Source: an uncultured virus (IMG/VR IMGVR_UViG_3300037245_003898) (taxonomy: Duplodnaviria > Heunggongvirae > Uroviricota > Caudoviricetes). From it: a stretch of 64,000 nucleotides of DNA. The translations under genes and the position numbers were made by a program. This document shows positions 1 through 64,000 of the stretch, piece by piece (position 1 is the first letter of the stretch; the number at the start of each line of letters is the position of its first letter). Under the pieces are notes generated by a model. That model ran no database searches. It saw nothing but the letters and a program-made list of their open reading frames with translations, and was not told the DNA's origin. The stretch lies in the IMG/VR virus record IMGVR_UViG_3300037245_003898; one strand, given 5' to 3'.

Positions 1-167
1 TCAAACTGTTTCTGATATAAATCCCAACTTTCCCGCAACTGGTCATAGAGAATTCGATAACTTTGCCTGCTTTCTTCTCGATTCTCTTTCTCGCTCTTGA
101 CAAAATCCCGTTTAATCTTCTCTTTATGTTTATTTTCTGTTTGTGTGAATTTTACGAATAAATCCAT
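1..167 (-). CDS. hypothetical protein, N-terminal part (runs off window)
   Basis: ATG at 167 with AGGAGA SD; open frame MDLFVKFTQTENKHKEK... to the window edge; not in ORF track. Confidence 0.6.
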   Translation of the reverse strand, partial: MDLFVKFTQTENKHKEKIKRDFVKSEKENREESRQSYRILYDQLRESWDLYQKQF

Positions 168-186
168 GATATTTTCTCCTAATCAA

Positions 187-1332
187 TTATGCAGAGATGC
201 GACACTTGGGGCACCACTTGCCCGATTTTATATTACCTGGACGAGCCCACCACCGATGTCCTTGGTCACACTCAAATTCCATTTTAGTTCTGTTGTTATT
301 ATACTTAGTTGAGACGCATCCACCACCGAGTTTTGCAGCCGCATCTTGAATGGACTGTAAACTGGCTCGCATCTTTTTTCCTGCTTGCTCATACCCACAA
401 AGATTACACCATCGGCCAGATCGAATTTGATTAAATGGGGCATCCCAAACATGGCCTTCTGAACATTTCCATTTCAATTTATGATGCGAACCCTGATAAG
501 AAGTGGACAAACATTGGCCCGAACGTTTTGCCGCAGCACTCTGAGCATCATCTAAGCTCAAGCGTCTATTCTTGTCCCCCACGCGAGCACTGCCACATTT
601 GTTACACCAGTGACCCGACTTCACATGCCTTGGCTCCATTGCAAAAATATGCCCTTTCTTACACTGGAACTTGCATTTGGTTTCACAGTCGATATACTCT
701 TGGCTCAAACATTTGCCGCCCAACTCCTGAGCAGACTTTCGGAGTGCTTTCAAGGAAGACAGTTTATCGTAAAATCCCTTCATACTTATGTTTTGTGTGA
801 GAATGGGCAAACCGGATTGTTGTGTGACATCTCGCAAAACAGCAAACAAATTATCATCTGTTCTGGATTGTTTGTAAGAGACCACGAACAACCTTATACT
901 CAGCCGCTCACATAAAACTCGTTTGCGCTCATCTCTTTCTTGGCTTCGCTGAAAACCCTCAGCATCCTTGTGCCAACCCTTCACAAACTTATAATGTTGA
1001 ATACCGTGATACTCGATAGCGATTTTATTATGTTCATTGAATAAATCTAATTCCTGTCCATTACCCAGAACTTTTCTATTGGATGGAAATTCAAGTCCAG
1101 TTAGTTGTTCAATGATAAATCTGCATTTTTCTTCAGTGAAGTGTTTACGTTTAGCGCATTTGGGACACCATCGGTTGTTATACAAGATGTTATTCGGCAC
1201 TGCTTCCCACTGATGGCCATCCTGACATTGCCACAGCAAATGAATAGTCAATCCCAGATATTCTTGTGATAGACATTGGCCGTTTTTCTTGTCAGCAAGT
1301 TCTTGCATGTCTTGAATCGAGTATTTGAACAT
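187..1332 (-). CDS. zinc-ribbon repeat protein with PD-(D/E)XK/Vsr-like endonuclease domain (homing-endonuclease-like)
   Basis: Four repeats of CLS..Y...W.C..GH.W...WCxxC; central ELDLF...AIEYHGIQHY nuclease motif; GAGGTG SD. Confidence 0.75.
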   Translation of the reverse strand: MFKYSIQDMQELADKKNGQCLSQEYLGLTIHLLWQCQDGHQWEAVPNNILYNNRWCPKCAKRKHFTEEKCRFIIEQLTGLEFPSNRKVLGNGQELDLFNEHNKIAIEYHGIQHYKFVKGWHKDAEGFQRSQERDERKRVLCERLSIRLFVVSYKQSRTDDNLFAVLRDVTQQSGLPILTQNISMKGFYDKLSSLKALRKSAQELGGKCLSQEYIDCETKCKFQCKKGHIFAMEPRHVKSGHWCNKCGSARVGDKNRRLSLDDAQSAAAKRSGQCLSTSYQGSHHKLKWKCSEGHVWDAPFNQIRSGRWCNLCGYEQAGKKMRASLQSIQDAAAKLGGGCVSTKYNNNRTKMEFECDQGHRWWARPGNIKSGKWCPKCRISA

Positions 1333-1386
1333 GTATCACCTCGCAGTATTATACCTCGATTCCTGACAAAATCCTGCAAGAAAATA

Positions 1387-1938
1387 CTAAGCAGCGTGCG
1401 ACTGACACGCAATTTTCCAAATCAAACCGCATGGGAGTCTCCAGAGATTGCTGGCTACGCCGGCTTCCCAAGTGCAAAGACGGTCCAAAACCTTGACCTT
1501 CGGGATACCCATACGCTTAATCTGGTAAGGGAGATACAAACCCCGATAATCTTGGCCCCACATGAAATACACTCCGTCTTTTTCCTCATCCCAGGAAAGA
1601 GGGTCAGATATATACCGAACGTCTGTGACTAACGTGAAATGGAACGAACTGGTATGGATTTTAGAAGGGGAAATACCTTGGGTTTTCAAATCATTGTGCA
1701 AATTAGTGACAACTATATCAGCGCTATCACATATATTCTGAGATTCCTTCAGAAACCCTGTCCGACAAGCTTCCTCTCCTTCAGCGTCTACCATGCCAAC
1801 GTAAAATCCTTTGTGCGCAATATTCAGAGATGCATGCAATTCGCTTTTTTCGGCGAACAACATCGCAGGGTCTAGTAGAGACGCCAGTTTACTCCGACAA
1901 TGATTTGAGAGCATCTCCCATTGACTAACATTCAGCAT
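1387..1938 (-). CDS. AMMECR1-domain protein (AmmeMemoRadiSam protein A-like, degenerate)
   Basis: C-terminal DGVY...RGLYLP...LDRLC..EAG...W pattern of AMMECR1; LRGCIG and DPRF motifs degenerate; start refined by AAGGAG SD. Confidence 0.7.
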   Translation of the reverse strand: MLNVSQWEMLSNHCRSKLASLLDPAMLFAEKSELHASLNIAHKGFYVGMVDAEGEEACRTGFLKESQNICDSADIVVTNLHNDLKTQGISPSKIHTSSFHFTLVTDVRYISDPLSWDEEKDGVYFMWGQDYRGLYLPYQIKRMGIPKVKVLDRLCTWEAGVASNLWRLPCGLIWKIACQSHAA

Positions 1939-2206
1939 CTTCATCTCCTTCATTGGGCGGTTCGTCAATAGTGTCACTATCAACCAAAGCAGCAAACTCT
2001 CTTAGCGATTTGCCTTGGCAATAATCAACCACACATCCTTGAGAACAAAAATGCGAGAAGGATTCACGCTCGTTGATGGGAATAATCCCGTCGCCATCGG
2101 CGACAATGACTTGAATAGCGAACCAGTATGGAGGCATGTCCTCATCATCTTCCAATAGATAATGCTGGCCGCAACCGTCACATATCATTGTGCTACGTAC
2201 TGACAT
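1925..2206 (-). CDS. small zinc-binding hypothetical protein
   Basis: CDGC ... HFCSQGC; AGGAG SD. Confidence 0.6.
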   Translation of the reverse strand: MSVRSTMICDGCGQHYLLEDDEDMPPYWFAIQVIVADGDGIIPINERESFSHFCSQGCVVDYCQGKSLREFAALVDSDTIDEPPNEGDEDAEC

Positions 2207-3152
2207 TTTTTTGCTCTCCTTTAATAAGTTGCTCAATCCTGTTCGATGCTCCTTCCAGAGCTAAGTGCAAACGAGCCTTTTTCTTATAATCTGATATCGC
2301 TTTGGGCTCCTTGGCCAAATTGCTCATGCATTCGTCAAAGTTCGAGCTTTCCAGAGCGAAAGGAGCAAAATATCCTCGGCGGTAATATGAACTACCTCCG
2401 AAATTCATTAAAACTACCCGCTTTGAACACGCCATCGCATCCAGAACAACAGTAGAATTCCTGTGAGTCAAAACGCATTTAGAATCAACCACGACATCCA
2501 GCGCAGGGGCGGCAGGATCGATGAACTCCGAGGCAGGAAAAAGCTTACGCAAAAGGTCTAGTTTTCCTTCCCTGTAATGAGGATGAACTACCACTTTGTG
2601 CTCTACATCAAGACCTCGAAGAGTCTTGACCATCTTCTCATGCTCTGGATGGGCAATCGACCGAGAACTAGCATTCAATTCCAGCATCACAGGTGGGGAG
2701 AAATATACATAGTCACCCTCTCGACACTGGAGATTATCGTAGCGGGGGTTCCCTGTTACCTCTACCCGAGAACGTTTTCCATATGGCCACGATAGGATCT
2801 CTTTCTTTATATTTTCACCATAAACGCAGGTACAATAAGGCAGATATCGGGGGCTTCTCTTGTTCTTAGTATAAACCCACTGACCATGCTGAAGGAAGAA
2901 ACATTTGACCTTATGTTTGGCACTCCAGTTACAAATTTCTTGTCCTGTTGGCCAGAAAATGTCCCCGATCATTATCGCATCAAAAGAAGGCAGTTTATTC
3001 AGGAATTCTGATACCTGACCCGCTGTAAGCACATCCATTTTACGACCAAGGGACGCCAGATCTGCCCATATAATCTGTAAATCAGAACTTTCAGCGAATC
3101 GTTGGAATGATTCGTTGGTAACTTTATTATACTTTAGTAGTAGAACTCGCAT
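2193..3152 (-). CDS. GT-B fold glycosyl/glycerophosphotransferase-like protein (possible CMP/CDP-donor transferase)
   Basis: LQHG, TGNPRYD, HPH and NSTVVLDAMA motifs. Confidence 0.6.
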   Translation of the reverse strand: MRVLLLKYNKVTNESFQRFAESSDLQIIWADLASLGRKMDVLTAGQVSEFLNKLPSFDAIMIGDIFWPTGQEICNWSAKHKVKCFFLQHGQWVYTKNKRSPRYLPYCTCVYGENIKKEILSWPYGKRSRVEVTGNPRYDNLQCREGDYVYFSPPVMLELNASSRSIAHPEHEKMVKTLRGLDVEHKVVVHPHYREGKLDLLRKLFPASEFIDPAAPALDVVVDSKCVLTHRNSTVVLDAMACSKRVVLMNFGGSSYYRRGYFAPFALESSNFDECMSNLAKEPKAISDYKKKARLHLALEGASNRIEQLIKGEQKNVST

Positions 3153-3203
3153 GCGCTATTATACTATTGTGCTACTATTTCCCACAACCTCCTGTGACAA
3201 TTG

Positions 3204-4037
3204 CTAACATCTTCGTTCTCCTCTGTATTTGAAACCCAGCGTTTTCTCTGCAAAAGCAATTACTCTACTCTCCCACAATCCCTGTTCATCAAAACCTCTT
3301 CGAATCTGACCTTTATGGGCTCCAAATAGTTTGTTTTTCCATAAGTATTCTTCATGACCCAGAATGCGACATCTAAGCCTTCTCTTCTGTTCGTCGCTTA
3401 GGGCAGGTATCACATGGTTCTTTGGACGAACGAACGGCATCACAATACCTTCATAACCCTTAGAATAAAACGCTGCTGGCATCTTCCATCCAGTATCAGC
3501 ATAAATAGCAGCGCCTACTGAAAACCCCATTACCTCTGCCAGATCGGCTTCAAGATGCTTTTTGATAGGATGAGCCCGTTTACCCCGTGTTAAAATTGGC
3601 TCAAATTCGGGATTACATTCTTTTAGTTTGTTTGAATCAAACATAATGAACCTTACACAAGGAAAAATCTTACATCTATTGTCAGGAATTTGAAAACCCA
3701 TCGCAGCAACATTTCCTTCGATCTCCTGAACGCATATATCATCCCAATTCTTCGATAAAACCGCCACATCAGCGTCACAAAGAAGAGTAAAATCGGATTC
3801 AATATGTCGCATGGCTCGTTTCAAAACTTCGGCATGAGTGAGATCCCCTGGTCCGGGCTGTACTTCAACAGAGTCGATGATCTCAATATTGTTGGGAGGA
3901 TATTCTACGCCCCCTTTGATACCTCGATATCGAATAGTATGTTTGCCACTCTCTAAATGTCGATATAGCTGACAGGCTAAATCTGCGAACGGCTCTGACT
4001 TAGGACCGAGGGCCAAAATAACATCTATCGTTGCCAT
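3204..4037 (-). CDS. GT-A fold glycosyltransferase
   Basis: HAEVL...FTLLCDADVAV (DxD), DTGW motif. Confidence 0.6.
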   Translation of the reverse strand: MATIDVILALGPKSEPFADLACQLYRHLESGKHTIRYRGIKGGVEYPPNNIEIIDSVEVQPGPGDLTHAEVLKRAMRHIESDFTLLCDADVAVLSKNWDDICVQEIEGNVAAMGFQIPDNRCKIFPCVRFIMFDSNKLKECNPEFEPILTRGKRAHPIKKHLEADLAEVMGFSVGAAIYADTGWKMPAAFYSKGYEGIVMPFVRPKNHVIPALSDEQKRRLRCRILGHEEYLWKNKLFGAHKGQIRRGFDEQGLWESRVIAFAEKTLGFKYRGERRC

Positions 4038-4801
4038 ATTCGAATGTACTCACTGATAGCTTCATTATAGGCGTTTACATCGCCTTCTCGGCTGACAAAA
4101 TGTTCAATCGAATCCCCAGGAGCCCTGTTTCGCTTGGGGTCGGTTTTCTTCCACAAAACAATGCCCGGCTTTTTTAGTGCAGCAGCAACGTGATACAACC
4201 CTGTATCATTGGAAATGAAGCCATCACACTGAGCCAGAACACTCACTGTATCTCGAAGTGATAGTTTGCCGAGATAGTTTTCTACATCTGCAATCTCTAT
4301 AGGAGCCCAAAACTTCCGTGCATCATCCCCATTGCCAAGCAAAACAGGTTGCAGGCCCGCTGTTATTACTACATCAAGCATGTGCTGACGAACGAGTTTT
4401 GGCAAGGTTTTGTGAGGTTGCCAATATCTCCCAAGACAACCATGTACGATAGCAATTCTACGCTTTGAGGAAGGCTTAAGGTGATAAGTAATCCTGCTGT
4501 CTACATAATAATCTGGAGTCTTCTCAGGAACAGTTTTACACAAGCTTTTGATGAAACGAGTTACGTTGTCAGAGCCGTCTTCTCTTGGAGGCTTACTAGT
4601 ACAACGTGGTGAACCCTGGGGTCGTTCTTTTACTCTTCGCAGAAACGGACAATCCCTAAACAGTTTCACCAAGCTTTTTGTCTCAAAGAAAACAGGCACA
4701 GGGCCTTGTTGGTCACAGGCAATGCGCAAAGCTGGTGTCATCATCATGAAGTTGCCAAGCTCATATCCTTGTTGCTGTAATACCCATGCTGTAGTCGCCA
4801 T
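4025..4801 (-). CDS. GT9 (heptosyltransferase-like) glycosyltransferase
   Basis: LGNFMMMTPALR; GKLSLRDTVSVLAQCDGFISNDTGLYHVAAAL. Confidence 0.85.
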   Translation of the reverse strand: MATTAWVLQQQGYELGNFMMMTPALRIACDQQGPVPVFFETKSLVKLFRDCPFLRRVKERPQGSPRCTSKPPREDGSDNVTRFIKSLCKTVPEKTPDYYVDSRITYHLKPSSKRRIAIVHGCLGRYWQPHKTLPKLVRQHMLDVVITAGLQPVLLGNGDDARKFWAPIEIADVENYLGKLSLRDTVSVLAQCDGFISNDTGLYHVAAALKKPGIVLWKKTDPKRNRAPGDSIEHFVSREGDVNAYNEAISEYIRIWQR

Positions 4802-5579
4802 ACATCGCCTTCACATATCCATCAATAGCTTTATTATAGGCTTCCGCATCTCCTTTTTGGCTCACGAAATGTTCAACGAAGCCACCTGGAGCCTTATTCT
4901 GCTCGGGATCTGTTTGTTTCCACAAAACAAGGCCCGGCTTTTTTAGTGCGACCGCAACGTGGTACAACCCTGTATCATTGGAAATGAAGCCGTCACACTG
5001 GGCTAAAACGCTCACTGTATCTCGGAGTGATAACTTGCCAAGGTAATTCTCTACATCAGAATCCACATCTATAGACCAGTTATCTTCTTGCACACCCAGC
5101 AAAACAGGCTGCAATCCACTTGCCCTCGGCATTTCTAACATGTGTTGTCTGACAACTTTTGGTAGAGTTTTCTTACGATGCTTGGCCCGAGAAGACAAGA
5201 CGTTACAACCATGAAAAATAGCTATACGCTTCTTGGAAGATGGTTCAAGAGAATACGTAATCTCGCCATCCACGTAATACTTCGGCAGTCTCGCTGGAAC
5301 TTCGCCACATAGGATTTTGATGAAACGCTTTACATCCTCTTTGGGAAGCTTGCGTGATGGCTTATCTCTCGGCGGTTTACTAGTACAGCGAGGAGAATTG
5401 GCCGGACGGTGCGAAAGGATTTTTAGGAATGGGCACTGCTTGAAGAGCTTAGCTACGTTTTTTGTCTCGAAGAAGACAGGAATAGGACGGCGCTGTTGTT
5501 TGGATGCCAGACGCAGAGCTGGCGTCATCATCATGAAGTTACCAAGCTCGTTGCCTTGTCGTTGTAATACCCATATCAT
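4761..5579 (-). CDS. GT9 (heptosyltransferase-like) glycosyltransferase, tandem paralog
   Basis: Same motifs as 4025..4801, near-identical C-terminal DNA. Confidence 0.85.
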   Translation of the reverse strand: MIWVLQRQGNELGNFMMMTPALRLASKQQRRPIPVFFETKNVAKLFKQCPFLKILSHRPANSPRCTSKPPRDKPSRKLPKEDVKRFIKILCGEVPARLPKYYVDGEITYSLEPSSKKRIAIFHGCNVLSSRAKHRKKTLPKVVRQHMLEMPRASGLQPVLLGVQEDNWSIDVDSDVENYLGKLSLRDTVSVLAQCDGFISNDTGLYHVAVALKKPGLVLWKQTDPEQNKAPGGFVEHFVSQKGDAEAYNKAIDGYVKAMYGDYSMGITATRI

Positions 5580-5917
5580 GCTTTACCGCTTAGCTCAATG
5601 CGATAGCTGTCGTCATCTTCATGGTGTGTGGAAAACTCAGCTATCTGGCTATCATCTAGTCCCGTAAATCTGTGATAAATACCAGGAGTGAGATGAACAG
5701 CATCGCCAGGCTCCATAACGCAACTCTCGCCCGACACCTCCATCAAAACCTTCCCTATGAGAATATAGAACGTTTCATCTTTGATTTTGTGATAATGAAT
5801 ACTGCATCGATAACCTTTATTCAAGATAAGTATCTTGCCGCAATACTCATTGTTGTTAGCAATCCACAGTTCTTTGCCCCAAACCTTCTCGACTTTCTCA
5901 GGCTTGTAGACTTTCAT
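5576..5917 (-). CDS. cupin protein (mannose-6-P isomerase/D-lyxose isomerase-like)
   Basis: KVWGKE...SIHYHKIKDETFY...PGIYHRF cupin motifs. Confidence 0.8.
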   Translation of the reverse strand: MKVYKPEKVEKVWGKELWIANNNEYCGKILILNKGYRCSIHYHKIKDETFYILIGKVLMEVSGESCVMEPGDAVHLTPGIYHRFTGLDDSQIAEFSTHHEDDDSYRIELSGKA

Positions 5918-6912
5918 TGTTGGTCCCCATTAGAAGCGTATTTCCTGATTTCATGCAGCAGTTCTTCGTGGCCACAGACAGCAGTACCGATTTTTTGAAC
6001 AACAATACCTGCCGCAATATTTGACACAAACAGAGAGGGTTTCACTCTCATTCCACTCGCAATACAGGCGGCGAAGACACTGATAACTGTATCTCCTGCC
6101 CCTGTTACATCAAACCGTTGCCTCGGATCGTGTTCATCTATACTGGTATAAGCCGGGAATGACTCGACGTAACCGTTCTCATCTAATCCAAGAATCCCAT
6201 CATCCGCCATGGTTATCACTACTGATGTCAGTGATAACTCGTTTTTAAGAGACTGAGCGATATCACTCGCACTTGAGAGAGCATCAACATGGCCTCCCCC
6301 AGCCATCTGCCTGGCTTCCTCAAGATTAGGGAAAATAGCCCAGACATCTTTGAAGATTCTTTTGTTCATAGGTTTTATATCGCAAAGCACAGGACAATGA
6401 AAGCAAGTTTTTATCACCGACATAACCTTTTTGTCGATAGTCCCCTTGTTGTAATCAGACACAACCACTACATCGAAACGTCCCAATGATCTTAGGGATG
6501 TCAATAGAATCTGTTTTTCGGGAAGTGTATTGAAATCGGAGTCAATATCATATCGAACTATGTGTTGCCCATTAGCCAAAACCCGTGTCTTACAGATGGT
6601 TGGAAGAGAGGTATCTATAACCGCATCTGCATTGACATTGGACTTTTCAAAGTTGCTCTTCAAAAACAACCCCTCATCATCCTTGCCAACAAACCCAGCT
6701 ACAGTCACATCGCATCCAAGCTCGGCAAGATTAGCCACAACATTAGCAGAGCCACCTGGAACCAAACTGCGTTTCTGGGCCGTAACAACTGGGACAGGGG
6801 CTTCAGGAGAGATACGAGACGCTCGTCCACTTAGATAGACATCAAGCATCAAATCCCCAACGACAAGGACTTTCTTTCCTTTGACCTTTGCTAAAGACTT
6901 GAGAATCTTCAT
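5914..6912 (-). CDS. heptose-7-phosphate kinase (RfaE/HldE domain I, PfkB family)
   Basis: VVGDLMLDVY..RISPEAPVPV, SDYNKG, DVTGAGDTV. Confidence 0.9.
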   Translation of the reverse strand: MKILKSLAKVKGKKVLVVGDLMLDVYLSGRASRISPEAPVPVVTAQKRSLVPGGSANVVANLAELGCDVTVAGFVGKDDEGLFLKSNFEKSNVNADAVIDTSLPTICKTRVLANGQHIVRYDIDSDFNTLPEKQILLTSLRSLGRFDVVVVSDYNKGTIDKKVMSVIKTCFHCPVLCDIKPMNKRIFKDVWAIFPNLEEARQMAGGGHVDALSSASDIAQSLKNELSLTSVVITMADDGILGLDENGYVESFPAYTSIDEHDPRQRFDVTGAGDTVISVFAACIASGMRVKPSLFVSNIAAGIVVQKIGTAVCGHEELLHEIRKYASNGDQQ

Positions 6913-8042
6913 AGCCTATTTAGTTCTTCAGTAAGAACATCCACATCTTGCAGGTGTACCTCAGCATGATTACCGACATACACACATTGTTTATGAGCAA
7001 ACTCGGCGTTTACATCCTTCTGCCGGTCAGCATTGTTCATCATTGGGTGCCGATATAGATTCCCAGAAATCAAAGGACGAGATTCCACACCCAGTCTAAT
7101 AAGACAGTCCTTCACTTTTGTGATATCTCCGCGGGCTAAAATGGGCAGACAAAAGCTACTCACTCCCGATAGATTATAACTCGCGTGATATTTAGTATGA
7201 TCTAAGTGTTCGAAAAAATACTTGAGGTTTCTATTCCTGATTTCTATCGTCTCGTCAAGCCGGTGAAGCTGACGTATCCCTAATAAAGCATGAAACTCTG
7301 TGCTACGGACATTGTATCCTGGAATCAGAAAAGTGAAATATGGGTCAACGCCCGGAACAATCATTTCTCTCTGAGCTTCTTCCGGTAGCTCCCGTAGCAA
7401 ACCATGTGAACGCAACAACAAAAGGAGATGATATAGCTCCTTATTATCAGTGCAAACCATACCTCCTTCGACAGTAGTCATATGGTGTCCGTAATAGAAA
7501 GAGAAAGTAGAAGCCACTCCAAAGTTTCCCACCTTCTTGTTTCCAAAGTTAGCTCCACAGGACTCGCAGCAATCCTCTACCAATTGAACATTGTAGTCCC
7601 GACAGAGCCCCAGAAGCTCAGAGGTGACCGCAGGGAAACCGATCAAATGGGTCAGAAAAAGAAACTTCGGCGACATGCTCTCAAAAATCTTCTCCAGATG
7701 AACTAGATCAGGGCCAAAGTTATCCAAAGAAATATCGCATAACTGTGAAGTCATGCCAAGCTGAAGAACCGGAGCGACATTAGTAGACCAAGTAATCGCC
7801 TGGTTAACCCAAGGCCCTGCCCCAAATAAGTGCTTAAGCCCATCCACCAGAATCAAATTAGCAGAGGAACCTGAATTTACAAACACAGAATATTTACAAC
7901 CTTGCCATTCAGACCAAGCTGTTTCAAACTCATCTACCAACTTAAACTTCGTGAATCTATCAGAAGACAGAATGAAATCCGAAAGAGCGTGTTTGTCCTC
8001 AGCGTCAATCACATTATCGTGCATTAACTTCCACATATTCAC
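6909..8042 (-). CDS. DegT-family PLP enzyme, ColD-type GDP-4-keto-6-deoxymannose 3-dehydratase-like
   Basis: VNSGSSANL, EDCCES, SFYYGHHMTTVEGG (His at the Schiff-base Lys position), RSHG, PGYNVR. Confidence 0.8.
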   Translation of the reverse strand: MNMWKLMHDNVIDAEDKHALSDFILSSDRFTKFKLVDEFETAWSEWQGCKYSVFVNSGSSANLILVDGLKHLFGAGPWVNQAITWSTNVAPVLQLGMTSQLCDISLDNFGPDLVHLEKIFESMSPKFLFLTHLIGFPAVTSELLGLCRDYNVQLVEDCCESCGANFGNKKVGNFGVASTFSFYYGHHMTTVEGGMVCTDNKELYHLLLLLRSHGLLRELPEEAQREMIVPGVDPYFTFLIPGYNVRSTEFHALLGIRQLHRLDETIEIRNRNLKYFFEHLDHTKYHASYNLSGVSSFCLPILARGDITKVKDCLIRLGVESRPLISGNLYRHPMMNNADRQKDVNAEFAHKQCVYVGNHAEVHLQDVDVLTEELNRL

Positions 8043-8051
8043 AGTCCTGTT

Positions 8052-8486
8052 CTATTTTGTTTCTTCGGACTCCAACTCTAATTGGATATCCCAAGCGGAG
8101 TGATCTGCTGCCAGACAGTCAATTTTTTTGTCCTGTCTGTCACGCTCCCCTATGAGTTCCAGGATGTAATTCATCGACCCATTACGAATGCCATTAAGAC
8201 TGTGTGTCAATCCAAGCAAACTCATGTCCTGACTTTCGCCATTCCTAACTTTAGCTTCGTTGTACCATATGTGTTCGTTTATCTGAGCCAAAACCACTAT
8301 CGCCTTAATCAACTCTGATGAAAGCTTTAGATCATCATCCCGAACAATGAGATCCAGATCATCCATCATCGCACGCATTTCGCGTCTATATTTTTCTTTG
8401 TTTTCGGGAAGAAACACTTCTTTGAGCTGATGGATGCTTAGGCGATCAATTAACTCTGCAAACGTGGGTAACCATTTTCTACTCAT
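8052..8486 (-). CDS. conserved hypothetical helical protein (DUF6165-like)
   Basis: ELIDRLSI..LK, INEHIW..E..VR, N..R pattern. Confidence 0.5.
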   Translation of the reverse strand: MSRKWLPTFAELIDRLSIHQLKEVFLPENKEKYRREMRAMMDDLDLIVRDDDLKLSSELIKAIVVLAQINEHIWYNEAKVRNGESQDMSLLGLTHSLNGIRNGSMNYILELIGERDRQDKKIDCLAADHSAWDIQLELESEETK

Positions 8487-9616
8487 TGGCCATCTCCAAT
8501 AAACTGATGTGTTGTATTGGACACATGGCCGATGTCTTCCTCTGTCAAGTATTGATGAATCCCGAAATGCAGACCGTTTCGACCCACAAACTCTGCTTCT
8601 GGGAACTCACCAGGCTTATGTCCCAGAAACCCGAATGCGTCGTGCTGAGTAGGCATAGACCCGAACAGAGTCTTACACTGAATGCCGTTTTGCTCTAAAT
8701 GCTGATACAAGGCCCTGCATCTATCTGGGTTGTCTTCACGCAACACCAATGGAAAGGCGTGCGGAGAAACAAACTCACCCTGAGAGCCCAAATTGGGAAA
8801 CCAAAAAACATCACTTAGATCTTCCAGGAGTTCCATAAGAAATGCTCGGTTCATAACTCGATTTTCGATGGTCTGATGGAATTGCTCCAGACCTTCGAGC
8901 CCAATTGCGGCTTCCAGATCATTCATCTTCGAGTTTAGCCCTATCCTCAAAAAGTCAAAGTAGACACTTCCGGGTCTCCTGCCATGGCTTCTTGTGGATC
9001 TCAGAATGTCCGCCACATCTGGGTACATGGTAGAGCACATGCCGCCCTCGCCACAGACCACGATATGAGCCGTATAGAAACTAAACATAGATACATGTCC
9101 AAAAGTACCTACATAACCATTTTTGTACTGTGCCCCATGAGCTTCGCAACAATCCTCCATAACGAATAGATTGTGGTCATTAGCGATGGACAGTACCGCA
9201 TTCATGTCACAAGGTTTACCCATCGTGTGAGTAACCATGATGCCCACTGTCTTTTCAGTCAGAGCATCTTCTATCTTCTGCGGGTCGATATTCAGTGTGT
9301 CTCTGTCTATATCAACGAACTTAGGCGTAAATCCAGCCATCAGGATAGCATTCACCGTAGCAACGAACGTTAAGGCAGGACAAATAATCTCATCCCCTCG
9401 TTGTGCCTTCCTGTCATAAAGAGCCAAACAGGCGTTGATACAGGCGTCGGTTCCGGAACTCATGCTGACACTTTCGGTGTAGCCAAACAGATCGTTCCAC
9501 TGCTTCTCGAATTCTCTGACCATTGGTCCTTCGCTCGCCCAGTTAGTATCCATCACTGTCTGAAGATTTCTTCGAGCCGTCTGTCCTATCTTCAGGTCGC
9601 CAAATGCTACTTTCAT
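8483..9616 (-). CDS. DegT-family PLP enzyme, His-type (3-dehydratase-like)
   Basis: SSGTDA, PALTFVAT, EDCCEAHG, SFYTAHIVVCGEGG (His instead of Lys). Confidence 0.8.
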   Translation of the reverse strand: MKVAFGDLKIGQTARRNLQTVMDTNWASEGPMVREFEKQWNDLFGYTESVSMSSGTDACINACLALYDRKAQRGDEIICPALTFVATVNAILMAGFTPKFVDIDRDTLNIDPQKIEDALTEKTVGIMVTHTMGKPCDMNAVLSIANDHNLFVMEDCCEAHGAQYKNGYVGTFGHVSMFSFYTAHIVVCGEGGMCSTMYPDVADILRSTRSHGRRPGSVYFDFLRIGLNSKMNDLEAAIGLEGLEQFHQTIENRVMNRAFLMELLEDLSDVFWFPNLGSQGEFVSPHAFPLVLREDNPDRCRALYQHLEQNGIQCKTLFGSMPTQHDAFGFLGHKPGEFPEAEFVGRNGLHFGIHQYLTEEDIGHVSNTTHQFIGDGQ

Positions 9617-9617
9617 T

Positions 9618-9854
9618 TCATTTCCTTTCGACAGCCTCACACAAATAAGAGACCGAATCTATCTTCTCTATTTGGATATTCAGATCATTGCCACGGGGAA
9701 TCCGCCAGGCCCGCTGTTCAAAGCTAAGGATCAATTCGAACATATCAATGCTGGATAACAAACCGGATGAATGAAGTTTATCGCCCAAAGTAACTGACCC
9801 CTTACCTTTCTCTCGTAAAAAATCGTTAATGGCGTCTAAGATTTCCTGCTGCAT
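9618..9854 (-). CDS. acyl carrier protein
   Basis: 78 aa from MQQEIL; SGLLSSIDMFELI phosphopantetheine-type motif; directly downstream of an adenylation enzyme. Confidence 0.65.
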   Translation of the reverse strand: MQQEILDAINDFLREKGKGSVTLGDKLHSSGLLSSIDMFELILSFEQRAWRIPRGNDLNIQIEKIDSVSYLCEAVERK

Positions 9855-12040
9855 AATCGTTCCTTTGTCTTGCTTCTGCTTATTTTCCCGCTGGAGGTCT
9901 TGGATAGAAAACCCGGAGGCACAATGTCTACGATTGCAGATAAACCAAATACCTCTCGGATGCGCAAGCTGATGGCATTCTCCAGACCTGATTGCTTCGA
10001 CTCGGCACACACATGGCATTCGTGAGTCCCAGACTGTTCCGAAAGGACTCCGAAGCATGCTACTCGACCGGCGATCACGCCCTCCATCTTCGAAATCTCA
10101 TGCTCAATGATTTCAGGATAAACATTCACCCCGTATGAGACAAAAGAATCTTTAGTTCTTCCAATTATATAGAGTTCTTGATCTCTCATAAACCCAATAT
10201 CACCCGTATCGTAATATCCATAAAAATCAGACCTGGCGTTAGTATGGGGTTCGTAAGAACTGCGCATCATCACCCGACCTTCGGAATCGTTAGTCACATC
10301 TTCCCCGTCCTTTTCGATTATAATCGAGACACCAGGTATGACTCGTCCACAGCTAACATACGATACGCCACCAAATTCCGCTAACCGTATTCCGGGTTCA
10401 TTTTTCGTCAGTGGGTGTAACGGCTCGGTATACCCAGGACCAACTTTAGTTCCTGGTGGATAAACTTTTTTGATTGGCTTAGGCCCTTGACCCGACTGAG
10501 ATACCGCAAAAACGTTTTCAGCCAAAGCGTAACACACCGACACACATTCGGGATTCAGATTGTTACCTTTGAATCTCTCCTGGAACTGCACGATATCATG
10601 ATGAAAAGTTGGCTCTGAACAACTGATAACGTGAGTGAGAGAAGACAAATCAACATCATCAAGTTTTCCATTCTTGGTGATATAGCTAAAGGCGAAACTG
10701 GGCATCCATATGTGTGTAGCTCGATGTTTGTGGGCCATATTTAATATCTCGACGGGAGAAGACAGCCAAACAAATGGATCAATGATGTGGAAACTTGCCC
10801 CCTTAAGTAATGGAAGCAAGAAAGAGGATACCAAGCCCATGTCGTGATACAGCGGCAACCAGGACACCACTATAGAGTCCGAGTTGAATTCTATAGTTTT
10901 GGCATATTCATCACAATGAGAAATAAGCTGCTTATGAGTCACTTCAACGACTTTTGAGATTCCCGTCGTGCCTGATGACATCTGAAGAAATGCCAAATCA
11001 TCGGGTTTGACTTTAGGCTCAGGCAAAACGTCTCCCAGGTCAATCTTCGAGAAGCATTTGAAAAATTGTCCATGTTCATTTTTGTGCTCTTCCTCGCAGA
11101 AACAAATAGCAGGAGTGACTCGTTCTAGAATACTCTGCATTCTAACTTCAAAATCATCTTTGTGGACTTTGTAACTCGGTCTCTGTATAATCAAAGGTAT
11201 TCTCTTATACAGAATGCAACCTACGAACATATAGAACAACTCATCACAAGACTTCTTAGACAGCAGTACGACATCACCCTCTTTAGTAAGACTAGCGATA
11301 GCACTGCCAAATAGCCTGGCCTTATCGTAGAAGGTGGGGTTAGATTTCTTGATGACTTGGTTGATGGTCAAACCCATGCGACTAACATGCCTACCCAAGA
11401 ACCCAACGATATAATCGACACCAGATGCCGCATAATGAAGACGATCTTCACCTGCATTTTCCTCCACCCAGTTGAAATCCATAGGCATATGCAAAAAGTC
11501 TACGCCAAGCTTAGAATAGGCATCGTTCATTCTCAATATGTCATGATGATGTCTGATTCCCAAGTGGTGAAGCCTGTCCATTCCGTTGTCATGCTTCAAA
11601 GAATGCATGCCGATAAAAATACAGTTAGTGCTTTTGGACTTTACTACATCCATGGTCTCTTGTTCGTATTTTCTGTCGATGTACAAAAAGCTCTGTGGAG
11701 ACGTTGATGTTGGTGGGATATCAGGAGGAGTCGCAACCAGAGCCGTGTCTACTGGTTCACAAAGAGCGTCTGGATTAAACCTATGACCTGTAAGGTATTG
11801 AAGTATTTCAGGAGTCCAGCGACACACTCCCTCATGCCATCCAGCCTGGAGTATTGTCAGATCAAATTTATCCTGCGATTCCAGATATTCTGCCAAAACA
11901 TGGAGTGAAAACAACCAGTGGTCATAAAAAGCCCGAAGAGTTTTTACATCGTGTCCTGGACGGACCTGATTGAATCTGACTACTATATCATCAGCCATGG
12001 GCCAAACTGTTCTGGAATCTCCAGCTATTAGAATTCTCAT
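9836..12040 (-). CDS. SGNH-like domain fused to fatty acyl-AMP ligase (adenylation) domain
   Basis: N-terminal IAGDS ... DRLHY (GDS/DxxH); FLQMSSGTTG, SWLPLYHDMGL, CYALAEN, DTGDIG, KTSSGK. Confidence 0.85.
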   Translation of the reverse strand: MRILIAGDSRTVWPMADDIVVRFNQVRPGHDVKTLRAFYDHWLFSLHVLAEYLESQDKFDLTILQAGWHEGVCRWTPEILQYLTGHRFNPDALCEPVDTALVATPPDIPPTSTSPQSFLYIDRKYEQETMDVVKSKSTNCIFIGMHSLKHDNGMDRLHHLGIRHHHDILRMNDAYSKLGVDFLHMPMDFNWVEENAGEDRLHYAASGVDYIVGFLGRHVSRMGLTINQVIKKSNPTFYDKARLFGSAIASLTKEGDVVLLSKKSCDELFYMFVGCILYKRIPLIIQRPSYKVHKDDFEVRMQSILERVTPAICFCEEEHKNEHGQFFKCFSKIDLGDVLPEPKVKPDDLAFLQMSSGTTGISKVVEVTHKQLISHCDEYAKTIEFNSDSIVVSWLPLYHDMGLVSSFLLPLLKGASFHIIDPFVWLSSPVEILNMAHKHRATHIWMPSFAFSYITKNGKLDDVDLSSLTHVISCSEPTFHHDIVQFQERFKGNNLNPECVSVCYALAENVFAVSQSGQGPKPIKKVYPPGTKVGPGYTEPLHPLTKNEPGIRLAEFGGVSYVSCGRVIPGVSIIIEKDGEDVTNDSEGRVMMRSSYEPHTNARSDFYGYYDTGDIGFMRDQELYIIGRTKDSFVSYGVNVYPEIIEHEISKMEGVIAGRVACFGVLSEQSGTHECHVCAESKQSGLENAISLRIREVFGLSAIVDIVPPGFLSKTSSGKISRSKTKERLCSRKS

Positions 12041-12852
12041 TAGCTTTCCTTAAACTGGCGTCTACTCCATCTATCAGGAGCGAGTTTCCAGTTATCAAAA
12101 TCTATATTAGTTCTGGCTCTAGGGGCAGGGTATATGCTGGACAACAAAGCCATATCATCTGCGTGAGTATTTTCAATAGGCAGGTGATCCTGCGAAGACC
12201 ACTCTTGAGTGAGATCCATAAATCTACCGCCCATTACAACCTCAGCCCCGTCATTCTGCAACCGAACAGCCAAGTCATTAGATCCAACCCCTATGTGCGC
12301 AAAACGACAATCCCACCCACCAATCTCTTTGAGATAATCGTTCCTAATCAGAGCATTCATAACAACCTTATAGTGAGCATTCCCGCACATGGACAAAGCG
12401 GGGTTCTCTCCAAAAACCATTTTCATATCTGTCGAAGCTCTCTTCATCTTATCAACTGCTCTCTTTAGCGACTCAGGAATCCCCTGTCCAAACATTCTTT
12501 GTTCTGCTGTGGCTCCTTCAGTAAACGTGAATGACACCAGTCCTTTTCTGTGCTTTGGTATGGATGCAAACGCCGCATCTACTGCCAGACCTGGGCTAAA
12601 AATGCCATCATCGGTGGCCCAAACCACGTATTCTCCTCGACTATGCAACAGACCTAACTGGTAACAACGGCTGGGGCAGCCGAAATCTTTTACAAACACA
12701 ACGTTCTCTTTTTCTGCTAATCCTGGAGGTGGAGCATATGGCCCCACGAAGACTACTTCGTAGTCCGTTAATGTTGTAGTGTTAGGAATGGATTCATACA
12801 ACTCAACCCAATTTTGATTTCGAAACCCGGCGAGAAATATAGACAGTTTCAT
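12040..12852 (-). CDS. GT2-like glycosyltransferase, paralog family member 1
   Basis: MKLSIFLAGFR, WATDDG, GGWDCRF, DLAVRLQNDG, DFDNWK. Confidence 0.75.
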   Translation of the reverse strand: MKLSIFLAGFRNQNWVELYESIPNTTTLTDYEVVFVGPYAPPPGLAEKENVVFVKDFGCPSRCYQLGLLHSRGEYVVWATDDGIFSPGLAVDAAFASIPKHRKGLVSFTFTEGATAEQRMFGQGIPESLKRAVDKMKRASTDMKMVFGENPALSMCGNAHYKVVMNALIRNDYLKEIGGWDCRFAHIGVGSNDLAVRLQNDGAEVVMGGRFMDLTQEWSSQDHLPIENTHADDMALLSSIYPAPRARTNIDFDNWKLAPDRWSRRQFKES

Positions 12853-13676
12853 AATTCTAACCCTTCTACAATTGAATTTATAACTCCAACATTATCCAAT
12901 TCATCTAAAATGTCTTCTATAAACATCTTCTCATACTGCATGTACGCAGCATCGTAATAAACCGGCATCTCTTTATCCGTAAAATCAAAGAGACACTCGA
13001 CAAGCTCTGTCATCGGCAGGATAATGGATGAACATATGTTTGTCTCTCGGTCACGATTTCCGTTCAGGAAGCTCACCAAATAATCGCATATGTCTCTCAC
13101 ATGCAAAAAATTCCTTACCTGAGTCCCATCTCCCCATACATCCAGAGTGTCCGAAGTATTTATTTTGTGAAGTAAATCAGGGATAACGTGGGATTCACCA
13201 TACGAGGTAAACTTTGATAACTGCGATGCTCCAAAGATGTTAGGTGGTCTCACTATATACAAATCCGTTGCATTCAGCATGAAATACTGCTCTCCCTCCA
13301 ACTTTGATCTGGCGTAAGGAGTATCAGGAGACCTATCATCACTAATAGATTTGCAGCCTTCAAACACATTCAGGGTTGATACGAACAATATAGTCATTGC
13401 ATCGCAAGACTTTAAAACGTTCTCATTAATCTTGGCGTTATACGATACTACATCCTGTTTTTGATTGAAGAGCAGTCCTCCAGCCGCACTGGCTAAATGA
13501 AAGCAGAAACCTGCATCTACTTCCACAGGCCCCGTCGTTAAGTCATGAATCTTATCCACTCCCTGAATACCCGAAGGCACCAGATCTATATTTGTGACAT
13601 CATAGCCCCGAGACAAAAGTGTCTGAACTAACTCCTGTCCTACAAAACCAGAACCGCCCGTGACTAAAACTTTCAT
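12849..13676 (-). CDS. NAD-dependent epimerase/dehydratase (SDR)
   Basis: VTGGSGFVG, YARSK, WGDGTQVRNFLHV. Confidence 0.9.
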   Translation of the reverse strand: MKVLVTGGSGFVGQELVQTLLSRGYDVTNIDLVPSGIQGVDKIHDLTTGPVEVDAGFCFHLASAAGGLLFNQKQDVVSYNAKINENVLKSCDAMTILFVSTLNVFEGCKSISDDRSPDTPYARSKLEGEQYFMLNATDLYIVRPPNIFGASQLSKFTSYGESHVIPDLLHKINTSDTLDVWGDGTQVRNFLHVRDICDYLVSFLNGNRDRETNICSSIILPMTELVECLFDFTDKEMPVYYDAAYMQYEKMFIEDILDELDNVGVINSIVEGLEL

Positions 13677-14452
13677 TTTCTCCGTCCCCATTCCGCTGGC
13701 GATTGCTTCCAATTGTCGAAATCAATTTTCACTCTGTTAACGCACTCAGGGTTGTCATAAATTGAGCGATATAGTGGCATATCATTCTGCATAAACGCAT
13801 CGTGAATTGCCCCGTGTCCCGCCTGACTCGTATCAAATCCCAAAGAAAACACTTTGGTATCGACTAGGATAAACTTTGCTCCATCCCTCTGTGCCCGAAT
13901 GGCCCAATCGGTAAGAGCCAACGCAGGTGCTTCAAACCGACAATCCCAACCGCCAAGCTCTTTGAAATATTCTCTATCCATGTAAGCGAAGTTAGCTATA
14001 GACCAATCTGTTGGGACATAGTTTGAAGCAGTTACCGCGCTCCCATGCACTTTGTAATAGTTGTCTGCTAATTGAATATTCCAGTTAGCTCGGCCTCCCT
14101 TACTAGCTCCTTCGCCCTCAGTATACTTCCCAAGAACTACGGTTTTCCTGTCCTGGTCCCGAATGACATTCCAAAGCGCATTTAGAGCATTGGGCTCCAT
14201 CATCGAATCATCCGTAAGAGGCATCACTCGTCTGCCAGTCGCTACAGAAGCTGCGATTTGAAACCCTCTTATAGGAGAACCTTCATCATGAACGAACTTG
14301 ATACAAGTATTATGTTCTAATTCTGGAGGCAAAGGCTTAGGGCCTACGCAGATAATCTCTACAGGCATCGACGCCGAGTTAAAAATCAAATCAAAGCACG
14401 CAGCCCAATTTTCCGTTCGTATTCCAGAACATAGAAATGAAATATCCATCAT
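13673..14452 (-). CDS. GT2-like glycosyltransferase, paralog family member 2
   Basis: PLTDDS, GGWDCRF, DWAIRAQRDG, DFDNWK. Confidence 0.7.
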   Translation of the reverse strand: MMDISFLCSGIRTENWAACFDLIFNSASMPVEIICVGPKPLPPELEHNTCIKFVHDEGSPIRGFQIAASVATGRRVMPLTDDSMMEPNALNALWNVIRDQDRKTVVLGKYTEGEGASKGGRANWNIQLADNYYKVHGSAVTASNYVPTDWSIANFAYMDREYFKELGGWDCRFEAPALALTDWAIRAQRDGAKFILVDTKVFSLGFDTSQAGHGAIHDAFMQNDMPLYRSIYDNPECVNRVKIDFDNWKQSPAEWGRRK

Positions 14453-14982
14453 AGCTCCTTGATTGCTTCCACATTCAAACTCATTAAAAGACCTTTATTC
14501 TTTTCCATGTGAGGCCAATAAGACTGACTGTAATCATCTACGTCGGAATGTTCAGTGTTCCTCCATTCGTATTCCGCCACACTGCGAAACCCAGCGTTTT
14601 CCAAATCACTTTCTAGGGATTGAAAATCCCAACAGTAGTGGTGGAAATTAGTTTCGTAATCTTGACCTCCGTACAAAAACCCTATGAGCTTATCCAATGA
14701 TACTCCGTCCTGATACAGATGCACAACTTTTGCGAAGTCAGGAACGGCTATTCTTAGAATAGCCCCTGGCTTCAGTATCTCGCACCATCTCTCTAGCACT
14801 TTGTTTCTTTCGTGACGACTAACGTGCTCCAAAACGTGGGACACATAAATAAGATCAACAGAGCATGGCTTAAACGAAGACAGAGTTCTCACATCATCTA
14901 TAATCGCCCCATCGAATGGACGGGCATCTACATTCACAAAACCATGCAGCATCTTGGCCCCACACCCTAAATGTAACTTCAT
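14449..14982 (-). CDS. SAM-dependent methyltransferase (type 11-like)
   Basis: KLHLGCG, SHVLEH, LKPGAILRIAVPD. Confidence 0.85.
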   Translation of the reverse strand: MKLHLGCGAKMLHGFVNVDARPFDGAIIDDVRTLSSFKPCSVDLIYVSHVLEHVSRHERNKVLERWCEILKPGAILRIAVPDFAKVVHLYQDGVSLDKLIGFLYGGQDYETNFHHYCWDFQSLESDLENAGFRSVAEYEWRNTEHSDVDDYSQSYWPHMEKNKGLLMSLNVEAIKEL

Positions 14983-15782
14983 TTTGGAATCCCGTTAGGC
15001 CACCGCCGAGACCACACGGCGGGACAATCTTTCCAGTTATCAAATTCTATTTTGGTTCTATTTAACCCTCCATTAGGTTGGTAAATCTCGATAAACAGCG
15101 GCTGGTCATGAGCGCTATGGCTTTCTTGCACCGGAGCATGATCTTTCGTGCCCGCTGAGTTATCCCAACTCGTCCAATCGCAGTTCATTACCTCCAGCGG
15201 AGATAGATGCAGGACACCTCCGTCTCGCTGAATTCTATAAGACAAGTCATGAGCGGCAAAAGCCAGATGCTCGAATCTGCAATCCCAACCCCCCAGCTCT
15301 CTGAAATACTCAGCCGACATCAGGGGCTGCATAAAGAACTTGAAATCCAAGGGCATTTTAACTTTGATAGCCTTGAAAAATCCCTCGTTGCCTTTGACCG
15401 TCCAATACTCTAGGGGTTTAGGCTCACCCGCCATATCTATGCCCTCACGATATCTCAGGATAATGGCATCCTTTTTGGCAGACATATCGAGCAACTCAAT
15501 ACTCTTGTCCAGTGATTCAGGAAAAGCATATCCATCATCTGCGGGAACTGCTATGAGCCGTCCTTCACATAGTAACGCTCCTTCCATGGCAGCCCTTACA
15601 GATGATGCATAGGTCTTTACGTGTTTCACGTTATCTTTGTCTTTGAGGGACTCTGGTAAATCGTAGGGACTGGCGAAAACCACCTCGAAAGTATACTTTG
15701 TGCAAGCTGATACAAACGAGTCGTATAATCGGTCCCAATAGCTCGGGCGTATCGCAGGTAAACATATAGACAAGTCAATCAT
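14979..15782 (-). CDS. GT2-like glycosyltransferase, paralog family member 3
   Basis: DLSICLPAIR, VPADDG, GGWDCRF, EFDNWK. Confidence 0.7.
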   Translation of the reverse strand: MIDLSICLPAIRPSYWDRLYDSFVSACTKYTFEVVFASPYDLPESLKDKDNVKHVKTYASSVRAAMEGALLCEGRLIAVPADDGYAFPESLDKSIELLDMSAKKDAIILRYREGIDMAGEPKPLEYWTVKGNEGFFKAIKVKMPLDFKFFMQPLMSAEYFRELGGWDCRFEHLAFAAHDLSYRIQRDGGVLHLSPLEVMNCDWTSWDNSAGTKDHAPVQESHSAHDQPLFIEIYQPNGGLNRTKIEFDNWKDCPAVWSRRWPNGIPK

Positions 15783-16708
15783 TACGTTCTCACTTCTGGA
15801 TAGTTATCTATGAACCACTTAACCGTTTGCCCGATGCCGTCATCATGGGCAGTAAACTTGAGATTAGGAACTAAAGACATCAGTCGGGAAATATCACTTG
15901 GCCGACGTAACTGCCCATTGGGTTTTGATGTGTCAAAGATTATCTCTCCATCGAAATCCATATGTCTACAGACCATGCTGGCGAGATCCTTGATAGATAT
16001 CTCTGAGTTGCTGGAGATGATCACCTTATCATGCTCTTTCATTTTAAGAACAGCCATCGTCAAGCGGGCGAGATCATTAGAATAAATGAATTCCCGCAAA
16101 GGAGATCCATCCCCCCAAATAGTCAGCGGCTCGCCAGACTTCTTGGCCAAATAACACTTATGAATCAAAGATGCTATCACATGGCCGTTGGACAGACTAA
16201 AATTGTCGTTAGGGCCATACAAATTAGTAGGTATGATTGAGCAATAGTTTACTCCATACTGACGACAATAAGCTTTGATCTGAATATCGGCCATTCGCTT
16301 TGCATACCCATAAGCAAAATTATCATCAAACGGCTTGCCGCATTGCTGCAAATCTTCTCGCAGTACCTCAACATCGTCAGGAAAAGTGCAGACCGAGGAA
16401 TAGCAAACAAAATTCTTGACTCCTGACTTGTAAGCCCAATGAATCATATGGCTGTTCATCAATATGTTATCGTAGAACAGTTCTGCTGGCTTGGACCTGT
16501 TAAGGCCGATGCCTCCCACTTTTGCAGCAGCGTGTATAACATAATCAGCATGAGCAAAGCGATACAAAGATCGAACGTGGTCTACATTTGTCAAATCCCC
16601 ATCTTCTCGGTTAGCAAAATAGAAATCATGTTCAAGAAATTCTGACTGTATCGTCTTGAACGCTAACCCTAACAGACCATCTGAGCCAGTAACCAGTATC
16701 TTAGACAT
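15782..16708 (-). CDS. fcl: GDP-L-fucose synthase-like epimerase/reductase (Fcl/ColC family)
   Basis: HAAAKVGGI, YGYAKR, PTNLYGPNDNF, WGDGSPLREF, DTSKPNG. Confidence 0.85.
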   Translation of the reverse strand: MSKILVTGSDGLLGLAFKTIQSEFLEHDFYFANREDGDLTNVDHVRSLYRFAHADYVIHAAAKVGGIGLNRSKPAELFYDNILMNSHMIHWAYKSGVKNFVCYSSVCTFPDDVEVLREDLQQCGKPFDDNFAYGYAKRMADIQIKAYCRQYGVNYCSIIPTNLYGPNDNFSLSNGHVIASLIHKCYLAKKSGEPLTIWGDGSPLREFIYSNDLARLTMAVLKMKEHDKVIISSNSEISIKDLASMVCRHMDFDGEIIFDTSKPNGQLRRPSDISRLMSLVPNLKFTAHDDGIGQTVKWFIDNYPEVRT

Positions 16709-17138
16709 TGAAAATCTCCGCATCAACAACCATTTTCTTCAGCAATGAATGCCAGTCAGTATCTATCTCACTTACCCATCTATAATCGGTAGAAGTGTCA
16801 TCTAAGGTTACTTCGTCACTACTAACCGACACAACAAACAGGGTAGTTACGAAATGTTTTCCTTCTGCTTCAGGGGCTTCGTATGATTGGACCATACGGA
16901 CTGCCTCTGCGTCAAGCCCTACCTCGTCTCGGGCCTTGCGCTTCACGGCGTCATGCCAGCTTTCACCTATATGGACACGACCTCCAACAATCCACCACAA
17001 ACATCCCCAGGTTTCTGATTCTCCTCTCTGAACAATAAGAAGTTTATCGTCATGCACTATTGCGAGGTCAACACAACAAATTGGTATCAACTGTAATATC
17101 TGCTCATATTGTTCTTTAGGAATGAAAGTCATATTCAA
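16701..17138 (-). CDS. NUDIX hydrolase, GDP-mannose mannosyl hydrolase-like
   Basis: PICCVDL...GGRVHIGESWHDAVKRKARDEVGL variant Nudix box. Confidence 0.75.
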   Translation of the reverse strand: MNMTFIPKEQYEQILQLIPICCVDLAIVHDDKLLIVQRGESETWGCLWWIVGGRVHIGESWHDAVKRKARDEVGLDAEAVRMVQSYEAPEAEGKHFVTTLFVVSVSSDEVTLDDTSTDYRWVSEIDTDWHSLLKKMVVDAEIFNV

Positions 17139-19117
17139 TTCACAAACTTATAGAGATAAGCTCCTTTTTTATTGCCGTACCACACGACTTCGCGATACCA
17201 CTGATTCCATGAATTCCATGTTTTGGAGCTGCGGTCTATCGTGTAATTATACTCTCCATGTTCTAGTTGTATCACCTCTCCAATAAGGTTGGCCCTGTAT
17301 ACATCCCAAATATTGCAATGGAGTTCAACATCTATGTCAGTATCTACAAACGGAATTTTGATAAGCTTTTCGTTAAAATCAAATGCATCTCGTAGTATTT
17401 GTTCAAAATCTTTATGACCTTGAGACTTGAGCATGCTCGTCAAGATGCTAAAACACTCGTCATAAAATGCCTTCAGTAAATCGTTTTTCACTAATTTGAT
17501 AAAAAAGAACTCATCAGCAGGCCAGAAGATGTTTAGCCATTCCTCTGATTCACAATATTCCGCACCGCCTGCTTGAATGTCTCTGGCTTTGTCAATGAAA
17601 AAGTTAGTCGCCTGTGAAAGGACAGGCGACGATGTTTGCATCATAGTTTCCACAGCGTCTTTGTACCTAACGCCATAAACTACGTTTAACAGAATCAACG
17701 GTATCTGCAAAAGCTTGTCAAAGTGCAACAAAGAGATCATGAAAGCAAAAGAACGACATTTTACCCAGTCCTCTGAAGACATAGTGTTTGTCTCAATAAC
17801 CAGTTGTTGGGTCTCATATATGTTGTCCACCCATTCTCCCAGACTTCCGTGGGTGTTAATCTGCTTTGTTTCTACCATCTTCATGCCGTATCGTTTCTGA
17901 TACTCCTTATCTCCCATTTCAGCATTAGGTAGAATCGACAGATTGCTGAATTGGATACGATTGTGCTGTCCCATTTCTATCAGAGTGGATGTTCCTTCTT
18001 TGAAGGTGTCATACGTTTCTTCAGGCAATCCCAGAATGATATCCGAGAACGTCTCCACTCCTTCCGCAGTGAATCGTCGTTGGAGTTCGTAATATGTTTC
18101 CAGTTTAATATTGTCCCTTTTGATGGCTTTAAGAGTGTCTTCGTTTAACGTCTGGAACGCCAAAAGGACTCCCTTGCTGAGCCCGTTTTGGGTCATTACC
18201 TTCTGAATGTCATACGATGCATCGGTAGAATTTTTGGTATTCTGAACCGACAAAGCCTCCGGATACCCATAGAGTTTTTTGTTTTCTACAAACTTGTTTG
18301 CTATAGCCAAATCTCTCTTTTTGTACATGCCAAAGTTGGCATCACAGCAATAGACAAACTCGACTTTATTATTGCTAAACCAGTCTACTTCTTTGTAGAG
18401 TCTGTCAAGGTTGTAGTCAGCCATGCGCTTCTTGGCCCCCACGCCCCAATCACAGTAAGTACACTTAAAAGGGCATCCTCGGTTGGTCTCCCATAGCCCT
18501 ATCCAATTTTCATCAGGATTGGCTGCAATCAGATCATCGAAAAACCCTGTTAAAAATGGAGACGGAACATCATTGAGGTCTTCGATACGTGGTGCTAGAC
18601 GGTTTTGACTGAAACAGCCGTCACGAAGATATGCCAAAGATGGGACATTGGTCCAGTTTTTCGCATGATAATTATTCAAGAATGATGCAAAAGCAACTTC
18701 ACCCTCGCCAGGAATCGCAAAATCTACAAACGACAATTCGCTCAAAAACTCTTCGAGAACTTTTTCGTCATCAGGAACGTGACATCCCCCAAATAGAATC
18801 ACAACTCCGGGGTTGACCTTTTTAATTTCCTCGGCTATCAAACAGGATATTTTGAAGTTCCATACATAAACGCTAAACGCTACCAGGTCTGAGCCTTCAA
18901 GCTTCTTTAGGGCAGCATCAACAGAGAGCCGTTTGTAAATCGGAGTCAAAAAATGGAAGTAGTCAATATTTGGAACATGTTTTCGGGCATAGGCTTCTAA
19001 AAATCCCACAGATAAGGGCAAATAGCTTTGCTCTGAAAAGCTGTTATTAACCTGAACGAGACCAACGTTGGTCTTCGATGTGGGTCTTTCGACCCCAGGG
19101 TTCAAATAATAACTCAT
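17135..19117 (-). CDS. B12-binding radical SAM enzyme (class B methyltransferase-like)
   Basis: YLPLSVG, FSVYVWN, GGCH, GEGE; ETNRGCPFKCTYCDWG (CxxxCxxC). Confidence 0.9.
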   Translation of the reverse strand: MSYYLNPGVERPTSKTNVGLVQVNNSFSEQSYLPLSVGFLEAYARKHVPNIDYFHFLTPIYKRLSVDAALKKLEGSDLVAFSVYVWNFKISCLIAEEIKKVNPGVVILFGGCHVPDDEKVLEEFLSELSFVDFAIPGEGEVAFASFLNNYHAKNWTNVPSLAYLRDGCFSQNRLAPRIEDLNDVPSPFLTGFFDDLIAANPDENWIGLWETNRGCPFKCTYCDWGVGAKKRMADYNLDRLYKEVDWFSNNKVEFVYCCDANFGMYKKRDLAIANKFVENKKLYGYPEALSVQNTKNSTDASYDIQKVMTQNGLSKGVLLAFQTLNEDTLKAIKRDNIKLETYYELQRRFTAEGVETFSDIILGLPEETYDTFKEGTSTLIEMGQHNRIQFSNLSILPNAEMGDKEYQKRYGMKMVETKQINTHGSLGEWVDNIYETQQLVIETNTMSSEDWVKCRSFAFMISLLHFDKLLQIPLILLNVVYGVRYKDAVETMMQTSSPVLSQATNFFIDKARDIQAGGAEYCESEEWLNIFWPADEFFFIKLVKNDLLKAFYDECFSILTSMLKSQGHKDFEQILRDAFDFNEKLIKIPFVDTDIDVELHCNIWDVYRANLIGEVIQLEHGEYNYTIDRSSKTWNSWNQWYREVVWYGNKKGAYLYKFVN

Positions 19118-19932
19118 TTGCTTTCCGTGAACCTTCTGCCCCAAACAGCAGGACTTTGCTCCCAGTTATTTACAGGTATTTTAGTTCTATTAGCAAACTC
19201 GGGGTTGCTATACATCGATTTCATCAATGGTAAATCATTCTCAAAGTGTGCCCGATCAATTGGACCGTGTTCTGATGGGCTATTAGACAAATCCATGATT
19301 TTTTCGCCCAAAATGACTTCTGCACCATCGTTCTGTAGTCTCACAGCTAAATCGTGGCATCCTATTCCTGGTTGCTCATATTGACAATCAAAACCTCCAA
19401 TTTCCATAAGATAATCACGACGCATTAGAGCAATCATCAACAATACGTAGTGATTGGGGATGTAAGGAAGGTCTTTCATAAGATGACCATACATATGCCA
19501 GTAATTATCAGATTCTAGAAACTGTTTCTCCACACGCATCTGAGCCAACCTCCGCTTGTGACTTTTTTTATTGAATTTATCACAGTCAAGCGGAGCTTCA
19601 TAATACTTGAAAGAAACAATGCCTTTCGGGTGGCCAGGCATCACATCGAATGCCTTATCAATAGCCAAGGTGGGGCTAAAAATGCCATCATCAGCGACCC
19701 AAACCACGTATTCTCCTCGACTATGCAACAGACCTAACTGGTAACAACGAGTAGGACAACCTTTATCCTTGACGAAACTGACATTAGGCAGGCTTAGAAA
19801 CTCTTTAGAAGGTTCGTTTGGCCCCACGAAGACCATCTCGTAGTCTTGTATTGCTGTTGTTTGTGAGACTGAGTTGTAAACAGACATCCAGTTATCTGCT
19901 CTATACCCTGACATAAAGATCGATAGTTTCAT
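19114..19932 (-). CDS. GT2-like glycosyltransferase, paralog family member 4
   Basis: MKLSIFMSG, GCPTRCYQLGLLHS, WVADDG, GGFDC. Confidence 0.75.
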   Translation of the reverse strand: MKLSIFMSGYRADNWMSVYNSVSQTTAIQDYEMVFVGPNEPSKEFLSLPNVSFVKDKGCPTRCYQLGLLHSRGEYVVWVADDGIFSPTLAIDKAFDVMPGHPKGIVSFKYYEAPLDCDKFNKKSHKRRLAQMRVEKQFLESDNYWHMYGHLMKDLPYIPNHYVLLMIALMRRDYLMEIGGFDCQYEQPGIGCHDLAVRLQNDGAEVILGEKIMDLSNSPSEHGPIDRAHFENDLPLMKSMYSNPEFANRTKIPVNNWEQSPAVWGRRFTESK

Positions 19933-20693
19933 CACGACTCTTTCCTAAATTGTTCAATCGCTTCTTGAAAAGTTTTGCCAAAAAAAGGTGCAATAGCACA
20001 AACCTTAGCGTTATCAGCCTTCCGAAGTGAATATATATATTCACCAAACGTAACATTGCTCCCAAGGATTTCCGACATGTCGTTCAAAGATATATGTTCT
20101 GACCCTGCTAGATTGTAGATACCTGTCAAATCATCCTGAAGACTCATCTTAATAAACCTAGCAATGTCTGACGCCAAAACAAAACAGGCGGTAGAATTTC
20201 CATGCAAAAAGATATCCCAATGGTTCTCTGTGTCCAAAAGTTTCATCGTAGCATTTGGCCTAGAACAGTGATTAAGAATTGTGGAACATCTAAATATTAA
20301 CCAATTAGGAGCAGTATTCATCACTATGGATTCTGATATCATTTTCGTCGTACCATAAACGCTAAGTATCGGCGGGCTTGTGCTAAGATATATATCGTCA
20401 GACTCTTTCCAGTAGTAATCTCCTTTTTGAGGATATACGTCAACTGTTGATATATATATGAACTTGTCATAATTCAAAGAGCACAATCGCTTGGTCAACG
20501 AAACGTTATCGTCTACATAAGATTCCAAATTATCGTGCGTTACCTCTTTGGCGGTACTAACCGCGCAATGGACCACGGCATCGTATTTTTTGTTCGTTGG
20601 CAGAGAGTCCCCTCTGGCAAAACCATCGCATTGAAAATGGTGATGCAGATATTTGCCTAAACCTTTATTCACACCGCTAATCAGAAGATTCAT
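19932..20693 (-). CDS. NAD-dependent epimerase/reductase (SDR)
   Basis: ISGVNKGLG, ISTVDVY, YGTTK. Confidence 0.8.
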   Translation of the reverse strand: MNLLISGVNKGLGKYLHHHFQCDGFARGDSLPTNKKYDAVVHCAVSTAKEVTHDNLESYVDDNVSLTKRLCSLNYDKFIYISTVDVYPQKGDYYWKESDDIYLSTSPPILSVYGTTKMISESIVMNTAPNWLIFRCSTILNHCSRPNATMKLLDTENHWDIFLHGNSTACFVLASDIARFIKMSLQDDLTGIYNLAGSEHISLNDMSEILGSNVTFGEYIYSLRKADNAKVCAIAPFFGKTFQEAIEQFRKES

Positions 20694-21465
20694 ATTCTCC
20701 CCAGTTCGTTCGTCGGCTCCACACATCTTCCGCTTCCTTCCAATTATCAAAATCTATCTTGGACCTTCCAATTGAGAATTTATGATTGTATATTTTTACC
20801 AACAACGGAGTATCATTCAGCTTGTGAGCCTCTACCACAGGCGTTTGTGAGCCGCCAAACTCCTCCGCTCCAAAATGCCACATCTTTTCACCTAGAACTG
20901 ATGGAGCCCCATCATTCTGTAATCTTACAGCCAAATCCACGGAAGATATACCTGGTTGTTCGAATCTACAGTCCCATCCTCCAATTTTCATAAGATAGTC
21001 ACGCCGTATAAGAGCAATCATAATGAGCATGTAGTGATTAGGAAGATGCTTCAGTCTCCGTAGCAACGGAAAATTCTTCATCCTCCACCATGATAGTTTT
21101 TCCAACTTAGCAGCTTTATAGCTTTCACCGTATCTCATTGAGACTAAGCCTTTTTCACCCTGAGGCAGCGAAGCAAAAGCTTTGTCTATGGCCAGACCGG
21201 GGAGCATGACGCCATCATCTGCTCCCCAAACGACATACTCGCCCTTACTATGTAACAGACCTAACTGATGGCACCGGGTAGGACAACCCTTGTCCTTTAT
21301 TAGACGAACATTATCTAGGTCTTGTAACTCTGGTGGAAGATTATAGGGACTTACAATAACCAGTTCGTACTCTTCTTTAGGCAACGCAGTGGTATTAGGG
21401 ATAGACTGATATACGTTGAGCCAATTCTTCACCCTAATTCCCGGCATAATAATCGATAATTTCAT
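20677..21465 (-). CDS. GT2-like glycosyltransferase, paralog family member 5
   Basis: MKLSIIMPGIR, WGADDG, GGWDCRF, DFDNWK. Confidence 0.75.
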   Translation of the reverse strand: MKLSIIMPGIRVKNWLNVYQSIPNTTALPKEEYELVIVSPYNLPPELQDLDNVRLIKDKGCPTRCHQLGLLHSKGEYVVWGADDGVMLPGLAIDKAFASLPQGEKGLVSMRYGESYKAAKLEKLSWWRMKNFPLLRRLKHLPNHYMLIMIALIRRDYLMKIGGWDCRFEQPGISSVDLAVRLQNDGAPSVLGEKMWHFGAEEFGGSQTPVVEAHKLNDTPLLVKIYNHKFSIGRSKIDFDNWKEAEDVWSRRTNWGEYESSD

Positions 21466-21472
21466 ATGTTAC

Positions 21473-22228
21473 TCACTTAAACCTACGACGCCACCTTGCT
21501 GGCGCATTGTGCCAATTATCAGGATCTATTACGCCACGGGAAGCACTATCCTTATGGTGATACATCCTGTTGAATAAACGTTTATCACTCTTGTGAGCCT
21601 GCTTGACAGGCATGTGGCCAGCGTCCTTCTTGTCTAAAGATGTATCCATGAGATTTTCCCCAATGACTACATCGGCCCCATCATTCTGTAATCTAATGGA
21701 CAAATCTACACAACTCAGCCCAACATGCTCCAGAGTACAGTCCCATCCTCCTAGTTTCATCAAATGATCACGACGCATTAAAGCCAGCATTATCACTATG
21801 TAGTTATTTGGAACATATGGAGCTTGAGCCAGCAGCCTATGATGCCTCATTCGCCACCAGCCCAAATTTCTCATCGCCTCTCGCCCACCCTCTACATAAC
21901 GTAGCATAACAACCCCTTTGTTAGCGGGGATGGATTCAAATGCTTTATCAATTGCAAGGGTGGGGCTGAAAGTTCCGTCATCTGCGGCCCAAACAACATA
22001 CTCACCTTGACTATTCAAAAGACCCAACTGATAGCAACGAGTAGGACAACCAAAATCTTGAATAAGACGAACATTGCCTTTTCGACGTAATGGAGCAGGC
22101 AGTTTATGAGGACTAACGATAACAAGCTCAAACTCTGTTCTAGGCAAGGTAGTAGCGTTCGATATAGAACGGTAGAGCGGCAGCCAATTTTGAGGTCTAA
22201 TTCCAGCCAAGAATATCGACAATTTCAT
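21473..22228 (-). CDS. GT2-like glycosyltransferase, paralog family member 6
   Basis: MKLSIFLAGIR, WAADDG, GGWDC; ATGA overlap with upstream gene. Confidence 0.75.
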   Translation of the reverse strand: MKLSIFLAGIRPQNWLPLYRSISNATTLPRTEFELVIVSPHKLPAPLRRKGNVRLIQDFGCPTRCYQLGLLNSQGEYVVWAADDGTFSPTLAIDKAFESIPANKGVVMLRYVEGGREAMRNLGWWRMRHHRLLAQAPYVPNNYIVIMLALMRRDHLMKLGGWDCTLEHVGLSCVDLSIRLQNDGADVVIGENLMDTSLDKKDAGHMPVKQAHKSDKRLFNRMYHHKDSASRGVIDPDNWHNAPARWRRRFK

Positions 22229-22983
22229 CCTTTGAATCTCCTCGTCCATACTGCTGGTGCTTGTTTCCAGTTATCAAAATCCACTTTAGAACGAGTTTTC
22301 TGAGAATAAATTTTGTTGAAGTATGGCATATCGTGTTCTACGAACGCATCTTCAATAGGTTTATGATTTCCGCCGACTTCCAGAACAAGGTCCATGATTC
22401 TCTCTCCCATTACAACTTCGGCACCATCATCCTGCAACCTCACAGACAAATCGGGCAGAGCCAAACCTCCATATTCAAAATTGCAATCCAACCCGCCAAT
22501 CTCCATCAGATAGTCACGACGCATCACAAAGGCCATGACAAGCAAATAGTGATCTGAAATAATCGCCTTTTCTTTCATGAATGGATGACCACCCGTCTGC
22601 CAGGACATTTTGTTGTGCTTGATCTTTCCGAGGCTACGACTCTCAGTATATGTCAAGGTGACAATTTTCTTTCTAGAATCGAGTACATCAAGTGCTTTAT
22701 CGACGGCAAGTGTTGGACTAAAAACTCCATCGTCTGCAATGCCCGTCAAAATATACTCTCCCTTGCTATGCAATATTCCCAACTGATAGCAACGTGTGGG
22801 ATTGCCCCAGTCTTTAATCAAACGCACATTAGGTTCATTTTGCAACTCCGGAGGCAAATCATAAGGGCCAACGATAACCATCTCATAGTCATCCTTGGGC
22901 AACGTAGTAATATTCGAGATAGACTGGTAAAGGGTTAACCATTTCTGGTGTCTTATTCCTGCGAAGGATATCGATAATTTCAT
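22225..22983 (-). CDS. GT2-like glycosyltransferase, paralog family member 7
   Basis: MKLSISFAGIR, GIADDG, GGLDC, DFDNWK; ATGA overlap. Confidence 0.75.
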   Translation of the reverse strand: MKLSISFAGIRHQKWLTLYQSISNITTLPKDDYEMVIVGPYDLPPELQNEPNVRLIKDWGNPTRCYQLGILHSKGEYILTGIADDGVFSPTLAVDKALDVLDSRKKIVTLTYTESRSLGKIKHNKMSWQTGGHPFMKEKAIISDHYLLVMAFVMRRDYLMEIGGLDCNFEYGGLALPDLSVRLQDDGAEVVMGERIMDLVLEVGGNHKPIEDAFVEHDMPYFNKIYSQKTRSKVDFDNWKQAPAVWTRRFKG

Positions 22984-23768
22984 TCGTATTTTCTCCTGGG
23001 CCAAACATCGTGAGTTTTTTGCCAGTTATCAACGTTTATGTTAACACCCATTGATTCATGTTTGTACACATTTTGAAATAAAGGCCAATCATTTTGGAAG
23101 TGAGCATCTTGAATAGGCGTATGATCTATGCCCCACGAATCAATCCCTGTTCTTACATGAGTCAGATCCAAACATCTCTCCCCCAAAACGACATTAGCGC
23201 CACAGTCCTGCCATCTTATAGAAGAATCCACGCAGGCCATACCTGGCTGTTCAAATCTGCAATCAAACCCACCTAACTCCATTAAATACTCGCGTCTCAT
23301 CAAACCTATCATAACAAGGATATATCCTTTGGCCCGTCTAAGTGATTTCATTTTCTGGATGAATCTATATTTTCCTAAACGATAGTGTTCGTCGGAGTTC
23401 TGTATCAGATTGTTTTCATTGTTATCCCCTTCATAGTATTTGAAAGCAACAACTCCGTTATACTGAGGCAAATCGGCAAAAGCTTTATCAATGGCCATTG
23501 TAGGACTAAAAATTCCGTCATCGGCAATCCAGACCACATACTCACCTTGACTATTCAAAAGACCCAACTGGTAGCAACGAGTCGGACAGCCCCAGTCTTT
23601 CACCACACGAATATTAGGTTCGTTCTGCAACTCTAGAGGCAAGTCATAGGGACCAACAATAACCATCTCGTACTCATCCTTAGACATTGCAGTGACGTTA
23701 GGAATGGAGTTGTACAGAGCCGCCCAATTTTGGGATCTTATTCCAGAAAAGAATATAGATAGCTTCAT
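22980..23768 (-). CDS. GT2-like glycosyltransferase, paralog family member 8
   Basis: MKLSIFFSGIR, WIADDG, GGFDCRF; ATGA overlap. Confidence 0.75.
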   Translation of the reverse strand: MKLSIFFSGIRSQNWAALYNSIPNVTAMSKDEYEMVIVGPYDLPLELQNEPNIRVVKDWGCPTRCYQLGLLNSQGEYVVWIADDGIFSPTMAIDKAFADLPQYNGVVAFKYYEGDNNENNLIQNSDEHYRLGKYRFIQKMKSLRRAKGYILVMIGLMRREYLMELGGFDCRFEQPGMACVDSSIRWQDCGANVVLGERCLDLTHVRTGIDSWGIDHTPIQDAHFQNDWPLFQNVYKHESMGVNINVDNWQKTHDVWPRRKYE

Positions 23769-24553
23769 GCTTTACCTCCTGGGAAACGTCTGCGCCACAC
23801 TTCAGGAGCTTGTTTCCAGTTATCAAAGTCTATTTTAGACCTGTTGGAGCAAAACTTATGACTGTACGTGCGCATATACAGTGCCTTGTCATTCTTATGA
23901 AAGGCTTGAACTACAGGACCATGATCACCCGAATTACCTATCAGGTGACTAATGTCCATCATTTTCTCGCCCAGGACAACTTCGGCACCATCATTCTGTA
24001 ACCTTACCGCCAAATCTGGTAAAGCTAAGCCTGGTTGTTCAAATCTGCAATCAAACCCACCAACCTCCATCAAATAATCACGACGTGCTAAAGCTATCAT
24101 GGTGAGAAGATAGTGGTCATAAACATACGGCAAACTTTTGTGCAATTTATGACTTCCAAACCGCCAATAAGAATCGTTTTGCGTGGCCAGAGACGCCGAG
24201 GTGACATTGCCCTCATGGTATTTGAATGATACTACCCCTTTATGGTGTTTGGGGATAATATCGAACCCTTTATCGATAGCGTTATTCATGCACACTCCGT
24301 CATCGGCAACGCCGGTCAATATGTACTCACCTTGGCTATGAAGAATGGCCAACTGGTAACAACGAGTCGGGCAGCCCCAGTCTTTCACCACACGAATATT
24401 AGGTTCGTTCTGCAACTCTAGAGGCAAGTCATAGGGACCAACAATAACCATCTCGTACTCATCCTTAGACATTGCAGTGGCGTCAGGAATGGAGTTGTAT
24501 AGAGCCGCCCAATTTGGAACTCTTATACCAGCAAGTGCTATAGATAATTTCAT
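23765..24553 (-). CDS. GT2-like glycosyltransferase, paralog family member 9
   Basis: MKLSIALAGIR, GVADDG, GGFDCRF, DFDNWK; ATGA overlap with gmd. Confidence 0.75.
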   Translation of the reverse strand: MKLSIALAGIRVPNWAALYNSIPDATAMSKDEYEMVIVGPYDLPLELQNEPNIRVVKDWGCPTRCYQLAILHSQGEYILTGVADDGVCMNNAIDKGFDIIPKHHKGVVSFKYHEGNVTSASLATQNDSYWRFGSHKLHKSLPYVYDHYLLTMIALARRDYLMEVGGFDCRFEQPGLALPDLAVRLQNDGAEVVLGEKMMDISHLIGNSGDHGPVVQAFHKNDKALYMRTYSHKFCSNRSKIDFDNWKQAPEVWRRRFPGGKA

Positions 24554-25581
24554 TTGCTTCTCTTCTGTTTTTCTGCTAATTCCATATCTGCATCTACCAT
24601 ACAATCCACAAGATCTTCAAAACCCACCGATGGCTTCCATTCTAAAGTTGATTTTATTTTTGAGGGGTTACCCAACAAGCTGTCCAATTCGATTTCCCGG
24701 AAATATCTCTTATCGATCCTGACGTGTTTATCAACATCAAGACCCAGCTTGTTAAATACTGCATCCAGGAATTCTTGGACAGTTTTAGTGATACCTGTTG
24801 CTACAACAAAATCATCGGGCACATCATGTTGCAGCATCATGTACATCGCCTGGACATAATCAGGTGCATACCCCCAATCACGAGACGCCTTCAGGTTGCC
24901 CAACACTAGCTCCTTTTGTAAACCACAGTGTATCCTGGTCGCTGCTCGTGTAATTTTTCGGGTAACATAGGTTGCCCCTCTACGCGGGCTTTCATGATTG
25001 AACAGCATTCCATTGACCGCAAAAATACCCTTCTTGCGATAATTGCATGTTTGCCAGAATGCTGTGCTCTTTGATACAGCGTAGGGAGAGCATGGAAAAA
25101 ACGAACTAGACTCGTCCAAAAGAGTTCCAGCAGGATGATTACCAAACATTTCACTAGATGATGCTTGGTAAAATTTCACTGTCTTCTTTTTGTTCAAACT
25201 TTCGATGGCTGTCAACAATCTGAGATTGCCCACCGCGTTAACATTCATGGTTAGTTCTGGTTGGTCGAAACTAACTCGCACATGAGCTTGTGCTCCCAGA
25301 TTGTACACTTCGTCCGGTTCTATATCGTAAATCAGTCTGGCTATGGAGCTTCCATCCGTCAAGTCTCCGTAGATCATAAAAAAATTGTCGGCAAAATGTC
25401 GAGCCCAATAAGGCAAATTTACATCTGAAGATGCCTCTGTCTGCAAGTGATCAACACGCTCCGTGTTAAATACAGATGATTTGCGAACCAAACCGAAGAC
25501 TCGATATCCCTTCCCAAGTAGAAGTTCGGCCAAATACGAGCCATCCTGTCCTGTTACGCCGGTTATTAACGCAGTTTTCAC
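24550..25581 (-). CDS. gmd: GDP-mannose 4,6-dehydratase
   Basis: ALITGVTGQDGSYLAE, YQASSSEMFG, SPYAVSK, LFNHESPRRG, RDWG; GTG start after GGAGGA. Confidence 0.95.
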   Translation of the reverse strand: MKTALITGVTGQDGSYLAELLLGKGYRVFGLVRKSSVFNTERVDHLQTEASSDVNLPYWARHFADNFFMIYGDLTDGSSIARLIYDIEPDEVYNLGAQAHVRVSFDQPELTMNVNAVGNLRLLTAIESLNKKKTVKFYQASSSEMFGNHPAGTLLDESSSFFPCSPYAVSKSTAFWQTCNYRKKGIFAVNGMLFNHESPRRGATYVTRKITRAATRIHCGLQKELVLGNLKASRDWGYAPDYVQAMYMMLQHDVPDDFVVATGITKTVQEFLDAVFNKLGLDVDKHVRIDKRYFREIELDSLLGNPSKIKSTLEWKPSVGFEDLVDCMVDADMELAEKQKRSK

Positions 25582-25623
25582 GAGTTGTCCTCCCATTAGT
25601 AACTAATTTGCCAGACCACATAA

Positions 25624-26601
25624 TTATCCCTTGCTGAATACGCTGTAACGATTGAACGCAATATCCCAATTATTTTTTAGCCACTCACAAGTATCTTTGA
25701 TGCCTTCGGCTAGACTAACATTAGGTTTCCATCCTAAATCGGTAGCCCTTGCAATGTCCAGGATTCTCGTCGAATCACCCAGCGGCTTGGATGTGTCCCA
25801 AACTACCTCAGGATTCATGCCTGTAGCCTCAAGTATGGTTGATACCAAATCTTTTATTGAGACTCCAATACCACTGCCTATGTTGACTGGCTCAGATGGA
25901 TTTGCTTTCATCATATGTAAAATACCTTCGGCTGCGTCTTGGGCGTGAAGAAAATCCCGTTTGGCAGATCCATCACCCCACACCATCAAAGTGTCTCCCC
26001 CAGATAGAGTTCGATAAATCAAAGATGGGACGACCATTGCTCCGGAATCAGCATCAAAAGTGTCGTGTCTCCCATATATATTAGCAGGTCGGACTATAAC
26101 AATGTTTTCCCATCCGTGTTCTATACGGTAAGCTTCGGCTTGTAACTCTCCCATGCGTTTTGCCCATCCTGAGCACCTATCATTTGGAGAGGGAGCTGTA
26201 AGCCAAACATCATCTTCTCGTAAGAGAGGAGCAGGCTGATACACTCCTATGGAGCTTGTATAGAGATACTTCTCAACGCCATTTTTCCAAGCTGCTTCCA
26301 TCATATTCAAATTGAATTGCATCAGAGGAACCATAAAGCTGGCAGGTCGTTCAACAGCAACTCTAGGAGAGCCTTTGACTCCAGCGAGGTGAAAAACAGA
26401 ATCCATGCCCTTGCAGGCTTTATCACATGCTTCTTTCTCTGTCAGATCCGCTTTTGTATACGTCACACCTTCAGGAACCACAAAGTCGTCATCAAGGGCC
26501 ACAACATGAACATCTGATCCTTCTGCAACCAACAAATCCACCAAGTATCGCCCGATCATACCGCTGCCACCAGTGACTAAAACTTTTTTCCCATTAAACA
26601 T
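25624..26601 (-). CDS. NAD-dependent epimerase/reductase (Fcl/GME-like)
   Basis: VTGGSGMIG, RPANIYG, WGDGSAKRDF; catalytic motif reads SGWAK. Confidence 0.85.
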   Translation of the reverse strand: MFNGKKVLVTGGSGMIGRYLVDLLVAEGSDVHVVALDDDFVVPEGVTYTKADLTEKEACDKACKGMDSVFHLAGVKGSPRVAVERPASFMVPLMQFNLNMMEAAWKNGVEKYLYTSSIGVYQPAPLLREDDVWLTAPSPNDRCSGWAKRMGELQAEAYRIEHGWENIVIVRPANIYGRHDTFDADSGAMVVPSLIYRTLSGGDTLMVWGDGSAKRDFLHAQDAAEGILHMMKANPSEPVNIGSGIGVSIKDLVSTILEATGMNPEVVWDTSKPLGDSTRILDIARATDLGWKPNVSLAEGIKDTCEWLKNNWDIAFNRYSVFSKG

Positions 26602-27565
26602 GGCCTAACTCCTTATACCAAGAAACTGTTTTGGCTATACCTTCCTCTAAAGACACTTTGCTCTTCCATTTCAATATGTCATAAGCCTTAGATACATTTA
26701 GAATTCGAACAGGAATCATATCAGGTTTGTCAGAGTGATATTCCAGACGTGGAGAAAGACCATACTCTTTCAAGACAACTCGGACTAATTCATTGATAGA
26801 AGATCCAATTCCTGTTCCTATGTTAATGGGGTCAGCTTCAGCATGCGATTCCAATGCAAGTAAAAGACCTCCAATCAAATCACTAACGTAGATGAAATCA
26901 CGCTCTTGGTTCCCGTTACCCCAAATTGGAAACGGGTCAAGTCCTTCTTCGGCTTTCAGGATCGTAGCAGGTACAACATGGCATTTCGATGGATTAAAAG
27001 ATGCACGAGGGCCGTAAATGGCAGAAGCCCTAATGAGAGCAAACTGGGTTTTCGTGACCGCGTGAAAATGTTGGCATACTTTTTCACAATAACGCTTCAT
27101 CCAACCAAATCCATAATAGCAGGCAGGCGGGTCACCTGTAAATGCTTCATGCTCTGTTAAGGGGTTTCCTTTCGTATCTGGGTACATGGTGGAACTTCCA
27201 ATAAATGCAAAACGATCAACTTTCGCTATGCAAGCAGATTCAATCAGGTTGATATATGGCACCAAATTTTTACGTATCAACTGCCAAGAATTTTCCGTTT
27301 GACCTTTTGCTCCGCAAATAAATGCCGCGCAATTGACCACCATATCCATATCCTGGACCACTCGTTGGGCATCCTCATAACACGCAAGATCGCATGGTAC
27401 AATCTCAAGACGAGGATGAGAAATGTCTAGTGTACGATGATTGTAATCAGGATGGTTGAAAACGGTGGCTCTTACAAAAGCTCCCTGGTCGAGCAACTGC
27501 GTCACAGCCTCATGGCCAGTGAGACCTGCTCCTCCTGTTACAAGCACATTCTTTTTGTCAAACAT
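26594..27565 (-). CDS. NAD-dependent epimerase/reductase (Fcl/GME-like)
   Basis: VTGGAGLTG, GSSTMYP, FGWMKR, WGNGNQERDF. Confidence 0.85.
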   Translation of the reverse strand: MFDKKNVLVTGGAGLTGHEAVTQLLDQGAFVRATVFNHPDYNHRTLDISHPRLEIVPCDLACYEDAQRVVQDMDMVVNCAAFICGAKGQTENSWQLIRKNLVPYINLIESACIAKVDRFAFIGSSTMYPDTKGNPLTEHEAFTGDPPACYYGFGWMKRYCEKVCQHFHAVTKTQFALIRASAIYGPRASFNPSKCHVVPATILKAEEGLDPFPIWGNGNQERDFIYVSDLIGGLLLALESHAEADPINIGTGIGSSINELVRVVLKEYGLSPRLEYHSDKPDMIPVRILNVSKAYDILKWKSKVSLEEGIAKTVSWYKELGHV

Positions 27566-28113
27566 TATATCTCTCCATACAGATCGGCTTTTTCTACAAG
27601 TACAGTCGAAACTCCGTCTTCTCGTTCTAAAGCATGCGTATATGCAGGGAGGACTTCATCCGCTTTGTTTAGAACCATAAGTTCAACAGTTTTCAACAGG
27701 CTAGAGAATGCTTCCGAGTAGTCTGAGCAATGCTGTATTCCAGGGTGTAATGGGTCTGTGCTTCCCACGCACACCCGAATTATAACTTTCGGCTTCACTC
27801 GCCCATTGCTCATGCTCGGGAACTTGTCCAGATGATTAGCTAGCTGGTTACTGGCTAACAACAGAAAATCGAATCTAGGATACACTGTCACTGGGATAAA
27901 CCCATTTAGAGCAAGCCCTATCGACATCCCCATTTGGAGATCTTCTGCCACGGGCATCTCTATACGACGGCTAGAGTCAATGGATTCCAAGTTCCTATGT
28001 AGAGCATTCCCTGGATAGCCAACACATTGCCCGAGAAATATCACATTCTCGTTTTCAGCCAGCTTTTTCATCGCCAGGGTAATCTGGTCAAAGTATGTTA
28101 GAACGTCACCCAT
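27565..28113 (-). CDS. TPP enzyme pyrimidine-binding subunit (E1-beta/transketolase-like, short)
   Basis: EMPVAEDLQMGMSIGLALNG, YPRFDFLLLASNQL, GIQH. Confidence 0.85.
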   Translation of the reverse strand: MGDVLTYFDQITLAMKKLAENENVIFLGQCVGYPGNALHRNLESIDSSRRIEMPVAEDLQMGMSIGLALNGFIPVTVYPRFDFLLLASNQLANHLDKFPSMSNGRVKPKVIIRVCVGSTDPLHPGIQHCSDYSEAFSSLLKTVELMVLNKADEVLPAYTHALEREDGVSTVLVEKADLYGEI

Positions 28114-28688
28114 TTTCCTGCTCCTACATGTGGATATGAACTTTCGAATTCGTATTCAGTTATGTTTAGTTTCATGCCATCTTCTCCCCAGACTTTTCTG
28201 GTTGGGGTCTGAACAGAAATATGGTTATCCTCGACGACTATATTTAGTGGCAACGAATGCCCACTGGCATACTGCCTGACTTCTTGCAGAATGCCAGTGC
28301 GGGCTGTCATGTCTCCAACAAACAGCCAGACTTGATCGGGCTGTTGTTTTAGTTTGATGCTCAGAGCCGCCCCGAGCGCTATAGGGGCTATGCCTGCTAC
28401 AATAGCAGAAGCATAGAACCTGTGCTCGGGATTATTCACTGTGATACTGCGGCCCTCCATTATCTCTTGTCGCAACCATCCTATGTCGATCCCATGTAGC
28501 AAAGCATGGTAATGACTCCGCCAAGTGGAGAACACCCAGTCTGTGGTCTTGATGTTCTTGAAGATCTCGATTAGGCTGTCTTCATTTCCATCGGACAAAT
28601 GAACCGGTGCATTGATCTTACCCTCACAAAAAGTATCACACATTTCAGTCTCGAAGGCAATCAACTCTTCTTTCGTAAACACTGTCAC
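28098..28688 (-). CDS. TPP enzyme diphosphate-binding subunit (E1-alpha-like, short)
   Basis: HLSDGNE, STWRSHYHAL, GDMT...NIVVEDN TPP motif, YPHVG. Confidence 0.85.
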   Translation of the reverse strand: MTVFTKEELIAFETEMCDTFCEGKINAPVHLSDGNEDSLIEIFKNIKTTDWVFSTWRSHYHALLHGIDIGWLRQEIMEGRSITVNNPEHRFYASAIVAGIAPIALGAALSIKLKQQPDQVWLFVGDMTARTGILQEVRQYASGHSLPLNIVVEDNHISVQTPTRKVWGEDGMKLNITEYEFESSYPHVGAGKWVTF

Positions 28689-28693
28689 ACTCC

Positions 28694-29527
28694 TTATTCA
28701 GTATATCCAGGCCCGACTTTGGTACCTGGCGGGTAAGTCCTATGTTTTAACACCATAGGATGTGGGGATGCAGATGAGATGGCCGCTCGAAACATAGGAA
28801 AGTATTTCTTGATTTGATGACGTAAAATGGATAACAAAGTAGCCCTGTCAACGTTGATACGAGGTCTGCCTATCTTCTCGTGGGTTCTGTGCTTAAACAC
28901 TATAGAATCAACCAAAGGAGTGCGCAGACCTCTGCCGACCTTATTTGAAACGTAGCATAAGAACCTATCTGAATATACGTGAGGAGATACTATTCCTAAA
29001 ACATCAAACCACTCTCGGCTGTAGGCTGGTGATACACAATTTCCTAGCTTGGGATACATTCCTGGAACATGACATACATATATATTGTCCGGATAAACAG
29101 TACGACTTTCCCTAAAAGCTTTTACCCAGTCGCCACCCGTAATCTCGTTATCCTCATTAAAGAGCCATAACACATCTCCATTTGCCTGCCGCGATAGGTC
29201 GTTTTGATTAACGAACAAACTCCAGTATGCTTGCATCCGCTCATACAGTAGTATTTTATAAGAAAATGGACATCCGGTCAGGATTCTAACATACTCAGAG
29301 AATGTTGCATCATCCGAGTCCAACTTTACAAGAATTTCGACCTCGCCAGGTGAACTACAAGTATTCACCAGCGATTGTATAGCGTTGGCAAAAACAGACG
29401 GACGACCGCGTGAGTGCATGATCACACTAACAATTACATAGCTTGATTGATAGCTCTGACACGATGAGTCATAAACTACCCGAGCCAAGGTGCGATCTAT
29501 TGGAATTGGTGGTGGTTTTTTCCTCAT
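28694..29527 (-). CDS. GT-A/GT2-like glycosyltransferase
   Basis: VSVIMHSRGRP, EILVKLDSDD, GDVLWLFNED; C-terminal YPPGTKVGPGYTE. Confidence 0.6.
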   Translation of the reverse strand: MRKKPPPIPIDRTLARVVYDSSCQSYQSSYVIVSVIMHSRGRPSVFANAIQSLVNTCSSPGEVEILVKLDSDDATFSEYVRILTGCPFSYKILLYERMQAYWSLFVNQNDLSRQANGDVLWLFNEDNEITGGDWVKAFRESRTVYPDNIYVCHVPGMYPKLGNCVSPAYSREWFDVLGIVSPHVYSDRFLCYVSNKVGRGLRTPLVDSIVFKHRTHEKIGRPRINVDRATLLSILRHQIKKYFPMFRAAISSASPHPMVLKHRTYPPGTKVGPGYTE

Positions 29528-30495
29528 ATTCCAGTTACCCAGTTTCTCCAATAGTCCAGTGTGTCTCGTAAAGTAGTGTCAAAATCTATCTCGGGTTCCC
29601 ATCCAGTAATAGAATGAAACTTATCAGTACAAGGAATTTGCAAAGTTACATCCGATGGGCGCAGTCGATCAGGATCTACACGCACTTCAATATCTTTACG
29701 AGTAGACAGTTGTATCAGCTTGTTTAGCATGTCACCCACAGTCATGGTCACTTTGCCGCCAACATTGTATACCTCTCCCGGTGGGCAACTCCCGATAAGA
29801 AGCCAATAGGCTCTTACCGCATCCCTTACATCCATGAAAGTTCTGATACTGTCCAAATTGCCCACGAGTATGGTAGGTTCTCGCTTACCCGATTCGATTT
29901 CCGCAATCTGCTTTGCAAAATTCGATACGACAAAAACATCACCTCGTCTAGGACCAGTATGCGTGAATAATCTTGTTCTAATAATTTTCATGTCCCACGA
30001 CGCATGATATTGAAAAGCAAGCATATCTTCGCAAACTTTAGAAACAGCATAAGGAGATGCTGGCCGCAAAGGGTTAGTCTCCTTGATTGGGACTTCATCC
30101 TCAGTAACCTGTCCGTAGCATTCGCTAGAACTACATACATGAATAATCGGGTCAAAATCCTGGTCCCGCAACACTCGGATAGATTCCAATAGATTGCATG
30201 TGCCAATGACATTCACATCCAACGTTGTGGCAGGAGCCCTGAAACTATAAGGGACATAAGACTGAGCAGCTAAATGAAAAATGACATCAGGACGATGTTG
30301 CTTTATGATCTGATACAGCGAGGAAAAATCCAGCAGATCACCATGCTCAATAATGACATCATCCAAAAGGTGGAGGATATTTTCTTTAGGAGAACGCCAA
30401 CGCGTAAGACCTATAACTTGGACTTTTTGGACTAACAAGAAATCCGCCAGATGGCTTCCCACAAATCCTGTTATGCCTGTAATAAAAGCTTTCAT
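29524..30495 (-). CDS. GDP-mannose 4,6-dehydratase / Rmd-like SDR (second copy)
   Basis: ITGITGFVGSHL, HLAAQSYV, SSSECYG, SPYAVSK, FTHTGPRRG. Confidence 0.9.
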   Translation of the reverse strand: MKAFITGITGFVGSHLADFLLVQKVQVIGLTRWRSPKENILHLLDDVIIEHGDLLDFSSLYQIIKQHRPDVIFHLAAQSYVPYSFRAPATTLDVNVIGTCNLLESIRVLRDQDFDPIIHVCSSSECYGQVTEDEVPIKETNPLRPASPYAVSKVCEDMLAFQYHASWDMKIIRTRLFTHTGPRRGDVFVVSNFAKQIAEIESGKREPTILVGNLDSIRTFMDVRDAVRAYWLLIGSCPPGEVYNVGGKVTMTVGDMLNKLIQLSTRKDIEVRVDPDRLRPSDVTLQIPCTDKFHSITGWEPEIDFDTTLRDTLDYWRNWVTGI

Positions 30496-31118
30496 GTCAC
30501 ATCCCCATTAAAGTCATATCCGAGTAACTCAATATCCCGAGCATATATCTCTCGTATCACATTAACTGTTTTGGTTCTGTAGTATTTACGGTAGTCTTTG
30601 TGGGATTTTTTGTTTTTGTGCGGCAAATCACCAGGAGCCGAGATAGCCTTGGCAATGACTTTCCAATCGGATTTGATATTCTCTAGTCTTCCAATGAAAT
30701 CCACGAAACACTCGCCATTGAAAAAGGCTTTAGGATATTGTAAATCAAAGTGAGGATTGAATTTGACCCCTTGTGGCCGTAGTGTTTTTAGCACAAACTG
30801 GTCAAAAGATATTAACTTGAGATCCTTCCATAATTTGCCTGGGTATCCAAGCGTCCCCTTGAGATAAAAGAAGGCAGATACTACTCGATCCCATGGGTTT
30901 CTGACAATTGTAAATTTATACAAGGAGTCAAATGACTCCGCATTTTCGTCGAAAATTTGAGCATACCCATCAGGATCGTCTTTCCACACGATAGCGCGGC
31001 TACGCAACAAATGCCTATTTATCGAGGTTTGAGCAACTTTATTGTTAGAGAAAAACATAAACTTATTGCTGCGATCAAGTATAGGAGTCTGCCCTTTACA
31101 GTGTTCAAGTATATTCAT
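30492..31118 (-). CDS. sulfotransferase (Sulfotransfer_2 family)
   Basis: NKVAQTSI (PAPS loop), KFTIVRNPWDRVVSAF, IYARDIELLGY. Confidence 0.85.
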   Translation of the reverse strand: MNILEHCKGQTPILDRSNKFMFFSNNKVAQTSINRHLLRSRAIVWKDDPDGYAQIFDENAESFDSLYKFTIVRNPWDRVVSAFFYLKGTLGYPGKLWKDLKLISFDQFVLKTLRPQGVKFNPHFDLQYPKAFFNGECFVDFIGRLENIKSDWKVIAKAISAPGDLPHKNKKSHKDYRKYYRTKTVNVIREIYARDIELLGYDFNGDVT

Positions 31119-32086
31119 TAACATCTCCAATTTGATAAATTCTTTATGAATTCAGATGACTTAGATAAAGTTAGATGCTCTCTATAGTGCTCGTATGGCT
31201 TAAAATCATTTGCCTGGGTAAGCATTTGAATCAGACTATCTCGTATTTTTTCTTTTGACGAAAGAACACCACTTTCCTGCGTGATATACCGTTCCTTCCA
31301 AAAACGTACCGAATCCAGCACGAGAAGAGGACATCCACATGCTAAAGCCTCGGGAATTATCCGTGGGCAAGAATCCACTTTAGCTGCGCACACGAGAGCT
31401 ATTCTTGATTGAGCATAAAATAGCGGAATCTCTTTACGAGGAATCCAACCAGTAAAGTGGACATTAGGAAATAGCGAGCGCAAATTTTTTGACGCGATAC
31501 CGACGCATACAGCAGATAACGTTTTAGGAATTAACGAAAGACCGAAATGATGACCTTTCTTATCGCCCTTAGACTCATTGCCCACGAAAAGAACGTCATA
31601 CTTTTTATCAACCACTTGAGGCCGAAAGATGTTGTCCGCGGCGGGTTTGATGAACAAAGAACTCTTGATTTGAGGAAACCGCTTTTGGATCTCAGCCAGT
31701 TGCTGATGGCTATCTGCTAATATCAGATTATAGTTCTTGAATTTACTTTGCGGGACATGACGATGACCTGCCCCATAGTAGATCTTAAAGCCCTTGATGC
31801 TGCGCAATATTCCATCATAGTGAGGGAATCCACCCCGAGCAAAAACAATATCAGGGTTGAATGTCACCTGGGTTTTGTCAAAACTTGGAACCCAGCGTTC
31901 GACAAAATGTTCACTGTATTTGACAACTCTTTTCCCTCCCCAGTACCAGACCTCACCGTAGTCATCTTTGCACATTTCTCTGGCCAACTGAGTCCACATG
32001 TCATCACACTCTTCTATCTTGTCGAACATGATTTGTCGAGGATCTCTATCGGTAGGTACTTGGCCTCTAAGAAATAGCAACTTCAC
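31118..32086 (-). CDS. GT4-like glycosyltransferase
   Basis: YDVLFVG, DSCPRIIPEALACGCP; GTG start after GGAGGT. Confidence 0.8.
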   Translation of the reverse strand: MKLLFLRGQVPTDRDPRQIMFDKIEECDDMWTQLAREMCKDDYGEVWYWGGKRVVKYSEHFVERWVPSFDKTQVTFNPDIVFARGGFPHYDGILRSIKGFKIYYGAGHRHVPQSKFKNYNLILADSHQQLAEIQKRFPQIKSSLFIKPAADNIFRPQVVDKKYDVLFVGNESKGDKKGHHFGLSLIPKTLSAVCVGIASKNLRSLFPNVHFTGWIPRKEIPLFYAQSRIALVCAAKVDSCPRIIPEALACGCPLLVLDSVRFWKERYITQESGVLSSKEKIRDSLIQMLTQANDFKPYEHYREHLTLSKSSEFIKNLSNWRC

Positions 32087-32781
32087 TATCTGACCTCCCA
32101 TCGTGTAAACCCGGTCTTTTTCGTATATAAACGGGACTTCTCCATCCACCTCCGACCAATATCCGTTACCAAAGCGCCCTTCCCTTGTTCTATATATAAG
32201 CAATGCCTTGTGGTTTTGATGAACTTGCCACAATTAGGGTCCACAACTCTTAATTGTTTTTCGGGATTTCCTTTTACAGACATCAACTTAGCCGCTTGTT
32301 TTGCGAAATCACAACGAACAAAAACAGGATTAAGAGAGATTTTATCTACCTCAACAATGACCGCATCCTTAAGGCCTCCTTTCTTCTTTCTGCGTTGTTT
32401 AAGTGGCACTTTGCTTAGCCCAAAAGAACTAAATTCATCATACTTAGATATCGACTGTATCAACTTGTCTAGATTTATAGGTTTGTTTAGTGTCCAATCG
32501 TCCTCAAGGTGAAACACCCAATCAGCATCAACTTGGCTCCAGCACCATTTCACAGCAGTCACGAATGATGGAGACTTAGGGATTCGATGAATTATATTGT
32601 TGAAATACGAACGAGCAATTTTAAGGACTCTCTTTGGGTTTGTTTTTTCTCCTATCGGATCTATATTGATAATCAACCTGTATTCGTGGTTATGGTTTAG
32701 CAGATTTGAACGAAAGCTTGAAAATGTTTTATTCAAAATGTCAGGTCGAACAGTAGCCGACGTAGTGATATCTATTTTCAT
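32086..32781 (-). CDS. GT-A/GT2-like glycosyltransferase
   Basis: TTSATVRPD, WVFHLEDDW. Confidence 0.7.
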   Translation of the reverse strand: MKIDITTSATVRPDILNKTFSSFRSNLLNHNHEYRLIINIDPIGEKTNPKRVLKIARSYFNNIIHRIPKSPSFVTAVKWCWSQVDADWVFHLEDDWTLNKPINLDKLIQSISKYDEFSSFGLSKVPLKQRRKKKGGLKDAVIVEVDKISLNPVFVRCDFAKQAAKLMSVKGNPEKQLRVVDPNCGKFIKTTRHCLYIEQGKGALVTDIGRRWMEKSRLYTKKTGFTRWEVR

Positions 32782-32794
32782 ATCCAATTCCTCA

Positions 32795-33697
32795 TCAGGT
32801 TGACACTACCTTTAATAACTTTGTCATGTTTTCTTTGCGTGTTCCAATCTTCTGGCGTAATAACTCCACCATATTTTGATTCAATGACCCGAGTAACTCA
32901 TCGTCATCCAAAAAGCGTTTGGTATACTCTGTGGCTTTCTTTATGTTTCTGCTGGGATACACTAGGGCAGTTTTTTTGTGTATCGCATAGTCGGACATAC
33001 CCGATCTTGGGTGATCCGTGCAAACCAATCCGCAGCCACAGAGCGATGATTCCATGGGGGGATTATGAAGACCTTCCAACTCTGTCGGGGCTATCCAGAC
33101 TCTAATCGAATTATACAGCTCAGCCATTGCTTGGTTCGAACAGTTCTTAATGTGCTTATTCACCAAAAAAAGCTCCTGCCCGAGAGCCTTCGCAATGATA
33201 GCCACATCCTGATAACGCTTCGTGGCATGCTTGGCATGAAATAGTCCGCCGATTCGCTTTCTGGGTTCTTGGTTAATTTTTTGGAACCACTCAAAGTCCA
33301 AACCGGGGTAAACTATTTTAGATGTTACGCCGTTTTTGGAGAGATATCGCTGTAGCCATTCACTATTGACGATGCAATTCAAAGATCTGTAGGACGCCAA
33401 TAGTTTAGCCTCACTGGCTTGCCATAGTTCGAAACCTCGGATGTAATAATACTTACGAGAAGCTCGTGCTTTGACAGTGCTAGGAACGCTTCGATAACCC
33501 GTAGCAATCATTACATCACACCGAGGCGCTTTTGCGACTATTGGAACATTCGTTTTATGCCAAGTGTATTTATTCCTGTCCGCATACATATAGACTTCGA
33601 CCCCCAAAGCCTGCAAGGTCTCTGCGCACCTAATCAAAGTTCTAGAGCCGCCGTTATTTCCCAGCCCTACACTATGGAGATTGAAGACTATTCTCAC
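32795..33697 (-). CDS. GT4-like glycosyltransferase (WsaF-like)
   Basis: GGSRTL, EGLHNPPMESSLCGC. Confidence 0.8.
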   Translation of the reverse strand: MRIVFNLHSVGLGNNGGSRTLIRCAETLQALGVEVYMYADRNKYTWHKTNVPIVAKAPRCDVMIATGYRSVPSTVKARASRKYYYIRGFELWQASEAKLLASYRSLNCIVNSEWLQRYLSKNGVTSKIVYPGLDFEWFQKINQEPRKRIGGLFHAKHATKRYQDVAIIAKALGQELFLVNKHIKNCSNQAMAELYNSIRVWIAPTELEGLHNPPMESSLCGCGLVCTDHPRSGMSDYAIHKKTALVYPSRNIKKATEYTKRFLDDDELLGSLNQNMVELLRQKIGTRKENMTKLLKVVST

Positions 33698-34554
33698 TTT
33701 ATACCTTTCAGCATCCTAGCAACCATTTTCTTCACTGTTTTGATCGAACAAGCGAATCCCGACTGCTTAGCCTGGTTTCCTCCCCCCGCATAATATACAG
33801 CCGGGGTTCTCAATGGATTCCAACTTTTGATATAGCGTTCTTTTATCCGATCCGGTCCCCATACCACATGAGGAGTTCCGCACAAAGATGCCAGATGCAT
33901 TGTCCCTGTAGACTGGCCTGCTGCCAACCTGCCCAAAGAAAAGATAGCAATCATATCTTCCATCGATGTCTTGCCTATCAAATTGATGCACTCTTTAGCT
34001 TTAGACAATTCCGTAGACTCATTAGTGCCCGTGAAAACAGGAACATATCCCAGACCTGAGATTATGTCCTTGAGGGCCATCCAGTTTCTATTAGGCCAAT
34101 TCTTGACTGGCGATAATAAACGACTTCTGATGCACAATATGATGCATTTCTTATTAACAACGCTCTTCCACTTTTCAATAGCAGCCGTCGATGAACTATA
34201 TCTCATAAATTTTCTGTTCTTAGCGAGACCATAAGTCTTTGGTTTAGCCTCTCCCTGGTTGATAACATGCACATCAACATTTTTGTCCGACTCAAGTTTA
34301 CGTATCATTGTTGTATCAAACTCGATTGGAGCCCCTCGATTACAACCTCGGTTTCCTGTGCTTTGTTCGGTAGGAACATCAACATTGTAAAAAGTCGTCG
34401 CCATGGGATACAAGGCTTCGCGGCCAGGCCGAGTAGCAACGAAAATTTCGTCAAAAACACTCTGACTGACAATGTAATTTACGTAAGGAACGTAGTTTAT
34501 CAGCTCCCATCCTAGCTCGCCAGTAAAACAAGGGATGTATAGCACTTTCCTCAT
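33694..34554 (-). CDS. GT9-like glycosyltransferase
   Basis: KNWP..NW, NLIGKTS, STGTMHLASLCGTP. Confidence 0.8.
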   Translation of the reverse strand: MRKVLYIPCFTGELGWELINYVPYVNYIVSQSVFDEIFVATRPGREALYPMATTFYNVDVPTEQSTGNRGCNRGAPIEFDTTMIRKLESDKNVDVHVINQGEAKPKTYGLAKNRKFMRYSSSTAAIEKWKSVVNKKCIILCIRSRLLSPVKNWPNRNWMALKDIISGLGYVPVFTGTNESTELSKAKECINLIGKTSMEDMIAIFSLGRLAAGQSTGTMHLASLCGTPHVVWGPDRIKERYIKSWNPLRTPAVYYAGGGNQAKQSGFACSIKTVKKMVARMLKGIK

Positions 34555-35390
34555 GACACGATCTCTTCAATAAAACTGAAAGGATCATATTTATCTAGCA
34601 CAAGTGTGTTTTCAGGGACTATGGACTCCGACCTCATTTTTATTTTTTGTTCATACATTATATTGACTTCTTTGATATTTTTCTTCGAGGATCTCTCATT
34701 TATCGCGCTCCAATTAGTCGATTGCGAATGACGGCGATAAATTGCGATATACCGTGGAACGACAGCGGGTGCAATCTCACGAGAAAGCCATCGCATCCAC
34801 ATCTCTTTATCAATCTTCCATTTTAGCTCTTCATCAAATAGCCCGAACCGCTCATACAAAACACGTTTAGCCAAAACGGTTGTACCTCCTACCAACTGCA
34901 AACCGTTCGTTAATTTTTGACCTGCCTTATAAAACAAACTTCGAGCCCTTGTCTTTTCCTCAAAAGTAAGTCCCATTATCTCAATCAAACTAAGTTCACA
35001 TTGAAGTTTATCGTAACCATGCAAGTCTGGCGTTTTTGAGTAAAATCCAAATGACCATTCGGTATCTTTCTCTATTAGAGCATTCAGCCTATACTCCAAA
35101 GAGTGGGGCGTCATCATATCATCAGAATCAAAGCAAGCTACGTATTTTGTATCCGACAAAGCAATTCCTATGTTTTTCCCCCTTGCATTGCCACCGCTGT
35201 TTTCTTTGAGCCTAATAGCAGTAAGTCTACCTTGAAATTTCTTGATATGCTCCCATGATCTGTCTTGAGATGCGTCGTCCACTACTATAATCTTACAGGG
35301 AATAGACTGGGCCAAAACACTCTGTATACATGACCCCACATATGGGTCATAATCGCAATTACTAATTATAACGGTTACATCCTCGTGCAT
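34551..35390 (-). CDS. GT2 glycosyltransferase
   Basis: IIVVDDASQD, KNIGI, ACFDSDD, GLFDE. Confidence 0.9.
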   Translation of the reverse strand: MHEDVTVIISNCDYDPYVGSCIQSVLAQSIPCKIIVVDDASQDRSWEHIKKFQGRLTAIRLKENSGGNARGKNIGIALSDTKYVACFDSDDMMTPHSLEYRLNALIEKDTEWSFGFYSKTPDLHGYDKLQCELSLIEIMGLTFEEKTRARSLFYKAGQKLTNGLQLVGGTTVLAKRVLYERFGLFDEELKWKIDKEMWMRWLSREIAPAVVPRYIAIYRRHSQSTNWSAINERSSKKNIKEVNIMYEQKIKMRSESIVPENTLVLDKYDPFSFIEEIVS

Positions 35391-36316
35391 ATTTTGGCCA
35401 CCACTTTAGTCCACCACCAACGAGAAACAAAGTTCCGAGGAGATTCTCGATCAACTTCCTTTGCGAGCTTGGCAATGACCTGAACTACCTGGTAGGGGTC
35501 ATCACAGACAAACGTTGTTTCCGGACAACATAGGTCTGCTCGCAAACAGTCCTGATAAGAAATTACATTATTACCTGCACATTGAGCTTCCAATAAAGGT
35601 AATTCAAAAATACCGTTGATAGTCGATATATAAACCGAACTCTTCTTATAGATATTTGCCACATCTTGGAACAGTTTACGTTCGGCCTTGAGCCCCGCAT
35701 CATCGAATCCGATTGTGTCTACTTTGAATTCATTCTGCCTTAAATGTTCAAGAATTATTACTGCTTTCTTCCGATCATGCCGCATGGCATCAATACATAC
35801 TCTAAATTCTCTTTGACTTGGAGTGAACAAATAAGGGTCTACCCCTCTCCCCACATACAACGCTGCCGACATTGCTTGTGGACTTGGCCGGCAATATGCT
35901 CTGTACGAATACCATGAAGAATCCGCCTTTAGTAACTCCTCTCGCGAAACACAGTAAGTATCAAACGCCACCCCAGGTATATGAGGTACGACATTAGCGT
36001 AAAAGAGACAGTTTCCACAGTGTTTTCTCATAGATTTTAGTAGTTTCATCTTGGCCCGAACTATGGGCTGAGTATCATAGTTTGCATATATCCCCACGTC
36101 AAAACGCTCTTTGATTTTCGACGTAGAATCTACGTTAATGCGTTTTACTTGCGCTCCGGCCAACAACAGAACCTTGTACAAATAGTATCCTATCACTGAG
36201 TAAGTGCAGCATGGAGTCTTGACTTTAGTCACTAGAGCAATCGTTTTATTTCGAACAGCAGCAGATATCATCGCCATAGAATCAGGATCAGATTTACACA
36301 GCTTGTCAACATTCAT
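35375..36316 (-). CDS. GT4-like glycosyltransferase
   Basis: GVDPYLF, FELPLLEAQCAG. Confidence 0.65.
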   Translation of the reverse strand: MNVDKLCKSDPDSMAMISAAVRNKTIALVTKVKTPCCTYSVIGYYLYKVLLLAGAQVKRINVDSTSKIKERFDVGIYANYDTQPIVRAKMKLLKSMRKHCGNCLFYANVVPHIPGVAFDTYCVSREELLKADSSWYSYRAYCRPSPQAMSAALYVGRGVDPYLFTPSQREFRVCIDAMRHDRKKAVIILEHLRQNEFKVDTIGFDDAGLKAERKLFQDVANIYKKSSVYISTINGIFELPLLEAQCAGNNVISYQDCLRADLCCPETTFVCDDPYQVVQVIAKLAKEVDRESPRNFVSRWWWTKVVAKICTRM

Positions 36317-36942
36317 TTACGCTTCCCCACAAACGTCGCTGCCAGACCTGATTTACTATGCTCTCTTTTAATCCTAGATATTTCTCTAAAGAACTTACTA
36401 CTCATATGGTATAACTCATCCACGTTATAGAATACATACGAATGACCGTATTTTATTTTCGGAGTTGTTCCCTGATTTTGCAGAGGGATGATACAGTAAA
36501 ATATCCCTCCTTTGCGGAGAATCCTAGCGAATTCGGCAATGGCCTTCCTGGGATTAACAACATGCTCTAGCATATGGCGTGCAAAAACTGCGTCAAAAGA
36601 CGATGTATCATAAACCACCAGGTCTTCGGCATTGGCCTTCAAAACGTTATAACCATGCTTCCTGCATATCGAGACATTCTCTTTGATTACATCAAATCCA
36701 TGAACGTTGGTAAATCCTTTCTTGGCCAGATAGCCTAAAGCCCAAGCATCCCGACATCCCGCGTCCAAGATTTTACTTGATCCGCTAATATGTTTCATCA
36801 GACGTTTCACATCGACCGCTATATGAGGTTTGGATTTTATGTTAAACGCTTCGTCGGTCGCCCCTCGGCACGCCTGCAAATCATAGAACTCTTGGCTGGA
36901 ACTATAAACGAGCCGCTTTTTGTCCGTTGCGTACTTAGCCAT
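36313..36942 (-). CDS. class I SAM-dependent methyltransferase
   Basis: ILDAGC, FDAVFARHMLEHV, RILRKGG. Confidence 0.9.
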   Translation of the reverse strand: MAKYATDKKRLVYSSSQEFYDLQACRGATDEAFNIKSKPHIAVDVKRLMKHISGSSKILDAGCRDAWALGYLAKKGFTNVHGFDVIKENVSICRKHGYNVLKANAEDLVVYDTSSFDAVFARHMLEHVVNPRKAIAEFARILRKGGIFYCIIPLQNQGTTPKIKYGHSYVFYNVDELYHMSSKFFREISRIKREHSKSGLAATFVGKRK

Positions 36943-37861
36943 TTAGCAACTCCTCGAAAGCCTTCAAATACATGCGAGCAGTGTGCCTAATATCCAAATC
37001 ATCACGAGCTGCGATTTTCGGCATGTTGCTTAATTTTCGTATGTGTTTCCCCACTAAGGATGGGTCCAGATTGTCTATTTCAGCATGTGAGATCGAATAA
37101 TCCCAATGAGCTTCTACTTCCAAACAGACCCCATCCTGTTTCACTAACTCAGGAGTTCCACCATTATCAGTGTGCAAGACAGGCAAACCACAAGAAAGCT
37201 CTTCTATCACTACATTAGGACAAGGGTCAAACTTCCCCAAGTGAATAGCATAATCACAAGCCTTCATGACTCCGATAGCCGCTTTGGAAGGAATCTCACC
37301 TAACCAACGAATTCTCTTATCTTCAATCGAATCGAGAGGATGAGCACCAACCATATTCAAAAACCCACTTACGCCACTTTCAAGAAATCCTTTGCAAATA
37401 CTCTTAGGTCGCTTGGTCGGTCTCCATTTAGCGCAAGCAACAAAATGTGGCCCTGGCCCCAAGCTAGCAGCAGGAATCGAGCTAACCACGGACTGGTCAA
37501 TGGCGTTATGAATTACCTTGCTCGACCTCGCCTGGCCGGCGTGATGTTCGCAACAACGTTTGCAAAAGTCGCTTTGGAATACAACCATATCGGCTTGGCG
37601 GACAGACTTGAATATCTGAGGGTTCATTTTGAGACCATTTTTGTCATGCCCATTCCAATACATCCCGTCGATACGCAGAAGACTCTTTGCTCCTTTCTTG
37701 CGGTTAGAAAGATTAATTACGCACAAATTGATATCAGGTCTACTTCTAACGCAAACTATCTTTCCTTGGCTCTCTAAACACGTTACCAGCCGAGAGACAA
37801 AGATATTCGGCCCTATTGGATTAGATAGATCCCTATTCACGTATACACGGATTGGACGCAT
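36935..37861 (-). CDS. GT4 glycosyltransferase
   Basis: VIHNAID, DPCPNVVIEELSCGLPV..GGTPELV. Confidence 0.85.
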   Translation of the reverse strand: MRPIRVYVNRDLSNPIGPNIFVSRLVTCLESQGKIVCVRSRPDINLCVINLSNRKKGAKSLLRIDGMYWNGHDKNGLKMNPQIFKSVRQADMVVFQSDFCKRCCEHHAGQARSSKVIHNAIDQSVVSSIPAASLGPGPHFVACAKWRPTKRPKSICKGFLESGVSGFLNMVGAHPLDSIEDKRIRWLGEIPSKAAIGVMKACDYAIHLGKFDPCPNVVIEELSCGLPVLHTDNGGTPELVKQDGVCLEVEAHWDYSISHAEIDNLDPSLVGKHIRKLSNMPKIAARDDLDIRHTARMYLKAFEELLNG

Positions 37862-38586
37862 TAGCTGACCTTTACAACGGGAAAGGTTCTCGATTTCATT
37901 CTCTCAAATTTTTCAGCCAACTCTCGCCATAGTTTTTTCTGTTCCTTAGCATGCGCCAACGACATGTTGCCTTTATAGTAGCGATACAAATACAAGGGCT
38001 CAGGATAGAAACCTCCGTAAGCTACTCTCTCAAGAATAAACCCCAAATTCTTATCCACAGAGTATTTCAAGCCTTCAGGAAAGAGAGTTGTCTGTTCTGA
38101 TAGGTGTCTCTGGAATGTTCTCCAATGAGAAAAACAGTGCTTACGTTTCTTGAGCGAAATCTTTGTGAAAGACATGTTGCCGGGTAAAGACGAAAGCCCC
38201 TTGCGTTTTTTGTTTAGCCCGACATCACACCACCAATGCTGAGTATAGATATATCCCAACTGATAATGTTTCTCATACAACTTCATAATAGTCTTCACTG
38301 CTTTAGGTGGCAGGGCGTCATCCCCATCCACAACAGCGCAAATCTTGCCCGTAGCTTCGCCTAACGCCCTCGCGTAGGTAGACGAGCAAAACAACTGCTC
38401 TTTGTTACGGAGCACCCGCACCCTGGGATCTTTGATGCCCGACAGAAAATCAAATGTACCGTCAGTGCTACAATCATCCACTACAATCCATTCGAAGTCA
38501 GGATAAGCCTGCGATAGAATACTCTTAGCGCAAGCCGGTATGAAGCGACCATCGTTATGAGTAGCTGTAAGTATAGAGATTTTCAT
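37861..38586 (-). CDS. GT2 glycosyltransferase
   Basis: ISILTATHN, EWIVVDDCSTDGT, VDGDD. Confidence 0.9.
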   Translation of the reverse strand: MKISILTATHNDGRFIPACAKSILSQAYPDFEWIVVDDCSTDGTFDFLSGIKDPRVRVLRNKEQLFCSSTYARALGEATGKICAVVDGDDALPPKAVKTIMKLYEKHYQLGYIYTQHWWCDVGLNKKRKGLSSLPGNMSFTKISLKKRKHCFSHWRTFQRHLSEQTTLFPEGLKYSVDKNLGFILERVAYGGFYPEPLYLYRYYKGNMSLAHAKEQKKLWRELAEKFERMKSRTFPVVKVS

Positions 38587-39902
38587 TTTTGAACCAACTT
38601 CTCAAATACTTGCATATATTTGGCTGCGGTATGTCTAATATGTAACCTCCTGTCAAAGTCCGCCGCAGTTTGCTGTTTCAGCACTTTCAAATGCTTGGCA
38701 TTCTTAGCCATGCTTGTCATGCTCTTCAAAAACTCAGTTCGGTCCCCAACCAGATAGCCATTAACTCCGTTGTTCACCAACTCTGCATTACCGCCAAGGG
38801 GTTTACAGATAACAGGAACCCCACAGGCCAGTGATTCCAGGATGGCTATACTGGCTCCTTCATGTCCATAAGTCTCGTAGTAATAGGCATCCAGCGCCTT
38901 CAGGATAGACATCTTCTTCGTTCTGTCAGCTATGCTCCCATGACAATGTAACATTGGCCACTTCTTACTGAGGATCTTCGCCTCAGCATTATGACCGATC
39001 AAATGATGGGTTAAACCTGGAATTTGCTTTTCTGCCTTCTCTGCTAGAAAACGCAATGACTCCGGCTTGAATTTACTAGCGACCAACCTGTGACAACGCC
39101 CAGTCTTGAAATCCCCTGCCAGATCTGCGGCCTTGATGGACGGAAGGTAATCGTTTTCTACCCCATTTAGTATCACAAGTCTGCGGGTATCATGAATGAA
39201 CTTTTGAAAGGGAGCACGAAGATCTAGGAACTTACAAACCGAAATATAGTAATCACAATGCATAAAATCCCGCATTCGGAACAATGTATTCCAAGTGTGA
39301 TTCACTATCAAATATTTCGTACCAGCGGGGATATTTGGTTTCAAACACTGCGATTGGCTTATTCTGTGCTGGAGGATTACGTCAATTTTGTTTTTTTTAC
39401 ACCACTGTTGAACCTCGGTTTTTTTGGCATGAGAAAATCCCACTCCGTAAGACTGGAAGAGCAAGGGTTGCTTTTTGGGAGCTTTCCAATTGACATAAAG
39501 CAACGGATTTTCACAGTAGTCTCCGTAATACTTATTCAAACCGTTTATAAGTTCCATGGCCATAACCTGAGCACCACCCAGCCCGATACTCTCCAAGATA
39601 TGTCCAACTCTGACTGGCTTCTGGAGACCGCATTTATAATTCTCGTATCCAACAAAATCAATTGGCCCAGGTTTTGATGCAGGACAACCTGAGTAATCCA
39701 TGCTTTGCTTTACTTTAGAAACTTTAGCCCTACGACGACGACCCGGTAGAAGTTTCTTCGTTGCTCGCGGCGGATCTCCAGGAGAAGGTCTGGGTTTCTT
39801 TCTTACCCGCTGTTTCGCTACCCGGCGACGAGCAGCGACACTTGTAGAGCGCTCTTTAAGGAGCCTCTCACGATGCTCCCTGAGTTTTCTATTTCTCCTC
39901 AT
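38583..39902 (-). CDS. GT4 glycosyltransferase with Arg/Lys-rich N-terminal extension
   Basis: GGAQVM, ILNGVE, EGASIAILESLACGVPV..GGNAELV..GVNGYL. Confidence 0.85.
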   Translation of the reverse strand: MRRNRKLREHRERLLKERSTSVAARRRVAKQRVRKKPRPSPGDPPRATKKLLPGRRRRAKVSKVKQSMDYSGCPASKPGPIDFVGYENYKCGLQKPVRVGHILESIGLGGAQVMAMELINGLNKYYGDYCENPLLYVNWKAPKKQPLLFQSYGVGFSHAKKTEVQQWCKKNKIDVILQHRISQSQCLKPNIPAGTKYLIVNHTWNTLFRMRDFMHCDYYISVCKFLDLRAPFQKFIHDTRRLVILNGVENDYLPSIKAADLAGDFKTGRCHRLVASKFKPESLRFLAEKAEKQIPGLTHHLIGHNAEAKILSKKWPMLHCHGSIADRTKKMSILKALDAYYYETYGHEGASIAILESLACGVPVICKPLGGNAELVNNGVNGYLVGDRTEFLKSMTSMAKNAKHLKVLKQQTAADFDRRLHIRHTAAKYMQVFEKLVQK

Positions 39903-40110
39903 ATGGGAGTCCTTCGCAGTTGTCACCAGTAGCTATCATATTCATCGCAGTTTGATCAATTCCCTTATGCATGTCGTCAATCTTCTTGACACAGCAGAAC
40001 TCGCTCAGACCCAATGAAAAGAAAATATACCGACAGCAATCCGGCTGACGGTATTTGCAAGTGCTTGCAAGATGTTCGTTCGGTATGATATTTTGTTCAC
40101 TAAGTTCCAT
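39889..40110 (-). CDS. small Cys-rich hypothetical protein
   Basis: CK..CCRY..FCC..GDNCEG; ATG 8 nt after GTATAAT. Confidence 0.55.
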   Translation of the reverse strand: MELSEQNIIPNEHLASTCKYRQPDCCRYIFFSLGLSEFCCVKKIDDMHKGIDQTAMNMIATGDNCEGLPYEEK

Positions 40111-40125
40111 AACGTGCAATTATAC

Positions 40126-40156
40126 AAAAAACGAGAAGGCACTTGGCCTTCTCGTT
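40126..40156 (-). terminator. intrinsic terminator
   Basis: AACGAGAAGGC-N5-GCCTTCTCGTT stem followed by a T run on the minus strand. Confidence 0.8.
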
Positions 40157-40181
40157 CAAGTTTATGGACTGGATTTGATTT

Positions 40182-40592
40182 TTATTCTGTCGAGATGTCA
40201 GTATCAGCAGCGTCCTGGGCCTTCTGGTAACCTTTATATACCAAATCAAGGAACCCTTGCTGGCTCCAGATATACATTTGGCTAAGCCGTATATACGATT
40301 TGGCTTTCTCGAATTCAATCTGCAACCAACTGATCTTATTGCAGTCGTTGAATGCTCCTTCAACCGCAGCAACCGCAGCAGCCTCGTCTTGATCGGCCAC
40401 GGCTTTCTTGGCCTTCTCAACCCCCGTATTGAGGGCATTCTGTTTGGCCTGGGTCGCTAAATCACTTACTATATTGTTTATGTGCCCCATACCACGTTCT
40501 GCGGATACAGCAGCGATCTTTTGGGTAGGTGTGGTACAGCTAACAGTAAGCAAAGCAAATACACAAACAACTGATATCAAAATCTTCTTCAT
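40182..40592 (-). CDS. lipoprotein
   Basis: MKKILISVVCVFALLTVSC signal II/lipobox; helical Ala-rich body. Confidence 0.7.
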   Translation of the reverse strand: MKKILISVVCVFALLTVSCTTPTQKIAAVSAERGMGHINNIVSDLATQAKQNALNTGVEKAKKAVADQDEAAAVAAVEGAFNDCNKISWLQIEFEKAKSYIRLSQMYIWSQQGFLDLVYKGYQKAQDAADTDISTE

Positions 40593-40601
40593 AGTCGTCT
40601 C

Positions 40602-40949
40602 CTATCCTGTGAACATAACGCCAGAAATAAAGCCCTTGATATATTCCAGAGCCTTCTCCTGCACGATAGCTTCGCCCATGCCTTTGTAAATCGCATCTAA
40701 TTCAGCATCCGAAATCCCAATTGTCTTAAGCTCATGAGTTTCACCGGCCTTGAATTCTTGTGGTCCAGCGGGATCTGACGCAATGCGAGGTGGTGCTTCA
40801 TTACTCTGATCATACCAGAGTTTTACAATTTGGGCAAATTTGGCCAGAGCCTCTGGCGTCTGCTCTAACCATGCTGCGAAAATGGGATTAAATTGCATAG
40901 GCATTTTAGTTCTCCTGTCCAACTCATTATACCTTGCAAACGGATTCAA
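40602..40949 (-). CDS. hypothetical protein
   Basis: ORF in operon arrangement. Confidence 0.55.
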   Translation of the reverse strand: MNPFARYNELDRRTKMPMQFNPIFAAWLEQTPEALAKFAQIVKLWYDQSNEAPPRIASDPAGPQEFKAGETHELKTIGISDAELDAIYKGMGEAIVQEKALEYIKGFISGVMFTG

Positions 40950-41869
40950 ACCTGGGTTAAATTAAGCTTCTTGCCGCAGCACTCATTGGCGATCACTCTC
41001 ACACCACGCTGACGCTCGATTAGCACCCGATCGCAAGTCCTGCACACAGTATTCCTATAACCCACTAACTGAGAATGAAAAGCATTAGACACATAAGTGT
41101 ACGGCATCTTCTCCTTGAACAGCCCAATAATGGGATCAAGGGCTTCGGGTTGATAACCAAATTCAAGCATTCTGTGAAATGGATAGAAATACAGCAGATG
41201 GACTGGAATCTCTGCATCCAGATCTGCCAGCCAGTCCCTTATGCGAGTGTGAAAGGCCATATCGGCGACCATACGAGGAGATATCAAATAGCTTATCTCC
41301 AGGTGGGTCCGACCAGCCAGCTTCTCTATTGTGGCTAATACGGGCTTTATATCTCCCTTACAAGTTCTTTTGTATTCAACCTCATCACCCTTGATATCAA
41401 CATTCCAGGCCGAAACCACAGTCAGAAGATCGGCTACAACATGATCGTTGACAAACCCATTGGTTTTGAGAATCACATCAGCCCCGGCATTACCCACTTT
41501 CATTAGATATTCGTAATAAATCGTGGGTTCATTGAAGGTGAATGCAACACCTGCTGTATCTTTCTTATCAGCTAGCTCAACGAGATCCATAGGTTCTTTC
41601 TGGAGTCCCCGCCCATTGATAGTCTGACTGACTTTGAAATTCTGGCAGAAATCGCAACTAAAAGAACATCCGTAAAAACCGACTGCCAAGTATTTAGAGC
41701 CAGGCTTATAATGAAAGAAAGGGCGCTTCTCGATAGGTTCCACGGACAACAGCGAGCAGCGCCCTTCAAAAGGATTTATCAAAGACCCGTGATCATTGCA
41801 TCTAATTAAACATCTGCCATATTCACCATCTTCCAACTCACAGTTATGCGGACAAACTCTGCAAGTCAC
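40946..41869 (-). CDS. AmmeMemoRadiSam system radical SAM enzyme
   Basis: CRVCPHNC...GRC..R; EPIEKRPFFHYKPG; GCSFSCDFCQN; AFTFNEP; GTGA overlap start. Confidence 0.85.
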   Translation of the reverse strand: MTCRVCPHNCELEDGEYGRCLIRCNDHGSLINPFEGRCSLLSVEPIEKRPFFHYKPGSKYLAVGFYGCSFSCDFCQNFKVSQTINGRGLQKEPMDLVELADKKDTAGVAFTFNEPTIYYEYLMKVGNAGADVILKTNGFVNDHVVADLLTVVSAWNVDIKGDEVEYKRTCKGDIKPVLATIEKLAGRTHLEISYLISPRMVADMAFHTRIRDWLADLDAEIPVHLLYFYPFHRMLEFGYQPEALDPIIGLFKEKMPYTYVSNAFHSQLVGYRNTVCRTCDRVLIERQRGVRVIANECCGKKLNLTQV

Positions 41870-42567
41870 GCAGGCAGCAGATTGCTCACGTTCAGCGATG
41901 GACGTTCCTTCGGTTCGTAATCCGCCCGGCATGGGCTTCTTCCTACCCTGACACCATGAACAGGGGTGAAATAACGTCTCATCACGGTATCGACCGTGGA
42001 AAAAACGATATCCTGATCCTCAGTGTAATCCAACGATTTGACAATAGCAACGCCATCAAACTTCTTGCGGTCCAGAACTTCCCAGACTTTCTTTACTGGG
42101 CTAACATGACACCTCTGACTCAAATCTTTCACTGGACGGGAATAAGTCCCTCTCAATTCCCGCTTCAATGCTCTTGTATGAGAGTCCAACTTTGCATCGT
42201 TAAGAACCCAGTGATAACTGTTAATCATCCCGTGATGAGCCATAAAAGCGAAGAAGTTAGCACAACTCACGAGATGAGTGTCGAAATCGTCGATATCTCT
42301 CAAGAAATAGAAATCATGGTGCTGGTCTACATTGTACACATTTACCCGTTTGGTCTTCAACGACTTCATCAACTCAGCACACCACGGATAAAAGTAATGG
42401 TGTTCTGTCATGAAGGCCACGGTTTGAGGGAGCGTGCAACGCAAACGTAAATGAGCAAAGAAGTCCATAACCATCTGCTTCTTCGCTGCTGTACCGTGCT
42501 CGTCCAGATCTATCCAGTTGAACCAATCAAGATCTAAACTGAGGATATTCGGAATTCGCCTAGGCAT
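41866..42567 (-). CDS. UPF0489/arginase-fold-like putative metallohydrolase
   Basis: LSLDLDWF, EHHY, NVDQHHD. Confidence 0.55.
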   Translation of the reverse strand: MPRRIPNILSLDLDWFNWIDLDEHGTAAKKQMVMDFFAHLRLRCTLPQTVAFMTEHHYFYPWCAELMKSLKTKRVNVYNVDQHHDFYFLRDIDDFDTHLVSCANFFAFMAHHGMINSYHWVLNDAKLDSHTRALKRELRGTYSRPVKDLSQRCHVSPVKKVWEVLDRKKFDGVAIVKSLDYTEDQDIVFSTVDTVMRRYFTPVHGVRVGRSPCRADYEPKERPSLNVSNLLPA

Positions 42568-42570
42568 GAC

Positions 42571-42858
42571 TCACCTATTTTTAGCTTGCAAGCTATTCAT
42601 AGAGGAGAGGATACTGCCCTGATTATAAACAATGTCGAGAGCTTCGTGTCTCTCAAAGCCGTTTTTCTGAAGAGCATCTAGCAACTTACCTGCTCGGGTG
42701 GCTTCAGCCCAGGCCATCCGATTGGTTAATTCTTCCTTTTCAAATATTGTGAGCACTACATCGAAAATGCTTTCCATCATCGGGCCAAGCTGCCCTATAA
42801 CAGCCTGCATTGCCTCGCCCATTTCTTCCAGTTCTTCTGTTGAATGTTTCTCGTACAC
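42571..42858 (-). CDS. hypothetical protein
   Basis: AAGGAG SD + GTG; LQKNGFERHEALDI. Confidence 0.55.
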   Translation of the reverse strand: MYEKHSTEELEEMGEAMQAVIGQLGPMMESIFDVVLTIFEKEELTNRMAWAEATRAGKLLDALQKNGFERHEALDIVYNQGSILSSMNSLQAKNR

Positions 42859-42918
42859 AACACGCTCCTTAAAGGGTTATCCTTTAAGAGCATTCAAATA
42901 GATGCGAGAAAAGTCAAT

Positions 42919-44319
42919 CTATTTATCAGGTCTAATAATATTCGGGTATTTGCGACGGTTAATGCGAGGGAATCTCAAAGAGCCATCTTCCGTCTCGCAG
43001 TCGAATGTAACTTCCACTGTCTTGCCATTCAGAACAATGACTTCACCAGTTTCTGTTGTATATTGAATGTCGTCCCCGACTTGCACAATATTGTTATGCA
43101 TTTGATGATCCAGGCCGCCCGCGACATTAACTTTAACTACGCTACCGTCACTGGTGGTTCTCTCCACTACCAGCGAGCCACATTTCCCGGCCCACTGTTT
43201 ACGGGAATCCCCAAGCTCCATGCCTACAATCTTGAGGTCTTCGGTCTTCGAGGGCTTCATCTTCATCCAGAAGTCAGTTCGCTTGAACTCATACAGCCCA
43301 TCAGGCTGCTTGATAATCACACCTTCAAGACCCTGGCTAACCCAATATTCATAGATAGCCGTCAGATCTTGCATATCCTTGGCTATACGAGTTTCAACTT
43401 GCTGAACTTTCTGGCTATCAAAGCCTTTGAAGAGTTTGGTAAGCTCAGTCAAGCGTTGCTCTTGAGTAAGATCCCAACTCTGCTTTTCAAACGCTTCCTG
43501 GGTCATCCAGTCAAAGATCATCAGCCGAAGCTGAGACGGGTCAAAGCTGGCATCGTAATGCGTTGGTACGCGCTGGAGTCGCTGAAATCCCTTCTTTGAG
43601 ATAGCCTCACAGTCAGCGACTATAGTTCCTTGACCACGAAACAATTTGATTAGATCTTCGTCAAATACCCCGAAGTTATAGAATTGATTTCCATTCCGCG
43701 AAAAATGTGTCACTGAGCCTTCGTCTTCCGTTACTACAAACGACATGCAACGAGAGCCATCAAACTTCGGGTCCACATAGCAAGGGAATACCAGTTTCTT
43801 CTCGTTGAACGGCTGAGCCAACTGAACATCAAAGGTTGGAATCCAGGCAGGGTAAATCTTATTGAATGTTTTTGTTCCCACCCCACAACGCAAGTCTTTG
43901 CGGATGATGCGCTGGAAGCATTCGATGGTTCCTGAACCACATTGTTCTGCCCATTTCAAAACAGCCGTCCGAGACATTGTACTATTGGGAGGCAAGTCCC
44001 GTTTGGCAAGCTTATCCAACAGCTCAAACATTGTCGTGAATTGTTCATTCCAAGGTAACTTGCTCGGGGCTTCATCAAAAATATCCCGAACCCCACCTCG
44101 TTTCAAGGACGCTTTCTTGCGGGCTCCCCGTTTAAGATCGATCAGACCTGGAACCGTGATAAGGAAGAACTGCATGAAGGGGTCCAGGGCATAGCGGACC
44201 ATCTTGACAAACTCAGGCACGTCCAGATTGTCTTTGATGATTTGCTTCTTGGCAGTCATGCTGCCAGTGCCTTTAAGATCCTGTATGGATGCGAGAATTT
44301 TCGCGGGATGAATTTTCAT
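42919..44319 (-). CDS. ATP-dependent DNA ligase (T4-like)
   Basis: N-terminal DNA-binding domain with KDLRCGVG; PKFDGSR (KxDG), EGVIIK, YEFKR..WMKMK, SLRFP. Confidence 0.92.
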   Translation of the reverse strand: MKIHPAKILASIQDLKGTGSMTAKKQIIKDNLDVPEFVKMVRYALDPFMQFFLITVPGLIDLKRGARKKASLKRGGVRDIFDEAPSKLPWNEQFTTMFELLDKLAKRDLPPNSTMSRTAVLKWAEQCGSGTIECFQRIIRKDLRCGVGTKTFNKIYPAWIPTFDVQLAQPFNEKKLVFPCYVDPKFDGSRCMSFVVTEDEGSVTHFSRNGNQFYNFGVFDEDLIKLFRGQGTIVADCEAISKKGFQRLQRVPTHYDASFDPSQLRLMIFDWMTQEAFEKQSWDLTQEQRLTELTKLFKGFDSQKVQQVETRIAKDMQDLTAIYEYWVSQGLEGVIIKQPDGLYEFKRTDFWMKMKPSKTEDLKIVGMELGDSRKQWAGKCGSLVVERTTSDGSVVKVNVAGGLDHQMHNNIVQVGDDIQYTTETGEVIVLNGKTVEVTFDCETEDGSLRFPRINRRKYPNIIRPDK

Positions 44320-44355
44320 TGAAGTTTCCTTGCAGTGTTAATATAAGCCCCAAAG

Positions 44356-44757
44356 TCATGGCTTATTTGCCTCGTCCATACTTCGAACACAGTCGTCAAA
44401 CTCGGCAGGTTCCCCTCTCCAGATTTCATCGTCGCCGTCTAAGATCCGAATAGTGGTTTTGTAGTAGGGATATCCTGACAAGAGACGAACGGGCAGGGCT
44501 TCTACTCGCAAACCTTCCAGGATTTTGGCATGTTCAGGATTGAGAATGAAAGTTCTGCGAGCTTCGGATCGTGCGGATGGGGAGATGCGATGGTAATTGG
44601 ACACAAGTATCATCCAAGCCGCAATAGCGTAGAACGCATAAAGTCCTCCTGACGAGAAAGAAATGGCAGGATGACCACGACCAAAGAAGTATCCAATGGC
44701 TCCTACAGTTATGATAGAACCAATCGCCCAAACATCTGTCATATCGGGTTGTCGCAT
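44356..44757 (-). CDS. hypothetical membrane protein
   Basis: Two N-terminal hydrophobic segments. Confidence 0.55.
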   Translation of the reverse strand: MRQPDMTDVWAIGSIITVGAIGYFFGRGHPAISFSSGGLYAFYAIAAWMILVSNYHRISPSARSEARRTFILNPEHAKILEGLRVEALPVRLLSGYPYYKTTIRILDGDDEIWRGEPAEFDDCVRSMDEANKP

Positions 44758-44802
44758 ATCAATTTAATTCCTCACCGTTAAGTCATTTGCTGAATGTTCG
44801 GG

Positions 44803-46683
44803 CTATATTACCATCTTGAGAAAATCTTGTTCAGAAATTATCTGGATTCCCAATTCCCTGGCTTTCTTCAACTTGGCCGACCTATCATAGTTAGCAACAA
44901 CCAGGCAGTCCAGTTCTCTGCTGACGCTGCGGACGCCACCGCCCGCCGCCTTCACCATCTGCTCCAAATTCTTGCGGGGACAACTCATCGTTCCCGTGAA
45001 ACAGAAGTTCTTGCCTTTCAGTTTGTCGCTGGTAGGCTTATCATCCGTCGTAATCGTCAGATGCTCGGCAACCGCTTCAATCAACTCCCAGTTCTCCTGG
45101 ACAGCCGCAGCAATCCGAGTTCCCTTCGTATGCTGATACCCGGGGAAAGCTTTGATTTTCTTGGGCGTCAACGCCTTCCACTTGGCCAGCGTATCAACCC
45201 CATGGCCGACCAGATTAGATGCCTCAGAGCGACCCATCATGTCGAGCGAGAGCGAACCAACCAAAGCAGCCAGCGAGCAAATTCTGGACTTTTCGATCTG
45301 AGCCAGGATTTTTGTAGCCGAACCTTTGCCAATACCAGCCAAACCCATCGCTCCTACGGTGAGCATATATAGGTCAGGAACAGACTTGATAAAACCAGCA
45401 GCAATCAGGGCGTCCATAGACGAGTCGCCCAGATGCAGGATATTGCGTTTCTTAACCCACTTCTTGATGCGCTTGCTAATCACTCCCGGACAATCTTCCG
45501 CTTTCGAACAGATAAGACGAGCCCGATCCACTCGAAGTCCTGCTCCACAGGCAGGACAATTATCGATTTTGATGGGCCTGCGATTGCGCCCTTTGGCCAC
45601 ACGCCGCACAATGTAAGGAATGACATCTCCCGCCCGAATCACTTCGATTGTGTCGCCAATGCAGACTTGAAGACCAGCAATTATGCCCCTGTTGTGGAGC
45701 GAGACATTACGAATCGTCGTACCCCCGACAGCAACTGGAGCCACCTTAGCAACGGGAGTTATCCAGCCCCGAGTGCCAACAGTCCATTCAACATCGTTCA
45801 GAATGGTGAAGCCGCCCATTGCAGGGAATTTCCAGGCCCGTGCCCAATAGGGACGACCGTTATGCTCTCCCAGGGCTTCTTGCTGGTGGATATCGTTGAC
45901 CTTGACAACCGCTCCATCAATCTCGTAAGGCAGCCTATCCCGCTTAGAAATGATACGCTGGATAGTCGCCTCTACATCTTTCAAATCCACCAACTCATTC
46001 GGTGTAGTCACAAACTTATGATCATTCAGCCAGTCAACCCGCTCCTGCTCAGTCGTAAAGCCGTTATCTTCGAACAACACGTCAAAGGCCACGAGACTGA
46101 TATACTTGGAACCCTCGGCGTCAGTCCGTCGCACCAGACCAGAAGCAGCATTACGGGGATTTGCTTTATCGCTGAAATGGGTTTTCCAGTCCGCGATGTA
46201 AAGCATCGCCTCACAGCGAACAGAAACTTGGCTCTTTACAGGGATTGTACGGGGGAAACCCTGAGCGTTCTTAATAGTGTGGGTAACGTCCTCGCCCTCG
46301 TCGCCGTCACCACGGGTGATAGCCTGGACGAATTTGCCACTCTTGAAGACAAGCTCAATGCTTAAGCCATCCAGCTTGTATTGGACCGCAATCTTTGAGC
46401 CATTAACCGACTTCCCCCATGTGTTGAACTCATCCAGTTGACTTGGGCCGGGTGAGATTTTCTTGAGCGACCCCATTTGGATCGTATGTGGGACTTTCTG
46501 GAGAGCCGAATCAGCAGGAGCCCCAACTTGAGCCAGAAAGGGATTATGCGGATCAAGTTCTTCCAACTCATCCCGTCGCTCGTCGAATTCAGCATCCGAC
46601 ATGGTAGCATCTTCGCCGCCATAATAAGCATCAGATGCTTTCTGGAGAAGTTCGACTAACTCGCTGATTCGGTCTTTGCTCAT
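44803..46683 (-). CDS. ligA: NAD-dependent DNA ligase
   Basis: AYY..SDAEFD, KLDGLS, TRGDG..GEDVT, ANPRNAASG, DGAVVK, RAGDVIP, Zn finger, BRCT (FCFTG). Confidence 0.95.
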   Translation of the reverse strand: MSKDRISELVELLQKASDAYYGGEDATMSDAEFDERRDELEELDPHNPFLAQVGAPADSALQKVPHTIQMGSLKKISPGPSQLDEFNTWGKSVNGSKIAVQYKLDGLSIELVFKSGKFVQAITRGDGDEGEDVTHTIKNAQGFPRTIPVKSQVSVRCEAMLYIADWKTHFSDKANPRNAASGLVRRTDAEGSKYISLVAFDVLFEDNGFTTEQERVDWLNDHKFVTTPNELVDLKDVEATIQRIISKRDRLPYEIDGAVVKVNDIHQQEALGEHNGRPYWARAWKFPAMGGFTILNDVEWTVGTRGWITPVAKVAPVAVGGTTIRNVSLHNRGIIAGLQVCIGDTIEVIRAGDVIPYIVRRVAKGRNRRPIKIDNCPACGAGLRVDRARLICSKAEDCPGVISKRIKKWVKKRNILHLGDSSMDALIAAGFIKSVPDLYMLTVGAMGLAGIGKGSATKILAQIEKSRICSLAALVGSLSLDMMGRSEASNLVGHGVDTLAKWKALTPKKIKAFPGYQHTKGTRIAAAVQENWELIEAVAEHLTITTDDKPTSDKLKGKNFCFTGTMSCPRKNLEQMVKAAGGGVRSVSRELDCLVVANYDRSAKLKKARELGIQIISEQDFLKMVI

Positions 46684-47294
46684 CTCTTTTGGGCTCCACC
46701 TTCACAGAAATCTGCCAACGTCGCATGATCTTCCCAGAAATCAATTGACTCCTGATAAGCCTTGCGATCAAACGATACACCCGAACCACCTCCCGTCAGG
46801 CCCAGGGCATTCCTCATCACGGTGATTGGTTGCATCGGCTCTTCTTTTGCCTGAGACTGACCCAGGATGGCGACCACGCCATATTGGCAATCGTCCGGTA
46901 TCTGTACATGCTCTTTCGCCAACTGTTCTTTGTCGTAAAGCACGACACAAAGATACTCGGCTCGTGGCGGATCAACGCCCTCAAACCACCTGTTTAGAAC
47001 TGGGACTTCCTGTATCCTCCGAGATCTGTAACCCGTTCTTAGAAACTGCTCATTCTCAGCCGTTATCCGAAGAGTCCCCACTTTAGCGTTCGTCCAGTTT
47101 TTGAGAAAGACGAGTTTGCAGAAATCAGCATAACCGGGCACCCACTTGAGATCAGTATCTTGGCAGGGGTAGAATCGGACCCGCTCATTCAGTTCGGATT
47201 CGAATTGCTCAGCAGAACGATCCTTAATGGTGGTGCCGGGCAGGGTGGCATCGAAATGCCGCTGTCCCGCAAATTCAGTCAGATGGACCTTCAT
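46680..47294 (-). CDS. DUF3228-family protein
   Basis: GYADFCK..F..NW, GY.SRR..E.PVL.RWF, PMQPITVMRNALG..GGSGV. Confidence 0.75.
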   Translation of the reverse strand: MKVHLTEFAGQRHFDATLPGTTIKDRSAEQFESELNERVRFYPCQDTDLKWVPGYADFCKLVFLKNWTNAKVGTLRITAENEQFLRTGYRSRRIQEVPVLNRWFEGVDPPRAEYLCVVLYDKEQLAKEHVQIPDDCQYGVVAILGQSQAKEEPMQPITVMRNALGLTGGGSGVSFDRKAYQESIDFWEDHATLADFCEGGAQKR

Positions 47295-48370
47295 GCTTTC
47301 TCATCCTCGTCGGGCAATGCTTGAGAGCACATGCGACCGTAGTAGTCGTCGTCGTCGTCCTCGGCATCTCTTGGGTCAGGAATAGGCTCGCCCGACGCAT
47401 CGACGAAGCTGATCAGCGGGCATACGCCCCGCTTGGCGGCTTTGATGTAGGCCCACAGGATGCCCAGCGGCCCCAGCACCTTCGCTCCAACGCCTGAGAG
47501 ATCGACTTCAAACGACCACAGAGACGCCCACCATTTCCAGAAGCCAGTAGGTTCGACCGATTCTTGCTTCTCCTGCTCGGCCCGCCGGACCACTGCCAAT
47601 TCTAACTGGGCCTGTTCTCTGGCAGTTTTGAAACCGTTGACCGTATCAAGAGCCCAATCCACCCATCCCTTCATTAGGTTACTGGACAGGAAGGTGTAGA
47701 CACCGAAACCCAGCCCTGCCAAGACAACCGCACCACCGGCCAGTCCTGCCACCCAGAGCCCAGTGGTTGTCCACAGACCGCCGTTAGTAAAGAACCAAGA
47801 AATACCATACCACGTATGATCCATAAACCAGCCAACGCCAGCACAAGCATAAAACATGGCCCAGCCGATATATAGGGCTGCCGTCCATAACGCTCCGGGG
47901 ATTTCAGGAATAATAAAGAAGCCTTTCCAACCCGCCCAGAAGACGATCCAGCCGAATACGCACAAAATCGCCGCAGAGACTAGTGATACGAATGCCACGG
48001 TTAAAGCCGTCACCGCAAAGTTATTCTCCCAACGGCTGCTGCTCTTATCCAGAACGACAGCCGGGCGCTCGAACCAGAGCTTCATACGATTGGGCATCTT
48101 CTTGTACAGGAATCGAAACAAGCGGACTTCAAGCCAGCCCGCGAAAATGAAGATACCGAAACCTGCAAGGGCAACTGACCCCCAGAACATTGTCTGACAA
48201 TACGGGCAGAGACTGGTTTGCGGTCGCGGCGGGGATAAGCCCCATTGTCTGCGGATGAACTTGAAGTATTGGAAATGCCAAGTATCGGCATTGATAACCA
48301 GCTTCGGTTCAGTTTTCAGAGATTTAACCGAAGGCTCTTCCATCAGGGCGTCGGTAGCGAGGTCGGACAT
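47291..48370 (-). CDS. multi-pass membrane protein
   Basis: SLCPYC followed by several Trp/Gly-rich TM segments; GVCP; start refined to MSDLAT. Confidence 0.65.
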   Translation of the reverse strand: MSDLATDALMEEPSVKSLKTEPKLVINADTWHFQYFKFIRRQWGLSPPRPQTSLCPYCQTMFWGSVALAGFGIFIFAGWLEVRLFRFLYKKMPNRMKLWFERPAVVLDKSSSRWENNFAVTALTVAFVSLVSAAILCVFGWIVFWAGWKGFFIIPEIPGALWTAALYIGWAMFYACAGVGWFMDHTWYGISWFFTNGGLWTTTGLWVAGLAGGAVVLAGLGFGVYTFLSSNLMKGWVDWALDTVNGFKTAREQAQLELAVVRRAEQEKQESVEPTGFWKWWASLWSFEVDLSGVGAKVLGPLGILWAYIKAAKRGVCPLISFVDASGEPIPDPRDAEDDDDDYYGRMCSQALPDEDEKA

Positions 48371-48374
48371 GACT

Positions 48375-48689
48375 CTATTCCTCCGCTGCTGCATCAGCCA
48401 CTTCGGTCGCCTCGGACTCTGGCTCGATACCAAGGAGGTCGCCGATTTGCGTCTCGCGGTCAGGAAAAGCCAGCGACAGGGCTTTGTGAAGCTCCACCAT
48501 CTTTAGCTTGTTTTCCGTCCCCCGATGCTCCCACATTTTTATGGTTGCATCCTGAGACTGGACCCGGGCAAGAGCATCGTAGAGTTCACGTTTCAACTCG
48601 CCGCTTCGTCGCACTTCAACTTTCGTCCAAGCAAAATACGAAAAGGCGAACATACCAATTATAACCAGCCATTTCACCAACCGTTTCAT
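48375..48689 (-). CDS. membrane-anchored coiled-coil protein
   Basis: N-terminal TM then helical segment. Confidence 0.55.
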   Translation of the reverse strand: MKRLVKWLVIIGMFAFSYFAWTKVEVRRSGELKRELYDALARVQSQDATIKMWEHRGTENKLKMVELHKALSLAFPDRETQIGDLLGIEPESEATEVADAAAEE

Positions 48690-48701
48690 GTGCAACTCCA
48701 C

Positions 48702-49454
48702 TTACTTGAAGACGAAACCAGTCTTTTGGCTCCATAGAAGCAGATCAAGCTCGTCAATGCTTATACCAACCTGCTCCGTATATGCTTTCATGGTGTCTTC
48801 TATATCACAGTACGTGGAGTTTGTCAAGGTTTTTTCGGTTGGAATCAGCTTCCGCTTACGCAATCCATTGATAATATGCACGTCCAGAATAGCTAAACCA
48901 CTCATGCCGATATTTCGCAGAAAATGACTGGCTTCTTTCAGCCCTATGCCCTTGAATTGCTTCACCAGCCATTTGCGGCGGTCTCGCAGAAACGTGAATA
49001 AATCATGGCCCAAATTAGGGTCTTCCCCTTCGTCGAAATCGCGGTGAATGCAATAATCCTTGTAGATGTCTACTAACTGTTCCCAGAAATCAGTCTCAAT
49101 GAAGGTTTTGCGGGCAGCCACGAGATATCGAGCTTTATTATTGTGGAACCTAACTTTTCCACGTAAAAAAGTAGACAGTTCTGTTAATGGAATTGAAACG
49201 CTTAGGAATGCCCGTTTACGCAGCTCTTCAATGGCGTTGTTTACCTGAACGGCTTTGGATTGAGGAACTGCCAAACAAAAACAGAGCATGTAGAAGATAT
49301 CTTCTTTGTTCTCTTCAGTAACACCCTGTAGAATCCCCGTGGCACCGTTTTCCAAAGCGTCTTTGATTCCAACAGCCCCGTGAGCAGAGCTATATTCCTG
49401 GACTCGATATTGTCGTTGGTCTGCTTCGATCCAGTTTTGCAAAGTCACACTCAT
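48702..49454 (-). CDS. ogg: 8-oxoguanine DNA glycosylase/AP lyase (archaeal/Thermotoga-type Ogg)
   Basis: LCFCL..Q, RFHNNKARYL, KGIGLKEASHFLRNIG..LAILDVHI, ELDLLLW; start refined to MSVTLQ. Confidence 0.88.
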   Translation of the reverse strand: MSVTLQNWIEADQRQYRVQEYSSAHGAVGIKDALENGATGILQGVTEENKEDIFYMLCFCLAVPQSKAVQVNNAIEELRKRAFLSVSIPLTELSTFLRGKVRFHNNKARYLVAARKTFIETDFWEQLVDIYKDYCIHRDFDEGEDPNLGHDLFTFLRDRRKWLVKQFKGIGLKEASHFLRNIGMSGLAILDVHIINGLRKRKLIPTEKTLTNSTYCDIEDTMKAYTEQVGISIDELDLLLWSQKTGFVFK

Positions 49455-49506
49455 AATCTCATTATACAACACGGCCCAGTGACCTACAAAAGGGTTTACC
49501 GAAGTT

Positions 49507-49541
49507 AGAACAAATAGGCGGGCTACCACATGGCAGCCCGC
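49507..49541 (-). terminator. probable intrinsic terminator
   Basis: GGCGGGCT...AGCCCGCC hairpin followed by TATTTGTTCT on the minus strand. Confidence 0.55.
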
Positions 49542-49569
49542 CCGGTCAGCTCCCGATCTCCCCGTCATC

Positions 49570-49707
49570 TCATGGTTTCTTTGACCGCCAGACCAGCCGC
49601 CAGTCGGCCAGATATAGTCCCGCGCATAAGACCGCCAGCAGGACGAAAGCCCACATCCCAACGCCAGCCCAGTTGATCCCTTGACTTATGATTTCACTGC
49701 CACTCAT
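49570..49707 (-). CDS. small single-pass membrane protein (45 aa)
   Basis: MSGSEIISQGINWAGVGMWAFVLLAVLCAGLYLADWRLVWRSKKP; ATGA overlap with upstream gene; below ORF-track cutoff. Confidence 0.6.
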   Translation of the reverse strand: MSGSEIISQGINWAGVGMWAFVLLAVLCAGLYLADWRLVWRSKKP

Positions 49708-50594
49708 GGTAGCGGCTCCGCTTCGAGATGCTCTGACAGACAATGCTCTCGGCGACAGTCGTCAAGGTCGTTCTGGAAGAAGACATAACAATTGGCGATG
49801 TCATTTTTGAAGTCCAGATAGCAACCGAAGATTGCGACCGCCGCGCCCACCAAAGCCCCCAGCCCGCAGAGGACCAGGATAACCTTCACCCCAGCAGCCC
49901 CCGCCGCACCACCGGTCTTGAGTTTTCCGATCACGCAGCCGAGAAAACCACCTACTCCTGCGCCAGTGGCACCGTCCCTGTAGCAGCAGGTAGAAAAATC
50001 GTTATCTGCTACTGTCTTGCATGTACCGAGATCGTCACCGGCTTCATCGACGCAATCATCATACCCATCCGGGTCTTTATCGCAACGATATTTGATCTCC
50101 AGTGGGGTTCTTTCTCCATCCATGATGAAGAGGTGATGCTGCCGTGGCAACTCTCCCAGTGGATCATCGAACGATACGGTCAATCCGGCGAATTTGACAT
50201 CGCTATTGATGAAGCCCTGGACGAATGATGCGGTTGAGTTGGTCGCTTGTAGATCAGCGAGTACTCTTGCGCCGAGGCTGTACGACGCCCAGTCTCCGCT
50301 CTGCCAATTCATTTTCGTCACGGTGAAGTCGAAGTGATCCGACAGCCCTCGTAATCCAGCCATGTCGTAGTCGGGATCAGGGGCAAGGATTTCTTCGTCG
50401 ATCGCCACCCACATATCGTCGCGGAAGCTGTGATTTTCCCATCCCAGACAGTCAAAGGCGTTTGCCTGAGATGCTGCGATATCACTCCACGGGTTGTAGG
50501 GGATTGCTGCAATCTGCTGCTCACTCGCCAGCGCCTTGATTGCGACTGGCCCCCAGCTCAGATTAAGAACCAAACCAATCATCAGTAGTCTCAT
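49704..50594 (-). CDS. secreted protein with C-terminal Cys-ladder / glycine-zipper hairpin
   Basis: AAGGAG SD, signal peptide MRLLMIGLVL...ALA; periodic Cys flanking GAGVGG/GALVGA hydrophobic segments. Confidence 0.65.
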   Translation of the reverse strand: MRLLMIGLVLNLSWGPVAIKALASEQQIAAIPYNPWSDIAASQANAFDCLGWENHSFRDDMWVAIDEEILAPDPDYDMAGLRGLSDHFDFTVTKMNWQSGDWASYSLGARVLADLQATNSTASFVQGFINSDVKFAGLTVSFDDPLGELPRQHHLFIMDGERTPLEIKYRCDKDPDGYDDCVDEAGDDLGTCKTVADNDFSTCCYRDGATGAGVGGFLGCVIGKLKTGGAAGAAGVKVILVLCGLGALVGAAVAIFGCYLDFKNDIANCYVFFQNDLDDCRREHCLSEHLEAEPLP

Positions 50595-50653
50595 TACGGT
50601 CTCCTTCAGTCGGACAGGGCTAATTAGATTTGCTAAATTTTTCAGGCAAGAGA

Positions 50654-50681
50654 AGTGTAACCCAATTTTCCTGTTTGTCAA
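50654..50681 (-). promoter_or_regulatory. sigma70-like promoter
   Basis: TTGACA-N16-TACACT upstream of 49704..50594. Confidence 0.5.
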
Positions 50682-50728
50682 GGAAATTCTCTTGCCTATC
50701 TTACCAATATACTTTTTCGGACCAGGGC

Positions 50729-50757
50729 TTGACAAACCCGTCCGATATTTATACTAT
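50729..50757 (+). promoter_or_regulatory. sigma70-like promoter
   Basis: TTGACA-N17-TACTAT upstream of the only plus-strand gene. Confidence 0.6.
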
Positions 50758-50798
50758 GCCCGCTGGATTTCTGACCCTCCATATAAGGATAATTCGCC

Positions 50799-50999
50799 GT
50801 GGCTGTAAGGAAAAAAAGTGTTCGCAATCGAGCCACTCAGGAACGAACACAAGTCAAGAAGGACATGAATGTCACCAATCAGATTCGGGAAAGAGCTTAC
50901 CTGCTCTACTTGGATCGAGCCCAGACCCAGAAGCCTGGGGACCAGACCAGCGATTGGCTACAGGCTGAACAACAAGTCGAAACGCTGAACACTCAGTGA
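50799..50999 (+). CDS. DUF2934-domain small protein
   Basis: IRERAYLLY.....PG....DWLQAE signature; own promoter and terminator. Confidence 0.8.
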   Translation: MAVRKKSVRNRATQERTQVKKDMNVTNQIRERAYLLYLDRAQTQKPGDQTSDWLQAEQQVETLNTQ

Positions 51000-51004
51000 G
51001 AACT

Positions 51005-51032
51005 AAAAAAGGCCCCGGTAAGGGGCCTTTTT
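51005..51032. terminator. bidirectional intrinsic terminator
   Basis: AAAAAAGGCCCC-GGTAA-GGGGCCTTTTT between convergent genes. Confidence 0.85.
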
Positions 51033-51039
51033 GATACAC

Positions 51040-51073
51040 AAAAATCAGGGCACCATTTACATGATGCCCTGAT
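51040..51073 (-). terminator. terminator downstream of tmRNA
   Basis: ATCAGGGCA...TGCCCTGAT stem followed by TTTT on the minus strand. Confidence 0.7.
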
Positions 51074-51080
51074 CAATTAG

Positions 51081-51451
51081 TGGAACCGGGCGGACTCGAA
51101 CCGCCGTCCATAAGCGTTTCTGTCATAGCGTCTACACGGTTAGTCAGACTTTTGCCTTTGTCCATAATCCCCGTCTGACATGGGTGTTACGAACGCATTC
51201 TGCGTTTATTAGCCAGTCCGCAAATACGACTGAGGAGGCTGAGTGGGCCTTCCGCCACCCGCTAATCGACGCCCTATTCCGTTCGCGGGATACGGAGAGG
51301 ACGGTCTCGTTTATCTGCTGTTAGGCAGCGAGACGGACGGGTGCGCTGTTGTTAGCACCTAAATTGTGAATCCCTTTTATACTGGCCTGGGATTCAACCA
51401 GTCCGTGCAACTATCGACATCAACTCGCCATGTCGAATGCCTGTCGGTCCC
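51081..51451 (-). ncRNA. ssrA: tmRNA (one-piece), tag peptide (A)ANNSAPVRLAA
   Basis: 5' GGGACCG...TTCGAC; 3' GGCGG-TTCGAGT-CCGCC T-arm then CGGTTCCA; acceptor stem has G3.U wobble; tag ORF 51356..51321 ends LAA-TAA; CCA not encoded. Confidence 0.95.
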
Positions 51452-51480
51452 ATATGTCGTTTCAACTCACTAAGTCAGAA

Positions 51481-51492
51481 TGTCAAAGAACA
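51481..51492 (-). promoter_or_regulatory. boxA-like antitermination element
   Basis: TGTTCTTTGACA resembles the rrn boxA consensus TGCTCTTTAACA, ~30 nt upstream of the tmRNA. Confidence 0.5.
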
Positions 51493-51620
51493 AATGCCCG
51501 CCTTTCGCATCGACAGGTGAGTGCTGGTGGACGGGCGACCAACATCCCATTGCCTTTCACGCCGATACGGGCCTGTACGCTAGGCTCGCCCCGAGGGGCA
51601 GCTTCGGTCAGGTGAAGATC

Positions 51621-51648
51621 ATTATACCATACGCCGAAAGATTGTCAA
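51621..51648 (-). promoter_or_regulatory. strong sigma70-like promoter for tmRNA
   Basis: TTGACA-N16-TATAAT with extended -10 TG. Confidence 0.8.
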
Positions 51649-51652
51649 GCTC

Positions 51653-52156
51653 CTATTTCTTTTCTGCGATATCCCTGATTTTAGCCTGGATATGCTTCTG
51701 CGCGAAATATTGCTTAAGAACTTGAAGCATTACAAACTCTCTCGACCCATCTGCATCTTCGGGGTAGCTCTCGTGCAAATCAAAATCTTTATTGCCAAGA
51801 GCATCTGCGATTGGCTTAGAAAACTCCCTGCCATCGCTGTACAACATTTGAACCATATCAAATACTGGCCCTCTCTCCGGAATGCCGCTGAATGCACGGG
51901 GATGCACCGAACCATTCCTATTGATAAGCAGACCCCGCTTGTCAGCAAAAGACCACTTAGCGGGGTAGTCTTTGCTGCCCGTGTAATAGGGGTACGCCCG
52001 GGCGCTCCCATTGCCGCCATCGGGAGGGGTCTCGGGCGGCGACGGCGGTTCAACATCCTCGCAGACAACGTTTACTCTTCGACGCTCCCCTTTTGTGGTC
52101 AGCACCGACAAGGTTCGTTGCGTATCCTTGTTTTTCTGAACTCGTAGCAGATACAT
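51653..52156 (-). CDS. hypothetical protein
   Basis: GAGGAG SD; Pro-rich linker PPSPPETPP. Confidence 0.55.
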   Translation of the reverse strand: MYLLRVQKNKDTQRTLSVLTTKGERRRVNVVCEDVEPPSPPETPPDGGNGSARAYPYYTGSKDYPAKWSFADKRGLLINRNGSVHPRAFSGIPERGPVFDMVQMLYSDGREFSKPIADALGNKDFDLHESYPEDADGSREFVMLQVLKQYFAQKHIQAKIRDIAEKK

Positions 52157-52166
52157 CGAGATCTCC

Positions 52167-53927
52167 TCAAATCTTCGTAAGGTTCCAACCGTCAGAAACT
52201 GACTTGCGCACTTTCACTTCTGTTCCATCCGCTTCTACGAACTTGGATTCATAGTCCTTGTTCTTCCTGACTTTACGCACAATGTCCGGATCTTTTTTAT
52301 TACCTAGCCTACGCGCCATCAGCCACAATCGCCCTGGCGATTTGTTGCTCTTTCTTTTTTTGTAGCCAACCTTAATGGCTACTTCATCTTGCGTCTCCAA
52401 GGGATAAAGACGTTCGAATTTCTCACGCAACTCCTGCTTTTCATCTTCCGACATGCTGTCCGCAATAGCGTCACAAATATCCTGGACAACTTTTTTAGCG
52501 GTATCCTCGTATGCCAGCCTGAAGTTCTCCAGCAAAGGGGAACCGAATAAACGGTCAATCATGGTATCAAAGGAAAACTCGGATATCTCAACTTTCTCAC
52601 CCGAGGTTTTCAAGCTTTGAATGCTTTCTACTGACAAGCTCATCAGAATAAACGGACTTCGAGTAGCGCCCGATTGCCAAATATCCTGGAAATCGGGCCA
52701 TTCATCCCTGTCGTTGAACTTCGGAGGTCTGTTGGCGTGATATCCACCTGCGAATGCCGTCAGGAAACCACTAAGGGTAGGATAATACCATACCGCATAA
52801 CTACGCAGTCTTTCGCACACATCCCTGTCACCCTCCCTGGCTAAGTCGGCAATCGAGGGAACTGTCATTACTATATTGGGGGCTCTGTGCCCACGTCGCA
52901 TATCCGATGGAGGCCGCTCTCCATATTCATCGCCAACACCACGTTTGAAACTCTGTCCCACACCATCTCCATCGCGCAAATTCAAAAGTCGCCGATGATG
53001 ACGATCTTGCAGCCCTAAAAAGAACTCAAGCTCCAGACTGCAACCCAGTACCCACTCTTGTTCCTCGCCATCCTCTTTGGTAGTGATTTTAACGGTCTTG
53101 TCGATCTTGCGCGAATCGAGGCTGTAACGTCTACGGTATTCATCCGCATTACAATACCACAAACGGCTTTCTCTCTCAGAAAGCGGACCCGACATACAGG
53201 CCGACAATGAGGGGATCTTCCGGTCGGGGCCAACTATGATTCCCCTGGCATAATGGATCTCAGGATATGGGGTCTTATTACCCAGTAAGCGAGCAAACGA
53301 ATTCATCACCTGAGTCGTGACAAAACCCCCGGAAGCGGAGTTTTTTGCTACCTCTATTGTTTCGTCGAGTTCAGGGATCGTAATCTGCCGAGGGAAGGGG
53401 AACAAATAAATCACGTCGTATTTATCCAGAGCATCTTTTCCCATCCACTTACGCACAATCGGAGCCCACTGTTTCGTAACATCCTTGCAAACAGCGGACC
53501 CGTCTCGGGTAAAGTCAACTCTTCCGACTACCAAATCGCCGTTGGGTAATTTTGCCGCCACGACCGTATGCTCAGCCCCAGGTGACGACGAACAAAATCC
53601 TGAAAGTCCGATCCCGCAGCCTCTCATCGCCACGCGGCCCATGGCTGATATATGGGGAGGTAACCAAATATCCAACAGTTCATCGAGGCTTTTGGGGCCA
53701 TCATTATGACAGGCCACCAACAGATAGAAATCTCTTAGTTTTGGATGGGATGCGCTCACAGCCCAAAACTCAGGGACAATCTGGTCCTGAACCTTTTTTT
53801 TGCCGTAAGCGTAACAGTTAAACACTGCCTCAGTCAGGCAGTGAACAACTCTTCCCAGAATATCTCGCATAGCTAGTTTTTTTGCCAGACTGAACGTCGG
53901 GCTAAGTCGAAATTCGCCTTTCATCAT
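52167..53927 (-). CDS. hypothetical protein with degenerate GHKL-like N-terminal domain
   Basis: LTEAVFNC (ExxxN), HNDG, RGCGIG resemble GHKL motifs I-III. Confidence 0.4.
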   Translation of the reverse strand: MMKGEFRLSPTFSLAKKLAMRDILGRVVHCLTEAVFNCYAYGKKKVQDQIVPEFWAVSASHPKLRDFYLLVACHNDGPKSLDELLDIWLPPHISAMGRVAMRGCGIGLSGFCSSSPGAEHTVVAAKLPNGDLVVGRVDFTRDGSAVCKDVTKQWAPIVRKWMGKDALDKYDVIYLFPFPRQITIPELDETIEVAKNSASGGFVTTQVMNSFARLLGNKTPYPEIHYARGIIVGPDRKIPSLSACMSGPLSERESRLWYCNADEYRRRYSLDSRKIDKTVKITTKEDGEEQEWVLGCSLELEFFLGLQDRHHRRLLNLRDGDGVGQSFKRGVGDEYGERPPSDMRRGHRAPNIVMTVPSIADLAREGDRDVCERLRSYAVWYYPTLSGFLTAFAGGYHANRPPKFNDRDEWPDFQDIWQSGATRSPFILMSLSVESIQSLKTSGEKVEISEFSFDTMIDRLFGSPLLENFRLAYEDTAKKVVQDICDAIADSMSEDEKQELREKFERLYPLETQDEVAIKVGYKKRKSNKSPGRLWLMARRLGNKKDPDIVRKVRKNKDYESKFVEADGTEVKVRKSVSDGWNLTKI

Positions 53928-54928
53928 TCGGCTCCCAGAAGTCGCAGTTTTGCAGCCAAAATGCGGGCCACAGTCGCATCCAATCGAGGGAGAAACTCAT
54001 CTGACAGTATGTCGATAGGCAAATAAGCCGCCCGGCGAGCCAACTCTCTTTTGTCCATTTCCATGGGTTTTTGCCTTTGCTGGCCTGATGCCTTTGATGC
54101 CCGCTTCCGTTTTGAAGTCGATTCCTTTTGCACTGCGAGATTGATCTCACGAAGAGCCTGCCCCCATTGATCCTCACTCCAATCAACTGGGCATTTCGCT
54201 GTAAGCATATAAGTAGCGGGACGAGAACCAATAGCCTGTAAGTAACCACCTTTTTTGAGCAAAAAAATCGTCATACTGAGTGGTTTACGTGCAGCATCAG
54301 GCGAAGATCTTTTCATCCTGGCAATCAAACCCGGGCTATCATCCGAGACTACATCCCGCAGCCAGCGAACAGCAACCGCTGCCCCCCTCGACATAAGGCG
54401 ATAAGTTGGCGGTAATTCCGGCATGACCTCTGCCTTTCGTTTTGCCTTAGCCTTAGCCTTAGCCTTAGCCTTAGTAGCCTTAGCCCGAGCCTTTTCATTA
54501 TCGCGATGTTTATCCCTGTGAAAACGCTCTATTGCCCACATAAGCTCTCTGCGGGTATGCCCAAAAGCCTTCGCAGTCAACTTATAGCACGCTTGAGAAT
54601 TCAATCGCTCCAGAAAACCCGCCTCACAAGCATTGGAGATACGAAAACTCGCGTTTGCCCGTCTTTTCTTCTTGTCGTTCGTAACAAGAAACCCATCAGC
54701 GACAATCTGCTCCCAAATGCCGTCCTCGACATCAGCTAAATAAAACGACTCACGAATTTGACTCGCAAGCATTCTTCCTATAAATTGAAGCGAGACAGCC
54801 CGAGTGTCCCAGCCATCTGGAACCTTTATCTCTCTAATTGGGAGATGCGGAGGAAGCCGAAGCGGACGCGGACGCGGACTAACTCGGTCGAGGATGTGGA
54901 TATTCGTTTCGAGACGATCTGTAGTCAT
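53924..54928 (-). CDS. putative DNA-binding protein with two winged-helix-like repeats
   Basis: GFLERL...YKLTAK and GYLQAI...YMLTAK separated by an AK-rich linker; start refined to follow the promoter. Confidence 0.5.
   Translation of the reverse strand: MTTDRLETNIHILDRVSPRPRPLRLPPHLPIREIKVPDGWDTRAVSLQFIGRMLASQIRESFYLADVEDGIWEQIVADGFLVTNDKKKRRANASFRISNACEAGFLERLNSQACYKLTAKAFGHTRRELMWAIERFHRDKHRDNEKARAKATKAKAKAKAKAKRKAEVMPELPPTYRLMSRGAAVAVRWLRDVVSDDSPGLIARMKRSSPDAARKPLSMTIFLLKKGGYLQAIGSRPATYMLTAKCPVDWSEDQWGQALREINLAVQKESTSKRKRASKASGQQRQKPMEMDKRELARRAAYLPIDILSDEFLPRLDATVARILAAKLRLLGAE
54444..54482. repeat. in-frame hexanucleotide repeat (GCCTTA)5 + 1
   Basis: Encodes the (KA)n linker in 53924..54928. 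Confidence 0.85.
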
Positions 54929-54936
54929 GATACATG

Positions 54937-54964
54937 AGTATACGATTCTGGACAAATTTGTCAA
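54937..54964 (-). promoter_or_regulatory. sigma70-like promoter
   Basis: TTGACA-N16-TATACT, 8 nt before ATG 54928. Confidence 0.6.
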
Positions 54965-55641
54965 GGAATAGCCGTGAAATTCTGGAAGTCGTTATCCCCA
55001 CGGGATTTAGCAGCATCTATAACCGCGTTGATCGTCCGTCGCAAATAATCCAAAGCTTCATCAATCAGATCAAGCCAACATGGGAGGACCATATCAAAGC
55101 TAAATCCAGATTGTAAAGCATGATGAAGTTGTATGGATTCTTTCGTGTAGTGCCACAGCTTCTTCGGGCTAAAGGAAACATAAGCATCAGCCAGATTATC
55201 CATCCTGTCCAAACATTTGATAATCCGAGCCTCGTTGCTCATTTTTTTGGCTTTGTCCAGAAGTTGTTCCAGTTTGATGCGACGACGCTCCCGAACGTTG
55301 TCCGCTATGACATCGGGCCGAGTAAGCTCTAAAGCAACCCCAATTGCTCTCTCAGAGATCCCTGCCTCACGAGCATCATCAGGAGTGAGTTTGGTATCTT
55401 CAAAAACATCATGTAACAAAATGGCGGCTCGCACATATGGCTCTGAGATGTGCAAAACGGTTTCTGCGAAGGTCAACATCCGAAACGGATGGAGTGCATA
55501 GACAACCTGATTCTTTCGCCGCCATTGGTCTCGATGCCCCAGCATGCAAAGATTCATCGCTTCGGTGACTTCAAAATGACCTACAGCAAGATCGCCGTTG
55601 AAAGCCTTCTCGTAAATCTCTCGTGTATCATCACTTCTCAT
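54961..55641 (-). CDS. HD-domain small alarmone hydrolase-like protein (Mesh1/SpoT HD)
   Basis: HRDQWRR..Y.LHP, AAILLHDVFEDT, IKCLDRMDNL. Confidence 0.8.
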   Translation of the reverse strand: MRSDDTREIYEKAFNGDLAVGHFEVTEAMNLCMLGHRDQWRRKNQVVYALHPFRMLTFAETVLHISEPYVRAAILLHDVFEDTKLTPDDAREAGISERAIGVALELTRPDVIADNVRERRRIKLEQLLDKAKKMSNEARIIKCLDRMDNLADAYVSFSPKKLWHYTKESIQLHHALQSGFSFDMVLPCWLDLIDEALDYLRRTINAVIDAAKSRGDNDFQNFTAIP

Positions 55642-55672
55642 ATTTTCACTATACATCCGACCTCTCTGTTAG

Positions 55673-55975
55673 TCAACCCTTCTTCCGTGCTTTCTTTTTG
55701 GGCTTGAAACCCGCTGGACGCTTAGCAACCCATTCCGAGAACTTAGCTATCCCTTTATGTTTCTTCAGCCTGGCAACAGTGTTATGTTTATCTCCAAGTT
55801 CTTTTTCAGTAAACAGGGCGTGCATATTAGAGTGACAAGGGCGACAAGTATCGATGGTTTTCTTGGGCTCTGTAACTGCTTTATCCTTGCGTTTACGGCG
55901 CACCACCATCCGAGGAATCAGATGATGTCTCGTTAATTCTTCTTCTCGGCCACAAAGAGCACAAACGCCTGTCAT
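55673..55975 (-). CDS. HNH-like small protein
   Basis: CALCGR..LTRHHLIP...CRPCH..MH. Confidence 0.8.
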   Translation of the reverse strand: MTGVCALCGREEELTRHHLIPRMVVRRKRKDKAVTEPKKTIDTCRPCHSNMHALFTEKELGDKHNTVARLKKHKGIAKFSEWVAKRPAGFKPKKKARKKG

Positions 55976-56739
55976 TTCAGGTCTCTCGAATCGGTCGCTT
56001 GCAAAATCCAGTCATCCCATTCGCAGCAATATGCTGTTAGATAATTGTCCAAATAAGCCCCAGTGTCAATCAAACGCATTTTATCATATTTGATTGGTAT
56101 TGGAGACTGATATGCTTGAGTGGGAGTATGTCCGAACACTCCAATTTTATCCCATTGAAGCTTATTTTTCACATCCAGGCCACCTGCTGGTGACACAGGA
56201 AATCGGCTCCATAGAGCTTCATCGTTGCGGTCGCTGGGCATGAACTTCAAATCCCGCGGCAGTTCTTCGGTAGGCCGTACATAAGCATGGCAGGCAAAAT
56301 GTGTTTCATTTTCCCAATATAGAGTCAAATTGCGGAAGAATTGTTTATGTTCTTCTGGAACGGCTGCCCGCCAAATCTCTAGGCTGCTCATCATTCCGTC
56401 AAAAGTGACTCCATAGCTATTGACTGCGGAGATGAAACCATTGTAAGCCCACCACGAGAGAATTTGGGTAATTGGGTCTCGCTTCCAATCATCATTGCTT
56501 AGTGCATGACCATTTAATAAATAGTCGATTACATCGTCATGATTACCACGTAAAAAAGTGGTTTCATAGTCTTTTTGTAAACCCAAAAGAACATCAATTA
56601 CGGATTTCGTATGAAGACCACGATCACCATAGTCACCTAAGAACACAAACTGGGGATGTTTATCAGCACCAAAAACTTTGTCGAGCAATTTCTGGAGGGT
56701 ATAACAGCATCCATGGATATCTGATATTAGCCAAATCAT
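55972..56739 (-). CDS. metallophosphoesterase (PPP/ApaH/NinI-like)
   Basis: SDIHG, LGDYGDRG, LRGNHD, FGHTP, IDTGA. Confidence 0.9.
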   Translation of the reverse strand: MIWLISDIHGCCYTLQKLLDKVFGADKHPQFVFLGDYGDRGLHTKSVIDVLLGLQKDYETTFLRGNHDDVIDYLLNGHALSNDDWKRDPITQILSWWAYNGFISAVNSYGVTFDGMMSSLEIWRAAVPEEHKQFFRNLTLYWENETHFACHAYVRPTEELPRDLKFMPSDRNDEALWSRFPVSPAGGLDVKNKLQWDKIGVFGHTPTQAYQSPIPIKYDKMRLIDTGAYLDNYLTAYCCEWDDWILQATDSRDLK

Positions 56740-57140
56740 CTTGTCATGATGCGGATTTTCATGCGGCCTTCGTTATCTACCGATTGTGACCGCACCGTAT
56801 ATCCCATCTGAGCTGCTTGTTTCAGTGTCTTATGTTTGCCATAAAGCTGTAGAAGCTCTTGAGTGAACTTCTTGCCATGGCTGGCATGCTTATCGAAGCT
56901 AGAGATAATCATTTCAAAAGTACCATCCGCCTTCCGTAGAAAACCCACGTCATTTGCAGCAGAGTTAATGTTCTGACGTTTGACAATGATGTTTGCCTTT
57001 TGCTTCCTTTGGTCGCCATGCCAACCTTCAAGGTTTTTGGCTTTATCGTGGACTTCAGCCGTGTAGCCCAATTCCTGTAGTGCTTTGACAATGCAATCAG
57101 CATCGTTCATAGCGAGTTGTACAACGCAATATTCGGACAA
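56736..57140 (-). CDS. DUF1257 (Ycf35-like) protein
   Basis: S.Y..V...D...I.KAL..LG; GW.G...A.I; DVGF....G.F..I..FD; TTG start after GGAGG. Confidence 0.75.
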   Translation of the reverse strand: MSEYCVVQLAMNDADCIVKALQELGYTAEVHDKAKNLEGWHGDQRKQKANIIVKRQNINSAANDVGFLRKADGTFEMIISSFDKHASHGKKFTQELLQLYGKHKTLKQAAQMGYTVRSQSVDNEGRMKIRIMTR

Positions 57141-57150
57141 CTTGAGCCTC

Positions 57151-57693
57151 CTACGCAAACGTGATCAGACATCCATCACAGTATGCTCGAACTTGATCAA
57201 TCATCTCTGTTACAGCCAGGGGCGCCCCTACAAAAAATACCACGTCAGCTTTGGTTAGACGATTTCGGATCTCCTGGAGTAACCGGGCGTCATTGTTCAC
57301 CAGCATCATAGCGCTATGAATTTCTTGCCACGACATATAGAATAAATGCTTCGCTCGGTCTTCGTTTTTCCCGAGGTTCTTGGAGATACTATCGTACTGT
57401 GGAGTGGAGCCATAGATAACGACAACGCTCGTTGCTCCTGAGCCAACAGCCTCATCGCAGACTGCCCGTACAGCCTCTAAATAAGGCCAGCGAGCCGGCC
57501 CTTGAATCAAAACTCCATACTCTCTGTTGAAAGCAGCGGGAGAGAGATCTCCACGAGATTCCTTCCATTTGACAAAATCCCGATAGTGTGCCACAAGAAG
57601 CTCGACGAGTGGATGTTCGTCCATTGGTAACGCATCCTCTTCTGTGGCGTACATCGATTCAAAATCAGCGACACCCATTTCAAGTCTACCCAT
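57151..57693 (-). CDS. hypothetical protein
   Basis: ORF with GAGGTG SD and an upstream GTATAAT. Confidence 0.55.
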   Translation of the reverse strand: MGRLEMGVADFESMYATEEDALPMDEHPLVELLVAHYRDFVKWKESRGDLSPAAFNREYGVLIQGPARWPYLEAVRAVCDEAVGSGATSVVVIYGSTPQYDSISKNLGKNEDRAKHLFYMSWQEIHSAMMLVNNDARLLQEIRNRLTKADVVFFVGAPLAVTEMIDQVRAYCDGCLITFA

Positions 57694-57696
57694 TTT

Positions 57697-58200
57697 TCAC
57701 ACCTCACCGCCATTATACCAAGTGAGCCGAATCAAATCCGTAAACTCCCTCACGCATCCTTCTCCTCCTTTGCGATTCAGAATCAAACCATCGGGGAAAC
57801 GAGCGATGGTTTCTCTCACTTCTTCCACGGCGTCCAACGGACAAGCCGGATAGCCCACGGCCTGAAGAAGTTTGAGGTCATTCTTATCATCGCCGATAAA
57901 AGCAATATCATCCCATTCAAAATCACCATGAGGCTTCAAATAAGCCTGAGCAACGAACTTGCGTTTATCATCTATTCCTTGAAAAAGAGCTGTCCGTTCA
58001 GCTACTCGTCGGACTTGATGCTCTATCGCTGTACTGGCATCACCACTGATGATCCCAGTATGGCACCCCGCTCTACGTAGTTCTTCCATACCACACCAGT
58101 CTCTCGTATTGAAAGACTTAGCTCTCTCGCCTGTAGGCAAGACTAGGTAGGTTGAATCTGTCAAAACTCCGTCCACGTCTGTAAGAAAAAGCCTGATCAT
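57697..58200 (-). CDS. kdsC: KdsC-family HAD phosphatase (KDO-8-P/KDN-9-P phosphatase)
   Basis: DVDGVLTD, FNTRD, IGDDKND, GGEGCVRE. Confidence 0.9.
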   Translation of the reverse strand: MIRLFLTDVDGVLTDSTYLVLPTGERAKSFNTRDWCGMEELRRAGCHTGIISGDASTAIEHQVRRVAERTALFQGIDDKRKFVAQAYLKPHGDFEWDDIAFIGDDKNDLKLLQAVGYPACPLDAVEEVRETIARFPDGLILNRKGGEGCVREFTDLIRLTWYNGGEV

Positions 58201-59054
58201 GTGCTTCCTAATTTACTTCGCTGTTTCCATTCTTCGTCAGTCATCTCTTCTTTATACTGCATGGCTCTGTGGACATGATCCAGGTCTCTACAAACCCTTC
58301 TCAACCCTTCGGGCTCCAAGCTTGCCGCAGCGTCAGTGTGTTTCAAAGTTCTGTCATCCACAAAATGACGCTCTATCCACTTCGCTCCAAGCACCCAAGC
58401 AGCTATATCGGAAGCGATTCCGTAACCATGGTTCGAAAATCCTACCACAAAACCATACTCCTTTATTAAGTATTGAATATCGAGCAGATAAAGTCTATCA
58501 AATGGACAAGGATATTCGCTCGTACAGTGATATAGGACCGTCCGCTCAGGAGCATCTGGAGGCAAACTTTCTACCAACGCCGCGATTTCTTTCTTTGTCG
58601 CCATCCCCAAAGAGATATGAACGTACCCGTCATATTCGTCATACAACAGAGAAATCAGCTCGTTATTGCGATTGCTCGGGCTCCCGATTTTGATGAAATC
58701 GGGCTTCAAAGAGATTATTTCATGGGCTGAGGTTATATCCCAGACCGACGAGGAATAGCCTATTCCAATTGATTCCGCATACTCTTTCAGTTCTCTGTGC
58801 TGATCAACAGACAGCTCAAGATTGTGACGGTGTTCCAAGTATGTGGCGCCGTGAGCAAAAGTCTGATTAGGGTGAGGTTTGTGCTTAAGAGACTCAGGAA
58901 TGCATTCGTCTGGATTGCGTTTCTGAAATTTGGCATAATTAGCCCCACAAAGTCTTGCAAGCTGGATAAGTTCTTTGGCTCTTGAAAACTGTCCAAGGTG
59001 TACGCATCCAATTTCGGCTACAACTTTACACTTACTAAATTGTTCCTTTTCCAT
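58197..59054 (-). CDS. neuB: N-acetylneuraminate synthase-family enzyme (no SAF domain)
   Basis: AEIGCVH.G, AKFQKR, KIGS, YHCTSEYP, GFSNH, IERHF. Confidence 0.92.
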   Translation of the reverse strand: MEKEQFSKCKVVAEIGCVHLGQFSRAKELIQLARLCGANYAKFQKRNPDECIPESLKHKPHPNQTFAHGATYLEHRHNLELSVDQHRELKEYAESIGIGYSSSVWDITSAHEIISLKPDFIKIGSPSNRNNELISLLYDEYDGYVHISLGMATKKEIAALVESLPPDAPERTVLYHCTSEYPCPFDRLYLLDIQYLIKEYGFVVGFSNHGYGIASDIAAWVLGAKWIERHFVDDRTLKHTDAAASLEPEGLRRVCRDLDHVHRAMQYKEEMTDEEWKQRSKLGST

Positions 59055-59793
59055 GGATCAAATCCTCTTCGGTTTGACGCAAGAAGCCCCCATCGGAACC
59101 ATTCATAATGCCATCCATTACAGCCAGCTCTAGGGGAGTGTCCACTTGCAACCCTTCCACTTGAGAAATAGGGAAAACACATGTTTTATCGCCTATTCTG
59201 CATTTCCGTTCACGGAGCACTTCAACCTGCGTGATATATATGTTGCCGTTGTCAAAATACAGGAAATCGTCTTCCTTTAAATCCTGTTTACGAGGGCGGT
59301 TAACTGGGTTGTAAGTAGAAACCCAGGCTAGTTCCTCACTTTCGAACTTTTGGACTTTTTTCCAAAACAAATTGGGGAATTTGGTTACTGTTAATAAACT
59401 GTCATAATCCCCTGTTAGATATTCCAACAAACACTGTTTGATTCTGTTTTTGAAACGTATTGGGCTCGTGGGTTGCAAAAGCAAAACATGTTTAATGAAG
59501 AACTTGTCAGTGTGAGTATCTAAAGCATCCAGCAGAGCGCTTTCGGTAGAAGCAGTATCACTACACAATTCCTCTGGTCGATTGCGAACGTGAACTCCCC
59601 AAGCTCTTGCATAATTAGCAACTTCCTCGTCGTTGGTTGAAACAACAATGTGGTCATGCGCTATACCCGCCTCAACCGCGGCCCGGATAGAATAGATCGT
59701 AAGAGGGACTCCTGAAAGAGGCTGTTTGTTCTTGTCAGGAACGCCCTTTGACCCCGCTCGCGCCGGTATTACACAAATCACATCTTCAAACAT
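59035..59793 (-). CDS. neuA: acylneuraminate cytidylyltransferase
   Basis: IPARAGSKGVPDKN, LLQPTSPIR, NGNIY, VDTPLE. Confidence 0.92.
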   Translation of the reverse strand: MFEDVICVIPARAGSKGVPDKNKQPLSGVPLTIYSIRAAVEAGIAHDHIVVSTNDEEVANYARAWGVHVRNRPEELCSDTASTESALLDALDTHTDKFFIKHVLLLQPTSPIRFKNRIKQCLLEYLTGDYDSLLTVTKFPNLFWKKVQKFESEELAWVSTYNPVNRPRKQDLKEDDFLYFDNGNIYITQVEVLRERKCRIGDKTCVFPISQVEGLQVDTPLELAVMDGIMNGSDGGFLRQTEEDLIHGKGTI

Positions 59794-60532
59794 TTTTCTT
59801 TCCCTGTTCATTATTTATCAAAAATTCTTGTAGATTCACTGTCGGAAACTCAGTCAGGATACTGATTGGTGATGCATTGAATATCTGGCATTTCTCGTTG
59901 AAATAAGAGGCTTTGCTTCGCCAATAGTGTGTGATATCCACCAAATCAGTATCGGTTTGTTTGTTTTCAAATAAAGTTCTTCGGTAATGGTCCTCAGGAA
60001 TGGAATCATTACGGTATGGGCGCTTTGTCACACTGCCCTGCTTCCCCCAAAAGTACCGCAGTGTATCCATTCTGCAACAATCAATCCCGATAAGGACAAT
60101 CTTAGAACACCCCATTATATGCGCTACATGGATAGCCGATCCCGCGCTTGTGCGAGCCTGGCAGATAAAATTGTCAGGATTTTCATGCTCGTACTTATCC
60201 GTTATGCGATAGCCTTTGCGATGTCTGAACATAACGGCTCTATTTCCGAACTGCCAAGCGTCATTCTTTAGCATGTCTTCATACAATAAAGCTGTAGTAA
60301 CTTTGGAGATCCGCAAGTCATTGAAAAAATATGACCAACGTGCTACTGACCAATCATCTGAAATAAAGTAGTCCGCTTCTGGCATACCCACGTAAGCTGA
60401 GTTGACAGCGATAGTTACGAAATCTTTCAAAGGAGAGATATCGAGCATATTAACAGAAGGACCGGAGCCTAATACAAAAGCTACTTTCCCTGCGTGTTTC
60501 TGATTTAATTCCTCAAGGTTCCTCATCATCAT
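59786..60532 (-). CDS. Maf/DUF115-like putative nonulosonate transferase
   Basis: FVLGSGPS, IAVN, AHIMGCSKIVLIGID, IFNAS. Confidence 0.65.
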   Translation of the reverse strand: MMMRNLEELNQKHAGKVAFVLGSGPSVNMLDISPLKDFVTIAVNSAYVGMPEADYFISDDWSVARWSYFFNDLRISKVTTALLYEDMLKNDAWQFGNRAVMFRHRKGYRITDKYEHENPDNFICQARTSAGSAIHVAHIMGCSKIVLIGIDCCRMDTLRYFWGKQGSVTKRPYRNDSIPEDHYRRTLFENKQTDTDLVDITHYWRSKASYFNEKCQIFNASPISILTEFPTVNLQEFLINNEQGKKNV

Positions 60533-60746
60533 CCTTTAGGTTATCCATAAAGCCTGTGAAACGAGTTACATCTCTGACCGATGGTTTGAGGCTATCCTCG
60601 AATTCTTCCTGCGAGATACCTATTTCCTCGAAATCAACAATATGTTCCCAATGACTCTCTCTTACTATCTTCCAAAATCGACGGAGAACCTCGTTCTCAA
60701 TATCATTAAGTTCCGTTGGGTACAAATATGGATCTTCGGGGTTCAT
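60513..60746 (-). CDS. small acidic hypothetical protein
   Basis: ORF overlapping both neighbours. Confidence 0.55.
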   Translation of the reverse strand: MNPEDPYLYPTELNDIENEVLRRFWKIVRESHWEHIVDFEEIGISQEEFEDSLKPSVRDVTRFTGFMDNLKDDDEEP

Positions 60747-61483
60747 TTCAAAGCCTCGTCTAACGATGTCGGCGGAAATTCTTTCAACCGCGAAATGTTG
60801 CTACAATTGTAGATCTCAGCTTCCTTTTTCTCGGCCAACTTATGAAGAGCCATAAAAACAGGCTCGTTACATTCGAAACACTTAATCTGGTGTTTCTGTT
60901 CTGGACGGAAATGCTTCTTTTTATCTGAACGGCGAGGCCAGCTTTCTTTAGGCCACCGCTGCCAAAAATGTGAATTACCATGCACCATAGTCTGATCTAC
61001 GCCAAGCAAATATATCTGCTTGCATCCCAATTTCAATGCAAAGTCGATACCTGTTGGGACAGAACTATTGAAACAGAGACCAGGATCATCGGGCAACAGA
61101 GGGTGCTTCTCTGTTTTGCGGATTGCGAAGTATCGAAAGTTGTATCCTGTGAGCTTATCCTCGTATTTCTTCCAACTGGTTCTTACGATTTTGACACTCT
61201 GGGTTTTGGCCACATGGGTCCAAAAGTAACTCCACCGCAAACATAGCACATCGTTCGAAATCCAAAAACGCTTATCTGCATCTCCATCTTTCCATGGCAT
61301 TACCAGAGCAGAACTGTTGATAGAAATTACTACATGCTTGTGAATGCCAGATAAATCCAGTAAAGCGAGACTCGGGCCGGCACCGACTATAAAGCATTTC
61401 GAGCCTGGGTATAGTCCGTGGAAATCAGACAGGTCCGTAAACGATCGCAACTTCCTTCCTTTTCGTGTGCGTTTGGGGTTCAT
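60743..61483 (-). CDS. Maf/DUF115-like putative nonulosonate transferase
   Basis: CFIVGAGPSL, ALKLGCKQIYLLGVD, HFW, IYNCS. Confidence 0.65.
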   Translation of the reverse strand: MNPKRTRKGRKLRSFTDLSDFHGLYPGSKCFIVGAGPSLALLDLSGIHKHVVISINSSALVMPWKDGDADKRFWISNDVLCLRWSYFWTHVAKTQSVKIVRTSWKKYEDKLTGYNFRYFAIRKTEKHPLLPDDPGLCFNSSVPTGIDFALKLGCKQIYLLGVDQTMVHGNSHFWQRWPKESWPRRSDKKKHFRPEQKHQIKCFECNEPVFMALHKLAEKKEAEIYNCSNISRLKEFPPTSLDEALK

Positions 61484-61495
61484 CACCCTATTATA

Positions 61496-61732
61496 CTATG
61501 AGAACTCTGGCCTGGAGCGGGGTTCAGACTTCCGATAGACAGGGCTAGCCTGCTCCTTAACAAAAGCGTCCACGATGCTCCGGGTCAGAATATCATTCCA
61601 AGTGCTCTCAAACTCCACATCCGCTGGGATAAAATGCTTCGGCCACTGTCTTGCCTGTAAGTAATGGGCATATGCCTTCATGTGTTCTTTGTTGCGGATT
61701 TCAAACCATTGAGTAAAAAGCGTCTTTTCCAT
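61496..61732 (-). CDS. hypothetical protein
   Basis: F...NKEHMKAY..Y.....WP..F. Confidence 0.55.
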   Translation of the reverse strand: MEKTLFTQWFEIRNKEHMKAYAHYLQARQWPKHFIPADVEFESTWNDILTRSIVDAFVKEQASPVYRKSEPRSRPEFS

Positions 61733-61767
61733 ATCAACAATCCATAGTAATAGTCAAATGAAACAGG

Positions 61768-63663
61768 TTACACTGGTTCATACTCCGGATTCATTTCATA
61801 CAGAAATGGGCTCGGAGCGCTTGGATGTATGCTTTCTTTCCATTTCCGCCGAAATTGACAATGTGTCAAAAACAACAACTGTTTAGCTCTCGTTGCTGCT
61901 ACGTACAGCAACCGACGTTCCTCATCCTCACCCCTCTCATTCACAGCCATTCTGTGAGGCATCAAATCTTTCTCGACTCCAATGACGAAAACAACCGGGA
62001 ACTCAAGACCCTTCGCAGAATGCATGGTCAGCAATGTAACCGCATCTTCAGTCTTATCTAACTCATCTGAAGTAATCAGTTCCATACTTTGTAAGTAATC
62101 GGCAATACGAGCATTCGGATGAGAATCCCCGTAAACTGTTACGTCCACCAGAAGCTCGTTGACGTTATCCACTCGACGCTGCCAGTCATCGTCATGCTTG
62201 CTCTGCTCTTTTATGTAGCCGTAGAAACCAGTATCATTCAGTAGCCCCTCCGCAATCGTATTCAAAGGTTCTCCCTGTTCATCCGCTGATTTGTGTTTCT
62301 CAATGGCCTTAACAAAAGCAGCAAGACTTTCGCGGGCTTTGCTGGTCATTTTGATACCCGAGGCATTTTTACATGCCTCCAGCATATCAACGCCTTCTTT
62401 TTGACAGTATCTCTCCAGATTGCCGATTGCTACATCCCCCACTCCCCGGGCAGGAAGGCGAATAGCTTTATTGAATGCCTGAGTATCCCGAGTATTGGCG
62501 AGAAACTTGAGATATGCCATCGTGGTTTTGACTTCTTTGCGGTCGAAGAAACTGAAGCCGCCATAAATGCGATAAGGGATATCTTGCTTACGGAGTTCTA
62601 TCTCGGGAAGTTTGCTCTGACTGTTAGTGCGATAAAGAATAGCGCAATCATTCCAATTAAAATCATACTTATGGCTAAGCTGCTGAATGGTTTGGGCTAT
62701 TTGAGCAGACTCATCCTCTGGCGTAGCAAACTGCCAGAAACGAACTGGCTCGCCGTCCCCTTGCTCCGACAGAAGTTTAACATCCTTAGCATCTGCATTG
62801 TGACGAATTAACCTTTGAGCGTGATCGAGAATCTGGGCTGTAGATCGGTAGTTACGAGGAAGAGTAATCTCTTGCACCCCTTCGAAGTCACGACGAACAT
62901 GCCCAATATTTTCTGGCTTGGCCCCGCGCCAAGCAAAGATAGACTGTTGGGGGTCTCCGACTACAAAGAGGTTCTTATGGTTATCCGCAAGCAACTTGAT
63001 GGTTTCATACTGAATCGTATTGGTATCCTGCCATTCATCTACCAGGATATACTTAAAACGACTGGAAAGGACTTCAGCGGCTTTGGGTTTAGCCTTCAGC
63101 AGACGATAGGTCTGCCAAAGTATCCCTGAGAAATCCACAGCATTGAAGTTCTTGAGGGTTTCCAGATATTCCTTTACAATATCAGCCTCAATTGGCTTCA
63201 ATTCCGCTACAATCGTTTCAAACTCGATAATATCTTCACGAAAGTCATTCGCCGCTTTCATGATGCAGGTTATGCCCCAACGATTAGTTTCGTGACCCTG
63301 CATCCGAGCGATCTTCTCAATCAGTTCTCTCTGATCCCTATCGCCATAAACCGAGAACCCCGAAGATAAGCCGACTTCTTTACAGTAACGCCGAAGTATT
63401 GCAAGAAAGAAACTATGGAACGTGCTAATCCAAACTGAAGAAGCTAAATCACCAATCTCTGTGGCAACTCGCTCTCGCATCTCATTCGCAGCTTTATTAG
63501 TGAAAGTAAGACAAAGAATGTTGCTTGGGCCAACGCCTTTCTTGATAAGGTTAACGACCCGAGAGGTAAGGGTTCGAGTTTTCCCTGACCCAGGAACTGC
63601 GGTCACAATGCACGGACCACCGAAATGGTCTACAGCCTGTTGCTGCTCAGGATTCAAATTCAT
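61768..63663 (-). CDS. uvrD: UvrD/PcrA/Rep superfamily 1 DNA helicase
   Basis: LNPEQQQAV, PGSGKT, TFTNKAA, VDEWQDTN, NYRST, TMHSAKGLEF, EERRLLYVAATRA. Confidence 0.95.
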   Translation of the reverse strand: MNLNPEQQQAVDHFGGPCIVTAVPGSGKTRTLTSRVVNLIKKGVGPSNILCLTFTNKAANEMRERVATEIGDLASSVWISTFHSFFLAILRRYCKEVGLSSGFSVYGDRDQRELIEKIARMQGHETNRWGITCIMKAANDFREDIIEFETIVAELKPIEADIVKEYLETLKNFNAVDFSGILWQTYRLLKAKPKAAEVLSSRFKYILVDEWQDTNTIQYETIKLLADNHKNLFVVGDPQQSIFAWRGAKPENIGHVRRDFEGVQEITLPRNYRSTAQILDHAQRLIRHNADAKDVKLLSEQGDGEPVRFWQFATPEDESAQIAQTIQQLSHKYDFNWNDCAILYRTNSQSKLPEIELRKQDIPYRIYGGFSFFDRKEVKTTMAYLKFLANTRDTQAFNKAIRLPARGVGDVAIGNLERYCQKEGVDMLEACKNASGIKMTSKARESLAAFVKAIEKHKSADEQGEPLNTIAEGLLNDTGFYGYIKEQSKHDDDWQRRVDNVNELLVDVTVYGDSHPNARIADYLQSMELITSDELDKTEDAVTLLTMHSAKGLEFPVVFVIGVEKDLMPHRMAVNERGEDEERRLLYVAATRAKQLLFLTHCQFRRKWKESIHPSAPSPFLYEMNPEYEPV

Positions 63664-63872
63664 GTAAAACACCAATAGGTAGTACAATTATCCGAGACTG
63701 TCGTTGTCGTCCAATATCCTTGTGCGACCAACTCATCGACAATGGGTTGAGCATCTAAAAACGTCTCATAAAAACCTTTAGCGAATTCAAACTCATTGAA
63801 ATCGCTAATTTTGAAAGTCAGTTGGGGTGATTCCTCTCTTGTAAACTTCGCTTCAGTTAGATCGATTATCAC
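63660..63872 (-). CDS. hypothetical protein
   Basis: GTGA/ATGA overlaps with both neighbours. Confidence 0.5.
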   Translation of the reverse strand: MIIDLTEAKFTREESPQLTFKISDFNEFEFAKGFYETFLDAQPIVDELVAQGYWTTTTVSDNCTTYWCFT

Positions 63873-64000
63873 TCTAAGTCCCTCATTTTATGACGAATGG
63901 CCCTGGGAGAGAATGTTCCCACAGGGAATTGGTGCAAGACCTTCCCATCGTCACTAACGATTTGGACAACGGGATATGCCCGCACTCCATCTACCATTCC
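63869..64000 (-). CDS. C-terminal part of a probable thioredoxin-fold protein (runs off window)
   Basis: Frame reads GMVDGVRAYPVVQIVSDDGKVLHQF...LE*, resembling the cis-Pro region of thioredoxins. Confidence 0.45.
   Translation of the reverse strand, partial: GMVDGVRAYPVVQIVSDDGKVLHQFPVGTFSPRAIRHKMRDLE

Follow-up and report, generated by a model that had tools for sequence, protein, structure and literature searches.

We found that two unrelated enzymes encoded in a 64,000-nucleotide stretch of DNA from an uncultured virus (IMG/VR record IMGVR_UViG_3300037245_003898, the whole of which is here called the window) carry one identical 13-residue peptide. With a probability of about 0.6, we interpret this peptide as a docking motif by which acceptor-modifying enzymes are gathered at a single hub, probably a glycosylated virion protein or its scaffold. 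A preliminary description of this DNA had already proposed a docking or localisation role, which fits the anatomy of the tag; that the tag binds a protein is what we infer. The two copies lie as follows.

10424..10462, minus strand: tag copy 1, which spans 13 codons and encodes residues 527-539 of a fatty acyl-AMP ligase (FAAL)-like adenylation enzyme
28697..28735, minus strand: tag copy 2, 13 codons, at the extreme C-terminus of an orphan GT-A glycosyltransferase, followed by TAA and then a GGAG ribosome-binding-like site

The preliminary description reported two identical 13-mers separated by nine synonymous differences, and this pair is real: its quoted codons are exact on the reverse complement, and comparison of the reverse complements gave one translated 13-mer with nine nucleotide differences, all at third codon positions. 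The strand was not mentioned there; both copies are on the minus strand. Only ∼1.4e-8 pairs with a common 13-mer are expected by chance in the window's 20,813 residues, the longest common word was 6–8 residues in 200/200 shuffles of the window, and the remaining shared words of at least 9 residues were all between paralogs. No third copy was detected in any of the six frames of the window, where the runner-up kept 6/13 residues, or by a PSSM scan, and the window's ligases, helicase, and glycosylase lacked the tag. That all nine changes are synonymous has P ∼1.9e-5 under neutrality, and pS was 0.63 vs. pN 0.027 over the eight full DNA copies, supporting the earlier proposal that selection acts on the peptide and that the pair is not a recent DNA copy.

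A DNA or RNA element read through in frame (a hairpin, promoter, or mobile palindrome) or an assembly artefact would be a very improbable source of this pattern. Both window copies could form a hairpin (∼-11 kcal/mol), and the Tyr11 codon was TAT in 11/11 DNA copies against a window share of 0.64. However, the would-be pairing wobble bases were complementary in just 3/8 and 4/8 copies, folding was no better than in synonymous recodings (fractions 0.30–0.97), all 11 copies were in coding frame, and neither promoter, terminator, flanking repeat, nor Rfam match was found at either site. No hairpin was conserved over the eight full DNA copies, and we rejected a nucleic acid element. As for an artefact, the tag was present in several assemblies. 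Contigs of run X1 cross each tag site without joints or indels, so that no chimera was seen at either, though X1 is possibly the window's own source; independent assemblies back both sites, P0134 with the same FAAL loop insertion and L005 with the same glycosyltransferase tail.

The first carrier and its surroundings comprise three features.

9836..12040, minus strand: 734-aa FAAL-like adenylation enzyme that begins with an SGNH-like domain (Pfam AMP-binding, E 3.9e-31, and fold comparisons)
10394..10489, minus strand: 32-residue loop insertion (about residues 518-549) with the tag between Pro/Lys-rich spacers
9618..9854, minus strand: separate ORF of 78 aa that overlaps the 3' end of the FAAL gene, with homologous sequence fused to FAAL in P0002 and P0007

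Structure models support a FAAL-type fold (Foldseek E 1.7e-37; VIA Z 44.5, rmsd 2.7, 471 aligned), with an ANL fold nearest to FAAL structures, while the NCBIfam fatty acyl-AMP ligase match (E 2.6e-56) fell under the family cut-off. The SGNH-like domain is only a lead, with no Pfam match and ESM Atlas feature matches of 0.89–0.90 to GDSL/SGNH clusters. The model had a mean pLDDT of 90.2, and residues 519-548 were its only stretch below 50. The 32-residue insertion was missing in 45/45 aligned homologs, confirming the suspected insertion, and one of these homologs has the tag at its C-terminus instead. In P0002, the tag ends a FAAL-ACP fusion, after an Ala-Pro linker; the 78-aa ORF of the window had neither a Pfam nor an NCBIfam match and is, by resemblance, presumably an acyl carrier protein. 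Tagged FAAL rows may form one clade in the tree (support 61), and two separate gains are thus not shown.

The second carrier lies 18 kb away.

28694..29527, minus strand (ORF listed 28694-29551): orphan GT-A glycosyltransferase, probably starting at an ATG at 29527 that overlaps the upstream stop

This enzyme had a PHROG glycosyltransferase match (E 1.4e-4), and its model (mean pLDDT 67.6, tail below 50) supports a GT-A fold, the top VIA rows being GT-A enzymes (Z 12.7, rmsd 3.1, 174 aligned). The tag terminates 7/12 homologs, in some of them in tandem. Among six tagged GT-A homologs, the linker preceding the tag was poorly conserved (1–3 identities per 10–15 residues), and the tag was identical at 12–13/13 positions vs. 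53–63% of the enzyme core (118–139/221), with P0130 closer overall. Complex prediction for the enzyme body (alignment A1, residues 20-256) and the tag loop reached a median of 0.23 against a mark of 0.32, which speaks neither for nor against binding. Direct IMG/VR searches with the FAAL and the orphan GT-A gave no match, and the orphan GT-A was not found in GenBank phages.

The tag was conserved in related genomes, where the preliminary picture proved incomplete: it had missed movement of the tag between positions and families, tandem copies, and the 10-residue core G-x-K-[TV]-G-P-G-Y-T-E. Carriers belong to three unrelated families, namely FAAL, the orphan GT-A, and some paralogs of a GT2-like family, and the tag takes three positions: the FAAL loop (P0001, P0134), the C-terminus of the FAAL-ACP fusion (P0002), and glycosyltransferase C-termini. 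Two full copies each occur in P0130 and P0143, decayed extra copies in P0122, P0127, and P0154, and the tagged enzymes differ from genome to genome among close relatives. The core was carried by 16 of 162 fetched proteins, all transferase-type; 12 of these 16 terminate on the tag and two hold it ∼195 residues before the end. By class, 10/57 transferase-type enzymes were tagged vs. 0/40 precursor-making enzymes and 0/5 methylases, counts that are not independent given that orthologs repeat, loci were picked for holding a tag, and classes were partly analyst-assigned. Within the window, just 2/27 enzymes of transferase type carry the tag, so the pathway does not generally require it.

Both carriers belong to a larger cluster that also holds the GT2-like family.

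2193..39926, minus strand: co-oriented glycosylation cluster
12040..24604, minus strand: stretch with nine GT2-like paralogs, untagged in the window, one with a weak Pfam GT2 match (E 0.0022)

The cluster encodes nucleotide-sugar dehydratases, epimerases, and aminotransferases, as well as a TPP enzyme pair, a B12 radical SAM, a sulfotransferase, and GT2/GT4/GT9 enzymes. Five relatives of the window's GT2-like paralogs are tagged (three in L001, one in L003, and P0143); a single clade of tagged paralogs was rejected (AU p 1.3e-14), and one tagged and one untagged sister are 92.7% identical. We considered whether the P-G-G-K-A ends of untagged paralogs are tag relics and rejected this: their DNA overlaps the start codon of the next gene and contains its GGAGG-type ribosome site, and no out-of-frame tag was found downstream of them. 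From the context, the window probably derives from a large phage. It encodes a homing endonuclease, an ATP-dependent ligase, a tmRNA, and a tRNA-Tyr, and related glycosylation clusters are present on IMG/VR contigs. Phage origin is unproven because six related GT loci sit in bacterial MAG contigs. Of the window proteins scanned (ORF coverage varied between libraries), none was recognised as structural. The glycan would be destined for the virion, a modification with precedent in mycobacteriophages, as related second-hand (PMC12619734).

Docking motifs hold 3–15 conserved residues in a disordered setting and recur in unrelated proteins regardless of position. The tag has both properties, with low pLDDT at both sites and occurrence in three families, in a loop and at C-termini. 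Selection at the protein level, disorder, portability, and restriction to transferase-type enzymes of one lineage are shown computationally for this peptide. The residues before the core are usually Y-P-P and basic residues, and internal copies are followed by Pro. A protease site is unlikely because Glu is usually the last residue. T12 was kept in 18/18 and Y11 in 17/18 copies, although only copies keeping 6/8 core residues were counted, which inflates column conservation. This constancy would suit a modification site, in which the core Thr or Tyr is glycosylated, acylated, or phosphorylated, either regulating or priming the enzymes or imitating the genuine acceptor sequon. The tag is also predicted to be exposed and disordered at both window sites, and the window encodes a NinI-like Ser/Thr phosphatase. 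We nevertheless regard such a site as unlikely. Gly, Lys, and Pro were as conserved as the hydroxyl residues, as would be the case for a shaped binding surface, though for a strict sequon too, and the motif search (39 matches out of 4124 candidates, proteins of 73–2000 aa) gave no non-enzyme motif protein of the lineage, which weakens the acceptor-sequon option of the preliminary description despite the invariant T12.

For the docking motif, we propose that a flexible linker would display the tag, which would bind a single site of a common hub; the likeliest hub is the virion protein under glycosylation or a scaffold or assembly site holding that protein. Enzymes that extend the growing glycan with sugars or acyl groups would be concentrated locally by docking; the soluble enzymes that make precursors would stay untagged. 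The tag may spread among cluster genes as a small DNA cassette, occupying the C-terminus wherever one is free and a surface loop in the window's FAAL, probably owing to the overlap of the FAAL stop with the following gene. It would be optional per enzyme, with extra copies arising and decaying.

A packaging signal of the T4 CTS or encapsulin cargo peptide type, loading the enzymes into a prohead or shell so that they work during assembly or once inside the next host, seems improbable. The tag has a suitable size and is mostly terminal, and peptides of this type are portable to foreign proteins according to two reports (PMC3012670, PMC11664910). Against this, the tag is conserved in an internal loop too, neither a capsid nor an encapsulin gene was recognised among the window proteins scanned, and a head would presumably cut the enzymes off from nucleotide sugars, ATP, and carrier protein.

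Searches beyond the lineage bear on a reader shared more widely, either a host protein that is conserved or a component of head assembly common to distant phages, on which an unrelated small-phage protein would have converged with K-[TV]-G-P-G-Y-[TS]-E-P. One family with repeats of the core and the same Thr/Val alternation accounted for 17 of the 39 motif matches, a shorter relative, located between terminase and portal, has the core just once, as G-P-G-Y-T-E-P-P, and Pro also follows internal copies of the window-lineage tag. Yet the 8-residue core is expected ∼116–193 times by chance in the searched database, in the small phages the core is confined to a single gene (3/5 records, with one match apiece) and has a different extension, and the five examined of six loose-core matches in IMG/VR lie in ORFs unrelated to the glycosylation cluster, so that we consider a shared reader rather doubtful. 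The tag itself was found neither in IMG/VR or GTDB nor at 22 distant loci, and the pattern occurred in 0/5 whole virus records with related clusters, one of them at least 90% complete. A representative-sequence search returned two matches, both from the same lineage. The PDB sequence search with the tag profile gave only two chance-level matches (first half; E 0.38 and 1.0), and an ESM Atlas query with the double tag had no usable match. Part of the motif also occurs in six matches that have periplasmic-binding Pfam families; P0149, the only one of them examined, was set aside as chance. No name for the tag was found in the published literature.

The tag bears on how viruses that encode dozens of soluble glycosyltransferases would target them without a Golgi or membrane carrier. 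Tentatively, the docking motif may be part of a membrane-free glycan assembly line in a sediment large-phage lineage, run through a plug-in peptide that is gained, duplicated, and lost, with the core perhaps re-evolved in an unrelated small-phage protein whose gene lies among those for head packaging. If so, moving a 30–39-base cassette would rewire the sugars and acyl groups placed on the virion, and independent arrival at the core in a small-phage protein would imply a conserved, undescribed reader. The tag offers a 13-residue bait for pull-downs, and tagged and untagged sister enzymes at 93% identity as well as the loop-versus-tail pair within one enzyme family are direct handles. Should the tag dock on a capsid or scaffold, it would be a portable tool to place enzymes on protein shells.

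Among known systems, sliding-clamp client motifs (beta-clamp QL[SD]LF, PIP box) are short, occur on many unrelated enzymes, and bind one hub, but the tag does not match them in sequence. In-frame palindromic DNA elements of the RPE/REP type keep a conserved nucleotide palindrome and have copies also outside coding frames; the tag has neither. In T4, the capsid targeting sequence sits at the N-terminus and is cleaved off by the head protease, whereas the tag is C-terminal or internal in all copies, sits on biosynthetic enzymes, and would lose nothing to a cut after its terminal Glu. Still, the T4 sequence is a short portable phage tag, the only conserved part common to diverse proteins (PMC3012670). 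Encapsulin cargo-loading peptides are conserved, terminal, and 10–20 residues long, and their enzymes dock to a shell of HK97 fold (PMC11664910); the tag differs in occurring in an internal loop too, in its many client families, and in a cluster in which no encapsulin was recognised among the proteins scanned. Borg amino-acid tandem repeats (PMC9879509) resemble the tag as fast-evolving disordered inserts with predicted short linear motifs on a large mobile element, with glycosyltransferases among the carriers and outside homologs without inserts. However, they are nucleotide tandem repeats of independent origin, whereas the tag is one peptide kept despite near-saturated synonymous change across unrelated genes. 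Compared with the Rubisco-binding motif of the Chlamydomonas pyrenoid, which is helical and eukaryotic, with a known hub and measured binding, the tag is Gly/Pro-rich, gained and lost between close relatives, and has a hub that is only proposed; there is no sequence likeness, and the consensus [D/N]W[R/K]xx[L/I/V/A] fails against the tag column frequencies. By analogy, this pyrenoid motif (PMC7673724) is nonetheless the best functional model, being a short motif on unrelated proteins, C-terminal or internal, in one or several copies and with basic residues upstream, through which clients are recruited to a multivalent hub in the pyrenoid.

The shared 13-residue peptide is, in our judgement, a real tag. 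The preliminary description had given the sequences of both copies correctly, and we can now place them on the minus strand:

9836–12040, minus strand: fatty acyl-AMP ligase-like (FAAL) adenylation enzyme of 734 aa, tag at residues 527–539
28694–29551, minus strand: orphan GT-A glycosyltransferase, tag as its final 13 residues

The two copies differ at nine nucleotides, all in third codon positions and without any amino-acid change, as first described. A chance origin of the shared 13-mer is excluded: 1.4 × 10−8 such pairs are expected, and the longest shared word was at most 8 residues in 200 of 200 shuffles. Contigs of sequencing run X1, possibly the window's own source, span both sites cleanly and give no sign of the assembly chimera raised earlier, and both arrangements recur in other assemblies (the FAAL loop in homolog P0134, the glycosyltransferase tail in metagenome locus L005).

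Across eight full DNA copies, pS was 0.63 vs. 0.027 for pN, bearing out the proposal that selection acts on the peptide rather than that the DNA was recently copied. A nucleic-acid element is very improbable: stop codons after the tag vary, the wobble bases of a hairpin lack covariation, folding energy is ordinary, and no promoter, terminator or Rfam family was found at the two tag sites. One oddity is the Tyr11 codon: all 11 copies use TAT, whose share in the window is 0.64; the copies are related by descent.

The tag in the FAAL lies, as anticipated, in an insertion, its 32 tag-bearing residues being absent from all of the best 45 of 2381 homologs; in the AlphaFold model (mean pLDDT 90.2) the single low-confidence stretch, residues 519–548, is this insertion. 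Homolog P0002 lacks the insertion and carries the same 13-mer at its C-terminus, where it follows an Ala-Pro linker and, before that, an ACP-like domain fused to the enzyme, and the close homologs P0003, P0004 and P0007 are untagged. The window encodes the ACP-like part in an ORF of its own (9618–9854), whose start overlaps the FAAL stop (region 9836–9860), and we infer that the tag occupies a loop and not the terminus because this overlap blocks the C-terminus. The two partners, fused in P0002 and P0007, are here split by a one-base frame offset, the ACP-like ORF having its own ATG; P0003, P0004 and P0134 terminate near the same point as the window FAAL. The pair may be translationally coupled or linked by a programmed frameshift. 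Tagged rows group in the FAAL tree with a support of 61, and this topology would be compatible with either two gains or one relocation.

Conservation in orthologs of related genomes was likewise found: 7 of 12 GT-A homologs are tagged at or near their end, one of the five untagged homologs appears truncated, and a profile search of 5.8 billion proteins added an eighth tagged homolog. In six tagged homologs, 118–139 of 221 enzyme core residues are identical, compared with 1–3 of 10–15 in the linker and 12–13 of 13 in the tag. A pattern scan of metagenomes gave five loci (L001–L005), among which L001 has the shorter form at the ends of three GT2-like paralogs and L003 the full form at the end of another; none of the nine GT2-like paralogs of the window is tagged. 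An AU test rejects a single clade of tagged paralogs (p = 1.3 × 10−14), and one tagged paralog shares 92.7% identity with an untagged sister; therefore, the set of tagged enzymes varies by genome. Two copies each occur in P0130 and P0143, and decayed extra copies, identified by eye and outside our counts, in P0122, P0127 and P0154. The nine window paralogs (12040–24604), five in direct tandem, have a common Trp-x-Arg-Arg end, and two share an identical 43-residue stretch, which suggests recent conversion between them.

Over the window and L001–L005, tags occur in 10 of 57 transferase-type enzymes, compared with none of the 40 enzymes that make precursors and none of the five methylases (Fisher p = 0.005, optimistic because orthologs repeat, loci were chosen for the tag and classes were partly assigned by eye); the window alone has 2 of 27. 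Given that the peptide is strongly conserved, disordered, position-independent, sometimes repeated and found on enzymes acting on the acceptor, we favor, with a probability of about 0.6, a docking motif for one hub. The anatomy agrees with the docking or localisation tag first proposed, and the binding itself we infer. The tag would dock acceptor-acting enzymes to the putative hub. By analogy with mycobacteriophages, which carry capsid and tail-tube glycans according to a second-hand account in PMC12619734, this hub is probably either the virion protein that receives the glycan or the scaffold of that protein. Positions G4, K6, G8, G10 and T12 are invariant in 18 counted copies, under an inclusion rule that favours conserved copies; the peptide could also be a modification site, which is rather unlikely.

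The profile, built from 11 tag contexts and run on proteins of 73–2000 aa, gave 4124 candidates and 39 matches. Of these, 16 were enzymes of the window lineage, 17 belonged to a single small-phage family, and six were periplasmic-binding proteins matching the motif in part only. Short forms can escape this search, since one L001 tag is missing from the 39. Searches of IMG/VR, GTDB genomes, 22 distant loci (best 7/13) and five whole virus records yielded no copy of the tag. The small-phage family is located as follows:

Near 10001–10582 in loci L010–L016 (elsewhere in L013 and L015): P0135 family, repeating K-[TV]-G-P-G-Y-[TS]-E-P-P in a disordered region

A CHAP-like domain (weak Pfam matches) lies at the end of many of these proteins, and L011 has a shorter relative with a single G-P-G-Y-T-E-P-P core between terminase and portal. 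The likeness may reflect chance or a shared reader; that this reader is a host protein or conserved head protein, common to tag and repeat, is quite unlikely.

Long ORFs are densely packed on the minus strand of the window, and the glycosylation cluster takes up ∼38 kb. The remainder encodes ATP- and NAD-dependent DNA ligases (nearly adjoining, 42919–46683), a helicase, homing-type endonucleases, a NinI-like phosphatase, a tmRNA and a tRNA-Tyr, the last also called by ARAGORN within the tmRNA coordinates. Further features are:

1387–1995: AMMECR1-like protein, on one side of the cluster
17135–19144: B12 radical SAM C-methyltransferase-like protein
27565–28688: split TPP-enzyme pair
40946–41932: AmmeMemoRadiSam-like radical SAM enzyme, on the opposite side of the cluster
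51078–51451: tmRNA (Rfam, 115.5 bits), its tag peptide ending Leu-Ala-Ala
57697–61486: second sugar module, untagged, with KdsC-, NeuB- and NeuA-like proteins (by eye) and a sialyltransferase-like PHROG match

The TPP-enzyme pair and B12 radical SAM protein suggest, from known pathways, branched or C-methylated sugars. Orthologs of the dehydratase (L001 4819–6879; 687 vs. 323 aa in the window) and aminotransferase (L004 10053–12275; 741 vs. 385 aa) are about twice as long, possibly through inteins or fusions. A 122-kb contig is recorded as carrying one window protein, the sole run with window DNA is labelled marine sediment metagenome, and clusters related to this one occur on contigs of IMG/VR (11 and 13 loci) and on six MAG contigs. 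No structural gene was recognised among the window proteins scanned; the source of the window is likely a large phage.

Full-text literature searches, with most subscription journals outside coverage, returned no paper containing 'GPGYTE' or 'PPGTKVG' and none on such tags in jumbo phages; when short linear motifs were combined with phage glycosyltransferases, only the Borg repeat paper (PMC9879509) and its preprint came back. A packaging signal is an unlikely reading of the tag. Encapsulin cargo peptides (PMC11664910) and the T4 packaging peptide (PMC3012670) are less similar to it than the pyrenoid Rubisco-binding motif (PMC7673724), which would be closest in mode of working. As regards the encapsulin class, 12 of 16 carriers have the tag as their terminus, and no shell gene was recognised among the window proteins scanned. 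The tag has neither the sequence of the pyrenoid motif nor the position of the T4 capsid targeting signal; we file it under none of the three.
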